IMG/VR virus record: IMGVR_UViG_3300025141_016046 | Span: 11,846 to 75,845 of that record | From: a virus | Direction: 5' to 3' (one strand) | DNA length: 64,000 bases | In this document: piece by piece, positions 1 to 64,000 of the stretch | Position numbering within the stretch: the stretch's first letter is position 1 | Layout: each line of letters begins with the position of its first letter | Made by a program: the position numbers and the translations under genes | Notes under the pieces: generated by a model | What the model saw: the letters and a program-made list of their open reading frames with translations, nothing else | Database searches by the model: none | What the model was told of the DNA's origin: nothing

Positions 1-156
1 CTGTCTATCTAATTCACCATTCATACAGATTTCACATAGCTCACAAAAAATAGGAACAACCTTAAAGGACTCAATAGGCTTTATAATAGTAAATCCAAGC
101 CTATGGTTAATTTGAATAGTGTCGTTTGAAATTTTAGTTGTACGTGATTTTGGCAT
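1..156 (-). CDS. N-terminal part of a small Cys-rich (CxxC) hypothetical protein, truncated by the window edge
   Basis: Hand translation from the ATG at 156, which overlaps the end of the upstream gene: MPKSRTTKISNDTIQINHRLGFTIIKPIESFKVVPIFCELCEICMNGELDRQ. The frame is open to position 1. Not in the ORF track. Confidence 0.65.
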   Translation of the reverse strand, partial: MPKSRTTKISNDTIQINHRLGFTIIKPIESFKVVPIFCELCEICMNGELDRQ

Positions 157-3100
157 CTTTTCCGCTAGATAATATATCTAAAGTATTGTCAACAGCATCT
201 TTAACTCCATCAACATGAGAAATTATCATAATATTTTTAAACCACTTTCTCATAGAATCCAAAAGCCTATTGCATGCTGCAACATTGTTCTCATCTAGTG
301 TACCAAATCCTTCATCAATAATAAATACATCAGGCTTGGGAAGTGATGACACATTAATCAGTGCAACTCTTATAGCCAGAGAAGATATCATCTTTTCCAT
401 TCCAGAGCCAAGTTCAATAACTCTTCTAGAGTCTCCATAATTTATAAATACATCCATTGAGTTGGTGTCTGAATCAGCTTCTAGCTCAACTGTAAATCCC
501 ATCACACCCTGAAGAATCTTTGATATTTCATTATTGATGTAGGGTAGTTGAGATTTCATAATAAGTCTTGGAATTCCTTTTTTTGACACACCTTGCATAA
601 TCAGATCGTAGACTTCAAGCTCAGAAGAAATTTTATCTGACTCTAGCTTCTCATCTCTTAGATTTGCAAGCCTCAGTTCAAACTTTCCAGCCTGCTCAAC
701 AAGCGATATTCTCTTAGCATCTACTTGTGTTATTTTTTCCAAGATTTCAGAAATTTTCTTCTTTAGTTTAATTGCAACGCTGCCCTCTTCATCATCTACT
801 ACGTGTATTTCCATATTTGCAAGATCATCACGAGATCTATCTAGCTTTCTTTTCAGCTCACTAATTTCACTTTCTATTTCATGAACTCTAATTTTTGTAG
901 ATGAAATGGAGACCCTAAGAGAAGATTCTTTACCAATTAGGCTGTCATATCTTTTAATCTTCCCTTCAAGATCTTGTGATTCAAGAGACTTAATTCTCCT
1001 TCTTGACTCTCTGGCCTGAGAACTTAAAAGAGATATTAGGTCTTTTTGATCGTCTATTTTAAGCTTATTTTTATGAGAATCCTTAATAAACTTACAGCTA
1101 GGAAATTCACTGCCACATGGAATTCCTTCTAGCTTTTTAACAGATTTTTCTTGATTTTTTAATATAGTCTTCTGTCTGTCAATCTCATGCTCTAGCTTTA
1201 AAAGATCTGTCTTAGTAGATCTTAGTGTCAAGAGATCTTCCTTAATTTTATCAAGTGGAAATTGAGACTTAACAGAATCAATCTTAGAAATCTTATCCTC
1301 TGAACTAGAAATTGATGCTAAAAGGTTATCTAGATCTTTCTTAATTTCAGTAATCGATGCTAGCGTTGAAGATATTAAATTTTTCTGATTTTTAATATCA
1401 GACATGGTGACAACTTCTCGATCAGGAGAAACAGCAAGTTGTATTTTTAATTCCTGATGCTGTGATCTTAGCTTATTTAAGAGTATTTCAAGATTTGATA
1501 TCTTACCCCTCTTGTCCTTTATTTGTTCTTCTTGAACTTTTATCTCAGTATCCCAGTCAATCTTTGGCAGATTCTTTGCCCTAAGTCTGATCTGAGAAGA
1601 CTCCTCCTTTGCCATGAAAAACATCTGATCGAATATTTCTAAATCAAGAAATTTATTTAAAATATTTTTTCTAGAAGTAGCCTTTTCCTTAATAAATGCA
1701 TTCATCTCTCCCTGAGATGATAGAGAAGTTAATAGGAAGTCATCAGAAGATCCAATCAAGCTTTGAATAATCTTTTCTGTGTCTCTTCTTTGCTCTCCAG
1801 ACATGTCTTCTATTACAAACCCATCTTCATTAATCTTTGATAGAGAGAGATTTGTAGTTGAATACACATGTCCCTTTCTTGCTTGGTGCTTAACAGTGCT
1901 TCTTTCAATTCTATATCTGATACTGTTTACATCAATATCAACCTGTGCGTGACAGTGCTTCTTTCTAGTGTTGATAATGTGAATATTTTTAATACTCCCT
2001 CTATCAGTAGTATTATACAGGCAATACATTAGAGATCCAATTATAGAAGATTTTCCTTGTCTATTTTTTCCAAATATTCCTGTAATTCCACCTAGCTTAT
2101 CAAAGTTTAGTAAATTACCCTTACCGTATCCAAAAGTATTATCAAATCCTAGACGTCTAATAGACCATCTAATATTTCTAGATACAGACTCTTTTTTTGA
2201 GATTTGACTTATGTAATTGGAAATCTTTTCTTCAATTTTTTCCCACGTATCATTAGAGATATCTGTATTCTCATAGTAATTTCTCATAAGCCGCTGATGG
2301 ACAGAAAAATCTCTAAGATTTTTCTTTGAAAAAGACTCACCATCTGTTTCAATTATTCCTGGATCAACTGCGTGATCCATTTTAAATACAATCTCTGTTG
2401 CACTTTTTTGATCCTTTAGGCGTTTATACAGTGTTGTAATGTCAGACTGATGTATTTTTCTATCAGATCTGATTCTAAACCTAGATCTATCAAACAGGCT
2501 TCCAGTTAGTGCAAGAGTAGAATCTACACTTCCTAGCCAGTCTATTGTAACAAAGGGCTGCTTGTGCTGAATTTCATAGAACTTGACGTCAAAATCGTCT
2601 TTAGATCTAATATCCCAAAATAAGAATCCTTTTCCTGGATCTTCGCCATAGTTTTGTTGAATTGATGAGCCACAGTATGCTATTGTCTTTTCTTCATTTA
2701 AAAACTGAGATTTATGAATATCGCCTAAAAGTGCAAAGTCATAGTCAGAAAAGAATTCAAGATCAACTTCACCCTCTATCTCCCAGTCAATGTCTGTCTT
2801 AGAGCCCCAGACACCTCCATGATAAAGTGCAATATTTACCTCATCTTTAACAGGTGTAACATCCTTCCACCCCTCTTCGTCAAAGCATGAAAAGACGCAC
2901 CAGTTAAACCCTGTTACACCCGTAGGGTAAACGCCTGATTCCTTATAGAGATGAACTCTGTGATTATCCAGAGCTGACAGGATTGGACTAATAGCATCCT
3001 GGCGATCTCTATTGTTAAGAAGGCCATCGTGGTTTCCTAAAATAACATGAACTTCACATATTTTAGACAGCTCAGTAAACCACCAGCAAAGACAATCAAT

Positions 3101-3271
3101 CAACTCAGGAGAAATCCCCTGGGTCTTAGAATGAACTATATCCCCACCTATATAGATAACATCTGGGTCGAGTTCCCTAACTTGCTTTATAAAAGCTGAG
3201 AACGACTCTATGTATTCTTCATGACGAGAAAGTCCACGCCAGTGGACATCTGCTATGTGGACTATCCTCAT
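134..3271 (-). CDS. Fused Mre11/SbcD nuclease - Rad50/SbcC ABC-ATPase (T4 gp47/gp46-like in one chain)
   Basis: N-terminal metallophosphoesterase motifs ADVH, GGD, GNHD, LGDIH. Then Walker A GKNRQGKSS, Q-loop SQGE, a long coiled coil with a central Cys pair, signature GSGMEK, Walker B IIDEGFGTLD and H-loop IISH. Confidence 0.93.
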   Translation of the reverse strand: MRIVHIADVHWRGLSRHEEYIESFSAFIKQVRELDPDVIYIGGDIVHSKTQGISPELIDCLCWWFTELSKICEVHVILGNHDGLLNNRDRQDAISPILSALDNHRVHLYKESGVYPTGVTGFNWCVFSCFDEEGWKDVTPVKDEVNIALYHGGVWGSKTDIDWEIEGEVDLEFFSDYDFALLGDIHKSQFLNEEKTIAYCGSSIQQNYGEDPGKGFLFWDIRSKDDFDVKFYEIQHKQPFVTIDWLGSVDSTLALTGSLFDRSRFRIRSDRKIHQSDITTLYKRLKDQKSATEIVFKMDHAVDPGIIETDGESFSKKNLRDFSVHQRLMRNYYENTDISNDTWEKIEEKISNYISQISKKESVSRNIRWSIRRLGFDNTFGYGKGNLLNFDKLGGITGIFGKNRQGKSSIIGSLMYCLYNTTDRGSIKNIHIINTRKKHCHAQVDIDVNSIRYRIERSTVKHQARKGHVYSTTNLSLSKINEDGFVIEDMSGEQRRDTEKIIQSLIGSSDDFLLTSLSSQGEMNAFIKEKATSRKNILNKFLDLEIFDQMFFMAKEESSQIRLRAKNLPKIDWDTEIKVQEEQIKDKRGKISNLEILLNKLRSQHQELKIQLAVSPDREVVTMSDIKNQKNLISSTLASITEIKKDLDNLLASISSSEDKISKIDSVKSQFPLDKIKEDLLTLRSTKTDLLKLEHEIDRQKTILKNQEKSVKKLEGIPCGSEFPSCKFIKDSHKNKLKIDDQKDLISLLSSQARESRRRIKSLESQDLEGKIKRYDSLIGKESSLRVSISSTKIRVHEIESEISELKRKLDRSRDDLANMEIHVVDDEEGSVAIKLKKKISEILEKITQVDAKRISLVEQAGKFELRLANLRDEKLESDKISSELEVYDLIMQGVSKKGIPRLIMKSQLPYINNEISKILQGVMGFTVELEADSDTNSMDVFINYGDSRRVIELGSGMEKMISSLAIRVALINVSSLPKPDVFIIDEGFGTLDENNVAACNRLLDSMRKWFKNIMIISHVDGVKDAVDNTLDILSSGKDAKITYN

Positions 3272-3278
3272 ATAATTT

Positions 3279-3308
3279 ATATTATTCTATTGGGCTCTCA
3301 TTGTACAA
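3279..3308 (-). promoter_or_regulatory. Putative sigma70-like promoter giving a leaderless Mre11-Rad50 mRNA
   Basis: Minus strand TTGTAC-N18-TAATAT-N7-ATG, with no Shine-Dalgarno before the ATG. Confidence 0.5.
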
Positions 3309-3312
3309 GGTA

Positions 3313-3747
3313 CTAGCCTTTCATTCTATTAAGCTTGTACTCAAGATAGTGCTTAATTTTTCCAATATCATTATCCATTACAGATATTTTTGATTGAACC
3401 CATTCAGGAAGATCATCGTCGTCATGGAGCATATCGTGAAGGCTTTGAGCATATCTTGCAACCTTGAATAGCTGGCTCCTTGTCATTCGTGCCTCTCTAT
3501 CTCCTGAAGGGCTGTCACCATAGCTTAGGTTTCTTCCGTCTTCATCATGATCAGAATGCCTTGCACCACATGGTCCGACAGGATGACCCAGTTTACATTT
3601 TTTACAAGTAGGGTTTGGTGACTGTCCCGGGATGTCTCTTTCTGGCTGAAGGCCTAAGACATCAGGCCTTGAAAAAACAGCATCCTCTTCAAGATCTGCC
3701 ATTACTTCTCTAATAATATTTCTTAGCTGAGACTTGCTTATCTTCAT
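3313..3747 (-). CDS. Small phage protein, possibly an internal head protein
   Basis: Good SD (GAGAGGA). N-terminus MKISKSQLRNIIRE, central CKKCxxxHxxxxC, and a C-terminal helical domain (MTRSQL...LPEWVQSKI) of a type I recognise from large myophages. Confidence 0.6.
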   Translation of the reverse strand: MKISKSQLRNIIREVMADLEEDAVFSRPDVLGLQPERDIPGQSPNPTCKKCKLGHPVGPCGARHSDHDEDGRNLSYGDSPSGDREARMTRSQLFKVARYAQSLHDMLHDDDDLPEWVQSKISVMDNDIGKIKHYLEYKLNRMKG

Positions 3748-3770
3748 CTTATTCCTCTCGCATACAAAGA

Positions 3771-3778
3771 TAAATATT
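3771..3778 (-). promoter_or_regulatory. Candidate late-promoter motif AATATTTA
   Basis: Intergenic, 23 nt upstream of the ATG at 3747. The same motif occurs at 10287 and 34171. Confidence 0.45.
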
Positions 3779-3783
3779 ATGAA

Positions 3784-4746
3784 CTAGAGAAGAGATCCAC
3801 TTCTAATGGCGCCAATTCTCATCTTAAGCCTCTGATTTGGATTCCAGGGTGCGGATTCTTTCTTAATATTTTTAAACTCTTCTTTTGACATGGAGCCAAC
3901 ATCTGAAAAATCACCCAAGCACGCCATTCTAACATCACACCCATAGGAAGTTAGAAGCTTAGCTATTTCCTGTTCTTTTATTTTCATATCTGAATCCATT
4001 GCTAGAATGACTGGTGTTTGATTGGATACAATTCTAGAAAATAAAAGGTAGTCATCTCTTAAGCTTGACCCTAACATGCACGTAGAGTTTTCTCCTGCTT
4101 TAAACATGTCAAATGGACCTTCAACAATGACAAGCTCTTTTTTCCAGTCGATATCAATCTCATTAAAGACAATATTCTTTTTATTGTTGTTGGAGTTGAT
4201 ATACTTTCTTCTAACCCCTCTATCAACAGCCCTGGTTACAAAATAATTTAACTCACCAAATAAATCAAAAGAAGGAACTATTACCCTCCTTTTAAACCTT
4301 CCGCTTCTTGAAGTTCCAAGCCTATATCTCCAAAGATCTCTCTCACATAACCCACGAGATCTAAGATACGATATGCATGATCTTATGTCCGGATCTATTG
4401 ATTTTTGAAAATCTGCTAAAAGAATAAAATCTTCAGGAAGTCTAATTGCATCCTTGTCTTCAATAATTGAAATCTTATCTATTGTAGAACTAGATCCAGA
4501 ATACTTTAAAAAAACCTCTATATCATCTCTTGTTCCGTGCTTCTTTAGAACAGAAAGTATTGTCTTCCCTTTTAGCCCACATGACCAGCAATGGCATTGC
4601 CATGTATCTAAATTAACATAAAACTTCTTTTTATTTCCCTTGCCGCACTGTGGGCAGGAAAATATAGCGTTTTGCTGCTTTCTATCAAGTTCACATGAGC
4701 CAAAGACTCGTCTTAGAAATGATATCTTTTGTGTAAATGTAACCAC
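3784..4746 (-). CDS. dnaG: DNA primase (Zn-finger + TOPRIM)
   Basis: Zn-binding CPQC...CHCWSC, catalytic core RVIVPSFD...YFVTR, TOPRIM VEGPFD and MDSD. Start moved from the track's TTG at 4764 to the GTG at 4746, because a -10 box lies within the first six track codons. Confidence 0.88.
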   Translation of the reverse strand: MVTFTQKISFLRRVFGSCELDRKQQNAIFSCPQCGKGNKKKFYVNLDTWQCHCWSCGLKGKTILSVLKKHGTRDDIEVFLKYSGSSSTIDKISIIEDKDAIRLPEDFILLADFQKSIDPDIRSCISYLRSRGLCERDLWRYRLGTSRSGRFKRRVIVPSFDLFGELNYFVTRAVDRGVRRKYINSNNNKKNIVFNEIDIDWKKELVIVEGPFDMFKAGENSTCMLGSSLRDDYLLFSRIVSNQTPVILAMDSDMKIKEQEIAKLLTSYGCDVRMACLGDFSDVGSMSKEEFKNIKKESAPWNPNQRLKMRIGAIRSGSLL

Positions 4747-4752
4747 AATAAT

Positions 4753-4781
4753 ATCATAACACAACTTGATATTATTTTCAA
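4753..4781 (-). promoter_or_regulatory. Sigma70-like promoter with extended -10, giving a leaderless primase mRNA
   Basis: Minus strand TTGAAA-N17-TATGAT, with TGn immediately before the -10 box, then 6 nt to GTG. Confidence 0.62.
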
Positions 4782-5320
4782 ATAATTAATCCTGCTCTTG
4801 AAATCACGTATGCGTCTGCCATGTCATAGCTTATAGGATCTAAAACGCACTGATTTTTTCGAGGTCCGCTTTTTAAAATTTTTGTAGGCCATTTGAAGTC
4901 ATCTAGCTCACCTGATGCCCATTCTATGATTTGATCTTTTGTAGGCTTTCCGCCGTCCTTTTTTCTTTTTATCTTTATTCCGAGAGCCTTTCTTGCCGTG
5001 TTTACGTTTATGAACATTGGAGAAAAGTAAAACTCTTCTTGTGCAAGGTAGCTAACAATTCCATTAAATCTTGCAAGTGTTAAAAGTGTCTTTGCAGAAG
5101 AAAGGCCAGGCCTAAACGCCTGTAAATTTTCTTCAATACACACCTTTTCAATTCCATATTCAATATTCAATCTGGATAATTCACGTCTAACTTTTTGAGC
5201 TTTCTTAAATATTGTCTTATCTTTTGATAGGACAACAGATCCCATGTCAATTAAATTACCACTTGGCCCAATAATACACCAACCTGTGCAACTAGTAGAT
5301 ATATCAAGTCCTAAAATCAT
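4778..5320 (-). CDS. ruvC: RuvC-like Holliday junction resolvase
   Basis: ILGLDISTSCTGW, central IEE and C-terminal DMADA give the RNase H-fold acidic residues. Confidence 0.82.
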   Translation of the reverse strand: MILGLDISTSCTGWCIIGPSGNLIDMGSVVLSKDKTIFKKAQKVRRELSRLNIEYGIEKVCIEENLQAFRPGLSSAKTLLTLARFNGIVSYLAQEEFYFSPMFINVNTARKALGIKIKRKKDGGKPTKDQIIEWASGELDDFKWPTKILKSGPRKNQCVLDPISYDMADAYVISRAGLII

Positions 5321-8232
5321 TAGAAGTCCATCTTAACTCTAAAGAGAAAGTCATCATCATCTCTCTTAACTACAGGTTGTGCAAGATTTGCCTTCATAAT
5401 TACATTCATATTATCATCATGAAAGTATATTCCAGTTATATAGACAAACTCTGAATTAACATCATTTGCATCAAGTGATGCAGAAAGAACCTTAAACCCG
5501 GGATTAGATGAGCTATTAATTAATCCAGGCTGACAGGGTACATTTACTGACATTACATGGATGTTTTGCTCACCGCTAAAAGAAGCTTCAAATTGATTTT
5601 TTCCAAAAAGATTTAAGTGTGGAGATTTAATTAAGACTATTCCCTCGTCGTAGAATATATTTCCTACGTTGTTGTATGTGGCCTGTTCTGTTAGGCAGTC
5701 CGCTCTATATAGAGATCCATGACCGTCATCTTTTAGAGTGATACTTACCTTTCCTCTTGATCCAGAAATATTTTTATCAGTCAGTGTAAATGTTCCAGGC
5801 TGAATTCTATTTCCATAAAATAGGTTTGGAATATTGAATATAACAATCTCATTGCTTGATGGGTCTCTTGTTGCTTGATAAACTAAAAAGTGATTGTCAG
5901 CAGTTCCTTCAAGAACCTTTCCATCAGGCCTGTCAGGAGACGCCAAGAATAAACCTCCATCAGAGCTAGTATAGTAAGCTAAAGCATGCGAAATTCTGAA
6001 AGGGTCGTGAACATCAGTAAGGGGTATGTTAGCGGGTCTAGCTGTAAACATATCGCTTAGATTTATTAGACTGGGATCAAAGTTACCATAGTCATCTCTA
6101 TACAGATATCCTTCAGATGATGATGTTATTAGGTCTGAGGTGTCTGATCCTGTATATAGCAGTCCATAGCTTGGCTGAAACTTTCCATTATCGTTTGGAA
6201 GAACTGATAGCGATCTCTTTCTTAGTGAAGCTGTTTGAAATAGCCAGTCAGACACCTTTCTTTCAGATGGTTCATCCCCATCATAATCTCCCTTGACATC
6301 AAATTGAGATGAAGCAGTAAGGAATAAAAGGCGAGGATAGACATCGTTGACAATATCTTTTGTAAAATTCTCAAGATTGATCAGTGTAGCATCAACAGTC
6401 ATTGAAAGACCAGCGTTGAACGGCATTGACATATACGGCTGTACAAACTTATCAGTAGGATAGCTAACACCGTCTAATGCGCCGCCAGTATCAACAAAAT
6501 CTTGCCTGCGTGATGATGAAAGAGCATTTGATAAAAATCTTCTATCATGCTTCTCATAAGTGAAGAATGGAGGAACATAGAAAAGAAGATCAGATAGATC
6601 ATCTGGCCCTCTAATCGAGCTAGAGTATATCTGTGTATCTGTTCTATACGTTGAAAATATCTTAAGGTCGTGGACTTCTGCATTTAGTGGGTGGTTAAAG
6701 AAGAACCCCTTTGGATCTCCTAGCTCAATTGCTGGATCAGTACTGTTTCTGCCGTCCCAGGTTGACACCCTAGGTCTAAGTGTAAATCCTTCATTTTTTC
6801 TTGCTGTGAGATTAAAGAATCTCTCTATTGTTGTTGCATTAGATCCTGTGGAGTTTGAACCCTCATAGAAGTTACCAATAAATAATGCATTTGGATCTGC
6901 TCTTCCTGCTGGAAATCTATCCCCTATTGCACGCCCAGTGCCGTCTTCTGCTTTAGTGTTTTGATTAACAATTGGCCTGATGCTTGAAGAAGAGTCAATT
7001 GTAAATTCTGATACTGGATCTCCGTCTATGACAAAGCTACCTGTTCCACTATTGACCTTCGGGCTCCACCGAATTGCAACATGGTGCCAGTGATCCTTCT
7101 TGAGTGAGTTATCTGGTGAAACCCACGCGTACTTAAACGGTTCAGATTTATAATTTGCTGAATTGTTTAGATATATCGGTCTATCACTATCCTTGACAAT
7201 CTTAAATCTTGAAGGAGGATATTCTGCACTTTGTGAGAGCTGAAGAAGAACCCTGTATCCGCTTGCAGATCCATCTGGTGCCTTTAGTGACCCTGTAACA
7301 AGACTGACAGCGTACGCGCCACTCATGTGATAGATTGTTCCAGCTTTAAACTCTCCCTTCTTAACACCTGACGATGTTTCATTTGTATATCTTGGATTAA
7401 TATAAAAGTCAAACGTAAATGCAGTCTCAGGAGCATATCTTCCATCAAATCTTTTTCTTCTTACCAGCTCTTGGGCATCACCAGACCACACCTTATTTAG
7501 AGACCCAGTAGGACAAGGGTATATTAGGACTGAGCTTGATAGTGCATGGGTAGGATAGAGATTTTGATCACCGTTTGAAGATGTAAAGAAGTTAAGAGTG
7601 TGGTAGTTTGTATATGCGTAGTTGGGATGGCTGATTTTTGCTCGATTTCCTTTCAGCAGTATATTTCTTATCTGGTTCTTAACAATTCTCCTATTTGCAG
7701 CAAAGCTTCCTGATATGCGATTCCTATCCATGGGTTTAGTATTAAATTGCTCGTCGTCCTGAAACAGGAACGGCGGCCTAAATCTCTCAATATTAAATAC
7801 TTTTGAATTTTTAGCCGATGGTGACATCGACCTTACTGCTTTCATGTATCCTATATGATCAGGTGGATCTCCATGAGAATTTAAATTCTCAATTCCAGTG
7901 TGCGGCCAGTCTGTCGCATACCCTAGGTAGCTCTGAATATCAGTAGTTGTTCCTGATAGCTGCTGGGCTGAATAGAGGTTTATAAGTAGAGCAGACTTTT
8001 CTTCATCATACGCAACACTGGTAGGGTCAAGCTCTCTAACGCTCTTTGACACCCTATTTGTCCTTGCAGACAGGCTAACCTGGCCCATAGTCCCAGTAGG
8101 GCTTGTAATTCCAGAGGCCATAACGGGCTCTTCGTTTACACTATCTACAGAGGATGAGACAAACACCCTTTTTGGGTGAGTTGTCACAGTGACCTTTTCA
8201 ATCAGGTCCCTTGTAATTTTGATAATTGCCAT
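5320..8232 (-). CDS. Virion structural protein with a LamG/concanavalin domain and a tail-collar-like C-terminus
   Basis: LamG motifs FTFDFYINP, WHHVAIRW, LFIG, EVHDLKIF. C-terminus YITGIYFHDDNMNVIMKANLAQPVVK...FRVKMDF is paralogous to the end of 8253-9545. SD GGAGG. Confidence 0.68.
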   Translation of the reverse strand: MAIIKITRDLIEKVTVTTHPKRVFVSSSVDSVNEEPVMASGITSPTGTMGQVSLSARTNRVSKSVRELDPTSVAYDEEKSALLINLYSAQQLSGTTTDIQSYLGYATDWPHTGIENLNSHGDPPDHIGYMKAVRSMSPSAKNSKVFNIERFRPPFLFQDDEQFNTKPMDRNRISGSFAANRRIVKNQIRNILLKGNRAKISHPNYAYTNYHTLNFFTSSNGDQNLYPTHALSSSVLIYPCPTGSLNKVWSGDAQELVRRKRFDGRYAPETAFTFDFYINPRYTNETSSGVKKGEFKAGTIYHMSGAYAVSLVTGSLKAPDGSASGYRVLLQLSQSAEYPPSRFKIVKDSDRPIYLNNSANYKSEPFKYAWVSPDNSLKKDHWHHVAIRWSPKVNSGTGSFVIDGDPVSEFTIDSSSSIRPIVNQNTKAEDGTGRAIGDRFPAGRADPNALFIGNFYEGSNSTGSNATTIERFFNLTARKNEGFTLRPRVSTWDGRNSTDPAIELGDPKGFFFNHPLNAEVHDLKIFSTYRTDTQIYSSSIRGPDDLSDLLFYVPPFFTYEKHDRRFLSNALSSSRRQDFVDTGGALDGVSYPTDKFVQPYMSMPFNAGLSMTVDATLINLENFTKDIVNDVYPRLLFLTASSQFDVKGDYDGDEPSERKVSDWLFQTASLRKRSLSVLPNDNGKFQPSYGLLYTGSDTSDLITSSSEGYLYRDDYGNFDPSLINLSDMFTARPANIPLTDVHDPFRISHALAYYTSSDGGLFLASPDRPDGKVLEGTADNHFLVYQATRDPSSNEIVIFNIPNLFYGNRIQPGTFTLTDKNISGSRGKVSITLKDDGHGSLYRADCLTEQATYNNVGNIFYDEGIVLIKSPHLNLFGKNQFEASFSGEQNIHVMSVNVPCQPGLINSSSNPGFKVLSASLDANDVNSEFVYITGIYFHDDNMNVIMKANLAQPVVKRDDDDFLFRVKMDF

Positions 8233-8252
8233 GGGCTAAACCTCCAGTAGGA

Positions 8253-9545
8253 CTAGAAGTCAAGCCTAATCCTGAAAGTCAGGTCCTTCTCGTCATTCTT
8301 CTCAACAGGTCTGCTTAGCTTGGCAACTGCAAGAAGATTATTTCTTCCGTCATATAAGCCAATAGTGCTAACGAATGAGAATGTTCTCTGTGTAGTTTCC
8401 TCTCCTTCGTCAATCACGTTTATTCTTCCAGTGCTGTCAGTAAACGTTGGGTTAGAAGAGTAGTTAAACTCATCAGATCCAGCTCGGCAGAAGATCAATG
8501 TTGAATTAATATTTGTCACATTTTGAAATGTTATTGCAGTAAGTGATCCTGACTGGAATCTAACAGATGCAAAGTGATCTAGAATGTTATCCATTGAAGC
8601 TGATACGACAAAGTCTGGAATAAATTTGGCATTATTATTTCCGTACTCAGCGGCATCTGCTGCACCTATTGGAGCTGCTGGTCCAAATCCAAGAATTGTC
8701 TGTCCTGAAGCTGCATCGTCAAAAGCTGCAGGAGACATGGCATCAATAACGCCAGAGGCAGCCTGAGAAGCTGATATTGCCTGTCCGAGATCTAGAAGAC
8801 CTATTCCCATATCGTAGAATAGAAGGCCAACATTTCTATTTGTGTTAGATGAGTCAACTATGTTTCCAACCTCGCCGCCTACTGACGTCTCCTTGGCTGT
8901 GGCTGACCCGATATCAGTGTAGATGGCTGATCCTGACACAGTTGGAAGGTTAATGTTTGGACCCATGTTTCCTGACATCTGTGACTGTCCTGAAGCGCTT
9001 GGGTCTCCTGGTGCTCTAGATGCAGATTGATAAAACTTCATAGCGAAAGTTTCACGCTTAATCCTGTCTCTAGAGAAAAGCCTCTTGAATGTAAAGAAGA
9101 GTGCGTGATCAATTCCGTTTGCAGTTGGAGGCTGGGTTGTATCAAAAGGAGTTGTGAATTGATACGATGCATCACCTAAAAGAAGCTGAGCAAACTGTCT
9201 ATATACGTTTATCTTTTCTCTCATCATTAGAGAGTTAGAGGGAAATAGTAGCTTTCCTGCACTATCCTGTCCAGATGAGGCTGCAGCTACATCAGAACTT
9301 CCTGAGTATGCACCGTATGTAATATCAAATACTGGGTTTGCTGTCTGAAGTGTATAGTCTTGATCGTACACAGTTTGAAAAAGAGATGATGTTACACCTG
9401 GACCGACACCTCCGGTAACGAAAACCTGATACTTCTTTCTAGTTGTTGATCCGGAGATATCCTCCTGAATAATGTCGACCAGCTGATTTAAAACAGACTT
9501 GCTAGTCTTAATATCAGCTGCGGAAATTTCTTTAAATGTAGCCAT
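8253..9545 (-). CDS. Virion baseplate/tail-collar-like structural protein
   Basis: C-terminus FVSTIGLYDGRNNLLAVAKLSRPVEK...FRIRLDF resembles the xGLYD..G.L.A segment of phage tail-collar (DUF3751-like) domains. Confidence 0.62.
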   Translation of the reverse strand: MATFKEISAADIKTSKSVLNQLVDIIQEDISGSTTRKKYQVFVTGGVGPGVTSSLFQTVYDQDYTLQTANPVFDITYGAYSGSSDVAAASSGQDSAGKLLFPSNSLMMREKINVYRQFAQLLLGDASYQFTTPFDTTQPPTANGIDHALFFTFKRLFSRDRIKRETFAMKFYQSASRAPGDPSASGQSQMSGNMGPNINLPTVSGSAIYTDIGSATAKETSVGGEVGNIVDSSNTNRNVGLLFYDMGIGLLDLGQAISASQAASGVIDAMSPAAFDDAASGQTILGFGPAAPIGAADAAEYGNNNAKFIPDFVVSASMDNILDHFASVRFQSGSLTAITFQNVTNINSTLIFCRAGSDEFNYSSNPTFTDSTGRINVIDEGEETTQRTFSFVSTIGLYDGRNNLLAVAKLSRPVEKNDEKDLTFRIRLDF

Positions 9546-9562
9546 TCTTTATCTCTTGCAAA

Positions 9563-10270
9563 TTATGATGTCTTGTTAATCTTAACAAGGAGGTTCTTTG
9601 ATGCACCAGATTGCTGCCCTGTAATGGTGATATATGATCTAATAGTAGTCTTATCTCCTGCAACACCGTATGTGTCAAATAGTGAGGTTGTCAAGGATGA
9701 TTTCACCTGTATGGTAGGTGCAATTGATGACCCGCCTGTAACAGTATCAAGAGCAGAGGATCTTGTGATTAGGTATGTTGCAATATTCTCTGAGCTTATT
9801 GCAATAGGTCTTACTCCAGATAGCTGAAGAAATAAATTATTCATTTGGACCCTAAATACCTGATCAACAAGCTCAACTGGTACTAGCTGATCGCCTCCAA
9901 TTGACTGCTTAATTGTAGGTGTAGAGCTTCTAGTATTGACAATATTAAGTGTAATTGTATCTGAAGTTACACCATCCAGAGTTATCTCTGGAAGTCTAAT
10001 AAGATTTGGAACAGAAATACTTCTAAGTCTAAACTTTTGAGAAAGATTTCCTCTAGTAATTCCTTCTAGAATTGGTGTATTTTTTTCAACCTTTTCTTTT
10101 CCAACTGTTCTTCCAAACTTTTGTATGATTGAATAATCAACTTCATCGTCTGAAAGTGCAAACTTAACTATAGAGAAACTTCCATCATTTCTAGCTAGAA
10201 GCTCCCTTCCCTTGTCTGTAAGAACGGCATCTAATATGATATTATTAGTGCTATGATCAAGAAAACCCAT
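9563..10270 (-). CDS. Virion baseplate/tail-collar-like protein (N-terminal half of the domain)
   Basis: DAVLTDKGRELLA...IVKFALSDDEVDY resembles the LT..G...LA...IT.FA.GD start of tail-collar domains. Paralogous to the N-terminus of 19887-20864. Confidence 0.6.
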   Translation of the reverse strand: MGFLDHSTNNIILDAVLTDKGRELLARNDGSFSIVKFALSDDEVDYSIIQKFGRTVGKEKVEKNTPILEGITRGNLSQKFRLRSISVPNLIRLPEITLDGVTSDTITLNIVNTRSSTPTIKQSIGGDQLVPVELVDQVFRVQMNNLFLQLSGVRPIAISSENIATYLITRSSALDTVTGGSSIAPTIQVKSSLTTSLFDTYGVAGDKTTIRSYITITGQQSGASKNLLVKINKTS

Positions 10271-10286
10271 TTTTTACCCCTGATTG

Positions 10287-10294
10287 TAAATATA
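10287..10294 (-). promoter_or_regulatory. Candidate late-promoter motif TATATTTA
   Basis: Intergenic, 16 nt upstream of the ATG at 10270, followed by an AGGGG SD. Confidence 0.45.
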
Positions 10295-10328
10295 TCGCTT
10301 TGTGTGTTATCCAGTAAAATAATTCTAC

Positions 10329-12359
10329 TCAGACATCTATTAGAGTTGCAACCTTTGTTGTGACAGAATAGTCTACTCCCTCGCCAACTTCAAACAAGTT
10401 ATCCCTAGTGTCCTTAACATAAATATCAATTAGTTTTGATTTCTGGTTATCTAGATTCATCATAGATAATTTATAGCTTGGATTATCATCGCTTGTTGCC
10501 ATAATATTAAGATCATCTCCGTCTGAGTTTGTAACTGTTAAGTACTCTGGATCAAAGTAGATTGTTAATTGATTAAATCCAGATGTCTTTATTGTATCTT
10601 TGAACAGGTCATTTCTTAGATATAGATTTGGATATGGAATAGGTGCACCTGATTTTGACAAATATGAAACAATAAGCCTAGACTTAAATTTATCATATGA
10701 TACACTAAACTGAGCAGAATAGTTTGAACAAAGACCCCTTGCGTCCACGCTAGCTATCGAATAGATATATAAAGAATTGTGATTAAAATCCTTATCCCTA
10801 TAGAGAAGTTGAGGCGAATCTGCAACCTGTATTAGAGCGCCGGATAATCTTGCTATTGTGCTTTGAACAAGAGAGTCTGGATCTGGTATCTCTGTTGTCT
10901 TTGTAAGTGTAGTTGAGTCATTAAAGTAGTAATTTTTAATTAGCTGAAATGGAGATGATGTATCAAGCCTTCTAAATACTCTAAACTCTTTTACATCTCT
11001 TTGTCTATTTACTGGCATTGACCACGCTATGTCTAGTGATTCTGACTTTCCATCCCAGACGAATTCAATATCTGTAGGTGGGGGTGGTGGAATTCTTTCT
11101 ATGCATATAGATGTTGCAGTCTTACTAGGCCTGGATGCTATTAGAACACCAACTACGACAGATTGATTTCTTGATTCATTTCCGGGATATACATTAATTG
11201 CACTAAATTCAAGATAAGCAATTGTTCTAACTCTATATCTGTACCCCCTTCCATACATAATGTTTGGATCAATTGCGTCACCAGATAGGGGATTTTCAAT
11301 TATAATTGGATCTAGTGTGAGTACATTTCCAGATTCATCAACCTCGTCCTTTTCAATAAGGTATCCGACGACCCTTGCTGAATACTGGCTACCATCTGTC
11401 TGGTCAGCCATGTTTTGAGAAATTTTATATGTGACGGGCTCTGCACTGATATCATAGTCATCATCACTTAGTGACCCAGCAGTGTTTGCTGTAACTGCTG
11501 CAGTTGATATTGAAGAAAGTATACTCTTTACTGTATTGAACTCTTCAAAGTATGAACTTCCCCCATCCTTAGACCATGCATTTCCGCATCTTCCTGCGAG
11601 AACGTTACTTACAGAAATCCCTAGGTCAAAAACTGTCGAAGTATTAGAGAAGCTATCGTTAATAAGAGCTGTCCTATCTTCAGACTGATTAAAAAAGCTT
11701 AGGTCACCCACAGACTGATAGCTTGCAAGAGCTGTCCTTAAAGTCTCTTTTGCATTTGAATCCAGCCCAGTAGAAGATCCAACAGCTTCAAGATATGAAT
11801 TAACAACATCGAGATTTGAATCAGATGACTCATTAGATGTTGTAGATGATGCAAATTCAAATTCAATCTCTGATGAGTTTATTGCTATCTTTGCAACATC
11901 TGTCAGCTTTGTCAATCCTTCTGCATCCTGCAATCCAATTCCGCTATACTGATTACTGGTCATAATATCCTCAAAGAGAATATTTTCAACATTGTCTGCT
12001 ATACTAACTGTAAAGTCTACAACTTCTAGCCTGTCCTCATCTGAATCTATTACAGATCTAAGCTCTTTTGGAGACCATGAAATTTTATTAAATCTAGGAA
12101 GCCCAACTTCAACAAGCTGTGCCCTTCTTTCAGACTCAGATGCATCATCGCTTAAAGTTGTAAATGATGTCCGAGACTCACCATCAACAACGACATCTCT
12201 AGAAGTAGTCTCATCTGCAACAAAGTAATTGTATTGAAACTCACTAGATACATTGTCTGGGATTGGTATGTCAGACTGATTGACTCCCTTGCTTGGCATA
12301 GATGAATAAGCTGATTCGTCTATCAGGTCATCATATATTGAAAATGATGATATTGTCAT
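10329..12359 (-). CDS. Acidic structural protein with fibronectin-III/Ig-like domains
   Basis: FN3-like strands GYLIEK...YRYRVRT and PPPPTDIEFVW...IAWSMP...FRVFRR...YIYSIASVD. SD AAGGAG. Confidence 0.55.
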   Translation of the reverse strand: MTISSFSIYDDLIDESAYSSMPSKGVNQSDIPIPDNVSSEFQYNYFVADETTSRDVVVDGESRTSFTTLSDDASESERRAQLVEVGLPRFNKISWSPKELRSVIDSDEDRLEVVDFTVSIADNVENILFEDIMTSNQYSGIGLQDAEGLTKLTDVAKIAINSSEIEFEFASSTTSNESSDSNLDVVNSYLEAVGSSTGLDSNAKETLRTALASYQSVGDLSFFNQSEDRTALINDSFSNTSTVFDLGISVSNVLAGRCGNAWSKDGGSSYFEEFNTVKSILSSISTAAVTANTAGSLSDDDYDISAEPVTYKISQNMADQTDGSQYSARVVGYLIEKDEVDESGNVLTLDPIIIENPLSGDAIDPNIMYGRGYRYRVRTIAYLEFSAINVYPGNESRNQSVVVGVLIASRPSKTATSICIERIPPPPPTDIEFVWDGKSESLDIAWSMPVNRQRDVKEFRVFRRLDTSSPFQLIKNYYFNDSTTLTKTTEIPDPDSLVQSTIARLSGALIQVADSPQLLYRDKDFNHNSLYIYSIASVDARGLCSNYSAQFSVSYDKFKSRLIVSYLSKSGAPIPYPNLYLRNDLFKDTIKTSGFNQLTIYFDPEYLTVTNSDGDDLNIMATSDDNPSYKLSMMNLDNQKSKLIDIYVKDTRDNLFEVGEGVDYSVTTKVATLIDV

Positions 12360-12399
12360 ATCTTTTCTCCTTGATCCATTGTTACTACCGCTGTGTTTC

Positions 12400-15300
12400 T
12401 CATGTGTTATCTAGATCACTTTGATATGGAAGAAGCTCTACAGTAACAAAAAAGCTAAATACTTCAGATAAATATGTCGTACCAGTCATTGGATAGACAG
12501 CTCCATCCTGAAGATATGCAACTGTATCTTCAGATGTTTCTTCATAATCTATTTCAAAACCATCGGGATCGACAAGAATACAAAATACTCTCTCAAATAA
12601 TGTTGGACAAAAAGCCTGATTTAGATATTTCTCAGGACTGAATAAAAATGACTGCCTAAGCTTGCTTGCAACATTTTCAGATGAAGATGTTGCAAGATCT
12701 AGATCACCAAATGCACCAGCATCTATTCCCTCAGCAACCATTGATAAGATATCAGATCTTACTTGATTATAATACCCATCGCTAGAGCTTTGAACTCCCA
12801 TACTTAGGCTTAAATTTTCTGCATTTCCAGTATACCCAGTAATAAAATCAAAATCAGCTTGTTGAGTACCAAGCCCGCCACCATCAACTGAGGATGCATA
12901 GCTGCAACCCTTTTCAAAGAGTGGAAATGCCCTCTCATTTACATCTATTCCACCGATAATTTTTAAGTACTCCTTAAGAATATAGTCTTGTAGGTGATTT
13001 CTATTAATCTCATCTGCATTAATTGAAATAGGGCCATCGTTCGCGTCAGGCCCGAGATCTGTGACTGAGGGTGCAGTGTTATATTCGTCTCCTCTTTGGA
13101 TAAAAAAGTCCCATGTCAAGTTTGGATAAAGTCCTGTGAAAGTAGATGATTTTTCATTAATTGATTCAGAGCTAGAATCATCTGCCGATGTTCCTGGAAA
13201 TGTCCCATCCGGTTGATATCCTCCTGTGCCTGCTCCTAAGCCCGAGTCCAGCGCGGACTTGTCATGGGCAGAGGTAGACCAGGCTTCGTCGCATGCAGCT
13301 GCTAGAGTTTCTGCGCTAACATCTATTGCAGAAGACATTGGATCAAGCCCCCCGTATGTTCTAGTCGATGAAAGAAGCCTTGTGTCAAATATATAATTTC
13401 TTGGCTTATACACAACATCACCTCTATCCAGATCCTTCTTATATACCTTGATGCTAATGTGAGGACTTGATGAGTAATCTTCTGGCTCATAGCCATCATA
13501 GCTAGCATAGTTCTCTGCCTCCTCTCTTAGCTTTTCAATTAGGCCGTGGGGAAGACCGACTGTTAAAATTTCAAGCCTATCATCATCAGGATCTCCCTTT
13601 GATGTTGAGAACTCACCGGACTCCAATCCGTCTTCGTGTGTAGATGGATTAGGCTGAAGAAGACCGAGCCCAGGAATAATTCTATTGCTTAGGATTTTTG
13701 AAGGAATTACCTCACAGCTTGGTATGAGAAGATCTCTAGAGCTAGCTGTCTTTCCATCTTCACTAAGATCTTCATCAAAAAATCCTGCTGATGATATTGT
13801 TCTAGACCCCTCTCTTAAATTTTTAACAAGGCTGTATGCCTCAGAAGTCATACACGCGCTAAACATGGCAGATAGTGCATCATCGTAGCTTATTGACATT
13901 CCCTCATTTGCTACTGCATTTTTTGCTGAGAGATCACAATAATCTAGATAGTGGATATGGGAGGATGGGTTGGTAGTAAAGCTAAGAATGTCTTCGTATT
14001 TTGAATTAATAACGTTTCCAACTGCGACAAGTGCCTCAGACATTGCTTCACATCTAGTGTACTCCTTTATAAGCCCTGCATGAATGTCTCTTATGGACTC
14101 CTCAATTGTGATATCGTATGCTTCACCAAATGCAGAGTTTAGTGCATTTGAAATATTTGTACCATACCCGTTTACATTAACTGAATCATTCAAGCTGTAT
14201 AGACCGCCTCTAGAGAATTTTGCGCAAGCTAGCGCGAGCTGTGTTGTTCTTGCTGTGTCTAGTCTAAGCACCGTGTAAAATTCAGCATCAAAAGATGCCT
14301 GTTGGATAAATGTTGGGCTTCCTCTTGAGAAAAGATCACCCTTTGTGGGTGGACCGCTTCCATCGGTAGACCGACCTGTCACCTCCTGAAAAATGGCAGA
14401 CTCCTCTCTCTGTCCAATGGGTATGACGCTCAAATCGCCTGCAAGAACCTGTGTCTGAAATCCACCGCTGTTTGTAATCTCAATTGAAGAAAGTAAATCT
14501 CCGATTATGTAGCAGTAAGCTCTTCTACGAAGAGTGTCTGTGTAGCCTCTAAAGTCAGTAATTATATCTATTGGCTCATCACTTCCTCTGAATTCTTCTT
14601 CGAGAACTAGGCGTATTCTCTCATCATCTTTATCTGTTAGAGCTATTCCTTCAAAATCATCACCAACAAATTCAGAATAAAATCTTAATAGCGTCAGATC
14701 GGGTAGGTCAAATATTGAACCCCTTGAAGTGCTTGTATCAATTGTTAAAAGTGCAAGGCCAACAGGAGATCTCATAAGACCGACCCTGTCTTTAATAATA
14801 GATTTTGGGCTTGTCATAGCTGTTGAAAAATCTTCCTCCTCTGATGTTACCTGTATATTATCAACAGTTCTATGTGCAACATATCTCTTTACCCCTGAAC
14901 TTGACCAGTATGCTTCATCCTGTATTTCGAGGATGCCGACGCCATCTCCAGCATCTGATACATCTAGTATTTTTTCTGTCAGCTCTAATGCCAGATTGTA
15001 GAAATCGTCATAAGATCGCTGAATTGCATCAATTTCTGAATCGACTTCTTCAGCAACATCTTCATCTTCTATCACACCTGTTCCGGAAATAGATGACTTA
15101 ATTATATCTTCCTGCTTCTTATAGAGCCTTCTCGCATCTAAAAACTGACTTAACAGGTGCGCAATTTCACTATTGCTTCCAGCCTCAATGAATATTGCAA
15201 GTCTAATGAATTCAAGCTCATCTACAGGATCTCGTGTAATTTGCTCTGTCTGATCTGACACATCACTCCAAGAAGTTCCAGTTGTGCTAAGAACAGACTG

Positions 15301-16935
15301 CAAGACGTCATTATCGTGAACAAATCCGTTGTCTGATAGATAGTCTGATAGCTGGTAACATAGTGCTCTAAAGAAGCTATTTGATGATCTGGCGCCGCCA
15401 ATTAAGACCGGAACAAGTGCTGCTATTGACTGTGCTTTTGAAGTAAAATCTTTAGCAAATGCCTCAAAATTAAAGTCAGTTATTTCCCCACTTGAGGCTT
15501 GATCTGATGTTTCTATAAACTCTTGTATCTGGTGAACAAAATCTCCTGCAAATGCTCCAAATCCATGAATTGCATCTCCAAAAGAGCTGTCAACAGAAAA
15601 TCTTTCAAATGAAAATATTTTTGTACCATCTTCAATTTGAGGGTTTATCAAAGAAGCAATAGACTCACCAGCAGGAGCGCTGCTAAATAGAGATCCGCCT
15701 ATGTCACCAATAAGCTGGTCAACAATTGTCTCTACAGAAGGATTGGTAAATATGCCAGTAGAATTATCAGATTTGGCTCCAAATTCATCTAGCACATCAT
15801 GAACGTAGTCAGTCCTCTTTAAAAATGACATGGCTATGTCTCTTGATATAATCTGAGAAATAATTACCATTCTTTCAGTGAGGCTGAGACCGTAAAGGCT
15901 ATTGTCAAATATGGCAAAGTCTGATCTTGACACAACTGACCCTCCATCAACTGTCTCCATAGACTGATTTAGTGAATTCAGGCCACTGATTACTCTCTGA
16001 AAGCTTCCGCTGCTTCCATCGTCAAAGACATCGTACGGTGCAAATCCGTTTTCAGACGTATCTCTCTCTTCCACGCCTGGGTCAAAGAGCTTAGAGCCAT
16101 ATAAAATACACCTTCTTAGGTCTTGAACTATCTGTGCAACTAATTTTGTGCTAGATGAGTTTCTAAACTCATCCTCAGAATATTCCATATCACCTGTAAC
16201 AAGGTTGTGAAAGTTGTCAACATCAGTTATTCTTCTTGGGCTAAAATCTTGCATGTCTAAGAATGGAGCAGACCCGCCCCACGATCCAAAGTATGTACTT
16301 GTGACAGGAAGCCACTCTGATGGCATCATTGTCTCTCTAATGGAATTAAAGACATCAAGAAGGGCATTTTGTGATGCTAGCATGCTAGAATCTGATAGTA
16401 TCTGTCTAATGTTGAAGCTTAATAGTGACATTCCGGCAAGTGCATCCAGAAAATCCTGACGGGAGCCGATTGTTATATTTGTTGCTGCTGATGTTGCATT
16501 GTCAAACTCTCCATTTTCATTTTTTATAAGCTTAATAAGACAGTTTCTAGCAGCCTCTTTAGTCAAGCTATCGAGTAGAACATTATAATATATTGCATTA
16601 TAGACACCCTCATTTACTGAATCATCATCTCCGTACAGTGGGACAAAGTCAATAGAGGTTATAAGTTCGGGTGCAGACACAGAGAGGCCAACAATAGACG
16701 CTGGATTTGTGAATGAGGTAAATACAGCATCAGTCGATCCATCTGTTGCAAAGTTTGTTGTAGTTCCAAAAGATACACTTCCTTGGGCACCGAGACCAGA
16801 AGATGACACTTGATCATCCGACATTGATTTCGCAGGCTTTATAATCGAGCTAATAACTCCAAGTGCGACATTTTGAAGAGTTGTAGACGGTAGAGCAAAT
16901 CCAGAATTTGCCAGTGAATTAAAGGTAATTGTCAT
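12400..16935 (-). CDS. Large acidic hypothetical protein (1511 aa), probably virion-associated
   Basis: Long ORF inside the baseplate operon. Asp/Glu/Ser-rich, with no recognisable motif. Confidence 0.5.
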   Translation of the reverse strand: MTITFNSLANSGFALPSTTLQNVALGVISSIIKPAKSMSDDQVSSSGLGAQGSVSFGTTTNFATDGSTDAVFTSFTNPASIVGLSVSAPELITSIDFVPLYGDDDSVNEGVYNAIYYNVLLDSLTKEAARNCLIKLIKNENGEFDNATSAATNITIGSRQDFLDALAGMSLLSFNIRQILSDSSMLASQNALLDVFNSIRETMMPSEWLPVTSTYFGSWGGSAPFLDMQDFSPRRITDVDNFHNLVTGDMEYSEDEFRNSSSTKLVAQIVQDLRRCILYGSKLFDPGVEERDTSENGFAPYDVFDDGSSGSFQRVISGLNSLNQSMETVDGGSVVSRSDFAIFDNSLYGLSLTERMVIISQIISRDIAMSFLKRTDYVHDVLDEFGAKSDNSTGIFTNPSVETIVDQLIGDIGGSLFSSAPAGESIASLINPQIEDGTKIFSFERFSVDSSFGDAIHGFGAFAGDFVHQIQEFIETSDQASSGEITDFNFEAFAKDFTSKAQSIAALVPVLIGGARSSNSFFRALCYQLSDYLSDNGFVHDNDVLQSVLSTTGTSWSDVSDQTEQITRDPVDELEFIRLAIFIEAGSNSEIAHLLSQFLDARRLYKKQEDIIKSSISGTGVIEDEDVAEEVDSEIDAIQRSYDDFYNLALELTEKILDVSDAGDGVGILEIQDEAYWSSSGVKRYVAHRTVDNIQVTSEEEDFSTAMTSPKSIIKDRVGLMRSPVGLALLTIDTSTSRGSIFDLPDLTLLRFYSEFVGDDFEGIALTDKDDERIRLVLEEEFRGSDEPIDIITDFRGYTDTLRRRAYCYIIGDLLSSIEITNSGGFQTQVLAGDLSVIPIGQREESAIFQEVTGRSTDGSGPPTKGDLFSRGSPTFIQQASFDAEFYTVLRLDTARTTQLALACAKFSRGGLYSLNDSVNVNGYGTNISNALNSAFGEAYDITIEESIRDIHAGLIKEYTRCEAMSEALVAVGNVINSKYEDILSFTTNPSSHIHYLDYCDLSAKNAVANEGMSISYDDALSAMFSACMTSEAYSLVKNLREGSRTISSAGFFDEDLSEDGKTASSRDLLIPSCEVIPSKILSNRIIPGLGLLQPNPSTHEDGLESGEFSTSKGDPDDDRLEILTVGLPHGLIEKLREEAENYASYDGYEPEDYSSSPHISIKVYKKDLDRGDVVYKPRNYIFDTRLLSSTRTYGGLDPMSSAIDVSAETLAAACDEAWSTSAHDKSALDSGLGAGTGGYQPDGTFPGTSADDSSSESINEKSSTFTGLYPNLTWDFFIQRGDEYNTAPSVTDLGPDANDGPISINADEINRNHLQDYILKEYLKIIGGIDVNERAFPLFEKGCSYASSVDGGGLGTQQADFDFITGYTGNAENLSLSMGVQSSSDGYYNQVRSDILSMVAEGIDAGAFGDLDLATSSSENVASKLRQSFLFSPEKYLNQAFCPTLFERVFCILVDPDGFEIDYEETSEDTVAYLQDGAVYPMTGTTYLSEVFSFFVTVELLPYQSDLDNT

Positions 16936-16936
16936 G

Positions 16937-19909
16937 TTAGAACTCTCCGGTTATTGAAATGCTTCCTGCAACACTAGTGTTTCCCTGTGTGAGGTCTGAT
17001 AGTATTGGTGTAATTGAATACTCGACATCGCCCAGGATGCCTTTTTGTGATGTATCTGTGAATGTAAAGTTACCAGAATTAGACTGAGCATGGTGCACAC
17101 CTACTGGTATCGTTACACCATTTCTATTTGCTGTAATTATAAAATGATCAATTGTATCTATATTACCTGAAATAAACCATCCAATCTTTACATCTCCCGT
17201 GCTTATAGCACTTACAGAAGGCTTCGTGATGCTTATTGACGAGCTAGGTGTTGAAACATTTATTGATTTAACGATGCCCGTTTCACCGAGTTCAAAAGAG
17301 TTAGAAGCATGATTTGAAACAAGGGCTCCTCCATATGAAAGTGTTCCTTGTCTTATTGCTGTCGGAGATGTAAACTTTTCAGAAAAATTTGTATCAAACT
17401 TTGTAGAACTTGAAGAAGATGATTTTTCAACTGAAAGAGACGGCATAAAGGAAGCCTGTTTTAACTCTCTAAATGCCTGTGTTGACTTTAGCTCAGAAAG
17501 AATGCCAGTTGTAGTCCTCATAAGAGGTTCTAGCTTATAAATATACTCTGATGCAGACTTAGGAGAAGGAATTCCCATAGAGGTATCTCCAACATCTTTA
17601 AAGTTTCCAGATGTCTTTATCCCAAGATCATACTCAATTCCAGTATTCACATCAAATCTCTTAACCCTAAAGACAGAAACACTGCTTAGCTGATCCTTAA
17701 TATCTGAAATATCCTCACTAAACAAATCTGAAAGATCTAAGTCATCAAGTATGGATTTTGTAATATCAGCATCTGACTCTGGAATATTCATTGATGCATT
17801 AATCGATATTTCATATCCATCTAATGTGCTACTTCTTCTCACGCTTGGTGGATCTGCATCAATAGAAACTGAATCTCTGACGATCATTCTTTTTTCAATC
17901 GTTGATGCCTCAGATATTCTCTCTACACCTGTATTAAAAACTGCCTTACACCTATACTCATAAACATTTTCTTCAACAACAGATGTATCAGTAATCTGAA
18001 AGGTTTTTCCCCTTGATGCAAGGCTGTTTGATCCTGCACTATTGATTGGTATGTACTTTCTATCTCTATTTGTTAAATTCTTTCTTAAAAAGTATATTCC
18101 AACTGGGTCTCCTGATATTATTTTTGCTTCAACTAGAATGCCTTTATTTGAATTTTTTGAATTTATAGACATTTCTAAAATCTCATCTTCAACTGGCATA
18201 TCAATATTTCTTCGACTAGGCTTAACTACAATATCTGAAAATGTTGTCATTTCTCCAGACGCTGATACCGCAACTGCTCTAATTATTGTGGGATTTCCTG
18301 ATGCAATGGGATATGATTTAATTACAGGGGCATTTTTTTGTGTTAGGGAGAATCTATCAATCTGGTTAAATCCCCCTGATTGAGAAATTTTAGATGGACT
18401 TATTGTCTTTTGTAATATGATAATTTTATTAGCATTTTTATCAACTTGCTTTACAACCATGTGCATCATAGAGTCTTCTGATTCAGCGGCTGTTATAACA
18501 GGTGGAGCTATGACAGTATAGAACTCATTTATATTTTTTTTATGATCTATCACCTTTGTTTCAGTTTGTATTGTTCTTCCCTCTGAGTCGATTAAATCTA
18601 TGATAACATTAAACTCACCGGGATTTGATATTTTAGAAGTTGGAACTTGAAAAGAATACTCAAAATCTGTATCTTCGGTTGTAGTTTCAGATATAGAAGT
18701 AACCGATAACATGCTAGGAAGATCTGAAATTGACTCTTGCGATACTGGTGATATATTTACAAACTTACTTCTAAGGGAGTTAGATATCTGATTTAGATCA
18801 TCACTGTTTAATGATTTTACCTGACTATAAGATGTATTTAATGGGCTCATCCTCCTAGACGTTCCCTCATAATTGTCTCTAGCAGTGTTTATAAAGTCTG
18901 ATATTGACATTGAAACAATCTGAGAAGCAGCTACACCATATTTTGATATTGCTGACATTGCAGCAACCTGTGGATCTTTTTCAATTGACGAGACCCCTGT
19001 CTGTCCAATTGATGCCCTTTCAAGAACACCAGATAGTTCATCTTGAGATGTTGACTGGCTAATATTTGAAGGCGTAACAGAAGATTCAACAACTTCTCCA
19101 GTTAGTGGATCTACATTATACTCAACTGCATTTTGACCAATATTTGTACTATTGCTCGTACTTTCTCTTTGAACAAGAACAGTATCTAAAACAGGTATAG
19201 TGGATTCAGACTTTCCATTATTTGATCTTGATATTCTTCTTTTTTGTAATGTAAATTTCACACCACCATCAAAAAATATTTCACTAGTAGTAGCACTTAA
19301 AGAGATAGAGTCTCCTGTACCTGATGTGATTGAGTTTAGCATCTTTGATCTAGCTAGCTCTTTTTTTGAAAGATCGCTTATAAAGGAGTCGATTGATCTA
19401 GTCTCACTTGCAATTTCTTGAAGAGATTCTTGTTCACTATTTTCACTAATGGATTCTTTTAATTGAATATGACTTTTTAATAGAGCTTTAGATATAGAAT
19501 TATTTTTTGAAAAATTAACCTTTTTATTGTCACTGGTCGTTGTACCTCCAGAAAAATAGCTTAAGCTGCTTGATTTTGACTCACTACTTTGAGATGATCT
19601 CTCCTCTAGTGACGAGAACCCTCTTGTGTTTAAAGATAGGATTGGACTATTATCTCCAGAAGCAATTTTTTCAAAATCATTAGTAGGGCGTGTTAGTGTT
19701 TCTGGCTGAATTGATACTTTCACGCTTACAGCATCATTGTTTAGTAGCTCATTTGTTATTGCTGTGAATGATATCTTATAGTTAAACACTATATCACCAG
19801 TTGAAGTTTTTTCTGAAGATTCAATTGTAGAAGATACACTTCCGCCGTTTATTGCAGAAATTGTGGGTAATTGAACTTTCATACCATTATTCCTCTGACT
19901 GTCTGTCAA
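16937..19909 (-). CDS. Ser-rich structural protein with C-terminal Ig/FN3-like repeats
   Basis: Low-complexity Ser/Thr N-terminal half, then repeated beta-sandwich-like ends YEYRCKAVF, YIYKLEPL and VEYSITPI. Confidence 0.5.
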   Translation of the reverse strand: MTDSQRNNGMKVQLPTISAINGGSVSSTIESSEKTSTGDIVFNYKISFTAITNELLNNDAVSVKVSIQPETLTRPTNDFEKIASGDNSPILSLNTRGFSSLEERSSQSSESKSSSLSYFSGGTTTSDNKKVNFSKNNSISKALLKSHIQLKESISENSEQESLQEIASETRSIDSFISDLSKKELARSKMLNSITSGTGDSISLSATTSEIFFDGGVKFTLQKRRISRSNNGKSESTIPVLDTVLVQRESTSNSTNIGQNAVEYNVDPLTGEVVESSVTPSNISQSTSQDELSGVLERASIGQTGVSSIEKDPQVAAMSAISKYGVAASQIVSMSISDFINTARDNYEGTSRRMSPLNTSYSQVKSLNSDDLNQISNSLRSKFVNISPVSQESISDLPSMLSVTSISETTTEDTDFEYSFQVPTSKISNPGEFNVIIDLIDSEGRTIQTETKVIDHKKNINEFYTVIAPPVITAAESEDSMMHMVVKQVDKNANKIIILQKTISPSKISQSGGFNQIDRFSLTQKNAPVIKSYPIASGNPTIIRAVAVSASGEMTTFSDIVVKPSRRNIDMPVEDEILEMSINSKNSNKGILVEAKIISGDPVGIYFLRKNLTNRDRKYIPINSAGSNSLASRGKTFQITDTSVVEENVYEYRCKAVFNTGVERISEASTIEKRMIVRDSVSIDADPPSVRRSSTLDGYEISINASMNIPESDADITKSILDDLDLSDLFSEDISDIKDQLSSVSVFRVKRFDVNTGIEYDLGIKTSGNFKDVGDTSMGIPSPKSASEYIYKLEPLMRTTTGILSELKSTQAFRELKQASFMPSLSVEKSSSSSSTKFDTNFSEKFTSPTAIRQGTLSYGGALVSNHASNSFELGETGIVKSINVSTPSSSISITKPSVSAISTGDVKIGWFISGNIDTIDHFIITANRNGVTIPVGVHHAQSNSGNFTFTDTSQKGILGDVEYSITPILSDLTQGNTSVAGSISITGEF

Positions 19910-20864
19910 ATATCATTGTGAACATGTTGATAAATGTTGGCTGTCCGACACTATCAATAAAAACCTTTCCAACAAAGAACACATGCTTTGGTGAACCATC
20001 ATCAAGAAGAAAAATACCATAGTCTATCACATCAAGCTTTTTTAATCTTGTGTCAACAATCCCGCCTGTCTCAAAAAATTGACACATCATATTTGATGAA
20101 AAGCTTGTATTTGTAAACTTAACAGTCTTATACTGGGGTATATATTCTTCACTTGGATACCCTGGCCATACTTTTTGAAATAAGTCATACCAGTCACTAG
20201 GCCTACTTTGATTGAGATCTGTGTATTCTCCAAAGTCTTTTTCAGATCCTGTGTCAGATTTATCTGCTGCAACAACAGGAGGTAAAAATTTAAAATTTTC
20301 AATGTGGCCAAGCCTATAATCCATAAATAGAGGCTCAACTGTATCAAGGCTTATTGTAGCACCATCAGGATCTGCAAACGGAGACTCATTGCTAATAGAA
20401 AAATCTATAAAGTCAATATCTGTATTGAACTCATTGTCACCAAGAAATGTCTTAGATGCAATTGTCTGAAGGTTTTTAAAATTATCAATAGACGAGGAAA
20501 GAACTCCATCTACTAGACTTGAAAATACTGACCCGCTAGAGACAGAATCAAGCCTTCTATTGCCAGAGCCTTGAAAGAGCGTTCCATCAGAGCTAACTTC
20601 AATGTCACCGCCATTAAATGCAACTAAATTACCAGAATCATCAGTTTCAAATGTAATCTGATCTCTAGGAAGGCTTACTGCCTCAAAAAATATTCTATCT
20701 GATGCGTCTGCAGATCCACTAGCAATATCTCCCTGATAGAAGGTATGACCATCGGTAAATGTTGCAAATTCAATTCTAAGCTTTCCAGATGTAATCTGAC
20801 GCTTTCCCTCTTCTGTAAGGGTAACATCCATAATTCTAAGCTTGTTATCTAAAATTCCAGCCAC
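19887..20864 (-). CDS. Virion structural protein, N-terminal paralog of 9563-10270
   Basis: MAGILDNKLRIMDVTLTEEGKRQI...IEFATFTD aligns by eye with MGFLDHSTNNIILDAVLTDKGRELL...IVKFALSD. GTG start after a GAGG SD. Confidence 0.58.
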   Translation of the reverse strand: MAGILDNKLRIMDVTLTEEGKRQITSGKLRIEFATFTDGHTFYQGDIASGSADASDRIFFEAVSLPRDQITFETDDSGNLVAFNGGDIEVSSDGTLFQGSGNRRLDSVSSGSVFSSLVDGVLSSSIDNFKNLQTIASKTFLGDNEFNTDIDFIDFSISNESPFADPDGATISLDTVEPLFMDYRLGHIENFKFLPPVVAADKSDTGSEKDFGEYTDLNQSRPSDWYDLFQKVWPGYPSEEYIPQYKTVKFTNTSFSSNMMCQFFETGGIVDTRLKKLDVIDYGIFLLDDGSPKHVFFVGKVFIDSVGQPTFINMFTMIFDRQSEE

Positions 20865-20883
20865 AGCTGCACCTCTTCACTAA

Positions 20884-21495
20884 TTATGTGTTTGTGTCAT
20901 ATTCCCACACACAAGTCATCCTAACTTTTCCAGAAGTACTAGCATATGGATCAATTGATACAGCAACAGTATCTCCTGAGCTAAATGTCGAACTAGAAAA
21001 AGATACAGTTTTTGCTGTATTTGCAGCCGTTAGAGCCTTTGTCTTTGACTCTGTAGCTGATGCACTTACACTTTCAGTTCCGTCTGTACCTTTATGAAAG
21101 GCGATAGTTGTTGCGTGTCCAGGCAAAGAACCCCACGCAACATTTACCTTTATGATCACCTTTTTAAGCTGACCGTCATGAGGCGCTTGAAATCCCACCT
21201 GTTGATCAGTTACAGTAGTAGTTTCTGTGGTTGTATTTATTGGAACATAGCTAACACTTGTAGATGCTATTGTAAAGTTATGATGTGTATAGTGATGTAT
21301 CTTTCCGTTAATATTGTCAGTTACCTTGAGACTTCCTGAAACTATGTTGACATGATTGAACTCTTCATCATCTAATCCAATCTGGATACGATTTGGAAAT
21401 ATTGTTACATCTACATTGCCTTCATCAGATCCCGATCTTACAGTAATAGATTCTGCTTTTCTAAGATCATCTGCTGTCAGGTCTGTTGTTGCCAT
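20884..21495 (-). CDS. Short fibre/adhesin-like virion protein with a beta-rich C-terminal domain
   Basis: Thr/Ser-rich, with a VSGSLKVT fibre-like segment and a jelly-roll-like tail (APHDGQLKKVII...FSSGDTVAVSI...VWEY). Confidence 0.45.
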   Translation of the reverse strand: MATTDLTADDLRKAESITVRSGSDEGNVDVTIFPNRIQIGLDDEEFNHVNIVSGSLKVTDNINGKIHHYTHHNFTIASTSVSYVPINTTTETTTVTDQQVGFQAPHDGQLKKVIIKVNVAWGSLPGHATTIAFHKGTDGTESVSASATESKTKALTAANTAKTVSFSSSTFSSGDTVAVSIDPYASTSGKVRMTCVWEYDTNT

Positions 21496-21504
21496 GTCTT
21501 ATTT

Positions 21505-24500
21505 CTACTTTTTACCAGGGCTAAGAGAAGGAGTCTGCGTTGCTACCCTGACTGAGGTTGAAAGGTCTGTGCCCTTTACAATTGCAACAGTCTTAAGTGT
21601 CGCTGGGTTTGTAATATTGACTATATCACCATCAAAATATGGAATAGATGAGGTTGAAGCAAAGCTCATATTAGAGCATGTTGTTAGATAGGGATCAACT
21701 TCATCATTTGAGCTGGGAGATGTAAATCTACAAAAAACAACTGGGTCACTAATGCTGGTTTTTGTTCTTCCACCGATGGCAAGAACCTCATGATCAGACA
21801 GGAATGGTTCAAAAAATCTTCCATCTTTTCTTTGCTCGAGCATATCTCTAAATTGTCCGAATCTATCTCTTCTAAACACAGCTGTTGGACACTCTGGAGT
21901 TATATTTTGAATTCCGTATCTATACCCTGTTGATCCAGATCCCTGAGGTGCTGCATGTGAAAATGAATCTACAGTATACTCAAATGTCTCAGCTTTGTGC
22001 CAGGGAGTATAGTATGTAGTAGATGTTCCCCCTTTAAATCCTACTTGAAAAAGAACCTGCTTAATTTGAAGCTGTGAACTTTGTCCATAGAGATAGCTTG
22101 AACCGATAGTAGATCCAGGTATTTGACCGTATACTTGCATATTTGTTTCATCTGTTAGCTTTCTTGTTGGATTTCCAACATAAGGAAATGGCATTCTGCT
22201 ATTTCCAGCTTCTACGTAAAAGTCTGGCGGATTAAAAAGAATTGTTGACATAGATCCAGTTGATTGAATCTTTTCAAAACCCTCAGCTCTTTTTGCATAT
22301 TCCTGAATGTCTGGCATAAGAGTGTCATAGTATCTATTGCTGTAGTCTATGCTTGTAACTGATCGCTGAAATGATCCTGCTCTGTTTGGAGCTGTCCCTC
22401 TAGTGAAACTTCCTGCAACACCTCTGACTGATGAGTTGAGATTGCTACTAAACTCACTAGTTACATCATTGTGAGGATATTCACTCGACACCATGGCACC
22501 TGTAACATAATTGTCAACATAGGTTCCAGCATTAGCTGCCTCAGATGAAATATCCCACTGATCAACAATCGGCTCAAATATTGCCTCATGAATAGCGTCA
22601 GATGAAAGAGGCTGATTGAGTGAGTGATGATGTTCCACCTCATCCTTTACCAGAGAGCCGTAAAATATAACTATCTGTCTTTCTTTCGATTGGAACAGTT
22701 CCAGGTAAGAACCTGTTAGTGAATTCTGACCTCCGAAACCACCTCCACTATTTCCAGAACCTGTTAGCTCAGAAACATTTCCTGGTGCTATCGCTGCTTC
22801 CATCCCAAAGACTATCTCATCTTCAGGAAAGAGAAGATAGGGTGAAACTGCAGACTGATTTCTATTTGGGGTATTTGCCAGTCCAGCTTCTGCAGCTGAA
22901 TTAGATCCAAACACTGTCCTAGAAGATTCTAGCGGCCCCATGGGCTTAGTTGTTCTAGGGTCAACAGCTGCTATGGAAAGATTTCTTGCAGCAAATGTTT
23001 CATTTAAAAATCCTGTGGAAGAACCTCCTGCAACATGCTCCTCATAGTATTGTCTGAATGTAAATCCAGCATTTCCGCCGTAAGATGCGTCAATTCCTAC
23101 CTTTCCTGTATACTGTGAGGGGTATACCTTATCATAGTCAAATGCTCCGCTTATACTCCCTGGAACCTTTCTTAATCCATCATGCATAAACGGGTTTATG
23201 GATGTCCCACCCGGCCAGTAGTGATAGACTGCCTTGGGAGTAGTTGTTGTCTTATCAGCCTGGATTGTATCTCCCGGCAAGACAGACCTTCCCTTAAATC
23301 CCTTTCCTGCAACTGCCGGCTGGAGTTCTAGCTTTAAAGACCCTGTGTATTGAAGAACTAGCTGTCCTGCATACGGAGCTTGTTCTATTCCAAAATCATG
23401 TGAAAAAGCTGGAGAATTAATTGGTGCGTAAGTATAATGACCGTCAGTGCTTCTATCTTGGGCGGCACCCGCCATGGTAAAGCAGTGACTGTTGTAAAAT
23501 GACATAACACCGCTGCAAACTAAGAACCTTTGACTTCCTGAGACATCTGCTGCTGAGTCTACTCTAAACGCCTTAGATGGTGTAGGTGTGCTTGCACCTC
23601 CTCCCTTAAAGCTTCCACTTATATTTGCTCTCTCCTGCCTGTAGATAAAGAACACATAGTCATCTTGATGTCGATTAGCTGCTCCCTCTCTAGGTCTAGG
23701 GTGAACTCTCTGTGCCCTTCCCTCCATCTTAACGACAACCTTCTCCAGCAAAAATGGATGAGAAATGTAGTCAGACATTCTAATTGTATTGCTGCTTGTA
23801 GCATGGTATATCGTCTTAAAGGGTGCAAATGATGTAATTGTAGGTGATCCGATAAGATGATACATTGACGACCTAAGCAAGGGAGCTAGACCTTGGTCGT
23901 GTGAGCTAGTAGCACTAAGAACGCTGTCTGTAATTACCTGGTGGTTACAAGGTACAAACTGTTGTGGGTACGTATTTGTACCTGATGTGCATGAGTTTAT
24001 ATCAGTGTTTCCGCCCTTGATGGCATAATCATACCTTATAGGCTGACCCGTAAGAGGGTCAGTAAGTCCAATCTGATCCCACTTTCTATCGACATTATTC
24101 CAATATGCAAAGCCTGTCTTAGAGGGTTTTGTACTTGAAAGAGTTGGCTCTAAAAGAACATTTCTCTTTCTGTTTGCTCTCGTAAGAGTTAGAGGTGCTG
24201 ACTCATCTCCTGTCGGAGTTATATCAAAGAATATGGAGGTCTTGCTCTTTAAGGGCGAGGTAAATCCATCCATAATCTCTCTCTTGGTTCCTGTTAAATA
24301 GAAGTCAGTGTCCTGGAGAGGTATAAGACTATCATCATATGGACCAAGAGATTCACCAGGTGTAAACTGAACACGTTTGTCAGATACTCCCTTTCTTAGC
24401 TCTCTTGTGACAGTGCCTAGTGAGCTTGTCGGATATATAAAGTTTGTCGAGTCAACGTCTAATACTTGAGGATAGACAGCAGCTGTATTTGTAAATAGAA

Positions 24501-25614
24501 CTGTTTTACTATCATCAAATAGGACGTTGTATTTTCCCGTTCTAGTTCTATCACCAGTTCTATTGATGGTGGGATATGACCCAGTTGCAGAATCAAGTCT
24601 TCTCAGCTCAAGCCTGTAGGGTTCACTTAAGTATCCAGACTTATTAGAGTAAAATCCCTTTCTTGCAGCGTACAGGGCAGATGCAGCATTTTCATTAACA
24701 AGCCTGCTTCCCTTTGGAATATCCTTCCAAAAGGCAATCTCAGACATGGATCCTTTAAAAAATTCTGAATTTGATGTAAAAACACCAGCTCCGTTTACCT
24801 GTCTTTGAGCGCCTATTGTCAAAGGAGGTAGCGGACTTGGCAGCGTCAGGCCACCCCAGCTATTTTTCGTAGTTGTAGATGACTGTCTAGTTCCGTTGAC
24901 AAAAATTGCTATCACAGGATCTGATGCAGCTTTTGTCTGGTCTACATAGAGAAGTATGTGTGCCCAGGATCCATCATGCGGCCACGAAGTGTCCATCTTC
25001 TCTTCTATAAAGTCGGCTGTTTGTGCTGCAGATCCCTCATACATTCTAAAAGTTAATTTATCGTCATCGTCTTCAAAGTAAAGTCTGTAGACCATCTTTG
25101 TCTGTGATGCATTATTCCCATTATTTCGAGCTAGTGAGACAATGGTGTCGTCATTTGAAGAACCACCTGTTCTGTTTACCCATGCCTGGATGCAGAAACC
25201 AAGTGTTGTTGATGCTGAGGGTGTGTATTCAGAGTCTCCGACACCCGAACCGTTGTCTACAAGATATACAGTATTGGTATCATTAAAAGTTGCTGAAAGA
25301 GGTCTTTGCCTGTCTGGGCCGTCTTTGACATCAAATGGATTGTCAGCCTCTAAGCCAACATCTGAGACACCTGATAGTGTTCCGTTGTGGCTATCGTTGT
25401 ACTGGTTGACTGCTGTCGGTGTTCCCCCGGGCTTTCTAAAATCCCACCAGCCAGCAAGATATCCTCCTAGCTCATACTCAAGATTCGTCTTTCCCTGTCT
25501 TCCCCTTCCAGCTCTTCCCACACCTAATGTAGAAAAATTTAATCTTAAGTCTGGATATTCTCTAACTCTATCAACAGGCCTATTAAAATCGCCTAACTGC
25601 TTATTGTCACTCAT
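21505..25614 (-). CDS. Large LamG-domain virion protein (receptor-binding/baseplate candidate)
   Basis: LamG motifs LAGWWDF, FCIQAWV, WAHILL, IFVNG, LTIGA, FKGSMSEIAFW in the N-terminal ~320 aa. Confidence 0.7.
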   Translation of the reverse strand: MSDNKQLGDFNRPVDRVREYPDLRLNFSTLGVGRAGRGRQGKTNLEYELGGYLAGWWDFRKPGGTPTAVNQYNDSHNGTLSGVSDVGLEADNPFDVKDGPDRQRPLSATFNDTNTVYLVDNGSGVGDSEYTPSASTTLGFCIQAWVNRTGGSSNDDTIVSLARNNGNNASQTKMVYRLYFEDDDDKLTFRMYEGSAAQTADFIEEKMDTSWPHDGSWAHILLYVDQTKAASDPVIAIFVNGTRQSSTTTKNSWGGLTLPSPLPPLTIGAQRQVNGAGVFTSNSEFFKGSMSEIAFWKDIPKGSRLVNENAASALYAARKGFYSNKSGYLSEPYRLELRRLDSATGSYPTINRTGDRTRTGKYNVLFDDSKTVLFTNTAAVYPQVLDVDSTNFIYPTSSLGTVTRELRKGVSDKRVQFTPGESLGPYDDSLIPLQDTDFYLTGTKREIMDGFTSPLKSKTSIFFDITPTGDESAPLTLTRANRKRNVLLEPTLSSTKPSKTGFAYWNNVDRKWDQIGLTDPLTGQPIRYDYAIKGGNTDINSCTSGTNTYPQQFVPCNHQVITDSVLSATSSHDQGLAPLLRSSMYHLIGSPTITSFAPFKTIYHATSSNTIRMSDYISHPFLLEKVVVKMEGRAQRVHPRPREGAANRHQDDYVFFIYRQERANISGSFKGGGASTPTPSKAFRVDSAADVSGSQRFLVCSGVMSFYNSHCFTMAGAAQDRSTDGHYTYAPINSPAFSHDFGIEQAPYAGQLVLQYTGSLKLELQPAVAGKGFKGRSVLPGDTIQADKTTTTPKAVYHYWPGGTSINPFMHDGLRKVPGSISGAFDYDKVYPSQYTGKVGIDASYGGNAGFTFRQYYEEHVAGGSSTGFLNETFAARNLSIAAVDPRTTKPMGPLESSRTVFGSNSAAEAGLANTPNRNQSAVSPYLLFPEDEIVFGMEAAIAPGNVSELTGSGNSGGGFGGQNSLTGSYLELFQSKERQIVIFYGSLVKDEVEHHHSLNQPLSSDAIHEAIFEPIVDQWDISSEAANAGTYVDNYVTGAMVSSEYPHNDVTSEFSSNLNSSVRGVAGSFTRGTAPNRAGSFQRSVTSIDYSNRYYDTLMPDIQEYAKRAEGFEKIQSTGSMSTILFNPPDFYVEAGNSRMPFPYVGNPTRKLTDETNMQVYGQIPGSTIGSSYLYGQSSQLQIKQVLFQVGFKGGTSTTYYTPWHKAETFEYTVDSFSHAAPQGSGSTGYRYGIQNITPECPTAVFRRDRFGQFRDMLEQRKDGRFFEPFLSDHEVLAIGGRTKTSISDPVVFCRFTSPSSNDEVDPYLTTCSNMSFASTSSIPYFDGDIVNITNPATLKTVAIVKGTDLSTSVRVATQTPSLSPGKK

Positions 25615-26564
25615 CTTTTTAATCCACCAAATGCTATTGAATCAGTTCCAAGGGGATTATTATCATAATCAAATCCTGCACCTTGAGATTTGTGATGATC
25701 GTCTATCATCCCTATGTCTCTAATTGAGCCTGTTCCAACTAGTATTTTGCAAAATTGATCTTTTGAATCAAGAAAAGGAGGTAGCTTTCTCTGAATATCT
25801 GTATTATACCCCGGGGCAAAGAGAGTAATACTCTCGTTTGATAATCCTGACTCTGCTGCGTCTATAAACGGGCTTGATGACTCTCTATGTGAGCTTGATA
25901 TGTGGAGTATCTGTGTAATTAGATCTGCTCCGTTTGCACGATGTGTGCTTCCTCCTAAAATATCTGCCCTCACCTTGTGTGCAACAAATGGAGTTTCTGC
26001 AGATCTATTGCTTATAACCTCTCTAATTGCAAGCGGCTCTATTACTCCATCAAGCTGATCTGGATATTTCATTGAAACATTGTCAAGTATTACTGGATAA
26101 GATTGTGAGCCATCTTCATCCTGAATGTATGCTATTGCTCCGCCATAGGCAGATGTAACATCAGATACAATTCTAGTGTAGACCTTCATTATGCCTATAT
26201 CTTCATAGGGTTCATTATCTAAAAATAATTTTGGCTGACCAAACCCTGAAACCTGCACAGAATGAATATCTACTGACTTTTCTCCATCAAAGCCATCCGA
26301 TGTCATGATTGGAAGACAGCCAATTGTTCCTATAATTCCTGTTGAACCCACTGTAGATGGAGAATCTCTCCTTAGATATCTTCTTGATACAACGCTGACG
26401 CCCTGTCTAAATCTATCAATTTTAGAAGTATTCATACCCCCTTCAGCACTATTCATTAGGCTAAATGAGGAGCTTACCCCAACCATTGCTGGCGTAGTCT
26501 TAGTAGCTGACCCTGTTAGGGCAAGAATCTTTCCAAACCTATCTTTAAATGGTGAAATTGTCAT
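25611..26564 (-). CDS. Hypothetical virion protein
   Basis: Translationally coupled within the baseplate operon (ATGA overlap with the downstream gene). No known motif. Confidence 0.5.
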   Translation of the reverse strand: MTISPFKDRFGKILALTGSATKTTPAMVGVSSSFSLMNSAEGGMNTSKIDRFRQGVSVVSRRYLRRDSPSTVGSTGIIGTIGCLPIMTSDGFDGEKSVDIHSVQVSGFGQPKLFLDNEPYEDIGIMKVYTRIVSDVTSAYGGAIAYIQDEDGSQSYPVILDNVSMKYPDQLDGVIEPLAIREVISNRSAETPFVAHKVRADILGGSTHRANGADLITQILHISSSHRESSSPFIDAAESGLSNESITLFAPGYNTDIQRKLPPFLDSKDQFCKILVGTGSIRDIGMIDDHHKSQGAGFDYDNNPLGTDSIAFGGLKR

Positions 26565-26567
26565 ATG

Positions 26568-29500
26568 TTATCCATCCGCCATCATTGAAGCAATTACAAG
26601 ATTGTGTATAGCAGTAACAATGTCTGGATCTCTTTCAGAGAGCTTTAGATAAATTTCATCAGAAAGGTATCTCATCCTATGCCTTTCTAAAACGTGAGAC
26701 TCTATTACAAAGTTAACACCATTAAAACTTGTCTTTTTAGGTATGAGTTGCTCAATCATAATGCCCAACATAGAGTCAAACCATTTGAAAAATTCAAAAA
26801 ATTGCTTAATGTTAATCTTATCAACAAGCCTGTTAAAATAAATCTTTCTCATTTGCTCGAGATCGGGATAGAAGTCATCGAACATTAGATTTGGGTCGCC
26901 TAGAGCATTATCAAAGAAATCTAATGATGAGAACATTGTCATAATATCTTCATCTACTGCTTGCGCAATAGAGAAGTCTACAGCAAATCTTGTATCGTCG
27001 TCAGGAATATCATCCCTAGGGATTTCAAAAAGAGGTGCACTATATGCATAGTCACTATCTTGAACCTTGTCACTAGAGAAGTAACTTCTAACTCTAACTT
27101 TTTCATCTGTTTCGGACATATCAAATCTAGGTGAAAGATGGCTATAGTGAAACTCTGAAGGTATTATGACTCTTTTATCTGTCTCAAACCCAGACCCTGA
27201 CATATTGAAATACCTCTTCTCATCACCTCTCGTTCCATGAAGTGCAGGACGTGGACCGAATATTCCCCACGGCCTTTCTTGTTTTCCAAATTCCTGCTGT
27301 TGTGAAAAATCAATAACGTCTATGGTTCCTAGTGTGTTTGATTCAGTTACTATTTGATCTGTAGTTGCATCAATCCTCAATCTTCCCCAAGTTCCAGTGG
27401 CGACCTTGTCAAAGTTAAAGTTCTTCTTTGGATCCTCTACCCCTAGAGACTTAAAGTTTCTAGTGTGCTCTTTAAACTCCTCCTCTGTCAAACCTTTTGA
27501 CCAAAATCTAATATGGCCCACTCGTCCTGAAAAGTTTGTGTATCTTGCAGGTCCCCATCCATCAGATGTGGGTAGAGAAGACTCAGAATTTAAAAATCTT
27601 GTGTCTGTGTCTCTTATGCTTTGTGATCCAATTACTATAAATGAACCTGACTTATTATAAAACTTACTTATATTCTGCTGACTATCTGTGCCTATTTGAA
27701 AGCTATCAAATAGACTTGCCGTAGTGTGGTATTCTCTCAGTTCTCCGAAGCCATTTCTTGCGCACCTTAAAAAGTAAGATCCGCTTGTCGGGGAGAGAGT
27801 GCCAGATACGGGATCATCTGCTCGATATCTTCCAAATGAAACATTCCACATGTTTCCATCAAATATTTCTGCACCCGTCAGCACTAGTCTTATTGCAGGT
27901 GAAGATGCGTCCCAGTTCGGTCTACCAAAGAGCTCTACTGTGCTAGACCCTGAGTATGCAACAACATTGAATATAACAGCATGCCGCTGTAACGGTAAAG
28001 TCTGTGTTCCTGTGATGTGCATTCTGGCAAGGCTCTGTGTGGGAAAGTGTGAACCAGTTATCATCACAGGCATTTGATAGATTCCCTCATATGTCCAAGA
28101 GCCAGATGTAAATAGTCCATCGTCACTATTGTTTGAGATACCGTGAACATTATGATCCCATCGTGTATCATCTTTACCGGTTCTATCTATGTGCTTGTTA
28201 ACAAATGTCCCCTGTGGTTCAGGATATCCCGCTTCAAATCTACTTGAGCTCAAATATGTAGACATTAACCTCGGATATTTAAATGATCCCGTTAAAAATC
28301 CCTGTTTATTTATCTCAGAGGCTCTTAGCGTAGGATTGTCCATTGCTGATAAAGACCCAGAAAAGTCTATCATTGATGAGACCTCTGATCTTTTTACCCT
28401 TAGGTTTCTTAATGTTTTTGAGGTTGGACCGCCGAATTCTCTAATTCTAAGTATATTATCTGGCTCTATTCCAACTGATCTTATAAGAGACTTAATACTG
28501 TGAACAGTTCCTCGAGATACAGTAATCTCTCTCATGTTTGTTAGAATTCTTCTCCATATTTGATTTTGCACATAGTTTAGTGAACCACCTGCCCTTGATG
28601 GATCAAGTGTTAAGTTTTCTCCATCAACCTGTTGAAGAATACTTGCGTTATTGAAAACCCTAGGGAGCTCAATTCCAAGATACTTTCCTGCAAACAATAG
28701 GAATGGATCTGATATGCTCTCGTTCTCGTAATAGTCAACATTTGTTAGATTTGAAAATTCATCTATAAACAGCTTTATTTCATCAAATTGTTTTGCATAT
28801 GTGAGCAGAAGAGCTGTTAATATCTGCGCAGATCCAAGATCACCAGTTCCGGGTATTGAAGATCCCGAATAGTTTGAAGATATATCTCCGTCAATAGTAT
28901 TGAAGCCCTGTGCTTCTTGCCCTTCTTCCAGATAGTGTTGGGGAATTAGCTTTGTAATTAAGTTTGGATTGTCATTATCATATGAACTAGCTGATAATAA
29001 TAGATCAGTGTTTAGGGTTGTTATGTCTTCAAGCTTAGGAAATAAAACTGGTGATAGATCTAAATTCTCATAAATCATTGGTGAATTAATTTCAGTACCA
29101 TAGAATGAGCTGGTGCCCCGTAGAGCTATGTCATTTTTCGCTGTATGATAGTTGGATATTCTTGAGTGAAGTGACTTACCAGAGCTGTCTAACACAATAT
29201 CGTTAACACCTGTTGATCCGCTTGGCTCATTAAATTTAAAGTAAAGCTTTAAGTCATGAGATGCATAAATAGATTTTTTTGCATATTCTTTTTGATCCTC
29301 TAGTGTCCTAATGCTGTGAAAAAATCTAAACTCATCAATTGATCCGGATAGAGTTTCTGCAGGTGTAAATTGCCAATCTGATGAATCTGTCTCACTAGAA
29401 GTTCCACTGAGATACTGTATTGAGCCAGAGCCGATTGTAAAGAAGCTGTCAGGAGTAAACCCAAGCTTACCTGTCTCAATCTCTCCGTCCGACTCGCCAG

Positions 29501-30296
29501 CAAGAGATTCATTAATATAAAACCTAAGCTTATTGACGCCTTCTGACCTGTCACAAACAACACAGACATGCTCAAAAGAGCCCTTAGAGATTGTACCAGA
29601 TGCAACTAGAGCGCTTGTTCCAGACACGACAGAGAATATTAAGGCTACATCAGATGTTGATGAAGTTCCAAATGCAAGAAGACCAAATCCATAGTTTCTC
29701 TTCTCCATTCTCTGAAAGATTACCTGGTCGTTGTTTGTTGCTGACGGGATAAAGAGTTGCATCTCAGCAGAAAATGACCCTGTTGTTGGATCAAGTATTT
29801 TCTCACCAGTTGCAAGTGATGAAAATTCAGGAAATAAACTTCCTGCTTGATCTCTAACTTTGATATACGTTCCGTTATCAGGTCCGGCAGAAGCACCTGA
29901 TCCTGAAAAATTAAGGTAGCCCTTATTTTTTGGAAACTTTTTAAGAATTTCCATCTCATACCCAGTAAGACTATCAAGATATGTCTCAAGCTCTCTTCTT
30001 GTTCCATCAAATGGAAATCCATTGATAATTCTATCAAATGCAACATTTACCTTGGAAACTGCTGAATTAAAAAATGTATGATTTTCAAAATGATCCCAGT
30101 CTATATTGAGCTGCTGGGTTGACTTCATTCCCTGGCCTGGGCTATCATACCTAAATGATGATGTACTCTCTATGTCTGTGCTTTCAACATCAGAGAGTGA
30201 AGACTCGTTTGCCCTTCCGCTTCCTAGCTTAATTCCCCTTATTGTTGCAGGCTTAAAAAGTCTAGGTGTGTTTAGATCATAAAGACTATTTGACAT
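26568..30296 (-). CDS. Baseplate wedge-like protein with two LamG-like domains
   Basis: LamG motifs FEHVCVV, FYIN, SGSIDEFRFF and GRVGHIRFW. Central WRRILTNM...RGTVHSIKSLIRSVG matches the KGT...I..L motif of P2 gpI-type wedge proteins. Confidence 0.68.
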   Translation of the reverse strand: MSNSLYDLNTPRLFKPATIRGIKLGSGRANESSLSDVESTDIESTSSFRYDSPGQGMKSTQQLNIDWDHFENHTFFNSAVSKVNVAFDRIINGFPFDGTRRELETYLDSLTGYEMEILKKFPKNKGYLNFSGSGASAGPDNGTYIKVRDQAGSLFPEFSSLATGEKILDPTTGSFSAEMQLFIPSATNNDQVIFQRMEKRNYGFGLLAFGTSSTSDVALIFSVVSGTSALVASGTISKGSFEHVCVVCDRSEGVNKLRFYINESLAGESDGEIETGKLGFTPDSFFTIGSGSIQYLSGTSSETDSSDWQFTPAETLSGSIDEFRFFHSIRTLEDQKEYAKKSIYASHDLKLYFKFNEPSGSTGVNDIVLDSSGKSLHSRISNYHTAKNDIALRGTSSFYGTEINSPMIYENLDLSPVLFPKLEDITTLNTDLLLSASSYDNDNPNLITKLIPQHYLEEGQEAQGFNTIDGDISSNYSGSSIPGTGDLGSAQILTALLLTYAKQFDEIKLFIDEFSNLTNVDYYENESISDPFLLFAGKYLGIELPRVFNNASILQQVDGENLTLDPSRAGGSLNYVQNQIWRRILTNMREITVSRGTVHSIKSLIRSVGIEPDNILRIREFGGPTSKTLRNLRVKRSEVSSMIDFSGSLSAMDNPTLRASEINKQGFLTGSFKYPRLMSTYLSSSRFEAGYPEPQGTFVNKHIDRTGKDDTRWDHNVHGISNNSDDGLFTSGSWTYEGIYQMPVMITGSHFPTQSLARMHITGTQTLPLQRHAVIFNVVAYSGSSTVELFGRPNWDASSPAIRLVLTGAEIFDGNMWNVSFGRYRADDPVSGTLSPTSGSYFLRCARNGFGELREYHTTASLFDSFQIGTDSQQNISKFYNKSGSFIVIGSQSIRDTDTRFLNSESSLPTSDGWGPARYTNFSGRVGHIRFWSKGLTEEEFKEHTRNFKSLGVEDPKKNFNFDKVATGTWGRLRIDATTDQIVTESNTLGTIDVIDFSQQQEFGKQERPWGIFGPRPALHGTRGDEKRYFNMSGSGFETDKRVIIPSEFHYSHLSPRFDMSETDEKVRVRSYFSSDKVQDSDYAYSAPLFEIPRDDIPDDDTRFAVDFSIAQAVDEDIMTMFSSLDFFDNALGDPNLMFDDFYPDLEQMRKIYFNRLVDKINIKQFFEFFKWFDSMLGIMIEQLIPKKTSFNGVNFVIESHVLERHRMRYLSDEIYLKLSERDPDIVTAIHNLVIASMMADG

Positions 30297-31837
30297 TATT
30301 CATCCACGCGAAACTTGTTTCCAACACTTGTAAAAACTCTATCAGTTCCAAAGTCCTTTATAAGAAAGTCAAATGTATAGACCCTTCCTGAAACTAGTGA
30401 ATCCATGTAGAAGTCAAAGAACATTCCATCGGAGTCTGTTGAAAGAATAGTTCCCTTATACTCCTTATCGAATGGAATGACTATTTTTCCATTGAAAGCA
30501 TCTCTAACCCTATAGTACATTTGTGTATAGATTTCGCTAGTTGCCTCAAGGGGCTTCTTTTTAAAGATAACTTCTTTTCCAAGATTTTCAACAAATACTC
30601 TCAACCTCACCTTTTCAAAGGCACTATATCTTGACCTAAGATTTGTAACGTTTAGAAATAGCTTGTCAGGTGCATTATCAAAGCTAGTCCGCTTGACATC
30701 TCTAACAACCAGTGTTCCTGTATGAAATCCAAGTTTATAGTCTGTAGATCCCCAGTAAGTAGAAAAAGTTGCAGATGCAGCATTGACTATCTCATTTCTT
30801 AGAGTTCCAGATGCAAATGCACCAATAGCAAAAGATGCAGAATAGACACCTGTTACGTAGTGTGTACCTATCTTATGCTGAGATGCTGTTACTGAGTGGG
30901 TAAAGAATGTTCCTCTATCATGAGATCCAGACTCTATCCTCAATACTGCACAATTTGCACCCTTTATTTCGTTTCCTGTTCTACCGTCAAGCATGTGAGA
31001 AGGTTGATTTCTATGAAAATTATTTAAGAATATAGATCCTGTAAGATTAAAAAAGAAATTTTCATGATGGTCTATTTGTGAATCATCGTAGTGAACAACA
31101 ATCTTAGGCCTATTTTCAGGAGTAGTGGCATGTCTTGATGCAAACCTTTTAACAAACCTGGTTTTCTCATCTGTCTCCATTGTTCCTGATAGTGATATTC
31201 TTAGGCCATGATCAGGTATTTGTCCTGCAAGAACGCCAGATACAATTGTAGTAATATCAATATTTAAATCTTCGTTACCGGATTCAAATAGCTGATCTTT
31301 CCAAAGAAATGCAGTTGCACCGTTTCCGTCATGAAGATTTCCACTTGTAATAATATCAATATCACCACTTCCAAGCAGGCCCTCTTTATTTGCGCCTTCA
31401 AATGTCCAGATTGTAGGAGTCTGACCTGAAACTGAAGCAGTTACAAAGTTACAGGAATCTAAATCAGAAAAAGAAATAATATCTCTCCCGACACCTTCAT
31501 CAAATGCCTTTGCAAGGGGTGCAACCAAGATTCTAAAGTTAGAAGGTGTCGTCTGACCGCCGTATACATCTGCAAGTTTTAAAAAACATTTAAAAGAAGA
31601 GTGAGAAAAGTCTAAAAAAGATCCTGTAATTGATCTTAGTGGGTCAAGATCAAATTTAATAAGGCCTCTTGACAGCTCAGTGGGTGTTGTATCTGACCCT
31701 GATGTTGACTCTGCGTAGAGCTTAAATATATCTAATGTACCTGCCTTTCCCACATTGGCATCTTTTGCCCTTATATCATTATTGATAATCTTATTTGTGA
31801 TATAGGTGTCTTTGCTAGCAGTTAATATTCTATACAT
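30296..31837 (-). CDS. DNRLRE/CBM96-like domain virion protein
   Basis: ASKDTYI...NVG...SRGLIKFDL...HGLRI...FASR...RPKIVVHY follows the DNRLRE-domain pattern, with an Ig-like C-terminus. Confidence 0.6.
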   Translation of the reverse strand: MYRILTASKDTYITNKIINNDIRAKDANVGKAGTLDIFKLYAESTSGSDTTPTELSRGLIKFDLDPLRSITGSFLDFSHSSFKCFLKLADVYGGQTTPSNFRILVAPLAKAFDEGVGRDIISFSDLDSCNFVTASVSGQTPTIWTFEGANKEGLLGSGDIDIITSGNLHDGNGATAFLWKDQLFESGNEDLNIDITTIVSGVLAGQIPDHGLRISLSGTMETDEKTRFVKRFASRHATTPENRPKIVVHYDDSQIDHHENFFFNLTGSIFLNNFHRNQPSHMLDGRTGNEIKGANCAVLRIESGSHDRGTFFTHSVTASQHKIGTHYVTGVYSASFAIGAFASGTLRNEIVNAASATFSTYWGSTDYKLGFHTGTLVVRDVKRTSFDNAPDKLFLNVTNLRSRYSAFEKVRLRVFVENLGKEVIFKKKPLEATSEIYTQMYYRVRDAFNGKIVIPFDKEYKGTILSTDSDGMFFDFYMDSLVSGRVYTFDFLIKDFGTDRVFTSVGNKFRVDE

Positions 31838-31842
31838 TGATC

Positions 31843-33675
31843 TTACTCCACAGATCCGATAATATCATAATTTGGATATCTCATTTGAAATATTCCACCT
31901 CCCGGGGGTGTTACTATCCCTTTAAAAGTAGCCTGTTCCATGTTTAATATTACATTGCTATAAATTTTATTTGAAACTGTTCCGCTAAGATTTATCATCT
32001 CCAAGCTTGATAGGGATATAACACCGCCTGATTTAATAATTATTCTTTGTATTTCTGTTAAAAATAAAGGTTGGTCTATTTGAAAGTTTGCAATCTTAAA
32101 GTAGTTTTTAATTTTAGCATTAATTGACTGTATTACAGAATTCTTGTTTGCAACAGAGTTTACTACTATTGAATACTTGACTCCAACGTCTACAATTGGT
32201 GAATCTAAAATATCTATTGCATCTGATATTAGCCTATTTTGATTTAGCCATAGTGCTAGATTGTCTTTCAATGAATCTGGTGCATATTTAAGTTTTCCAC
32301 TTCTGTCTCGGCATATAATGTATAGCTGTGTTGCTAGCGGATTATCTGAGTTGGATCTTATTCCAGCCCTAAAGATTCTTCCAAACCTACTTGGCATCAT
32401 GTATACATGGGATAGTAAATCATCTCTTGTGACTATTCTAGATTGTGCGTTTCTAGCAGAAACTATTAATCTCTTGAGGTCTTCAATTGAGGGTTGATTT
32501 TCACCCCCTCCTGCTGATTGAGCATTTCTCACATCTACACTTGCTCTTATTTGAGCCTTGCGTGCAGGTGATACGCCTCCCTTAAATGTCGTCAAAAGTG
32601 TTGAGATTCCATTTATAGACCCGGGTGAAACGTTATGAGACAGCCCACCTCCACATCTATATTTTACCGTAATTGTCGTACCTATTGGAGAAATTCCCAA
32701 GCTTTTTGTTCTTAGCAGATTGTTTGGATCAATTGAAAATCTAGAAATAGTCTTTTTTCCATACATTGGAAGAGATAGCTCACTGGGATCTGGTATAATA
32801 TCGTCATCGAGTGTATCGGCCCTACCAGATCCAAACTGAATAGTAGTCTTTCCTGTCTGTCTATTAAATGTTGATACATATCTGTATGGAGCCGGTAGAA
32901 GCTCAAGGTTTTCAGGAACATCGTATGCGTCTGATGAAATATTTGCAACTCTCTTATAGACTACATTTTGTACAAGAGAGCCGACTTCATGATATTCATT
33001 TCCATTAGCATCCACTACTGCAATAATTTCTGAAACATCAGTATCTGGGATTATTATTCTTCTAAAGGGTACAAACTTTGCGCCTATAGAAAAGTCCTTT
33101 ACTCTTGTTTTTCCAGATACACACTGACCAGTTAATTTAAGAATGTATTCTTTTGGTGATTCACCTGATCCGTATGGAGTTACTTGTTGAAAGAAGTGGT
33201 TTCCCTCCTCGTCAGTTGCACCAAAGTCTAAGTCAGAAATAAGTGTGAAGCCTATGCCGTTTGAGGACATGAGCACTGTTCCCTCTCTAATTAATGGAAG
33301 ATATGAAATTTCTGGCATTGATGAATCAGATGTAGATGATGGAACCTTAATAGAAAAGACAACGTCTGCAGAAGCAGGTGATGCACCAGATACCTGTACA
33401 CCTGCCTGCCTAAGAAGCCTTTGAATGTTTTGTGTCTCTGTTGCTGTTTCGATATCAAGCTCATTAAACTGATAGTCGAGATAGTAGCTCATCACATCTC
33501 CAACATACGCAGTCATGTCAAGGAGCAGCCCACCAAGGCTTGCTTCAGAAAAGTCTTGCATCTTATCTGGAAAAAATGTCTTTGCATAAAGAAGAAGATC
33601 GGCCCTAAGGCTGTCAAAGTCTTTATTTAGATAAGATCTAAGCTCAGATTTTTTTAATTTTGTATTAACTGCCAT
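31843..33675 (-). CDS. Baseplate wedge subunit (T4 gp6 / baseplate J-like)
   Basis: YLNKDFDSLR...DFSEASLGGLLLDMTAYVGDVMSYYLD, IQFGSG, YRCGGG...NV, and GGGE...QSRIVTRDD. Confidence 0.88.
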   Translation of the reverse strand: MAVNTKLKKSELRSYLNKDFDSLRADLLLYAKTFFPDKMQDFSEASLGGLLLDMTAYVGDVMSYYLDYQFNELDIETATETQNIQRLLRQAGVQVSGASPASADVVFSIKVPSSTSDSSMPEISYLPLIREGTVLMSSNGIGFTLISDLDFGATDEEGNHFFQQVTPYGSGESPKEYILKLTGQCVSGKTRVKDFSIGAKFVPFRRIIIPDTDVSEIIAVVDANGNEYHEVGSLVQNVVYKRVANISSDAYDVPENLELLPAPYRYVSTFNRQTGKTTIQFGSGRADTLDDDIIPDPSELSLPMYGKKTISRFSIDPNNLLRTKSLGISPIGTTITVKYRCGGGLSHNVSPGSINGISTLLTTFKGGVSPARKAQIRASVDVRNAQSAGGGENQPSIEDLKRLIVSARNAQSRIVTRDDLLSHVYMMPSRFGRIFRAGIRSNSDNPLATQLYIICRDRSGKLKYAPDSLKDNLALWLNQNRLISDAIDILDSPIVDVGVKYSIVVNSVANKNSVIQSINAKIKNYFKIANFQIDQPLFLTEIQRIIIKSGGVISLSSLEMINLSGTVSNKIYSNVILNMEQATFKGIVTPPGGGIFQMRYPNYDIIGSVE

Positions 33676-33679
33676 TTCA

Positions 33680-34153
33680 CTATCCTATGCAATATAAAAT
33701 AACTTCTATTCCCTTATTTTGTACTTTTATTTTTGGAATACTATATAAAACTCTTATAGATATTTGAGCAACTGACTCACTATCTGGTGGGTCTTTAAAT
33801 GAAGATTCAAAGGAATCTAGATTAATATAAGGCATATATTTTTTAACAGAATCTCTAATTCTCATCATTGCCTCATTGTCAAAATCTTCATGTGATAGCC
33901 GCTCTGTTGTTAATTCTCTTAGGTTTGCACCGAAGTCGTAATGACCTAATCTCTCACCATGATTTGTTAAAAGTAGATTTTTTAAATTATCCTGAACCTG
34001 TGCCCCTAAGTCAAAATGCATTTCAAAAATACCAGATCTTCCTGTCCCATGTGCCAGTGGTGTCTTTATTCCAATGGGTGGGGTGTCAAAAGTTCTATTA
34101 AACTTTCTATCGCCTGATCTCTCACCAACGCTCTTAAAACTTCTTGTTGCCAA
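33680..34153 (-). CDS. Baseplate protein, gp25/GPW family
   Basis: QVQDNLKNLLLTNHGERLGHYDFGANL...KYMPYI is the gp25 signature. TTG start after a GGAAGG SD. Confidence 0.88.
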   Translation of the reverse strand: MATRSFKSVGERSGDRKFNRTFDTPPIGIKTPLAHGTGRSGIFEMHFDLGAQVQDNLKNLLLTNHGERLGHYDFGANLRELTTERLSHEDFDNEAMMRIRDSVKKYMPYINLDSFESSFKDPPDSESVAQISIRVLYSIPKIKVQNKGIEVILYCIG

Positions 34154-34170
34154 CTTTACCTTCCCAGTAC

Positions 34171-34178
34171 TAAATATA
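34171..34178 (-). promoter_or_regulatory. Candidate late-promoter motif TATATTTA
   Basis: Intergenic, 17 nt upstream of the gp25-like start, at the head of the wedge operon. Confidence 0.45.
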
Positions 34179-34193
34179 TGCTCAGATAAATAA

Positions 34194-35477
34194 TCAGCCC
34201 GCTATCTCATTTGCAACAGCATTAAAAATCTCTCCCTCACCAAAGATTATTCCAACTATCGATACCGCTAACCACTTTACAAATCTACCGATCAAGACAA
34301 CTAGTGTTGCAGCCTTTGTAATAAACTCTTCTGGATTGCCAAAAATAGCTTGAATTATTGATAAAATAATTTCTAAAAGTAACTCAATCAACCCTACGAC
34401 TCCCTTTGCAAGAGCAGCAAGGATTGATAGGATAAATTCTCCAAGAGCTACCGGGTTAGTAAAGATATTTGTAATCCAGTCGATTATTGCCTGAAAGACG
34501 CCCAATATCCTAGCTAGAATGTTCCCATCAGGTAGTTGAAGAAACATGTCCAAGCTAAGCGATGGAAGATTAATATTAAATATGTCCAGCGACAGCGTGG
34601 GAATGTTTAAGACCCACTCAGGAAGTGTAGGTAATAATGAAGGAATGTCAGGAAGAGCTAGAAGTGTTAAAAGAAAATCTAAGATTGCCTCTTTGATCTT
34701 AGAAAAAATATGATCTTGTACCCAGCTTATGATAGCTTTTAGCTTTTCCTTAATTGCGTCAATGATCTTACTTTTAAGATCTAGATCCTTTATAAATTCA
34801 ATAATTTCATAAATAATTCTTGTAATATCATCTAAAAGCCCTATTATCGGCGGGTAGCCAAATAGAATCAATAGCTCGTCAACGCCATCAAGCATTGGCA
34901 GCGACTTAGCTATCATCGCTGCTAATATTATTGCTGCAGATGCAAGCTTCTCAAGAATTTCTGACAGCTTCAATCCCTCAAGATCAAATGCTATTCTATC
35001 TGCGTAGTCATCTATTTTGTCTCCAAGATGCTCTCTAAACTCCTCAAGTCTAGACCTTATCTCATCTTGAATTAGGGGCACTGTCTCCTTTATAACCGCA
35101 CCAATTTTTGCAACAATCCTTGTGGGATCAATAAATCCGACTTGCAACCCGACGGGAGAGTCAATGTTAAAGTCTAGCATTTCTGCAACTGATGCGGAAA
35201 AATCTAAAATTGTCTCATTTGCTGGTGTAAATTGCTCAGGGTCTGCCTCAATCATATCAGCTATGTCGGAATTTCCCTGGAACTCTATGGGAATAAGCGT
35301 CTCTGTTACACCGGGCAAGACGTATGCACTTGCAGAAGGAGAGGCACCCGATGTTCCGTTTCTAATAACATCAACTGAGTCTGTCATAATTGCAGCTTTT
35401 TGAGACTCAGTAAGTGTAGCAAGACCTGTATCGGGGTCCTCTGTTAGAATTCCAGATGCTACAAGCGCTGACGCCAT
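34194..35477 (-). CDS. Hypothetical amphipathic/hydrophobic helical protein
   Basis: Acidic N-terminus, an Ile/Leu-rich helical body with an LP-x-LP linker, and long hydrophobic C-terminal segments. Confidence 0.5.
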   Translation of the reverse strand: MASALVASGILTEDPDTGLATLTESQKAAIMTDSVDVIRNGTSGASPSASAYVLPGVTETLIPIEFQGNSDIADMIEADPEQFTPANETILDFSASVAEMLDFNIDSPVGLQVGFIDPTRIVAKIGAVIKETVPLIQDEIRSRLEEFREHLGDKIDDYADRIAFDLEGLKLSEILEKLASAAIILAAMIAKSLPMLDGVDELLILFGYPPIIGLLDDITRIIYEIIEFIKDLDLKSKIIDAIKEKLKAIISWVQDHIFSKIKEAILDFLLTLLALPDIPSLLPTLPEWVLNIPTLSLDIFNINLPSLSLDMFLQLPDGNILARILGVFQAIIDWITNIFTNPVALGEFILSILAALAKGVVGLIELLLEIILSIIQAIFGNPEEFITKAATLVVLIGRFVKWLAVSIVGIIFGEGEIFNAVANEIAG

Positions 35478-36868
35478 TACTTCACCAGAACTTTAGTTGC
35501 CAGCGTGCTAAAATGAATTGGGGATTCAAGCTCGGGTGATCCTTCTGGATATCCTAAAATTCCCTGCGCTACTGTGAGAACAGGTGCTGCAGACACAGAG
35601 CCCTCTGTCTCTGATGTAAATGTTGGATTTGTTGTCAATATTGCCTTATCAGCGTCATCTCCTCCAAGCTTTATGACACCCTCGGGGCCTGGAATAAAGA
35701 CAATATTTCCATCTGCCTTGAGAACAACAGCTGATCCTGTATCAGCATCACCAATTGTAATCTTCATGTCCTCTCTTGCAACCAGTCTAACCTGCGTGCT
35801 CTTTAATACTATTGCTGGCTTGCCACCTTCTGACCTGTCCATTCCCTCCACATCTATGGCGAACATACTGTCTGCGTCTGTCTTCATAGATACGTAAATT
35901 CTTGACAAGTCTAGGGAGAAATCAGGTGATCCTTCTGCGGGATTGTCAACACCAAGCAGCAATTCTTTTCTAGGGTGTTTTGATATTTCATTGTAGCCTC
36001 TTTTATTTGTTACACCCTTTTTTGTATATGCAGCAGAGGTTGAATTAGACTGCCCCCTTCCTACACAAATATCTATTGCACCCTGGCCAGGATCCTTCAT
36101 GGAAGTTCCAAATGACTTAAATGGTCTATCTCCTGTCGAGTTATAGTCTGTCCCCATGACTATGCTTGTATTGTTTGAACCCTGTAGGACAACATCGCCT
36201 ACTCGTTTTGAAATTCTAGGAACGGGCTCACCAATAAATTCATTTACACTGAGATTTCCTCCAAATGATGTTGCATTTTTTACTATTTTTCCAAACCCAT
36301 GTGACCCTGCAAGTGTTCTTTTCTTTCTTGAGTGAGGATCACCATTTGGAAATCCTGGAACAGCTTTTTGATTTTTATCTCCTCCTGCACCTAGAAGGAG
36401 TGGTATACCACGATCTTTTGTAAGAGATCTATATTGATGAGACCTGTCAGCATGTGTATAATTTAAATCATCAACCTGAAAGTCTCCACATTTTCTGCTT
36501 ATCCAGTAGCCTAGTGTTTTGTCATCTGTCTTCTCATAGATTACCCAAACATGCTCTCCTGGCTTAATTGGTAGACACAAATGAGGTGAAAAGAACGGAT
36601 AGAATATCTCTCTCTTATCAGTAACACCCATTCCATCGTTTACTCTAACACCTATAATACTATTCATTGGCATTCTTTTAATGAAGTTTGGATTTATTAT
36701 GTTATCTCTTTTACCCCTACCTGACTTTAACTGTCTTATAAGCGTCTTTCTAACACTAACTGGATTTGAAACAAACTCTGTTACAACAGCTGTGTGAAAC
36801 AATTGTATAGATTGTTTTTGAGAATTATCTGATGTATATCCCAGGGGATCAGATGGATTAAACGGCAT
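35477..36868 (-). CDS. Baseplate central spike-like protein (gp5/VgrG-like OB fold + beta-helix)
   Basis: OB-fold segment PFFSPHLCLPIKPGEHVWVIY...YWISR, then GDVVLQGSNNTSIVMG and short beta repeats (IVLKSTQVRLVARE, VVLKADGNIVF, IKLGG). Lies two genes upstream of gp25. Confidence 0.65.
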   Translation of the reverse strand: MPFNPSDPLGYTSDNSQKQSIQLFHTAVVTEFVSNPVSVRKTLIRQLKSGRGKRDNIINPNFIKRMPMNSIIGVRVNDGMGVTDKREIFYPFFSPHLCLPIKPGEHVWVIYEKTDDKTLGYWISRKCGDFQVDDLNYTHADRSHQYRSLTKDRGIPLLLGAGGDKNQKAVPGFPNGDPHSRKKRTLAGSHGFGKIVKNATSFGGNLSVNEFIGEPVPRISKRVGDVVLQGSNNTSIVMGTDYNSTGDRPFKSFGTSMKDPGQGAIDICVGRGQSNSTSAAYTKKGVTNKRGYNEISKHPRKELLLGVDNPAEGSPDFSLDLSRIYVSMKTDADSMFAIDVEGMDRSEGGKPAIVLKSTQVRLVAREDMKITIGDADTGSAVVLKADGNIVFIPGPEGVIKLGGDDADKAILTTNPTFTSETEGSVSAAPVLTVAQGILGYPEGSPELESPIHFSTLATKVLVK

Positions 36869-36871
36869 TTT

Positions 36872-37237
36872 TTAGCTTCCTATCTGATTGAATATATCTT
36901 CTGGGTTTATTACTTCATCATTTTCTTCTGCTTTTCCTACAAGCTCTGCTAACCTAAGTATCTGATCATTTGATTTTGACATTCTCTCAAGGTATTTAGA
37001 CATTATAGGCCCAAATGTTGCATGATTTGCAGAATTTCCTTGTGATTGCTTCATTAAATCCATAAAAAGAATAGATGCATTCTCTCTATCATTTAAGGCA
37101 TTTTCATAAATTTCTTTCCATAAAAGCTTTTTCTTATCTTTTGTGCTTTCAATTGCGTCTAAGATATCACCAAAGTCTTCTATTTTTTTATTTTTTTTAT
37201 TAATTCTCTTTTGGAGATCTGATATTTTATTTGACAT
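36872..37237 (-). CDS. Small helical protein (possible terminase small subunit)
   Basis: All-helical, with LWKEIYENALNDR...YLERMSKSNDQILRLAEL. Start moved to the ATG at 37237, which follows an AAGGGGG SD. The function is a guess. Confidence 0.4.
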   Translation of the reverse strand: MSNKISDLQKRINKKNKKIEDFGDILDAIESTKDKKKLLWKEIYENALNDRENASILFMDLMKQSQGNSANHATFGPIMSKYLERMSKSNDQILRLAELVGKAEENDEVINPEDIFNQIGS

Positions 37238-37250
37238 TTTTTTAGCCCCC

Positions 37251-37991
37251 TTAAAAGAATATATCAAACTCACCCTGTTTCACGAGAGATTTATAGTGCT
37301 TTCTAATAGAAGACATGGCTATTGATAGCTGCTTGGGATTAAGATTTGATATGTCACGTAGGTATACAAAGATTGCTCGCTTATTTAGTAGATCAATATC
37401 ATCAATCTTTTCAAAAAGAGTAATGATTGCATCTATGCAAGCTAGCTCATTCTCACCTGAGAGTTTTTGCTTTATCTCTGTCATAAGAGAGAATAGATTT
37501 TCCATAGACTCTCTTTTTATCATGTCAGTATCTTGAGGTGGAATTACCTTATAGCCTTCAATTGCACCCATATCTCTTCTACTAATTGAAAGTGGATCAT
37601 CAAGACTTACCTGTCTTCTTATTTGCTTTACTCTCTGCTTGCTTTTAATTATAAGCCAATTTTTTGCAACAACGTTAAAATATGAAAAAGCCTTGGTTCC
37701 CCTTGTGTGGTCAAACTTATTTAATGTCTCATATAGAAATACGACACAGTCAGACTTAAGATCCTCATAAGAAGAGTGTGAAGACTTAAACCCGTGAATG
37801 AAGATTAAATTTTCGACTAGCTTGTCGAATGCTGGAAATATCTTGGAGACATATATCTTTTCTCTATCTTTTGGGCACTCCATTCCTTGAAACTTAATGA
37901 TGGAATTGTGCGTCTCTTCATTGAAATAGAGAATTCTCTTTCCTTTTCCCCTCTTTCTTCTTATCTTAACGAATTTCTTTTTTCCCTTCAC
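37251..37991 (-). CDS. Phage sigma70-family factor (T4 gp55-like late sigma candidate)
   Basis: Region-2-like YEDLKSDCVVFLYETLNKFDHTRGTKAFSYFNVVAKNWLI. GTG start after a GAGGAGG SD. Confidence 0.75.
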   Translation of the reverse strand: MKGKKKFVKIRRKRGKGKRILYFNEETHNSIIKFQGMECPKDREKIYVSKIFPAFDKLVENLIFIHGFKSSHSSYEDLKSDCVVFLYETLNKFDHTRGTKAFSYFNVVAKNWLIIKSKQRVKQIRRQVSLDDPLSISRRDMGAIEGYKVIPPQDTDMIKRESMENLFSLMTEIKQKLSGENELACIDAIITLFEKIDDIDLLNKRAIFVYLRDISNLNPKQLSIAMSSIRKHYKSLVKQGEFDIFF

Positions 37992-38012
37992 TACTTAAGA
38001 CCCTCCTCAAAT

Positions 38013-38306
38013 CTACTCTGATACAGCATTTTCATCAATTGATCCGAGAATATTGGCAACATGAAGAACAGACTCTCTAGTTTCCTTTATATCTCTAATA
38101 ACTTGCCTAATCTCAAGACTGTCAAAAAAAACAGGTGTTTCAAGAATGCTTGTCATTGAAGAGTATTTTTGATCTAGAACATCTAGAGACTCTTCAATAC
38201 CATCTTGCAATCTTAGTATCAGTGTGCCAAATTTATAATTATAATAAACTGACAGACATAATAACAAAGAAAGTGTAGTGGTAGAAGCAATCCAGGCCCA
38301 GGTCAA
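38013..38306 (-). CDS. Small membrane-anchored coiled-coil protein
   Basis: N-terminal hydrophobic helix WAWIASTTTLSLLLCLSVYY followed by a heptad-like tail. Confidence 0.55.
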   Translation of the reverse strand: MTWAWIASTTTLSLLLCLSVYYNYKFGTLILRLQDGIEESLDVLDQKYSSMTSILETPVFFDSLEIRQVIRDIKETRESVLHVANILGSIDENAVSE

Positions 38307-39469
38307 GATCTTCTCCAGTAGACTTCATCAATTAAAGCGTCATACTTCACACTGATTGCTCTTTGAGAAAATGTTTCTTTTAACTTACTAGAAAGGTCGG
38401 AAGCCCACTGCTCAGGCTTTTTATAATTATTTCTAAATTTTGTAACTTTCTTTTTAAAGTCATCCTCAACTGGATCAGCCCATCTAAATCCCTTAAGAAA
38501 GATTCTTCCATCAACTCTGCTCTCTGGAATTGTAACTAGGTCATAATTGACAGGTATAAATTTCCCTAGATTAAGAAAGTCTAAGTGTCCTGACCAATTT
38601 GTTGCAATGACTGGTATTTTTGCAGCAGACGCCTCTAAGAGTGGGAGTCCGAAGCCTTCGCCTCTAGTAAGACTTACAAGGCATTTTAGTGAATCTACTG
38701 CGTAAAGAGATGCAACTTCATCGCCAGTCATATTTCCATGAAGAAGGTGAACTCTGGGATACGGTCCTTTTCTGGCTTCTGCTATTACCTGGTTTATCTT
38801 TTGAAGTGTGATCTGTCTATCTATTCTTGTACCTCTCCCATGATTTGTCTTTATTATAATTCCTACATCTGGATCATCACTAAATGATTCAAATAGCCAC
38901 TTTAGTGTGAAAAGAAGATTTTTTCTATCATTGTACGGATCTCCTCCGGTAAATTGACCAAACACTAAAAAATTAAAATCAGTGTCTAGCTCAATGTCAA
39001 GAGGCATTGGATTTTCATCTATTTGCTCAATGTATGACTCAGGAACAACATGGACAGGTGTGGTAGGTGTTCCTGTTCTCATTATAGTATCTCTAATGTG
39101 CTCAGTTGGAACTATAACAGCATCCATGTCATTAATTCTAGATATCCATTCTGGATTGCACGTATCTGTTTCTACAAATGCACTTACGCCTATATTAAAT
39201 TCTGCAAGATTTGGATCCCACTCATCTGGTAGTTGAACTTGAAAAGATATGTCAGGTTTTCCCGGAGACGGAGAGGATTTATTCATTATATCACCGATCA
39301 ACCCTCCTTCCATTTCTGAATTGATCATCCATGAAGTATTTCCCCACTGGACAACCTGTGCAAATAAATTAAAATCTTTTCTAGTCAAGAGCCACTTGAA
39401 TATCTGCCTAGAGTGGGTTCCATACCCACTATAAGAAAGCAGCGGTGCTCTAATAATAACATTCTTCAT
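38303..39469 (-). CDS. Glycosyltransferase, GT-B fold (GT4-like)
   Basis: SGYGTHSR, RKN, GEGFGLPLLEA (EX7E motif), PVIATNWSGHLDF. Confidence 0.88.
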   Translation of the reverse strand: MKNVIIRAPLLSYSGYGTHSRQIFKWLLTRKDFNLFAQVVQWGNTSWMINSEMEGGLIGDIMNKSSPSPGKPDISFQVQLPDEWDPNLAEFNIGVSAFVETDTCNPEWISRINDMDAVIVPTEHIRDTIMRTGTPTTPVHVVPESYIEQIDENPMPLDIELDTDFNFLVFGQFTGGDPYNDRKNLLFTLKWLFESFSDDPDVGIIIKTNHGRGTRIDRQITLQKINQVIAEARKGPYPRVHLLHGNMTGDEVASLYAVDSLKCLVSLTRGEGFGLPLLEASAAKIPVIATNWSGHLDFLNLGKFIPVNYDLVTIPESRVDGRIFLKGFRWADPVEDDFKKKVTKFRNNYKKPEQWASDLSSKLKETFSQRAISVKYDALIDEVYWRRS

Positions 39470-39479
39470 TCAAAAATTC

Positions 39480-40727
39480 CTATAGGCTAAAAAATTCCCA
39501 AGCTTTATAATCATCTTTCCAATTTTCAGAAAGCTCTTCAAGTGTAGTGTGCCAGCCGTCTACTGTACTTTGTAGAGAAAAGCAATCCTTTGCGTAATCT
39601 ATACACTTCTTTCTAAGAGATAGCTTTTCATCTCTAGAGAGCTGAGAGATTTTAAGCAAACCTTCCGCTACTGTATCGCAAGAAACATAGTCTTCATAAA
39701 TGTATGGAACTTGCTGAGATCCTACTAGTGATCTGAATTCTACTGGAAGTGCGACTCCATTTTCCGAACCATCTCTATGATCAACAACCTGTCTTGTTAA
39801 ACCACCTGTCTTTACAGCGACAATAGGACAGCCTGTCATCATTCCTTCAAGTGTTGAGAGGCCAAATCCCTCTGCATAGCTAATATTGATACATGTGTCA
39901 GATATATTATAAAGCACATTTATTTTATCAAAGTCTAATCTCTCTGTAGAAAAATAGACATTATTTATTATTCCATGATGCTGACAGTTTTTAATTAGAT
40001 TGGGACCTTCCTGATCATATGGGTCTGTATGCATAAGAAGCGTTGCATTTCTATGCCCCTCTGTCGCTTCAAGCTTATCTAAAAAAACCTTCCAGGACTC
40101 TATGACATCAGAAGGTCTCTTTCTCTTGGCATTTCTATTAATCCATATTGCTACAAAGTGATCAATCCTTTCATCACCGAGAATTTGACGCTTATAGCTT
40201 AGCCTCTCTGTTGATGACATTGGAAAAAATACATTATCAGGAACAGCATGTGGAATAAAGTTAACTCTTCCGGGAACATTATCATTTATTAGTTCATATG
40301 TCATATGAGAGTGACAATTAATTAAGTCTGTAGATTCATATAGTACTTGATTAAACTCAGGATAGGGTTCATTATCCCAAACATGCCACCATGCGATTGG
40401 ACATATTTGATGAATTTCGTCTTCCATTTCAAAAAGCCAGATAAAAAATCTAGGATCAGTAAAGATCAAAAGAATATCTGGTTTTTCAGTAGCAAGCGCA
40501 AGTCTTAGGAGATTTCTATCTCCAAATCCATCAATTGGTTTAATAATAAAGTCTTCATTTACAACAACTGTCTCATAATCAGTGTGCTTTAGTGCAGCTC
40601 CAAACTGTCTAAAAGTCCAGTGATTCTTTTCTAACAATCCATTAACAAGGTGTCTAGTCTGTGTGCCGACACCAGAAGTTGAAAGTGCATGATCTGATAA
40701 GATCACCACCTTTTTCTTTTCTGCCAT
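39480..40727 (-). CDS. Glycosyltransferase, GT-B fold (GT4-like)
   Basis: SGVGTQTR, NRNAKRKR, AEGFGLSTLEG (EX7E motif), PIVAVKTGG. Confidence 0.88.
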   Translation of the reverse strand: MAEKKKVVILSDHALSTSGVGTQTRHLVNGLLEKNHWTFRQFGAALKHTDYETVVVNEDFIIKPIDGFGDRNLLRLALATEKPDILLIFTDPRFFIWLFEMEDEIHQICPIAWWHVWDNEPYPEFNQVLYESTDLINCHSHMTYELINDNVPGRVNFIPHAVPDNVFFPMSSTERLSYKRQILGDERIDHFVAIWINRNAKRKRPSDVIESWKVFLDKLEATEGHRNATLLMHTDPYDQEGPNLIKNCQHHGIINNVYFSTERLDFDKINVLYNISDTCINISYAEGFGLSTLEGMMTGCPIVAVKTGGLTRQVVDHRDGSENGVALPVEFRSLVGSQQVPYIYEDYVSCDTVAEGLLKISQLSRDEKLSLRKKCIDYAKDCFSLQSTVDGWHTTLEELSENWKDDYKAWEFFSL

Positions 40728-40735
40728 TGATCTAC

Positions 40736-40777
40736 TATCCTCAGTGAAATATTAACACTGAGATATTATAAAGTAAA
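40736..40777 (-). promoter_or_regulatory. Promoter overlapped by an inverted repeat that covers the SD of the GT4 gene
   Basis: Minus strand TTTACT-N17-(TGn)TAATAT. Perfect 7-bp inverted repeat CTCAGTG (40740-46) / CACTGAG (40756-62) with the -10 box in its loop. SD GAGGA at 40738-42. Confidence 0.55.
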
Positions 40778-41611
40778 TCACGTACAATGTTCTGTATTTT
40801 TAAATTGACAGTAAGTGCAGGAATCTCTATTTTTTAAAAACATTCCTCTGTATACAGAGGCTATCATGCTATTCATCATCTTGATACCCTTCTCTAGAGT
40901 CTTAGGTCCTACAGATACTGTTACAAGCTCACAGATGCGTCCTGGCTTACCCCCACGCTTTAATAGGATAAATCCACATCTTACGTCCTTAAGTGGCACA
41001 GAATGCTTTCTAGCCCAAAAGTGCTTATATAGAATAAGTTGCGCTGTCATTAGTAGACTTTGCTTTTTTTCTCTTCTCCAGCCATAGGATTGAGCTGTTT
41101 TCCAGTCTAAAATCCAGTAGTTATATCCCTCGTCCTTTTTCTTTGGAACCTTAATTACTGCATCAATAAATCCTTTAAACTTTACAGTCTTTCCCTCAAT
41201 CTCTTCATAGAGATATTCCTCAGCTTTTACAGGCTCCCAGTTAGGAAATGTGTCATCTAGAAAGCTAGGAACTTCATCCCACATATTTTCTGCCCACTGG
41301 CACCATGTCTCTACAGGCGCGTACTTATACCAACCAGGCTGTTTTTCAACCCACTCAGGATTATCAAATCCGTTCTTTTCCCATGCAGATGTTATGTCAT
41401 TAAAAAGCTTTTTCTTATCAACCTTTCTAGTCTCAAGAAGCGTTTCACAGCCTTCATGAACTGCTGTTCCAAAATCAAGATAGGGTGAAGGTTCAAAAGT
41501 GTCGATCTTGTCGATGTACATAAGCTTGTGTCGCCAGGAGCACTCCTTCCATATTTTCACTTCAGAAAATGAAATATGTGGCTTTCCTGTTGGAAAATTA
41601 TTTTCAGTCAT
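40778..41611 (-). CDS. PD-(D/E)XK nuclease, Cas4/AddB-like with Fe-S cysteines
   Basis: ISFSE..W.EC, GTAVH, GFIDAV, ILDWKT, QLILY and C-terminal CTYC......C (1+3 Cys staple). Confidence 0.85.
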   Translation of the reverse strand: MTENNFPTGKPHISFSEVKIWKECSWRHKLMYIDKIDTFEPSPYLDFGTAVHEGCETLLETRKVDKKKLFNDITSAWEKNGFDNPEWVEKQPGWYKYAPVETWCQWAENMWDEVPSFLDDTFPNWEPVKAEEYLYEEIEGKTVKFKGFIDAVIKVPKKKDEGYNYWILDWKTAQSYGWRREKKQSLLMTAQLILYKHFWARKHSVPLKDVRCGFILLKRGGKPGRICELVTVSVGPKTLEKGIKMMNSMIASVYRGMFLKNRDSCTYCQFKNTEHCT

Positions 41612-41616
41612 AATTC

Positions 41617-41646
41617 AATTATAATTAAAAATATAGAAAAGTACAT
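41617..41646. promoter_or_regulatory. Divergent promoter region with a palindromic -10 box
   Basis: Palindrome AATTATAATT (41617-26) reads TATAAT on both strands. Minus strand: ATGTAC-N17-TATAAT-N6-ATG (leaderless). Plus strand: TATAAT, then a GGAG SD and the ATG at 41656. Confidence 0.55.
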
Positions 41647-41655
41647 GGAGTTCTA

Positions 41656-42483
41656 ATGATTAGTGATGAAGAATACCAGGAAAGAATTCAAGATCTAAAT
41701 AATAAAGAGTTTAAAAACCTATATTTTATTCATATTCCTAAGGCAGCTGGGTCATATATAAAACAATTTCCAATCAAGTGGGGGCAAAGTCACGAGCAAT
41801 TTCACAGCTTTTCTCCAGTAGTCGGACCCTGGGGGACTACTGTTCCAGAGGAGCTTTTACTACCAAAGTCAGATCCCCAATTACTTCTTGAAAAAGGAGA
41901 AATAATATCTGGATACAAGAAGATAGAGCCGACCCAAATATCAAAAAAATTCTTAAAATTTGCAACTATTAGAAATCCGTTTGACTATCTAGTAAGTTGT
42001 TATTTTTCTAAAATGGTTGGAGTAGAATATGTCAATCTAGATGGGTGGCCGTTAAAGAAAGTTAGCACAGGGGACATAGAGGAATTCTTAATAAGCTTTT
42101 CAAAGAGTGAGAGAATGTACCTTCAATCTAGAAAAAATCTATTTCACCAAATATTCGACAATGAAGGAAGGTGTTGTGTAGATGTTCTAATTAGAGTAGA
42201 AAGAATAGATGAGGGACTCAGCCTTCTCAATAAAGAGGTATTTAGCAATAAGCTCAATATATCAAAAAAAGATCACAAAAATATTACGGGTGAAAGAGAG
42301 ATAAATGGTAAAAGACAAGGATATGAGAAATTCTATACAAGTAAAACTAAAAAAGAAATCAAGAAAAAAATTAAAAGAGAGCTTAGCATGTTCGAATACA
42401 GTTTCAAGGGTCCTACAAATAAAAGACCCCTTGTATTCTTAGATAGAAATAAAAAATACGATATTTTTAAGGATTTTAAATGA
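41656..42483 (+). CDS. Sulfotransferase family protein (Sulfotransfer_2-like), copy 1
   Basis: 5'-PSB loop FIHIPKAAGS and 3'-PB motif RNPFDYLVSCY. Confidence 0.82.
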   Translation: MISDEEYQERIQDLNNKEFKNLYFIHIPKAAGSYIKQFPIKWGQSHEQFHSFSPVVGPWGTTVPEELLLPKSDPQLLLEKGEIISGYKKIEPTQISKKFLKFATIRNPFDYLVSCYFSKMVGVEYVNLDGWPLKKVSTGDIEEFLISFSKSERMYLQSRKNLFHQIFDNEGRCCVDVLIRVERIDEGLSLLNKEVFSNKLNISKKDHKNITGEREINGKRQGYEKFYTSKTKKEIKKKIKRELSMFEYSFKGPTNKRPLVFLDRNKKYDIFKDFK

Positions 42484-43307
42484 TTAGTGATGAAGAATAC
42501 AAGAAAAGAATTCAAGATCTAAAAGATAAGAAATTTAAAAAGCTTTATTTTATTCATGTTCCAAAGGCAGCCGGATCTTACGTAAGAGAGTTTCCGATTC
42601 CAACTTCTGTTCACGGAAACCATGAGCAGTTTCACAACAATTCTTCATATAGCATCGGAAGGATAGTTGATGGAGCAATGCATTCAACAAGGCAGTTACT
42701 TGAAAGAGGTGACATAGTTACTGGATATTCAATGATAACTAAGGCCAAAAATAGCAATATAAGCCAAGATTCATTAAAGTTTGCAACTGTTAGAAATCCG
42801 TTTGACTACCTAATAAGTTGCTATTTTTCAGGAATGGTTGGTGCACCCGGTCAGACTATTAGATGCAATAATGATCATGGCAGCTATAAGACATACTGCG
42901 AGCACTGCAATGGTTTTGGATATGAAAGGTTCTTATCTGAATTCAGCAGAGGACGGATGTTATACGAACCTTGTAGAAAAAATCTATTTCATCAAGTATT
43001 TGACAATGAGGGACGCTGTGGTGTTGACCTGCTTATTAGATCAGAGTATGTTGCTGAGGGATTGCAGCAGCTAGGTAAGATAATATCTCTTAAAGATGAA
43101 GCTAAAAATATTCCAAAAGATCATGCAAATTCTTCTTCTAAAAGAATGAAAAGAGACTATAGAGAGTTCTACTCTCCCAAGATAAAAGATATGGTAGAGA
43201 GAAAGGTTAGAAACGAGCTTGATATGTTTGGTTACACTTTTGACGGACCAGTTGACAAAAGACCCTTTGTATTTCTAGATAGGGATAAAAGATATGATAT
43301 CTTCTAA
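42480..43307 (+). CDS. Sulfotransferase family protein, copy 2 (tandem paralog)
   Basis: FIHVPKAAGS and RNPFDYLISCY. Same length (275 aa) and same MISDEEY start as copy 1. Confidence 0.82.
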   Translation: MISDEEYKKRIQDLKDKKFKKLYFIHVPKAAGSYVREFPIPTSVHGNHEQFHNNSSYSIGRIVDGAMHSTRQLLERGDIVTGYSMITKAKNSNISQDSLKFATVRNPFDYLISCYFSGMVGAPGQTIRCNNDHGSYKTYCEHCNGFGYERFLSEFSRGRMLYEPCRKNLFHQVFDNEGRCGVDLLIRSEYVAEGLQQLGKIISLKDEAKNIPKDHANSSSKRMKRDYREFYSPKIKDMVERKVRNELDMFGYTFDGPVDKRPFVFLDRDKRYDIF

Positions 43308-44164
43308 TCTTCGCTAACTGCTCGACCTGCCATCTTCTCCCAGTCTCGTTCATTCTCATTCCTAACCTCTAGATTCTTTTCCCACACACATCGAAGAATT
43401 CTTGGATCAACGCTATTATTTTTTGCTACCTTGATAAGTGCATTTAAATCCTTTGGAAAGCAATGCCCGCCAAATCCCATGCTTCCGTCAGGACCTGGGA
43501 CTGACCAGTGTGACTTTCCAAGCCTCTCGTCATAAAGTGCATACTCAACAACCTTATCATAATCTATGCTGAGTGGTTCGCAGATCTGATTCATCTCATT
43601 AGAAAAAATAACCTTAGTGGCAAGGAAGCAATTAGTAAAATATTTGACCATTTCCGCTGTATTGGATCCTGTCTTAACGATAGGGGTTTGCTTAAATGCC
43701 TTTCTAAAGACATTCTTCACGACCGAGGTTCCCGGTCTCGGACCTCCAACTATTATTCTAGTCTGATTCTTAAAATCTTCTACTGCATTGGCTTCAGTTA
43801 AAAATTCAGGATTAAATACGACTTGTATGTTTGAAACTTTTTTATTTAAATATTCAGTTGTTCCCGGGGGAATTGTTGACTTAATGACTGCTACCTTGTT
43901 GTCTATTTCTTTACAAAGACTGTCAATCTCTAAAATAGTTTCTTCAACAATTCTTAGATCACAAGAACCGTCCTGTCTCATGGGTGTTGGAAGGCAGACA
44001 AATATAACGTCTACTTTTTCAACAAGAGGCGCTAACGAACTACAAGTAGATTTTTCGGATACAAACTTATCATATGTCTCAATGTTGAATGCATGCTTCA
44101 TTCCCTCATTTAGAGCTCCTCCAACAAATCCCTGTCCAACTATTCCAATTGTATTTATCATCAA
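43304..44164 (-). CDS. ugd: UDP-glucose/GDP-mannose 6-dehydrogenase family, short form
   Basis: GIVGQGFVG, CLPTP, IKSTIPPGTT, NPEFL, KYFTN and catalytic GFGGHCFPKD. Lacks the C-terminal UDP-binding domain. Confidence 0.85.
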   Translation of the reverse strand: MMINTIGIVGQGFVGGALNEGMKHAFNIETYDKFVSEKSTCSSLAPLVEKVDVIFVCLPTPMRQDGSCDLRIVEETILEIDSLCKEIDNKVAVIKSTIPPGTTEYLNKKVSNIQVVFNPEFLTEANAVEDFKNQTRIIVGGPRPGTSVVKNVFRKAFKQTPIVKTGSNTAEMVKYFTNCFLATKVIFSNEMNQICEPLSIDYDKVVEYALYDERLGKSHWSVPGPDGSMGFGGHCFPKDLNALIKVAKNNSVDPRILRCVWEKNLEVRNENERDWEKMAGRAVSED

Positions 44165-44165
44165 C

Positions 44166-44495
44166 CTATCCTTTGTATGCCCTTATAGCACATATCTTGC
44201 CATCGCTATTAAACTCAATGACGTCAACAACCCGCAATGCATCATCATTATTAATGTAGATCTCTATCTCAGATACAGTTAAATTTCCAGTTTCTGCAAT
44301 ATTGATTGGAACAATATTGATAGTGTCAAACATCTTAAACATTTTTTTATTTTCGTGAAGAACGTACGCAACGGGTCCAACATTAAGATCCCAATCTCTA
44401 AGCGTGATATCTTTAGAAAATAACTCCTTTAAACCGTCTGCATCCTTATTTGAAAAAGTATCAAAATACTTTAGTGTTAGCTCTTTTAAGTTCAT
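44166..44495 (-). CDS. SnoaL/NTF2-like small protein
   Basis: YFDTFSNKDADGLKELFS.D...VVDVIEFNSDGKI..IRAY pattern. Confidence 0.75.
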   Translation of the reverse strand: MNLKELTLKYFDTFSNKDADGLKELFSKDITLRDWDLNVGPVAYVLHENKKMFKMFDTINIVPINIAETGNLTVSEIEIYINNDDALRVVDVIEFNSDGKICAIRAYKG

Positions 44496-45544
44496 TTTAT
44501 ATCCTCCATTGTTAAAATTTGATCGTCAGAAATATCCTTAGACGCGAACCTTCCTAAGATCTTGTGAAGCATAGTTGGAGAAAGTCCAGTGCCTGGTCGC
44601 TTGCATGATAGATTTTTATCAGTAAGCATTTCCCCTTTTTTAATTTTAGAAGTGGATACTATACTTCTTCTAGCATAAAGCCTTGCTCTCTCTTCGCTCT
44701 CTGTGCACTTCTTTTCTCTTGAGCCCAAGAGTGAAACTGCTAGGTTTATATTTTCAATAATCTTAGTAACTTCAGGTGGGTCAACTGATAGCCAGTGATC
44801 AGCACTTTTGTCAAGTGTCTTGTCTACTGTGTAGTGCTTTTCAAATATAGTTGCTCCAAGAGCATAGGCAAAAGCAGGGGTCCAAAGATTCATTGTGTGG
44901 TCAGATAGACCCATAATACAATCTGGAAACTCTTCTCTAAGGTGCTCTATCATTCGCAAGTTAATCTCATGATCTTCTGTTGGATACTTGAGATTACAGT
45001 GCATAACAACAATTTTATCTGTACCGCATTTTAGTACATTGACTGCAGCTCTTATCTCATCTATTGTTCCAGCACCTGTAGAAAGCATAACTATCTTCCC
45101 CTTAGATGCTACATTTTCTAGAAGCGGATGATTTGTCAGGTCACATGATGCAATCTTATAAGCATTGATTCCAACTCTATCGAGGTAGTCTGTTGCTTCA
45201 TCGTCAAATGGGGTTGACATAAACTCTATATCGTGATAGTCACATATTCGCTTAAGTTCTGCATGATCTGCCTCACCAAAAGAATCTAAATGAGAATAGG
45301 AGTCAAATTGAGATCCTTCACTTTCTATCTCACCTTCCCAATCCCAAAATCTAGGAGCATCTCTAGTACACAGATTTTTAGCTTTATATGATTGAAATTT
45401 AATTGCATGAGCACCTGCTTCAGCAGCTTCTCTAATTAATCTTTCACCGAGATCTAAAGATCCTAGATGATTTACACCTGCTTCAGCAATAAAAAATGGA
45501 CTTCCTGATAAAAGACGGTTCCATAGTTTATCAACTGGTGACAT
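44492..45544 (-). CDS. neuB: Nonulosonic acid (N-acetylneuraminate-type) synthase with SAF domain
   Basis: IAEAGVNHLG, AIKFQ, STPFD, KIASCD, LSTG, MHC..YP, GLSDHT, EKHYT, ADH and C-terminal RRS...KRPGTG. Confidence 0.93.
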   Translation of the reverse strand: MSPVDKLWNRLLSGSPFFIAEAGVNHLGSLDLGERLIREAAEAGAHAIKFQSYKAKNLCTRDAPRFWDWEGEIESEGSQFDSYSHLDSFGEADHAELKRICDYHDIEFMSTPFDDEATDYLDRVGINAYKIASCDLTNHPLLENVASKGKIVMLSTGAGTIDEIRAAVNVLKCGTDKIVVMHCNLKYPTEDHEINLRMIEHLREEFPDCIMGLSDHTMNLWTPAFAYALGATIFEKHYTVDKTLDKSADHWLSVDPPEVTKIIENINLAVSLLGSREKKCTESEERARLYARRSIVSTSKIKKGEMLTDKNLSCKRPGTGLSPTMLHKILGRFASKDISDDQILTMEDIK

Positions 45545-46217
45545 TTTGATCCTCGTCTATTTTCTTTTTAAGAGACTGCCTTTCTTTGGTTTTTGAAGAA
45601 AGACTTCCAGACCTTTTAAAGTATCTGTAGTATGGTAACCTTAAATGGTACCCATTAAAGTTCTTAATGTATCTTAAAATAAGATCATAGTCCTCTCTAT
45701 TTCTTAGAGATTCATCGTATAGCCCTATTGACTCCAGATATCTCTTTCTAAACATAATTCCTGCACCATGGTCAAGTAGCACATCTAGAGTGTTTAGTGA
45801 CTGCTTTCTCTCAAATTTTTCATTTACAACTATGTGATCACAGTAAACAAACCCTATATCATCATTCCACTCTAAAATCTCAGATAGTGTGAAGAGAAAG
45901 TTTTTATTAATAAAGTCGTCACCATCAACTCTCACTATGTACTTTCCTGATGATAGCGTGATTCCCTTGTTGGAGGCTGCCGACACTCCGCTATTCTTTT
46001 CTAGTCTGGCAGAATTTACTAGTCCAGAAAATTGAGAAATAACTTCCCAGGATCCATCGATCGAACAATCATCTACGACAATTATCTCATATCTATCATC
46101 CGATAGTGTTTGATTAATGCAGCTATTAATTGCTCTCCCGATATGTTTTTCAAGATTAAAGCAAGTTATAATGACGCTTATTAGTATATTGCTATCCTGC
46201 GTAGATTTTAATTCCAT
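45531..46217 (-). CDS. Glycosyltransferase family 2
   Basis: SVIITCFN, EIIVVDDCSID, RVDGDD (DxD motif), EDYDL. Confidence 0.9.
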   Translation of the reverse strand: MELKSTQDSNILISVIITCFNLEKHIGRAINSCINQTLSDDRYEIIVVDDCSIDGSWEVISQFSGLVNSARLEKNSGVSAASNKGITLSSGKYIVRVDGDDFINKNFLFTLSEILEWNDDIGFVYCDHIVVNEKFERKQSLNTLDVLLDHGAGIMFRKRYLESIGLYDESLRNREDYDLILRYIKNFNGYHLRLPYYRYFKRSGSLSSKTKERQSLKKKIDEDQNVTS

Positions 46218-46758
46218 CAGACTTTAACCATCTATCACAAATATTTTCAAAAACTTCTGGCGGTATGCCTGTTGATCCTAGCTTAGTATAGTTTGTGTTC
46301 TTAGTAAAGATAATATCAAACTTCTCTTCTATTTCAACTTCATACATTGAAAAAAGCTCATCTATATCTCTAACATCCCCTTCAAGTATGTAGTATATAG
46401 ATTGACTACAGAATTTATCTGCAACCTCGCCTGCAGTTTTTTGATAAGCTTGATCTCCCTGACCCCTTAGCCTAAAGAGATCAATTCCTATAAACTTATT
46501 ACAACCCCTCTCCTGAAAAAATGGCCACATTGTGCAAAATCCACATCCTAGATCTAGTACAGATATTGTATCTTCAGAATTCTTAGATTTTAAAAATGTG
46601 CTTAAGTCTCCTGATTTTTCAAATAATTCATTTAGCCTTCTCTCATGTGGAACAATCAGCGCCCAGTTCCATAGGCTACCTCTTCCATGTTTATTGGATC
46701 TTTCAAGGAGAAAGCTTTCAATCTCCTGTATTAGATTTTCATCCTTGCTAGTTATCAT
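46192..46758 (-). CDS. Class I SAM-dependent methyltransferase
   Basis: VLDLGCG, IGID, GDV, FDII, LKSDG. Confidence 0.78.
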   Translation of the reverse strand: MITSKDENLIQEIESFLLERSNKHGRGSLWNWALIVPHERRLNELFEKSGDLSTFLKSKNSEDTISVLDLGCGFCTMWPFFQERGCNKFIGIDLFRLRGQGDQAYQKTAGEVADKFCSQSIYYILEGDVRDIDELFSMYEVEIEEKFDIIFTKNTNYTKLGSTGIPPEVFENICDRWLKSDGIKIYAG

Positions 46759-47326
46759 TTTTATTTTCCATCTTTCTTGCTATTTTATCAATATCATCTT
46801 TTGTGTGAACGTCTATGTAGTTTGTACTTACAACTCCCTTATAAACACTTAAAGCCTTTTGATCAACACACCTGTCTAAAAGCACATGAATTGCTGAGTC
46901 TTCTATTCCATTTTGATCTACAGTAAATACTTCCCACAGATTATTTTGTATTAGCTTTTCAATACATTCATCTATCTTTATTGACTCTATTTGTGGTGAA
47001 TTTGCTTGAATTCTAACCATCAGGTCAAAATAAACACCCGATTTATTTAGATGATTTTTTGCATGTGAAAGAACATCCTGCGTCCAGACATTATCCCTTG
47101 AAAGGCTGCTAGGCCTATTAATAACGCTAATCCCTTGTGCTTCTACAATATTTTTTATTTCTTCATCTTCTGTACTGACAAATATATCTTTTTGATCAAT
47201 ATATTTGCTCTTCAGGCAAGCATCAATAGACCAGCAAACTAAAGGTTTGTTGAAGAGTAGATGGATATTTTTTCTAGGAAGTCTCTTGCTTCCACCTCTA
47301 GCAGGTATGACACAGACTATTTTCAA
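46748..47326 (-). CDS. neuA: CMP-nonulosonate synthetase (acylneuraminate cytidylyltransferase)
   Basis: IPARGGSKRLPRKN, VSTED, RP..LS.D, QANSP, IDVHTKDD. Confidence 0.88.
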   Translation of the reverse strand: MKIVCVIPARGGSKRLPRKNIHLLFNKPLVCWSIDACLKSKYIDQKDIFVSTEDEEIKNIVEAQGISVINRPSSLSRDNVWTQDVLSHAKNHLNKSGVYFDLMVRIQANSPQIESIKIDECIEKLIQNNLWEVFTVDQNGIEDSAIHVLLDRCVDQKALSVYKGVVSTNYIDVHTKDDIDKIARKMENKNDN

Positions 47327-48501
47327 AGATCCTCCACAAGGATAGACTTATCTCCAGTCATTGAAGTGCATGCAATTCCAATCTTAACATCATCATCATC
47401 TGGCTTAAGGAAGCACCTCAAAAGATAGTAAGGACAAGCTGGGCAAACTTCTAAGTCTAGCTTATGATAGACTATTTCACCTGATTTTTTCTTGGTAAAG
47501 ACAAATGGATTTTTCTGAAATATTTGATCTCTAAAGGTTATCATTAGACGATTATTAGACCACCTCTCCAGCCCTATTTTTATCTCTATCGGCTTCATAT
47601 TTTCACATATTTGAATTGCCTTTTTTGCATCAGACCATCTAAAGGGTATGTTAAATTTTTTAGATGCATTTCTCAATAGGTCTATAGCATAGTACGTCTC
47701 ATCTCTCATATCTCTATGATCATGACTAAAGTATGAAAGAATTACAGGGCAATTATTCTGCCTGGCATACCCAAATGCTTCATCTACTTCCCACTGCTGT
47801 AACTCATGAAGCCTTGATTTAAGATCAACAGATCTAGCAACATATCTACGCATTCTTCCCGGAGAAAACAAGTCTCTTTTGCTTGGGTGATAATATCCCC
47901 AATGTCTTGGTGCATGAAACCAGTTAAAGTCAAAAATGTCATCTGTTTTGACTGATGTGTACGAAGCCCTATTGGAATAGTCAATCATTAGATTTTCTTC
48001 TAGCCATTGAGAGCATTTATTATCCTCTATCGTACCTCCTGCTCTAAATGCTTCTGGAAAATCATATCTCTCAATAATTCTATGACCTAGTATTTGATAA
48101 TGTACTTTGGAGCTATCCCAGTCACTAGACCATTGATCACCTATTCCGCTCTTAGGTGGTTGATGATAGTGCCAGTGAAAGCTGTCACAGTCTGTATTTA
48201 GAGACTTAATGTTGTCATATGTGTCATTATATTTTTCAATTCTATTTTTAGGATTTGTCCTAAACCCCATAAAGTCCATAATAAACCAGTTTAAAATAAA
48301 ATAATTTTCGAAAGAATCCCGAGAGTCAAATCTAAACCTATCAGATGTTATATCTGACAGTGATCGCTTTATGTCGTCCCAGTTATCCATAAACTCTTTG
48401 GATCCGTCTGGTCTCCTTCTAACGTCGCCCCCAATCGGTCCTTCAGTATCCACACAGTGAACAACTAGAACCTGAGCTTTATTTGTTGAGAAACCACCCA
48501 T
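47323..48501 (-). CDS. Polysaccharide deacetylase-like metalloenzyme
   Basis: VDTEG, HWHYH, FRAGG and HDH resemble NodB/CE4-like barrel motifs. Confidence 0.55.
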   Translation of the reverse strand: MGGFSTNKAQVLVVHCVDTEGPIGGDVRRRPDGSKEFMDNWDDIKRSLSDITSDRFRFDSRDSFENYFILNWFIMDFMGFRTNPKNRIEKYNDTYDNIKSLNTDCDSFHWHYHQPPKSGIGDQWSSDWDSSKVHYQILGHRIIERYDFPEAFRAGGTIEDNKCSQWLEENLMIDYSNRASYTSVKTDDIFDFNWFHAPRHWGYYHPSKRDLFSPGRMRRYVARSVDLKSRLHELQQWEVDEAFGYARQNNCPVILSYFSHDHRDMRDETYYAIDLLRNASKKFNIPFRWSDAKKAIQICENMKPIEIKIGLERWSNNRLMITFRDQIFQKNPFVFTKKKSGEIVYHKLDLEVCPACPYYLLRCFLKPDDDDVKIGIACTSMTGDKSILVEDL

Positions 48502-49339
48502 ATTTTACCATTCCTGAGTCTATGTTATTCTCTTTAAACCAGCAAAAAGTATCATTTAAAATACTCCATCGCTTAGTCGCAAAGTCCTTAAAACTATCAT
48601 CAATTTGATAGTCGCTATCTTTAACTTCAATACAGCCGCTTAGAGATTTTGAAATATCAAGATTAAATCTTGACAACATGTCAAAGTAAATTACTAGCTT
48701 GTGAAATCTATTTTTAAATTTATAGTGATTAGAAATGTTCACAATTCCTGCTGCTACTCCAGATATTTCTCTTATACTTGCAGAAAAAGTATACCATGCG
48801 TTTTCAGCAGCACTATAATACTCATATACTGAATTTTTAAGATTTATATCTTTATAGTTTTTTCTTATATTGTCAATTGAGGGCCTGGTAAAATGAGAAA
48901 GTGTCATTTTTTCAACCTTTCTTATGCTTCTATCAAGTGATTTTAGATATAGAAGGACCCTTCTATCACTTACATCCCAGCTCTTTAAGATAGACTCAAT
49001 TAATAAAATTCTTTCCGGAAGCCACTCTAAAACTTCTATAATGTCAAAATAGTTTGAATTTACTTTTTCTACAGGTATTTCAACACCCTGAACAAGATTT
49101 AATTTAAATCTTTCAATATAGTTTATTTTAGAAAAAATATCTGAAGGCATTATGATAACATTTCCGCCTTGCAAGAAATTACTAACATTATCGCTAATTG
49201 AAGGCTTTGAATCAAGTACAAGAAAATCTAGATCTGATATTCCAGGATGTGATATTTCTCCAACTTGATATATTTGAAGAGATGGGTTATCCTTGCAGAA
49301 CTCTAATATAGCACGGTCATAATCTTCTTTTGTTTGCAA
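48479..49339 (-). CDS. Pol-beta superfamily nucleotidyltransferase-like protein
   Basis: IYQVGEISHPGISDLDFLVL (G..x.DxD motif) plus a helical C-terminal domain. Confidence 0.62.
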   Translation of the reverse strand: MQTKEDYDRAILEFCKDNPSLQIYQVGEISHPGISDLDFLVLDSKPSISDNVSNFLQGGNVIIMPSDIFSKINYIERFKLNLVQGVEIPVEKVNSNYFDIIEVLEWLPERILLIESILKSWDVSDRRVLLYLKSLDRSIRKVEKMTLSHFTRPSIDNIRKNYKDINLKNSVYEYYSAAENAWYTFSASIREISGVAAGIVNISNHYKFKNRFHKLVIYFDMLSRFNLDISKSLSGCIEVKDSDYQIDDSFKDFATKRWSILNDTFCWFKENNIDSGMVKYGWFLNK

Positions 49340-49340
49340 T

Positions 49341-50354
49341 TTAGATACCCAGTATTGACTTCATTTCTTTAATAAGATTATACCCTCTAAGAAAATAATT
49401 TTCACCAATAATTTTCATTGCACTATCAGGAATCTCATTTGAAAGAGAGAGATTTGCTTTCCAGCCTGCTCTTAGCATAGAAGAGACATCAACTATCTCA
49501 AAATTTTCTTTACTAATGACTTTCCTACATGCCTCTATTGATTCTGGCTTTGTTAGATATTCACCCCTAATATTCATAAAATAAGAAGGAAGGAGACAGA
49601 TAACAGACATAAAGTATTTCATCTGATACATGGAATTTTTATAATTTCTAAAATTATCCATCATATAGACACCCTCATAGGCATGATGTTGAAGTGTTCC
49701 GCTCCCAAATGCACGCTCTAGGGTCTTGTAAATTGAATTAAATCTATCTATTTGCTCTTGACTTGAATCTCTCTTGTGTCCAAATAGATCGAACTCTCCA
49801 AGAAGCGATACGCTTTGCTCAAAAAGGCTTGTTGGAAGATAGAGGTCGGGATACATTAAAAGATCTTTTTCAGCTATAAAGTGAATTCCGTGATGTTGAT
49901 GATTATCAAGATTCTTAATCATGTTCTCGATTGCCTGACAGATAGACCTAAGCCTTATCATCTCAGAAGCATCATCTAGCGTCCCATCTCTTATGATTGC
50001 AATACTATCAAAGTCACTCCATCCTGGAACATAGTCCAATGTTGCAAGACTTCCATGAAGGATAAAACCCTTAAGATAATAATGAGCATTTTGTCTAATA
50101 AAGTCAGATATCTCTAAAACAGGCTTAAGAAATGGATCTTTATATTTTTCATAGTCTATTTTGTCAATGGATGATCTAAAACTATGTGTAGAAAAATCGC
50201 TAGGATTTAGACATTTATATGATGATGATACTGACCTTGCTATCATCTCTTTGACAAAAAATGGCTCACTATCAATACATCCAGACTTTGTGTGAAGAAA
50301 CCAGTTTAAAAGACTATTTGAACTCTTTTGAAGATTTATTTGATTTCTGGACAT
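49341..50354 (-). CDS. Pol-beta superfamily nucleotidyltransferase
   Basis: ILHGSLATLDYVPGWSDFDSIAII (GS...DxD motif), QHHG, and a helical C-terminus. Confidence 0.72.
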   Translation of the reverse strand: MSRNQINLQKSSNSLLNWFLHTKSGCIDSEPFFVKEMIARSVSSSYKCLNPSDFSTHSFRSSIDKIDYEKYKDPFLKPVLEISDFIRQNAHYYLKGFILHGSLATLDYVPGWSDFDSIAIIRDGTLDDASEMIRLRSICQAIENMIKNLDNHQHHGIHFIAEKDLLMYPDLYLPTSLFEQSVSLLGEFDLFGHKRDSSQEQIDRFNSIYKTLERAFGSGTLQHHAYEGVYMMDNFRNYKNSMYQMKYFMSVICLLPSYFMNIRGEYLTKPESIEACRKVISKENFEIVDVSSMLRAGWKANLSLSNEIPDSAMKIIGENYFLRGYNLIKEMKSILGI

Positions 50355-51457
50355 TCTTTTTCTATAAAGTCAACAATTCTAGAAGATGCTCCTTCGTAAT
50401 TTTTAGAAAAGTATTTCTCCTGAAATGATTGCCAGTCTCTATCATCTCTATTGATAAGGCCTAGTACGCGATTTAACTCAGACTGCATTCTTAGTCTAAA
50501 TTCAGATTCGTCATCAGTACTCTTCTTAAGAATTGTATCACAGTGAACTCCATCAAATATAGGTCCAGAGTAATATTGCTTATTGATTGGATCCATTGCC
50601 CTGAAGAGCTGCTCTCTATTTTTGTGAAGTGCTGCATGCATGTCAGAAAACAGACAGACATACGGAACCTGAAGAAATGTTAGCTCATTAATTGCTGACG
50701 AGCAAAAGTTGAATACACACTTTGACGATGTATAGAGTCTTAAGTGAGAAACAATATTATCATCATAAACATATCCATCAAAATTTGTGAACTTGTGGTA
50801 TGGATAGGAATATTTCTGTCTTGATTTTAGTATTAATGCATACTTGTTTCTATCGCAAAAACTTCTTAGTTCAGCTAGAAATATCTTTACATAATCCAAA
50901 AATCCACTATAGTTTGACACAAAGCTGTTGTGAGGTGCCATAAATGTTACAATATCGAGGTCTTCTTTTATGTTTAGACTCTTAAAGTCATTTATAATTT
51001 CAAACCACGGGCTTCCAAGTGACTGAATTTTTGTATGACCTGTGAGCGTCTGAACAGTATTTTTAGACCACTCGCTATTTGCAAATAGTGTTGAAGATCC
51101 TGAATAGTCATTTCTACTGTTGTATATCTCATTCCAGCAATATTCAACTGCATACACATTAGACTGTCCAGATATTTCGTATATCTCACTCCATATTTTA
51201 TTGAATAGGTTAATACCTATCAGAAATCTATAGTCATTGTGATTGTTAATTACTGCCTTTCTTACTTCCTCTCTGTTCCTAAATGTCATCCAGTTTATGT
51301 CATCTAGTCTTAATCCAATCTTTGGAATATTGGACAAAGACTCTCTCTTGCATGTTGAAAAAACATCACACTGATACCCTCTAGATCTGCACTCTCTAAT
51401 TAGCCCAAGAACAGACTGAACAGTTTGAGACTTATCAATAAAGAATGCAACCTTCAT
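50336..51457 (-). CDS. GT-B fold transferase (sialyltransferase / CDP-glycerol glycerophosphotransferase-like)
   Basis: LGSPWFE, LILKSR, SSAINE...VP and GASSRIVDFI are typical of TagF/KpsS/sialyltransferase-like GT-B proteins. Lies near neuA. Confidence 0.55.
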   Translation of the reverse strand: MKVAFFIDKSQTVQSVLGLIRECRSRGYQCDVFSTCKRESLSNIPKIGLRLDDINWMTFRNREEVRKAVINNHNDYRFLIGINLFNKIWSEIYEISGQSNVYAVEYCWNEIYNSRNDYSGSSTLFANSEWSKNTVQTLTGHTKIQSLGSPWFEIINDFKSLNIKEDLDIVTFMAPHNSFVSNYSGFLDYVKIFLAELRSFCDRNKYALILKSRQKYSYPYHKFTNFDGYVYDDNIVSHLRLYTSSKCVFNFCSSAINELTFLQVPYVCLFSDMHAALHKNREQLFRAMDPINKQYYSGPIFDGVHCDTILKKSTDDESEFRLRMQSELNRVLGLINRDDRDWQSFQEKYFSKNYEGASSRIVDFIEKECPEIK

Positions 51458-52218
51458 TAGCTATTTAACCACTCGTCAATGTGTGCTTCATCCTTTGCTT
51501 CTGGGCTTGAAAAATCCTTTGAAAGCAATACCTGTCCATAGTCAATCTCATTATCTGGAATTCTTCTATCATCAAAAAATATCCTTCTATCCATTATAAT
51601 AAGCTCTTTTGATTCATCATTAATTTCATCTATTAGCTTTGCACACTGAATTCCTGGCTCGCTATTCTTTGTTGGAAGATGATAGTCGTCAAACAAGAGA
51701 AATGCATTGTATTTATCCTTACATAGATCCCAATCGCGCTTAACACCGTTGTATGTGTGATCTCCATCAATATAAATCATATCAAAATTTCCCTCAACAC
51801 TTGGCAATACACTACTAGAAGCCCCTGATCTAAACTCAATCATTGAAAACCACTGGCTTGGAAATATTGACTTTAATCTTGTTATTAATGCTTGATCAAA
51901 GTTTGGATCAACTGTTACGATTCGCCCTCGGACTCCTGAGTCACTAAATGCCTTTGCTGCACAAAATGTAGAATAGCCTCTGCCAAATCCTATCTCAAGA
52001 AATGATGTTAGCTTAAACTTTCTTATTAGTGTGTATATTAAAAGACCTCTTTCGTAGTTTGGCCTGAAGAAGCACCCGACAGACCTGTAGAGATCACTAT
52101 TTTGACCTCTTGTCTTTTTTGCGGTATATTCTCCAATTGCATCAAAATCACCCAGGGATAAAGAGCTAACAGGTGTTCCTAGCTCTTCAAGCTTTTCTCT
52201 AATATCTAATTTTCTCAT
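51457..52218 (-). CDS. SAM-dependent methyltransferase (Methyltransf_24-like)
   Basis: LEIGFGRGYS, TVDP, FDMIYIDGDH, FDDY. Start set at the ATGA overlap at 52218. Confidence 0.85.
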   Translation of the reverse strand: MRKLDIREKLEELGTPVSSLSLGDFDAIGEYTAKKTRGQNSDLYRSVGCFFRPNYERGLLIYTLIRKFKLTSFLEIGFGRGYSTFCAAKAFSDSGVRGRIVTVDPNFDQALITRLKSIFPSQWFSMIEFRSGASSSVLPSVEGNFDMIYIDGDHTYNGVKRDWDLCKDKYNAFLLFDDYHLPTKNSEPGIQCAKLIDEINDESKELIIMDRRIFFDDRRIPDNEIDYGQVLLSKDFSSPEAKDEAHIDEWLNS

Positions 52219-53036
52219 TTTTTTCTCCATGCCCTTGTCTCATTTGGGCTTTCTTCTGGGCTATTTCCCATAACTCTATCAAAGTTATCATTTAAAAATT
52301 TATAAAAACCTTCTCTTTCTTCTGCTGCTGAATCTAGATCTGAATGACCTGAGTGGTGATCGTCTTCGTCATGTTTTATAAAGTTTTCTACGACTATCCC
52401 ACCATCATTTAGCTGATCATATATGTTCTTAATAATTGAAATTGGACTTGGAACATGTTCAAGAACTTCAAATACAAGAATAAGATCGAGCTTATCATCA
52501 TATGTGGGAAGAGAGCTATGTGTAATGGGTTTTGCATTTAGCTCAACATCTAGATTTCTATCTTTTATTTTTTTATCCAGCCTCCATTCTGCAAATTTAA
52601 AATGTTCACAGTCTTTAACATCACTAATTGATATCCTTAATTTTGAACTCTCAGGTTTTAAAAAATTTAAAAGCGTGTTCATAAATGGTGCAACTCCGCA
52701 ACCATACTCACAAATATGAAAATCTTTTCGCATCTTACAAATTCCAAGAAGAGATGAAAGGACGTTCATATGATAGTGAACCATATCCTTATGCCGGACA
52801 CACTGTCTAAATGTTGCCCATGCACCCTGGTCTCGGTAGAATTGAAAAACTGATTCTGTGTCATCTCTATCTCTAATTGCCCAGATATCTTCATATGTCA
52901 TTTCTGAAACGGGTTCGCATGTAGCTGATCCTGGAAGGTTGGGCTTTCTACCTGAAGATCTTGTTCCTAGCTCTAGTGCTGTCTCTTCATCGACTTTATA
53001 GTATTCGCATAGGTCGTCTGACCACTTGGTGTTCAT
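52215..53036 (-). CDS. SAM-dependent methyltransferase
   Basis: EYGCGVA, EVLEHVPSP, LNDGG. Confidence 0.82.
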   Translation of the reverse strand: MNTKWSDDLCEYYKVDEETALELGTRSSGRKPNLPGSATCEPVSEMTYEDIWAIRDRDDTESVFQFYRDQGAWATFRQCVRHKDMVHYHMNVLSSLLGICKMRKDFHICEYGCGVAPFMNTLLNFLKPESSKLRISISDVKDCEHFKFAEWRLDKKIKDRNLDVELNAKPITHSSLPTYDDKLDLILVFEVLEHVPSPISIIKNIYDQLNDGGIVVENFIKHDEDDHHSGHSDLDSAAEEREGFYKFLNDNFDRVMGNSPEESPNETRAWRKK

Positions 53037-53857
53037 ATCTTTACCTCTATGTGTCCATTCTTAATACAAAAGTATATTAGAGCCTCATTGTGAATGGGAA
53101 ACGAAACTCTGAAGGGATATTTTTTTCTCATAGCTCTCATAAATTCGATCAAGATTGAACTATATTCATCTTTTTCTATGGGCTTTAATAACCTAAACCC
53201 TTTTTTTCCCTCTCCATATTTTCCATCATCCATGCAAATAGAAACTGGGCTTACCATTAGATTTCTAAAATATCCCTTATCTAAAGATCTTTTCATGTAT
53301 TCTCCCTCTGCATCTCTTCCAAGCTTATATTCATATTCTCCTATATTTTCATACGTCTGACATGACATTACGTGGAAATCAGAATATCCCTTTAGGGAAG
53401 ATACAGCGAATTTAGGGTTATTTTTATCAATTACCATTTTATTATTTTGCTTTATAAACCTATAAGAAGGAAAAGCATAGTGATTAATGCAGCCGACTGT
53501 GGGTTCTGAGTCTATTCTATCTATACACTCTTCTATCCACGGAGCTCTTGCTACAAAGACGTGATCGTCTGGACAGTCAATAAAATATTTTCCTTCAGCA
53601 ATCTCTCTTGCTTGTATTTTTGAATATCTTAGACAGTTTGGATAGTCATTCTTCTCATTAAGAATGTACCTGTACCTGCACCCAGGACTATAAGACTTAA
53701 TGAAGTCTGTTACGGCCTTATCAGTAGATCCATTATCAACAATTATTAGTTCAAGCTTGTTAAGATCATACAGGTTTGTTGCAAAGAAGGAGGATAGAAC
53801 CTCTCTAAGCCTTTCGGGCCTGTTGTATGAAGTAACACATAGACTTGTCTCAATCAT
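53033..53857 (-). CDS. Glycosyltransferase family 2
   Basis: TSYNRP, ELIIVDNGSTD, CPDDH. Confidence 0.82.
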   Translation of the reverse strand: MIETSLCVTSYNRPERLREVLSSFFATNLYDLNKLELIIVDNGSTDKAVTDFIKSYSPGCRYRYILNEKNDYPNCLRYSKIQAREIAEGKYFIDCPDDHVFVARAPWIEECIDRIDSEPTVGCINHYAFPSYRFIKQNNKMVIDKNNPKFAVSSLKGYSDFHVMSCQTYENIGEYEYKLGRDAEGEYMKRSLDKGYFRNLMVSPVSICMDDGKYGEGKKGFRLLKPIEKDEYSSILIEFMRAMRKKYPFRVSFPIHNEALIYFCIKNGHIEVKI

Positions 53858-54537
53858 TCAACCACCTCAAAAATAGAGCATCTGTCAAATAATCCCACAT
53901 ACCTCAAGCTCTTTCTTTCTTTAAGTTTTTCGCACACACTCCACGGACCACCATCTCGCTCTACATACTGAGGGTCTGGTTGAATATCATCACTTGCATT
54001 GTGAAAGATTAAAAAAGAACCTATTTTTGATGCTTTGATACACGCCTCCGCATCCTTTAGTGTTTGATCAAAAGTGTGATTTCCGTCTATAAAGAGAACA
54101 TCATATTTTTCTTCTATCTGGCTAACGGTCTCATGTGACATTCCCATTTTTAAGGTAAAGTTCTCTATTCCTGTATTTTTAATAGCCTGGTCGAGGTCGC
54201 CTATAAATGAGACATTTAGTATATTCCACTTATTGAATATGTCATGTGTCTGATCCTGAGATTGCTGAGAGATTAGTGATTCAAATAGGTCGACACCGGT
54301 TAGGTGATAGTCAGAAAAATTATTACTAAGATAGTTTGCAACCTTTATAAAGTTACCGCCCCACCACACGCCTATTTCAAGATATTTTGGATTTTTAAAT
54401 TTATCAAGATGATTGCATATTGATAAAAATTCTACTTCTGTAAGATCTGTCCACTGACCGTGCAATTTCTCTCTAAGTTCTTCTTCACTATCGACACCAA
54501 ACATCTTTTGTGCCAGGTGGAGATTAAAATTTGACAT
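53854..54537 (-). CDS. SAM-dependent methyltransferase (Methyltransf_24-like)
   Basis: YLEIGVWWGG, GVDLF, YDVLFIDGNH. Start moved to the ATG at 54537, which follows an AGGAG SD. Confidence 0.82.
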   Translation of the reverse strand: MSNFNLHLAQKMFGVDSEEELREKLHGQWTDLTEVEFLSICNHLDKFKNPKYLEIGVWWGGNFIKVANYLSNNFSDYHLTGVDLFESLISQQSQDQTHDIFNKWNILNVSFIGDLDQAIKNTGIENFTLKMGMSHETVSQIEEKYDVLFIDGNHTFDQTLKDAEACIKASKIGSFLIFHNASDDIQPDPQYVERDGGPWSVCEKLKERKSLRYVGLFDRCSIFEVVE

Positions 54538-54548
54538 ATTCACTGCTC

Positions 54549-55313
54549 CTATCGATAGCAACTTTTATTAACAAGAATATTAGAAATATTTTCTCTAGGT
54601 ATTACTATTCTATCACAAGACTTGTCAATAGAATATCCAAATATATCAAGCTCAGCTTTAAAATATTTGCTAACAATGTGCTTCATTTCTTTATCATATA
54701 TTTTAGAATTCATACCTTTGGGCTTGTTTGATTTATGAGAAAACCACGAATCAATTTTGTCGCCCCTTAGGTCAAGAAGCCTCTGAAGAGATTCTAGCTT
54801 AAATGCAAAATCTGGAACAAATGACCCACCATCATCAAAATATGGGTAGTAGCATGAAAAGTTAAAAGCTTTAAACTTTGAAGATTGTTTTCCCATATCT
54901 AGAATAAACCTTTTAAACCCAGCAAGGGTCGGCTTTGACCAAAGCTTATCTTCATAGTGAGATGATATATCATTTGCACCGTAATTTCCATGAAAATAAA
55001 AGCTTAAAAAAAGATCAAAAGGGTTTCTAATCATCGCTACACTTATTCTACTAATATCTTTTTTAAATGAAGGTCTTGTAAACACACCATCTCTTTCTAT
55101 ATCTTCTGAATGCTGTACACTCTTGGCTAGTGACTTTAGCATTTCACTATCTTTAATAAATGTTGAATGACCCTCCCATCTAATATTTTTAGTACTTTCA
55201 CAAAGCTTTGATATTGTTCCTGAGCCACATTTTTGCATTCCAAAAACTTGAATACTATTGGTTTGTGACTTTTTCAGAATACACTTCATATCAATCATTC
55301 TAAAAATTCTCAC
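54549..55313 (-). CDS. Sulfotransferase family protein (third, divergent)
   Basis: MQKCGSGTI (5'-PSB) and IRNPFDLFLSFY (3'-PB). C-terminal ELDIFGY is similar to the other two sulfotransferases. Confidence 0.72.
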   Translation of the reverse strand: MRIFRMIDMKCILKKSQTNSIQVFGMQKCGSGTISKLCESTKNIRWEGHSTFIKDSEMLKSLAKSVQHSEDIERDGVFTRPSFKKDISRISVAMIRNPFDLFLSFYFHGNYGANDISSHYEDKLWSKPTLAGFKRFILDMGKQSSKFKAFNFSCYYPYFDDGGSFVPDFAFKLESLQRLLDLRGDKIDSWFSHKSNKPKGMNSKIYDKEMKHIVSKYFKAELDIFGYSIDKSCDRIVIPRENISNILVNKSCYR

Positions 55314-56100
55314 ATATTAGATCTTCTGAAACTCCTAGTTCACTAAAGAATCTTCTTGTATGAGCAAAATCTTCAGAGTGTAAAAGCTTTCTATCTCTGT
55401 CAAGATTGTAAGGGCAAAGTGTTCTATGAGGTATGTCATCATCATAAAAAAATCTACTATCGTTAATAATATCCGGAGATACTTCGCACTCTCTCATGTC
55501 TGAATATATTAGGATTCTATCCTCATCTGTAGATTGCTGCATAATCGTTGCAAGAATTCCCTCAGATGCAACTATCTTCCCTATACTCCTAACATAGTCA
55601 ACTTGGTTATGATCGTTATACATCTTAGAAGAAATAAGATGGTCTGACTTTATGCAGAAAAAGTGATCGTCTACATCTCCATTTGGTGTCTTGCTAGCAC
55701 CTCTAAATGATTTATGATCTTTCCACACTCCCCTTGCAGCTATTAGACAGCCCTCATTCTTCATTTGATCTATTAGGTTTAAAAGAGAATCACTGTCAAG
55801 ACAATACGCATCTCCATGCCAGTGAAACACATAGTCAGAATTTTTTGCTGCCTCAGTCAAAGACTTCTTAATGCAGTCATACTGTCTTAGCCTTAGATCT
55901 GATTTTCCTTTTACTGGATAATCTTCACCCATAACAACAGAATCTATGTTTAACTTCTTTAATTTCTCATACGTTTGAGGGTGATTACAGCAAACTGCAA
56001 TAAAGACATCTTTATGTTTCCAGTGATTTCTTATTACGTTTACATTTGTAGCAATCTCTGCTCCTTTATCGTAAACAGAAATTGCAATTCCAATTTTCAT
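55300..56100 (-). CDS. GT-A fold glycosyltransferase-like protein
   Basis: IGIAISVYDK start and FHWHGDAY at the DxD position. ATGA-coupled start at 56100. Confidence 0.55.
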   Translation of the reverse strand: MKIGIAISVYDKGAEIATNVNVIRNHWKHKDVFIAVCCNHPQTYEKLKKLNIDSVVMGEDYPVKGKSDLRLRQYDCIKKSLTEAAKNSDYVFHWHGDAYCLDSDSLLNLIDQMKNEGCLIAARGVWKDHKSFRGASKTPNGDVDDHFFCIKSDHLISSKMYNDHNQVDYVRSIGKIVASEGILATIMQQSTDEDRILIYSDMRECEVSPDIINDSRFFYDDDIPHRTLCPYNLDRDRKLLHSEDFAHTRRFFSELGVSEDLICENF

Positions 56101-56828
56101 TCTATAACATCCCAAGAATATTCTATCTCAATAGTCTTAATTTTATCATTATTTTTAAGATGTTGATGTAAAATTATCTCAGGTCTAAATTCTCTTGTCT
56201 GCATGCATATAGATTCTAGATTTTTATATACACTAGAATAGTAGTCAATATTTTCAGAAGAGGATATTGCAAACATATCTCTTGTGTGATTTTTCTTTGA
56301 GCAAGAAAATCTTGGAGGATTATCACTAATCGGTACAAGAATATGATCTTTTGACACCTCATGGGCTTTGTTAAGATCAATCTCACCGTCTATTTTTATA
56401 TCTGTCCTATGCCTCATTACTAGATCAAACTTAAATCCATGATTATTCTCATGATCTATTTTTTTATTATTGCATGATTCAATTTTATAAAACATGGCAG
56501 GTATATGCTCTCCTTTAGACCTTACTCCACCATACCCCTTCTTAAGACACGTAACGTCTGGAACATACTTCATAAATGGTTCTGTATTCCATTCCCTTTC
56601 TTTTTCAATTATCATATTCTGAGGATTATACAACCTTCTTATCTTTTGTTCTTGCTCAACTGTTGATAGAAATTTTCCACTGGTTCTCCAGCCCAGTTTT
56701 TCCCATGTGTCAATAAAAAAATAGAAAGAAAAATTTTCATTAGGGTCTATTAGAGACTTCTTTATGAGCTCATAGCCCTTTTCAAATGAACGCATGTGTC
56801 CAGAAATACAAATAGCAATCTTTTTCAT
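56097..56828 (-). CDS. Putative glycosyltransferase of the KIAxCxSGxxR family
   Basis: KIAICISGHMR, FIDTW, MFYKI, FDLVMRHRTD, DMFA, PE..L. I recognise this family from viral and capsule glycan loci. Confidence 0.55.
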   Translation of the reverse strand: MKKIAICISGHMRSFEKGYELIKKSLIDPNENFSFYFFIDTWEKLGWRTSGKFLSTVEQEQKIRRLYNPQNMIIEKEREWNTEPFMKYVPDVTCLKKGYGGVRSKGEHIPAMFYKIESCNNKKIDHENNHGFKFDLVMRHRTDIKIDGEIDLNKAHEVSKDHILVPISDNPPRFSCSKKNHTRDMFAISSSENIDYYSSVYKNLESICMQTREFRPEIILHQHLKNNDKIKTIEIEYSWDVIE

Positions 56829-57202
56829 TTAATCTGTTCCAGTTGTTTAAAAATATCATCCACGCTATTAACACGAAAAGAGCTCATAGCCTTGTCGTCT
56901 ACTAAGATGTCATAGTGAACCTTTCCCATAATCAATTCATGAAACTTGACTCCCCACTCTTTTAGATGATTGAGGGTTAGTTGATAAAGATTTTTGTATA
57001 TTGCATCTACATCCTTGTTAAATACGCTCATTCCCCTTGCTGTATAGATGATGATGTGATTTCCAGAATCATAGCAATTATTTACTATCTCTACCATTTT
57101 TGGGATTGGAACACATGATAAATACTTCTCTACATTATTTCCCTCAACATCTCTTTTGCAGATAACATCGTCAAGGTCAAAAGCTATAACTTTTCCAGAC
57201 AA
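56825..57202 (-). CDS. Capless HAD phosphatase, EcbF/BcbF-like
   Basis: FDLDDVIC, IYTARG, L.MGK, VDDKA. Confidence 0.8.
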   Translation of the reverse strand: MSGKVIAFDLDDVICKRDVEGNNVEKYLSCVPIPKMVEIVNNCYDSGNHIIIYTARGMSVFNKDVDAIYKNLYQLTLNHLKEWGVKFHELIMGKVHYDILVDDKAMSSFRVNSVDDIFKQLEQIK

Positions 57203-58200
57203 ACTATTTCCTTTATTCTCTTTTTAACTCTATTTTTTATCTCAGTATCAAGATCTACGACTTCTAAAATTCTATCTCTAATCTGAGAAAACTCATTAGA
57301 AGAAAACATGTAGTGACCAGATATCATTGCAAGATCTACTTGTTCATGAATGACTCTAGCGTCCACCCACTTTTTCCACTTTCCTGACTTTACACACAGA
57401 TTGATAAATTCATCCCTAACATCACAAAGCTTATCATTATCTGATAGTTTGAGGATTGTATCTGTCTCCAAGACGCCAAGCTCAGGTGCTACGTTAAATG
57501 ACTCAACTCCGGCATTTATTCTCTTATTTATCTCTTCTGATGTCAGATAGTCAGAATTGTGCTCTTTTGGAATTAGTCCAAATTTTCTTGAAATTTCGCA
57601 CATCTTTTTAGAATTTATAAAGTTAAAGCTTCCAGTATTCTTTAAACCTTTAATACTTGTTCCAGACTGAACTACACAGTATGCAATTTTAGAAAAATCA
57701 ACATTGTAGTTTTGAAGCATTTTTAAAAATACTTCCAGCTCTACGGGACTATATTTTCTAATAGCCTCTTCTGTCCCAATCTCAAATAAAATATCTGGAT
57801 TTGTAGATTGACAGAGCTCCATAAGTGAATAGGTAAAATGGGCAGCAGTTGCAACAGTCGTGTATGCCTTCCACGGGTCAATGTGAATTATGTCAAATCC
57901 AGAAAGACAGTCAGCAATTGCTGATTTTTCTCCGCTATCTCTTTCTGATCCCTGGTTTGGTCCAGAGTGATCTCTTTCAAGAACTATATTTTTACCTTTA
58001 CCCCTAACATACTTAACAAACTGCTCAGTATTCCATCCATTTACATATCCTCCACCGAGCTCTTTGCATTCAATTTGACGACGAGAAGGAATAAACCCTA
58101 AATTAAAACCTTCTTGATTAGAGACCTCTATAACAGAGTCAACAATGTTCAGGCTCATTGGTCCAAAATAGAATTTAGGCTTTTCTAGATTTTTTGACAC
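57184..58200 (-). CDS. GatZ/KbaZ-like (tagatose-6-phosphate epimerase/aldolase-related) TIM-barrel enzyme
   Basis: SRRQI...GGY, RDHSGP, IHIDP, EIGTEE, VVQSG, KEHNSDY, NVAPELG. Confidence 0.72.
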   Translation of the reverse strand: MSKNLEKPKFYFGPMSLNIVDSVIEVSNQEGFNLGFIPSRRQIECKELGGGYVNGWNTEQFVKYVRGKGKNIVLERDHSGPNQGSERDSGEKSAIADCLSGFDIIHIDPWKAYTTVATAAHFTYSLMELCQSTNPDILFEIGTEEAIRKYSPVELEVFLKMLQNYNVDFSKIAYCVVQSGTSIKGLKNTGSFNFINSKKMCEISRKFGLIPKEHNSDYLTSEEINKRINAGVESFNVAPELGVLETDTILKLSDNDKLCDVRDEFINLCVKSGKWKKWVDARVIHEQVDLAMISGHYMFSSNEFSQIRDRILEVVDLDTEIKNRVKKRIKEIVCLEKL

Positions 58201-58203
58201 TTT

Positions 58204-59784
58204 CTATCTCCTCTGACTCTTTTTTTTGGTTGATAGGAATAAATTATATTTTCCAAAATTAAATAAAAATCTGTCAAGAGGATAGTCATGAAGCGGAGAC
58301 ATGTTAATCCATATTATAGCTGTGAGCATATTAACCTTTCTTATATCGTATCCATTCTCCTCTATAAAGCAATGTAAAACCTCTCTACAGTCAATAAGAT
58401 TTTTTCTACACAAAATATCGCAGTAGACTCCTTCTTTTTCCTGTCGCAGCATGTAGTGATTTTGATTGACAAGCTCGTGATTAAAAATTAGATTATGATT
58501 TAATTTTGCTAAGTCATAATATGTATCACCTAAATCTAACCTACCTGCAAAATCCTGCCTCCAGTCTATAAGAGAAAATCCATCCTCTACTTCAATAATA
58601 TTATCAAGTATAAGGTCTCCATGAAAAATAGAAGCAACTCCATCACATAACCAGTTATCATCAATTTTTGAGAGCATTTCAGATACAGGCGGTATTTCTT
58701 CTCCATTAATAATCGACACACAGTCAGATGATCCATTTAAAAATTGAGATACTCTGTTTTTAGTTTTTTCAAAATAAAAGTCAAAGCAATGTGAAGATAT
58801 GTTTTCTGAAGATTTTTTATTCCACATGTTTTTTAATGCCCAATCTAAAAATAGCTTCATCTTAACAGGTGTAACTGAGTCTGCAAATAGGTTTCCATCA
58901 ACATACTTGTATTTAAAAAAATTATTAGAAGATGACTCTATTTCAGGTATAAGACCTTTTAAAAATTCTGCTCTTTTAACCCTCTTGCTAACATGACTAC
59001 TATTATGAAAAAACTTAATAACACTTTTATCAATAATGTAGATATTCTCTTGAACCTTATCCAAGACTTGAATTGAGGATTTAATCTCATCTCTTGCCCT
59101 GGCCAGAGAATAAGGCTCTCCTATATCGTGCCAGTCAGAGATCTTATCTATCTTAAATTCAATGCCATCACTATCAAGCATTGTCTGTATAACATGACAG
59201 TCTGAAAGATTTTTTACTTTATTTTCCTCAGCAGCATCAATGATCTCATCTAGGCGCTTCCAAAACACTTTGTAGTCTTTTATTCCTGCTCTTCCAGGAT
59301 AAGCAAGATCATACTTCATCTCTCCCTTGTCATTTATCTTTAAGAGCGTACATCCTGCTGACATGTTTATAGTTCGATATTGATCAGAAGACTCTGATTT
59401 AGCTCCTGATATCCAGTTTTCTGCTAGCGAAGGAGCATTATCAAATATAATAGAATCACAAACATGAAATATAAATGGGCACTGTAATTGATCCTTTGCA
59501 CTTCTCATTGAATGAAGGAGACTTGACTTTGGACCTTTATAGTTTTTTACTTCAATAAATGTAAAGTGAATATCTGGATATGATAGCTGCAAAAACTCTC
59601 TTACTTGATTGCCATAATGCCCTAGGGTTATAAAAAATTTTGCATTTCTGGGATAGCTATCAATAATGTATGAAAGTGCAGGCTTGTCACCTACTCTGAC
59701 CAGAGATTTATTTGTATAGTCTGTTAGGTCACCTAGCCTACTTCCAAGCCCGCTTGTTGTAATTAGTACACTAGGCTCTTCCAT
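58204..59784 (-). CDS. Sugar nucleotidyltransferase fused to an APH/choline-kinase-like phosphotransferase
   Basis: N-terminal SGLGSRL..LT...KSLV and WHDIG. C-terminal HGDLILDN, IDWR, YYDLAKL. Confidence 0.82.
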   Translation of the reverse strand: MEEPSVLITTSGLGSRLGDLTDYTNKSLVRVGDKPALSYIIDSYPRNAKFFITLGHYGNQVREFLQLSYPDIHFTFIEVKNYKGPKSSLLHSMRSAKDQLQCPFIFHVCDSIIFDNAPSLAENWISGAKSESSDQYRTINMSAGCTLLKINDKGEMKYDLAYPGRAGIKDYKVFWKRLDEIIDAAEENKVKNLSDCHVIQTMLDSDGIEFKIDKISDWHDIGEPYSLARARDEIKSSIQVLDKVQENIYIIDKSVIKFFHNSSHVSKRVKRAEFLKGLIPEIESSSNNFFKYKYVDGNLFADSVTPVKMKLFLDWALKNMWNKKSSENISSHCFDFYFEKTKNRVSQFLNGSSDCVSIINGEEIPPVSEMLSKIDDNWLCDGVASIFHGDLILDNIIEVEDGFSLIDWRQDFAGRLDLGDTYYDLAKLNHNLIFNHELVNQNHYMLRQEKEGVYCDILCRKNLIDCREVLHCFIEENGYDIRKVNMLTAIIWINMSPLHDYPLDRFLFNFGKYNLFLSTKKKSQRR

Positions 59785-60109
59785 AGTTATCTTTTAGACG
59801 AACTATATCATCTTCTCCAAAATAAGTTCCTGTTTGAATTTCAATAAATTCAAGAGGGTCATCTGTAGTATTTTTAATAGTGTGCTTGGCTTCTTTTGGA
59901 ATATATACGCTCTCTCCTGTTTTTAGAGTAAACACCTTATCGTCTAGACAGACCTCAGCTTCTCCAGAAGTAATAACCCAGTGCTCAGATCGCTTATAGT
60001 GATATTGATAGCTTGGACAGTGTCCAGGGTTTACTATTATTTTTTTAACCTTGCAACTAGGATCGTCTAGTAAGATTTCATAAGTTCCCCACGGGCGACT
60101 CTCTTTCAT
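59771..60109 (-). CDS. Mannose-6-phosphate isomerase type II cupin domain, stand-alone
   Basis: RPWG, SYQYHYKRSEHW, IEIQTG.YFGEDDIVR. Confidence 0.88.
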   Translation of the reverse strand: MKESRPWGTYEILLDDPSCKVKKIIVNPGHCPSYQYHYKRSEHWVITSGEAEVCLDDKVFTLKTGESVYIPKEAKHTIKNTTDDPLEFIEIQTGTYFGEDDIVRLKDNYGRA

Positions 60110-60110
60110 T

Positions 60111-61184
60111 TTATTTCTCCAGAATAATTTCTCTAATCTTTTCTGACAGTAAGTCAGAGTTTCTTTTTATATTAATTGCATCACAAGATCGATATGGGTT
60201 TGTAGGCGCATGATCATTTACTATAACTCTTTTACAGTGCATTAGATTAAAAATTATTTGATGATATTTTACACCGATTCTCTCTAGCTGACTTTTTGTC
60301 ACTTCTTTAAATGATTCATCTCTTGAAGTAGTAATAATAATTTGACACTTTCCAGTGTCGTATAGATCTCTAATCTTTTTAACATTTCTCTCTAATGGCT
60401 CGGTAGATCCCCACAGCCTTCCAAAGTACCTTCCAGAATTTTCCACAAGAACACCATCCATATCGATAAAAATGGTTGAAAATGATGATTTATACTCGTT
60501 CCAATCTCTAAGTGTTCCCCAGTCGATATATTGACTAGCCAGCTCCGTTCCAAACTCAATGCCATCGAGCATCATTGAGTATATCATGTGAGAAATATAA
60601 AGATCACTATGGTCTCTTAGCTTAAGAAATGATTCTTTAAAGATGTTTGCAGACTCAAATGAGTAACCGCCGGCGCAAAATTCTGAACTGATAACCTTCT
60701 TTTCAACTATTGACGTAATTATTCCATTATCATCTGTAACAACATAGCTCTTATTTCCAGCATTAACTGACTCCATTGAGCTAATATCATATGTTGTTAC
60801 AAAGTTTCCAGGTATCACATCACACTTAAAAAAATTATCAGAATCTTTAATAAAGATAGGTCCTTGAATATTTCTTTTTTCAATTACCTGAAATATTGTC
60901 TCAGGTTGATTCTTAGTTTCTTCTTCTAGAAGGACTATGTCTAGCTTTTTACAGACGCGATCTCCAAATGCATTAAAGAAGCATCGCTTAACGCCCTCAG
61001 AAAAGCAATACTGATCTTCGTGTTCCTGAAGTCCGACTACAAATATATTGCTAAAGCTATCTAGATCAAGTCCTGATATAGACTCTATGATCATAAGATT
61101 TCCTGATGGGTGTGTGAGGAGCCATTTTGGCCTCATTCCTGGATATCTTGATGACTTTCCTGCGACTGGTATGATAAGATTCAA
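60111..61184 (-). CDS. Sugar nucleotidyltransferase fused to an EcbF-like HAD phosphatase
   Basis: IPVAGKSSRY...PK, KDSD, IVEK, DWGT, then IDMDGVL, TTSR, VND. Confidence 0.82.
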   Translation of the reverse strand: MNLIIPVAGKSSRYPGMRPKWLLTHPSGNLMIIESISGLDLDSFSNIFVVGLQEHEDQYCFSEGVKRCFFNAFGDRVCKKLDIVLLEEETKNQPETIFQVIEKRNIQGPIFIKDSDNFFKCDVIPGNFVTTYDISSMESVNAGNKSYVVTDDNGIITSIVEKKVISSEFCAGGYSFESANIFKESFLKLRDHSDLYISHMIYSMMLDGIEFGTELASQYIDWGTLRDWNEYKSSFSTIFIDMDGVLVENSGRYFGRLWGSTEPLERNVKKIRDLYDTGKCQIIITTSRDESFKEVTKSQLERIGVKYHQIIFNLMHCKRVIVNDHAPTNPYRSCDAINIKRNSDLLSEKIREIILEK

Positions 61185-62050
61185 TGTTTCTCCAGTATTA
61201 GCTGATCTATATTTTTAACTACTTGTGCTATAACGTTCTTATTACTACAATACTGCAAAAGTCTTAATAAGTTCATTATTTGAAATGATTGATAGAAATA
61301 TTTGTAAAAATCATATTTCATAAAATGATTATCAATTTTTTTATCAATGTAATCGAAAATTATTGATATTTTTGTCAAATCTATAGGAAGGGGATAAAGA
61401 TTTAGTGACCACATATACTTTGTGTCCTGTCTAATTTTAACCATATCTTGAACTGGAGACTCTAGAAATGTATCAAGAAAATCTATTAGACACACCTTTT
61501 TACTTTTTCTTCTAACAAGAATATTTGACAGTGTTAGATCGCCGTGGCAAAATCCCATTGGAATGTCTCTCTCATCGAGAGAAAAGAATATTTCATCTAT
61601 TTTAGAGAATCTATTCTTAATATCCCAATAGAGTTCAGAGTTTTTAAGATTTTCTTTTACAGATGAGTATTTTGATAAAAATATTTCTTTTTGAAATTTA
61701 GAAAAGCTGGCTTCTAATATGCTATTATCAATAAACCCTAATATTGAAGAAATTAAAAATTCAATTTCCTTAATTGAACATCTATGAATAAACGTAATGC
61801 AGTCCAAAGATCTACAAAAATCCATCTCAAAATAACAGATATCTTTATCAAATGAGAAATTTCTATCAATAATTTTTGGAATTTCTATAAACTTTAGATT
61901 ATTTTTTTGAAATGCAATATCTTGTTTTTTGCACTGGTTTTCTAATCTGTGGTAGTAGGATTGATCTGAAGAAGATTTTTTAACTATCTTTTTTGATAGT
62001 GAATCCTTAATCTCAACACTGCAACCTGAATTTCCTCGAATTATTATCAT
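61181..62050 (-). CDS. APH-like phosphotransferase (sugar kinase candidate)
   Basis: GNSG, VKKSS, CHGDLTLSN, LIDF, DMVKIRQD. Confidence 0.8.
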   Translation of the reverse strand: MIIIRGNSGCSVEIKDSLSKKIVKKSSSDQSYYHRLENQCKKQDIAFQKNNLKFIEIPKIIDRNFSFDKDICYFEMDFCRSLDCITFIHRCSIKEIEFLISSILGFIDNSILEASFSKFQKEIFLSKYSSVKENLKNSELYWDIKNRFSKIDEIFFSLDERDIPMGFCHGDLTLSNILVRRKSKKVCLIDFLDTFLESPVQDMVKIRQDTKYMWSLNLYPLPIDLTKISIIFDYIDKKIDNHFMKYDFYKYFYQSFQIMNLLRLLQYCSNKNVIAQVVKNIDQLILEKH

Positions 62051-62053
62051 AAG

Positions 62054-62764
62054 TCATTTCATGCTCAAGTATTTCTTTAAATCTTCTGGTGTGCCGAGTC
62101 CATGCATTTTATCTACAAAAAATGGAACTAGTGTTTTTTCATCTAAAATTAATTCATTATATACAGGTGCAATATAAAATTCATTATTAACTCTTATATC
62201 TTTCTTTATCATGTCTTCTGCGTATTTGACAAAATCGCATCCATTCCTATAGTAATAAATTCCACAAGTAGCTATATCAGATATTGGATTTTTTTCTGCA
62301 ACCTCAGTTACAACTCCTCTTGAATTAGTCTTAACAAAGCTCCACTTTGGATGAACAGCTCTAAATGTAAAAACAGATGCATCAAAATTAGTAAATCTTC
62401 TAATTGTATTAAAATTATCTTTTGAATATTCTACAATCTGATCTGAATTTGCTATTAGAAGTTCTTCTTTATTGTTGATTAGTCTTTTTGCTAATAGTGC
62501 AGTACAAGCTGCACCCTCTGTAAGGCTTTCAACAGTTACAATATCATATCTTCCGTTTGTTACAAAATTTAGAACTGACTCTATATTGTACTCGCTAAGA
62601 TGATTGGATCTCACCAAAAATATGTAATTTGCATCAAAGTCAAGATTTTCAACAACACACTGTATCATTGGCTTTCCATTGACTTCAATCAGCGGCTTTG
62701 GAAATGTGTATCCTTCTTTTTTAAATCTGCTACCCTCTCCTGCCATTGGTATTAAAATATTCAT
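62054..62764 (-). CDS. Sugar nucleotidyltransferase (BcbE-like / dTDP-glucose pyrophosphorylase-like)
   Basis: IPMAGEGSRF....PKPLI, TEGAACT, NSDQ, VAEK, NNEFYIAPVYN, LGTPEDL. Confidence 0.85.
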   Translation of the reverse strand: MNILIPMAGEGSRFKKEGYTFPKPLIEVNGKPMIQCVVENLDFDANYIFLVRSNHLSEYNIESVLNFVTNGRYDIVTVESLTEGAACTALLAKRLINNKEELLIANSDQIVEYSKDNFNTIRRFTNFDASVFTFRAVHPKWSFVKTNSRGVVTEVAEKNPISDIATCGIYYYRNGCDFVKYAEDMIKKDIRVNNEFYIAPVYNELILDEKTLVPFFVDKMHGLGTPEDLKKYLSMK

Positions 62765-63378
62765 TTTAAAAACTCCTCAAATATTTCTAAAGTTACATGG
62801 TCTGCATTTAAAACACCAATCACCTTGCAGCCTGATAAGATAGCAGCCTCTATTCCCTTTGGAGAATCCTCAACAATTATAGCATCATTTGCAGGTATAT
62901 TAAAGCAAGAAAGTATTTTTAAATACCCTTCTGGATCTGGTTTGGCATTTTTAACATCTTGATTTGTAACTATCATATCAAGTAAATCAAATACACCGGA
63001 AGTCTTTAGCATTAAATCTGCAGTCTCTCTTATACTATTTGTAAAGCAGCAAACCTTTAACCCTTTTTCTTTTAGATGGTTTATCATTTCTATTTTTTCA
63101 TTACGAATCTTTGATTGCTTTCTAATAATGTTTTTAGTAATTTTCTGCTTTAATCTATAAACTTCTTCATGCTGGCTAGCATCTATTTTTCCTAAAGCTG
63201 TTAACTTTTTAAGCTTCACTTTTGTTGGTATTCCATTGAATATTTGCATATGATCATCAAGAGATATTTCATAATTGCAAACTTTTTTTAGTGCCTTGTT
63301 TAAGGCAACCCTGTGCCACTCACACGCATCAACCAAGACACCATCAAGATCAAAAATTATTAGCTTTAAATTCTTCAT
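62761..63378 (-). CDS. HAD-family phosphatase (beta-PGM-like, cap C1)
   Basis: FDLDGVL, TNS, KPDPEGY, VEDSPKG. Confidence 0.88.
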   Translation of the reverse strand: MKNLKLIIFDLDGVLVDACEWHRVALNKALKKVCNYEISLDDHMQIFNGIPTKVKLKKLTALGKIDASQHEEVYRLKQKITKNIIRKQSKIRNEKIEMINHLKEKGLKVCCFTNSIRETADLMLKTSGVFDLLDMIVTNQDVKNAKPDPEGYLKILSCFNIPANDAIIVEDSPKGIEAAILSGCKVIGVLNADHVTLEIFEEFLK

Positions 63379-63835
63379 AATATTTCTCTATATTGTCACT
63401 ACAAATGCCATTGCACTTTCTAATCAATTTCCACTGATAGTTTGTCTCTTCTGGCATTACAATAATTGATCCATAACATGGTCGCTTACCTGGGTATACC
63501 CAAATGTATCCTTTGCTAGTTATCGTGTAATCATCTTCCTGGTGCCAGAATACATTCCACGATATTGTTGAATTTAGAAACCATCTTAGCGCTGCTACGT
63601 TTTTAGCATGAAGCCATATCTTATCTTTTCTATTGATAAGCCATTTCAGGCTAACTTCATGTTCTGGATTGTCATGGCCGAGATAAAAGTTTCCAGGGGG
63701 AACGTACCCACATGTTAGCCTTATGTCAACCTCTACATCGAATTCTTTATTGATTGCTTCATCAATATAATCAGGAGAGTTTTCTCTTTTTGGATTACGA
63801 CCCTCTAAGTTTCCCCTGTGTGATATAAACTTCAT
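63350..63835 (-). CDS. Short glycerophosphodiester phosphodiesterase / PLC-like barrel protein
   Basis: ISHRGN...EN, DVEVDI, LGHD, WLHAKN, FWHQED, GICSD. Confidence 0.7.
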   Translation of the reverse strand: MKFISHRGNLEGRNPKRENSPDYIDEAINKEFDVEVDIRLTCGYVPPGNFYLGHDNPEHEVSLKWLINRKDKIWLHAKNVAALRWFLNSTISWNVFWHQEDDYTITSKGYIWVYPGKRPCYGSIIVMPEETNYQWKLIRKCNGICSDNIEKYYEEFKANNF

Positions 63836-63999
63836 AGTGATCTCACAACATCTAAATACTGATCAGCGCACCTTCTCCAAGAATTAATCTGTAAGCTATT
63901 ATTGACATAACTCCTGGATCTAATAATCCTAAATAATTGATCCATATTCTCAAATGTGTGATCTTTTCCTGCAAATTCAACTGCTCCCCCTCCCCTTGC
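63832..63999 (-). CDS. C-terminal fragment of a probable GT4 glycosyltransferase, truncated by the window edge
   Basis: Hand translation ARGGGAVEFAG...SWRRCADQYLDVVRSL*. The GG..E and SW...A..Y motifs end GT-B proteins. Its TGA overlaps the next ATG. Confidence 0.6.
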   Translation of the reverse strand, partial: ARGGGAVEFAGKDHTFENMDQLFRIIRSRSYVNNSLQINSWRRCADQYLDVVRSL

Positions 64000-64000
64000 G

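What the first reader, a model, noticed from the sequence alone, without database searches (positions are those of the whole stretch)
38303..64000. Phage-encoded glycan factory (>25 kb) beside the baseplate genes: candidate virion glyco-coat system
Seen: about 30 contiguous genes, including about 8 glycosyltransferase candidates (GT4, GT2, GT-B), 3 sulfotransferases, 4 SAM methyltransferases, NeuB+NeuA, Ugd, a deacetylase-like enzyme and several nucleotide-sugar enzymes. They share the tight gene packing of the gp6/gp25/spike/sigma genes. No Wzx/Wzy/Wza, Kps or ABC exporter, or undecaprenyl-phosphate transferase is visible, and the enzymes look soluble. Known: cellular capsule/O-antigen loci normally carry export or initiation genes, and some viruses glycosylate their own virions in the cytoplasm. 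Inference: the phage builds a complex anionic (sulfated, methylated, nonulosonate- and uronate-containing) glycan directly on a cytoplasmic acceptor, most simply virion proteins. Alternatives are phage DNA or remodelling of the host surface.
Basis: partly seen in the sequence, partly recalled or inferred. Interest (0 to 1): 0.85.

Follow-up and report, generated by a model that had tools for sequence, protein, structure and literature searches.

The report
Hypervariable sugar-chain island, marine jumbo phage
A fragment of an uncultured marine giant phage carries at least 25.7 kb (32 genes) of membrane-free enzymes that make, join, sulfate and methylate sugars, joined to its baseplate genes. 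Related phages keep the ends of this block but swap its middle. It probably sugar-coats the phage's own tail proteins, but what the sugars attach to has not been shown.

Summary
Window 38303-64000 is one gene-dense block on an unmistakable phage contig (terminase, portal, major head protein, gp25 and gp6). It holds 4 Pfam-supported glycosyltransferases, a cut GT4 at the contig end, one GT-B-fold protein, 3 sulfotransferases, 3 firm methyltransferases, NeuB, a short NeuA, sugar-activation modules and 8 unknowns. No gene has a membrane segment.

It is not a chimera or a captured host locus. Five independent contigs share the junction with the baseplate genes. In three relatives the whole 30-37 kb island lies between a PhoH-like gene and the baseplate genes, with no initiating transferase, flippase, polymerase or exporter.

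The ends are conserved and the centre is swapped between relatives. A PD-(D/E)XK nuclease plus a GT4 pair is also present in two cultured phages, Flavobacterium phage immuto and Microcystis phage Mel-JY01. The pair is predicted to form a heterodimer, and its closest solved relative is a chlorovirus GT4. Published LC-MS of immuto DNA shows no glycosylated nucleoside.

An [ST]GS motif is enriched and conserved in distal baseplate and fibre proteins of these lineages, but not in T4.

Virion glycosylation is my best reading (about 0.45), and the acceptor is unproven. This scan has already reported the same kind of island on other phage DNA.

The parts
63835..64000 (-). 3' end of a GT4 glycosyltransferase gene cut by the contig end. 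In G001 the gene is 297 aa and is preceded by GDP-mannose 4,6-dehydratase, more GT4 and GT2 genes and a 644-aa two-domain transferase.
   Evidence: tblastn: 53 aa, 87% identical to residues 245-297 of G001 5808-6701, E 3e-32. Pfam on the G001 genes.
62054..63835 (-). Conserved sugar-activation trio: a 161-aa unknown (63350-63835), a beta-phosphoglucomutase-family HAD (62761-63378) and a sugar-1-phosphate nucleotidylyltransferase (62054-62764).
   Evidence: Pfam and NCBIfam. Found together in 73-80 of 80 viral contigs fetched. 38-56% identical to genes of T4-like cyanophages such as S-CAM9.
58204..62050 (-). Second and third activation modules: a choline/APH-type kinase (61181-62050), a 357-aa protein with a weak HAD match (60111-61184), a ManC-type cupin (59771-60109), and a 526-aa fusion of a nucleotidyltransferase and an APH-like kinase (58204-59784).
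   Evidence: Pfam and NCBIfam, several hits below cut-off. The 526-aa protein is absent from G001 and present in G002.
55300..58200 (-). Four proteins of unknown family (338, 125, 243 and 271 aa), part of the variable centre.
   Evidence: No Pfam or NCBIfam family. Patchy presence in relatives.
51457..55313 (-). Tailoring block: sulfotransferase (54549-55313), Methyltransf_24 (53854-54561), GT2 (53033-53857), Methyltransf_23 (52215-53036), Methyltransf_24 (51457-52230).
   Evidence: Pfam. Orthologs at 40-69% identity in G001.
50336..51457 (-). GT-B-fold protein of the UDP-GlcNAc 2-epimerase / TagF type. It is either a NeuC analogue or a CMP/CDP-dependent transferase.
   Evidence: AlphaFold2 mean pLDDT 91.5. 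VIA-align Z 22.1 (rmsd 3.5, 319 aa) to N. meningitidis UDP-GlcNAc 2-epimerase 6vlb, TagF Z 20.5, NeuC 5zlr Z 20.1. Atlas leads to polysialyltransferase and TagF families. No Pfam or PDB sequence hit.
47323..50354 (-). Three conserved unknowns: 337 aa and 286 aa (Pol-beta-type 'GS...D.D' motif; only a weak CdnD match) and 392 aa (His/Asp-rich, strongly conserved).
   Evidence: No family or PDB hit at a useful E-value. Present in G001 and G003.
44492..47326 (-). Nonulosonate core: a short CMP-sugar synthetase (46748-47326), a doubtful methyltransferase-like ORF (46192-46758), GT2 (45531-46217) and NeuB-family synthase (44492-45544).
   Evidence: Pfam. NCBIfam: NeuB 325 bits against a cut-off of 400, PseI 259 against 340, PseF 98 against 206. 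More than 100 environmental homologs of NeuB at 51-89% identity on contigs up to 245 kb.
43304..44495 (-). SnoaL-like protein (44166-44495, absent from G001) and a short NDP-sugar-dehydrogenase-like protein (43304-44164). The latter is a conserved flank gene of the island.
   Evidence: Pfam and NCBIfam. Alignment of 15 homologs: GxGxxG and GGxCxPKD invariant, no C-terminal domain in any. Present in all five loci compared.
41656..43307 (+). Two tandem sulfotransferase paralogs on the opposite strand, an insertion absent from G001, G003 and G004.
   Evidence: Pfam Sulfotransfer_2. Synteny.
40778..41611 (-). PD-(D/E)XK nuclease, always next to the GT4 pair.
   Evidence: Pfam 1e-19. Same neighbourhood in G001-G004, immuto and Mel-JY01.
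38303..40727 (-). Core pair of GT4 glycosyltransferases (415 aa and 388 aa), both with an EX7E motif, adjacent in every relative found. Predicted heterodimer.
   Evidence: Pfam. Alignments of 21 and 23 homologs. Best PDB sequence match is chlorovirus NY-2A B736L, E 1e-15 and 2e-6. Complex prediction ipSAE 0.81, best of 3 controls 0.00. About 30% identical orthologs in immuto, Mel-JY01, LR756508 and RM378.
30296..38306 (-). Baseplate module directly downstream: 97, 246, 133 and 463-aa proteins, a hydrophobic 427-aa protein, gp25-like (33680-34153), gp6-like (31843-33675) and a 513-aa protein.
   Evidence: PHROGs. Synteny in five loci and in Mel-JY01.
5320..30296 (-). Distal baseplate and fibre proteins, candidate acceptors. 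They carry ConA-like lectin domains and conserved [ST]GS motifs. The 990-aa protein (16937-19909) has a Ser/Thr-rich N-terminal 420 aa.
   Evidence: Pfam Laminin_G_3. Motif counts against shuffles, e.g. 14 observed vs 2.0 expected in 26568-30296. Contexts. Conservation. Composition.

Best explanation
The block is the baseplate-proximal three quarters of a 30-37 kb, phage-owned glycan island that a large clade of aquatic jumbo myoviruses carries. A vertically inherited core recurs in relatives: a PD-(D/E)XK nuclease and a heterodimeric pair of retaining GT4 transferases, plus (in relatives, beyond this contig's end) a two-domain GT-B+GT-A transferase. This core brackets a cassette region that is exchanged between phages. 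In this phage the cassettes make several activated sugars inside the infected cell: a CMP-nonulosonate from NeuB and NeuA, and NDP-sugars from kinase, mutase and nucleotidyltransferase modules. They then assemble those sugars with soluble GT2 and GT4 enzymes and decorate the product with methyl and sulfate groups. There is no lipid-carrier initiation, flipping, polymerisation or export step, so I infer that the chain is built directly on a cytoplasmic acceptor, most likely exposed distal baseplate and fibre proteins. That would give each phage strain its own anionic glycan coat.

Shown: gene content, solubility, contiguity, conserved-flank/variable-centre architecture, and predicted GT4 pairing.

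Inferred: the acceptor, the timing, and the glycan's composition.
For: (1) All enzymes are soluble here and in G001-G004; no coding-strand ORF has two or more hydrophobic segments.
(2) The island is bounded by phage genes on both sides in G002, G003 and G004: a PhoH-like gene and the baseplate genes.
(3) The flanks are conserved and the centre is swapped. G004 carries Glf, a PseB-like dehydratase, a DegT aminotransferase, a formyltransferase and an RmlD-like reductase where this phage carries NeuB, sulfotransferases and methyltransferases.
(4) The GT4 pair is about 30% identical in phages of Flavobacterium, Microcystis and Rhodothermus, the same divergence as gp6. This suggests inheritance with the virion genes, across hosts with unlike envelopes.
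(5) The closest solved relative of both GT4s is the chlorovirus GT4 B736L. Chloroviruses glycosylate their capsid with their own cytoplasmic enzymes (PMC9614988).
(6) The GT4 pair is predicted to bind: ipSAE 0.81, best of 3 controls 0.00. That mark was reached by 58 of 80 solved complexes and 2 of 110 mismatched pairs. The runs agree in at least 96% of contacts, and the partner's pLDDT is at least 91.
(7) The island is co-oriented and near-gapless with the baseplate operon.
(8) [ST]GS is 3-7 times enriched in distal baseplate and fibre proteins here, in L003 and L005, in Mel-JY01 and in immuto. It is not enriched in gp6, gp25 or the enzymes, nor in any of 16 ORFs of 300 aa or more, mostly virion proteins, of T4 (2 sites in all). 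79-100% of the sites are retained in orthologs, against 24-55% background triplet identity.
(9) Immuto DNA has no glycosylated base (PMC10516641).
(10) Precedent: mycobacteriophage virion glycosylation, as cited in PMC12619734.
Against: There is no chemical or proteomic evidence for any acceptor. No known protein-glycosylating family was detected. The acceptor of B736L is itself unknown. In Mel-JY01 the core lies among replication genes, away from the baseplate, so adjacency to virion genes is not universal. The [ST]GS motif could be a structural feature of one protein lineage: the three phage groups that show it are related, so they are not independent, and only one outgroup was tested. Soluble GTs are also normal in host O-antigen and capsule loci, and homologous cyanophage clusters are usually read as host-surface modifiers (PMC12801897). 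A two-domain GT, a dehydrogenase and sulfotransferases would also fit synthesis of a free polysaccharide.
Confidence: 0.45

Rival explanations
1. Host-surface remodelling. The phage enzymes act at the inner face of the membrane on host undecaprenyl-phosphate-linked intermediates, and the host's own initiating transferase, flippase or ABC exporter and ligase move the altered glycan to the cell surface. This could block superinfection or change grazing and adsorption.
For: Most GTs of bacterial O-antigen and capsule loci are also soluble or peripheral. The activation trio is shared with T4-like cyanophages, whose sugar clusters are conventionally read as cell-surface modifiers (PMC12801897). Serotype-like variation of the centre is what host-surface loci show.
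Against: None of four islands carries a single membrane component. Host Wzy polymerases and many flippases are selective for their own repeat unit (established knowledge), so 30 or more foreign genes would depend on an unmatched host exporter. The core GT4 pair is conserved across phages of Cyanobacteria, Bacteroidota and Rhodothermus, whose envelopes differ. The island is fused to late structural genes.
Confidence: 0.3
2. Another cytoplasmic product: a free or lipid-anchored acidic polysaccharide released at lysis, or a dedicated non-virion phage carrier protein.
For: The 644-aa protein of relatives has a GT-B domain (Z about 20) fused to a GT-A domain. Two-domain transferases include soluble glycosaminoglycan polymerases such as K4CP and heparosan synthase 2, which are among its matches. 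Sulfotransferases and a dehydrogenase-like gene are present.
Against: No precedent in phages. The dehydrogenase lacks its substrate domain. The top fold matches of the GT-A domain also include peptide and protein transferases (SunS, pp-GalNAc-T). Strong diversifying variation suggests an exposed, selected structure.
Confidence: 0.15
3. Hypermodification of phage DNA with glycans.
For: Phage GTs are known to glycosylate DNA (cited in PMC12619734). A PD-(D/E)XK nuclease always accompanies the GT4 pair, and in Mel-JY01 the core sits near replication genes.
Against: The cultured relative immuto has the same nuclease-GT4-GT4 core and an 11-kb glycan cluster. Its virion DNA gave only dA, dC, dT and fdPreQ1 by LC-UV-MS/MS (PMC10516641). 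Sulfation, methylation and nonulosonate synthesis on this scale have no parallel in DNA modification.
Confidence: 0.04
4. Artefact: an assembly chimera, or a host capsule locus recently captured by the phage.
For: G+C is slightly lower in the island (0.32-0.37) than in the structural genes (0.34-0.43).
Against: The junction is reproduced in contigs from several metagenomes. Strand bias and gene packing are continuous. Both flanks are phage genes in relatives. NeuB and the 373-aa protein have large families of environmental homologs on long phage-like contigs rather than close bacterial relatives.
Confidence: 0.02

Closest known systems
Virion glycosylation of mycobacteriophages (Che8, Corndog, Myrna type; Freeman et al. 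2023, known to me and cited in PMC12619734)
   Same: Phage-encoded soluble glycosyltransferases that modify the phage's own structural proteins in the cytoplasm. Weak GT4 similarity to actinophage GTs (24-25% identity, E 1e-5).
   Different: Those systems have 2-4 GT genes and use host sugars. This one has 30 or more genes with its own sugar synthesis, sulfation and methylation, and a swap-able centre. Glycosylation is shown there by mass spectrometry; here it is not shown.
Autonomous glycosylation machinery of chloroviruses and other giant viruses (PBCV-1 A064R etc.; NY-2A B736L, PDB 3OY2; PMC9614988)
   Same: Virus-encoded, cytoplasmic, membrane-free GTs with methyltransferases and sugar-nucleotide enzymes. 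B736L is the best solved sequence match of both core GT4s.
   Different: Those are eukaryotic viruses with no tail. The acceptor of B736L is unknown. Identity is low, and no homology was seen for the rest of the island.
LPS / 'cell wall synthesis and modification' gene clusters of large T4-like cyanomyoviruses (P-SSM2, S-SCSM1, S-SCSM2R with 22 genes and 13 GTs, PMC12801897; S-CAM9 cluster)
   Same: Islands of GTs, epimerases, nucleotidyltransferases, HAD and carbamoyltransferase genes in marine myoviruses. The nucleotidyltransferase/HAD/161-aa trio is 38-56% identical. Their function is also untested.
   Different: Those clusters are smaller and lie in hypervariable AMG regions near psbA and hli rather than fused to the baseplate genes. 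The GT4 pair was not found in them. No nonulosonate or sulfation module is reported for them.
Glycan clusters of the cultured relatives Flavobacterium phage immuto (NC_055915, 48-60 kb) and Microcystis phage Mel-JY01 (PP395634, 81-90 kb)
   Same: The same PD-(D/E)XK nuclease - GT4 - GT4 core in the same order, followed by GT2, methyltransferase and amino-sugar genes. Homologous baseplate module.
   Different: Much smaller (about 8-11 kb or more), not adjacent to the baseplate genes, and with different sugar chemistry. They are annotated only as generic glycosyltransferases.
'Moraphages', aquatic jumbo phages with four core glycosyltransferase orthogroups (PMC12619734)
   Same: Aquatic jumbo phages of 200-307 kb, GTs in the core genome, DnaK in some (G004 has HSP70), and Rhodothermus phage RM378 as a reference relative.
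   Different: Membership could not be tested because no moraphage sequences were at hand. The paper does not describe an island, its variable centre or its content.
Bacterial capsule / O-antigen loci
   Same: Conserved flanks with a variable centre. NDP-sugar synthesis, GTs and tailoring enzymes.
   Different: The island lacks every membrane step: initiating phosphoglycosyl transferase, Wzx, Wzy, ABC transporter, Wza, ligase.

Membership tests
Bacterial Wzx/Wzy- or ABC-transporter-dependent polysaccharide locus | Initiating polyprenyl-phosphate glycosyl-phosphate transferase (WbaP/WecA type, polytopic) | tested here: not met
   No Pfam hit of that kind in 31 ORFs. No ORF with a hydrophobic 19-mer above threshold in the island. 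None with two or more in four relatives' islands.
Bacterial Wzx/Wzy- or ABC-transporter-dependent polysaccharide locus | Flippase, polymerase or ABC permease and outer-membrane export proteins | tested here: not met
   Same scans. In G002-G004 the island ends at a PhoH-like phage gene and at the baseplate genes. The window itself is cut at its far end.
Bacterial Wzx/Wzy- or ABC-transporter-dependent polysaccharide locus | Nucleotide-sugar synthesis genes with glycosyltransferases and tailoring enzymes, conserved flanks and variable centre | tested here: met
Phage virion-glycosylation system (mycobacteriophage type) | Phage-encoded soluble glycosyltransferases | tested here: met
Phage virion-glycosylation system (mycobacteriophage type) | Glycans covalently attached to virion structural proteins | not testable with these tools
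   This needs mass spectrometry or glycan staining of virions. The only indirect lead is the [ST]GS enrichment and conservation.
Nonulosonic acid (sialic/legionaminic/pseudaminic/Kdn) pathway | NeuB-family condensing synthase | tested here: met
   Pfam NeuB 4e-73 plus SAF domain. It is below the NeuB_NnaB and PseI equivalog cut-offs, so the sugar is unassigned.
Nonulosonic acid (sialic/legionaminic/pseudaminic/Kdn) pathway | CMP-nonulosonate synthetase | tested here: inconclusive
   CTP_transf_3 2e-27, but only profile positions 1-118 of 217 in a 192-aa protein. PseF 98 bits against a cut-off of 206.
Nonulosonic acid (sialic/legionaminic/pseudaminic/Kdn) pathway | Precursor enzyme (NeuC-type hydrolysing 2-epimerase, or the Pse/Leg dehydratase-aminotransferase set) | tested here: inconclusive
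   50336-51457 has the 2-epimerase/TagF GT-B fold: Z 22.1 to 6vlb, 20.1 to NeuC 5zlr, 20.5 to TagF, which are ties. No sequence-family hit. No Pse/Leg enzymes in the window.
UDP-glucose / NDP-sugar 6-dehydrogenase (Ugd) | Three domains: NAD-binding, central, and C-terminal UDP-sugar-binding | tested here: not met
   Only the N-terminal and central domains match. 15 homologs all end after the central domain. The catalytic Cys motif is retained.
Chlorovirus B736L/A546L-like GT4 | Full-length sequence similarity and the retaining GT4 EX7E motif | tested here: met
   415-aa protein: E 1e-15 over residues 6-314 against 2-312 of 3OY2. 388-aa protein: E 2e-6. E286...E294 and E271...E279 are invariant or nearly invariant. 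The function of B736L is itself unknown.
T-even-type DNA glycosylation | Glycosylated bases in virion DNA | not testable with these tools
   No DNA chemistry exists for this phage. In the cultured relative immuto, which has the homologous core, published LC-MS found none (PMC10516641).
T-even-type DNA glycosylation | Base hydroxymethylase that supplies the attachment site | not tested
   The contig is an incomplete fragment, so absence would not be informative. G001, a relative of about 70% identity, is 37% complete by CheckV.
Moraphage lineage (PMC12619734) | Clustering with moraphage MCP, TerL and PolB; genome of 200-307 kb; core GT orthogroups; DnaK/DnaJ | tested here: inconclusive
   Relatives are 236-267 kb at 70-78% completeness, and G004 has HSP70. 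No moraphage sequences were available for a tree.

The most novel reading that the evidence does not exclude
A whole clade of aquatic jumbo phages has 'serotypes'. A conserved heterodimeric GT4 enzyme starts O-glycosylation at [ST]GS sites on exposed distal baseplate and fibre proteins. A 20-25 kb exchangeable cassette region then builds a strain-specific anionic glycan on them (nonulosonate, sulfated, methylated here; galactofuranose and formylated amino sugar in a relative). This would give the virion a variable glycocalyx that is under the same kind of diversifying selection as bacterial O-antigens.
Probability: 0.3. Interest if true: 0.85.

Novelty: new variant of a known kind. Interest (0 to 1): 0.68.

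Why it matters
Phage-encoded sugar genes are usually small sets, read either as DNA protection or as host-surface tinkering. Virion glycosylation is proven only for a few actinophages with 2-4 transferases. Here the island is 30-37 kb and holds 30-40 genes. It is self-sufficient and free of membrane components, and it has conserved ends and a swap-able centre. Parts of it recur in more than a hundred viral contigs from many aquatic metagenomes.

If it coats the particle, phage surfaces would carry complex, strain-specific, negatively charged glycans. That would affect adsorption, aggregation, grazing, and recognition by hosts and by animal immune systems. It would also add a large unexplored reservoir of soluble glycosyltransferases, sulfotransferases and rare-sugar pathways.

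The idea can be tested now, because two cultured phages (immuto and Mel-JY01) carry the conserved core.

Tried and rejected
- Megablast of the island against 50,697 phage records found no match.
- The 644-aa protein of relatives has no tblastn match in cultured phages.
- PHROGs and Pfam gave nothing for most large structural proteins or for 8 island ORFs.
- PDB sequence-profile searches for the 392-, 286-, 337- and 373-aa families gave only chance-level hits; the best was CdnD, E 0.11, over the Pol-beta motif.
- Atlas look-ups gave leads only: polysialyltransferase or TagF for the 373-aa protein, DUF3863 at 0.85 for the 392-aa protein.
- The 526-aa kinase-nucleotidyltransferase fusion is not in G001.
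Contiguity therefore rests on independent contigs.
- Sequencing-run search: no RNA holder listed, so nothing can be said on expression.
- Literature searches for 'jumbo phage' with 'nonulosonic', and for 'Mel-JY01', found nothing. Searches on sulfotransferase or NeuB in phages gave nothing relevant.
- I considered the hydrophobic 427-aa protein (34194-35477) as a hidden polymerase or ligase. I rejected it: it has no family hit, it is helical and Leu/Ile-rich, it lies inside the baseplate module, and it is poorly conserved.
- I considered whether [ST]GS tracks the big island specifically. It does not: it is equally enriched in Mel-JY01 and immuto, which have only the small core cluster. At most it tracks the conserved GT4 pair.
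- The WATATTTA motif noted by another reader occurs once inside the island (43847) and before gp25 (34171). I could not use it to date expression.

Full report
WHAT THE DNA IS

The window is bases 11846-75845 of a 75,845-bp linear virus contig, so its right end is the contig end. The 11.8 kb before the window encode the large terminase, portal, prohead protease and major head protein. The window begins with SbcC-like, primase and RuvC-like genes. A 25-kb run of large proteins follows, three of them with ConA-like lectin domains. Then come a gp6-like baseplate wedge protein (31843-33675) and a gp25-like protein (33680-34153). Almost everything is on the minus strand, with uniform negative GC skew. 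The gp6-like protein is about 30% identical to those of Microcystis phage Mel-JY01, Flavobacterium phage immuto and a 484-kb uncultured phage. Mel-JY01 shows the same order: gp25, gp6, large proteins, primase, SbcC-like ATPase. Near relatives are IMG/VR contigs of 125-267 kb that CheckV rates 37-78% complete, so this is a fragment of a jumbo myovirus. The DNA is held by marine and seawater metagenome runs.

CHECK OF THE OBSERVATION

From 38303 to 63835 there are 31 ORFs. The last 165 nt of the window encode the C-terminal 53 residues of a further GT4, 87% identical to a G001 gene. Family models support the following:
- two GT4 and two GT2 transferases;
- three Sulfotransfer_2 proteins, two of them a tandem pair on the plus strand;
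- three SAM methyltransferases, plus one ORF with only sub-threshold hits;
- a NeuB-family synthase with a SAF domain, and a short cytidylyltransferase;
- a SnoaL-like protein;
- two sugar-1-phosphate nucleotidyltransferase domains, one fused to an APH-like kinase;
- a choline/APH-type kinase, a beta-phosphoglucomutase-family HAD, a second weak HAD and a ManC-type cupin.

One gene is a PD-(D/E)XK nuclease. Eight ORFs have no family. No ORF in the block reaches the hydropathy threshold for a membrane helix. From 63835 down to 43304, 22 genes overlap or abut with no gap above 3 nt.

- 'About 8' GTs is 4 firm, one cut GT4 and one GT-B-fold protein.
- 'Ugd' is a conserved short form without the C-terminal UDP-sugar domain, though its GxGxxG and catalytic-Cys motifs are invariant in 15 homologs.
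- NeuB and NeuA fall below every equivalog cut-off.
- 'Deacetylase-like' has no support.

CHIMERA OR CAPTURED HOST LOCUS?

It is neither. L002 (8.8 kb), L003, L005/G001 and L006 carry the GT4 genes next to the same baseplate genes at 50-96% identity. So do G002, G003 and G004.

G001 is collinear with the window through the island. It lacks the two plus-strand sulfotransferases, the SnoaL gene, the doubtful methyltransferase and the 56-60 kb block. In their place it has a carbamoyltransferase and other genes. Beyond the point where this window ends, G001 continues with a GT4, GDP-mannose 4,6-dehydratase, two GT4, a GT2 and a 644-aa protein.

In G002 (50 kb), G003 (236 kb) and G004 (267 kb) the whole island can be read. 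It runs from a PhoH-like gene and the 644-aa protein to the GT4 pair and the baseplate genes, spanning 29-37 kb. No coding-strand ORF in any of them has two or more hydrophobic segments. The export or polymerase genes that would have marked a captured capsule locus are therefore absent where the sequence exists.

ARCHITECTURE

Clustering the genes of the five loci shows conserved ends. On the baseplate side these are the short dehydrogenase-like protein, the PD-(D/E)XK nuclease, the 415-aa GT4 and the 388-aa GT4. On the far side they are the 644-aa protein, a GT2 and GT4s.

The centre differs. G004 has 15 genes with no counterpart here, including UDP-galactopyranose mutase, a PseB-type dehydratase, a DegT aminotransferase, a formyltransferase and an RmlD-like reductase. 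That is a different sugar chemistry in the same slot.

Parts of the island are very widespread. The 644-aa protein has 124 confirmed relatives and the 236-aa nucleotidyltransferase has 193 in IMG/VR, many on contigs of 100-320 kb. The trio of 161-aa protein, HAD and nucleotidyltransferase co-occurs in 73-80 of the 80 loci fetched. It is 38-56% identical to genes of T4-like cyanophages such as S-CAM9, where it sits in a smaller GT cluster. NeuB and the 373-aa protein have large families of unnamed environmental homologs on long contigs. They are not recent captures from a host.

THE CONSERVED CORE

The two GT4 genes are adjacent in every relative found, down to about 30% identity, and both keep an EX7E motif. 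The order nuclease, GT4, GT4 recurs in two cultured phages:
- In immuto it is followed by GT2, aminotransferases, a methyltransferase, a mannosyltransferase, an acetyltransferase-like 'pilin glycosylation protein', an epimerase and another GT.
- In Mel-JY01 it is followed by GT-A, a methyltransferase and GT2, and it lies among replication genes rather than next to the baseplate.

The pair's divergence between these phages (29-34%) equals that of gp6 (29-31%). This suggests vertical inheritance across phages whose hosts belong to different phyla.

The best solved sequence relative of both proteins is the chlorovirus NY-2A GT4 B736L: E 1e-15 over nearly the full length, and E 2e-6. A review describes B736L as a GDP-mannose-binding GT-B enzyme of unknown acceptor, from a virus family that glycosylates its capsid with its own cytoplasmic enzymes (PMC9614988).

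A complex prediction supports binding of the pair. The ipSAE score is 0.81 (median of three runs) and the best of 3 controls is 0.00. That mark was reached by 58 of 80 solved complexes and 2 of 110 mismatched pairs. The runs agree in at least 96% of contacts, and the partner's pLDDT is at least 91. The C-terminal residues 409-415 of the 415-aa protein pack against residues 239-247 of the 388-aa protein. This is a model's confidence, not a measurement, and my own alignments were used.

OTHER PROTEINS

The 373-aa protein next to the NeuA/NeuB genes folds with mean pLDDT 91.5 into the UDP-GlcNAc 2-epimerase / TagF type of GT-B fold. VIA-align gives Z 22.1 to the N. meningitidis UDP-GlcNAc 2-epimerase (6vlb), 20.5 to TagF and 20.1 to NeuC; these are ties. 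It may supply the missing NeuC step, or it may be a CMP/CDP-dependent transferase.

The 644-aa protein of relatives (pLDDT 91.7) is a compact GT-B domain (residues 19-310, Z about 20 to GT4 enzymes) fused to a GT-A domain. The nearest folds of that GT-A domain include the peptide S-glycosyltransferases SunS and ThuS, the polymerases K4CP and heparosan synthase 2, and the polypeptide GalNAc-transferases.

WHAT IS THE ACCEPTOR?

DNA is unlikely. Immuto carries the homologous core and a glycan cluster, yet published LC-UV-MS/MS of its DNA found dA, dC and dT, with dG fully replaced by fdPreQ1 (PMC10516641).

For proteins there is one sequence lead, first raised by another first-stage note. [ST]GS is strongly over-represented in some virion proteins: 14 observed against 2.0 expected in 26568-30296, 7 against 1.2 in 5320-8232, and 8 against 2.5 in 21505-25614. 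It is not over-represented in gp6, gp25, the enzymes, or the Ser-rich 990-, 676- and 1511-aa proteins. The motif is usually followed by a hydrophobic residue.

I found the same enrichment in the orthologs of L003 and L005, in Mel-JY01 (11 against 1.3; 9 against 0.6) and in immuto (26 against 5.7 in a tail-spike protein). It is absent from all 16 ORFs of 300 aa or more, mostly virion proteins, in T4 85-125 kb, which hold 2 sites in all. The sites are retained in orthologs far more often than background: 79-100% against 24-55%.

The motif is therefore selected, and it co-occurs with the conserved GT4 pair rather than with the large island. However, the three groups are one clade and only one outgroup was tested. 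It may be a structural motif of these proteins.

The 990-aa protein has a 420-residue N-terminal region with 25-40% Ser+Thr. It is another possible acceptor.

WEIGHING THE READINGS

Evidence that points to a phage-intrinsic cytoplasmic acceptor, with virion proteins the simplest candidate (0.45):
- there is no membrane step in four islands;
- phage genes lie on both flanks;
- the island is fused to the baseplate operon;
- the core is inherited across unlike hosts;
- the core's nearest solved relative is a chlorovirus enzyme;
- the centre varies like a serotype locus;
- the [ST]GS motif is conserved.

Host-surface remodelling through host initiation and export remains a serious rival (0.3). Soluble GTs are normal in such pathways, and the cyanophage homologs are read that way (PMC12801897). 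A free polysaccharide or another carrier gets 0.15, DNA 0.04, and artefact or capture 0.02.

COMPARISON WITH WHAT IS KNOWN

Known systems are mycobacteriophage virion glycosylation (2-4 GTs), giant-virus glycosylation machineries, cyanophage sugar clusters (at most 22 genes and 13 GTs, called the highest number in a marine phage in PMC12801897), and the note that moraphages have four core GT orthogroups (PMC12619734). I found no paper that describes an island of this size, its conserved-flank/variable-centre structure, or nonulosonate and sulfation modules in a phage. I therefore class it as a new variant of a known kind.

Earlier reports of this same scan, on other phage genomes, describe the same type of island and reach the same open question about the acceptor. 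This window is one more, incomplete, example.
- the argument against DNA as the acceptor, from published immuto chemistry;
- the cultured relatives that carry the core;
- the predicted GT4 heterodimer;
- the 2-epimerase-like fold next to NeuB;
- the finding that the [ST]GS motif follows the core pair across three lineages and is conserved site by site.

Noticed in passing
window 43304-44164 (-): A family of short (about 285-330 aa) NDP-sugar-dehydrogenase-like proteins keeps the NAD-binding GxGxxG and the catalytic GGxCxPKD motif but has no C-terminal UDP-sugar-binding domain. It is a conserved flank gene of the island in all five loci compared, and its substrate is unknown.
   Followed up: partly
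window 40778-41611 (-); L179 7804-8745; L178 5376-6272: A PD-(D/E)XK nuclease sits immediately before the GT4 pair in this phage, its relatives, immuto and Mel-JY01. It is not known whether this is a functional link or only old synteny.
   Followed up: partly
window 34194-35477 (-): A 427-aa helical, Leu/Ile-rich protein with about five hydrophobic segments lies between the 463-aa protein and gp25. It has no family and is only 30-39% identical in relatives whose neighbours are 70-85% identical. It may be a tape-measure-like or membrane-inserting tail component.
   Followed up: no
window 16937-19909 (-): The first 420 residues of this 990-aa virion-region protein are 25-40% Ser+Thr and look disordered, yet it has no [ST]GS sites. 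It is a possible mucin-like fibre.
   Followed up: no
window 41656-43307 (+): Two tandem sulfotransferase paralogs are inserted on the opposite strand between the dehydrogenase-like gene and the nuclease. They are absent from G001, G003 and G004, which gives a clear cassette gain.
   Followed up: partly
L007 420-2351 (G001) and 124 other viral contigs: A 644-aa two-domain transferase (compact GT-B plus GT-A) marks the far end of the island. It is 51-79% identical across contigs of up to 322 kb from many metagenomes, and it has no match in cultured phages.
   Followed up: partly
window 62054-63835 (-); L169 11341-14501: The nucleotidyltransferase, beta-PGM-like HAD and 161-aa unknown travel together and are shared with T4-like cyanophages (S-CAM9, S-PRM1, B3/B23 and others). 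In S-CAM9 the HAD and nucleotidyltransferase are fused.
   Followed up: partly
window 5320-8232, 21505-25614, 26568-30296 (-): Three large distal baseplate or fibre proteins carry ConA-like lectin (Laminin_G_3) domains. These same proteins have the most [ST]GS sites.
   Followed up: partly
L001 2-1948 (-) (contig bases before the window): The major head protein ORF is cut by the contig start. The head-protein match begins only at residue 372, so there is a long N-terminal part of unknown nature.
   Followed up: no
G004 contig 226126-227901: A relative of this phage encodes a full-length HSP70/DnaK (800 bits). This trait is reported for the 'moraphage' lineage.
   Followed up: no
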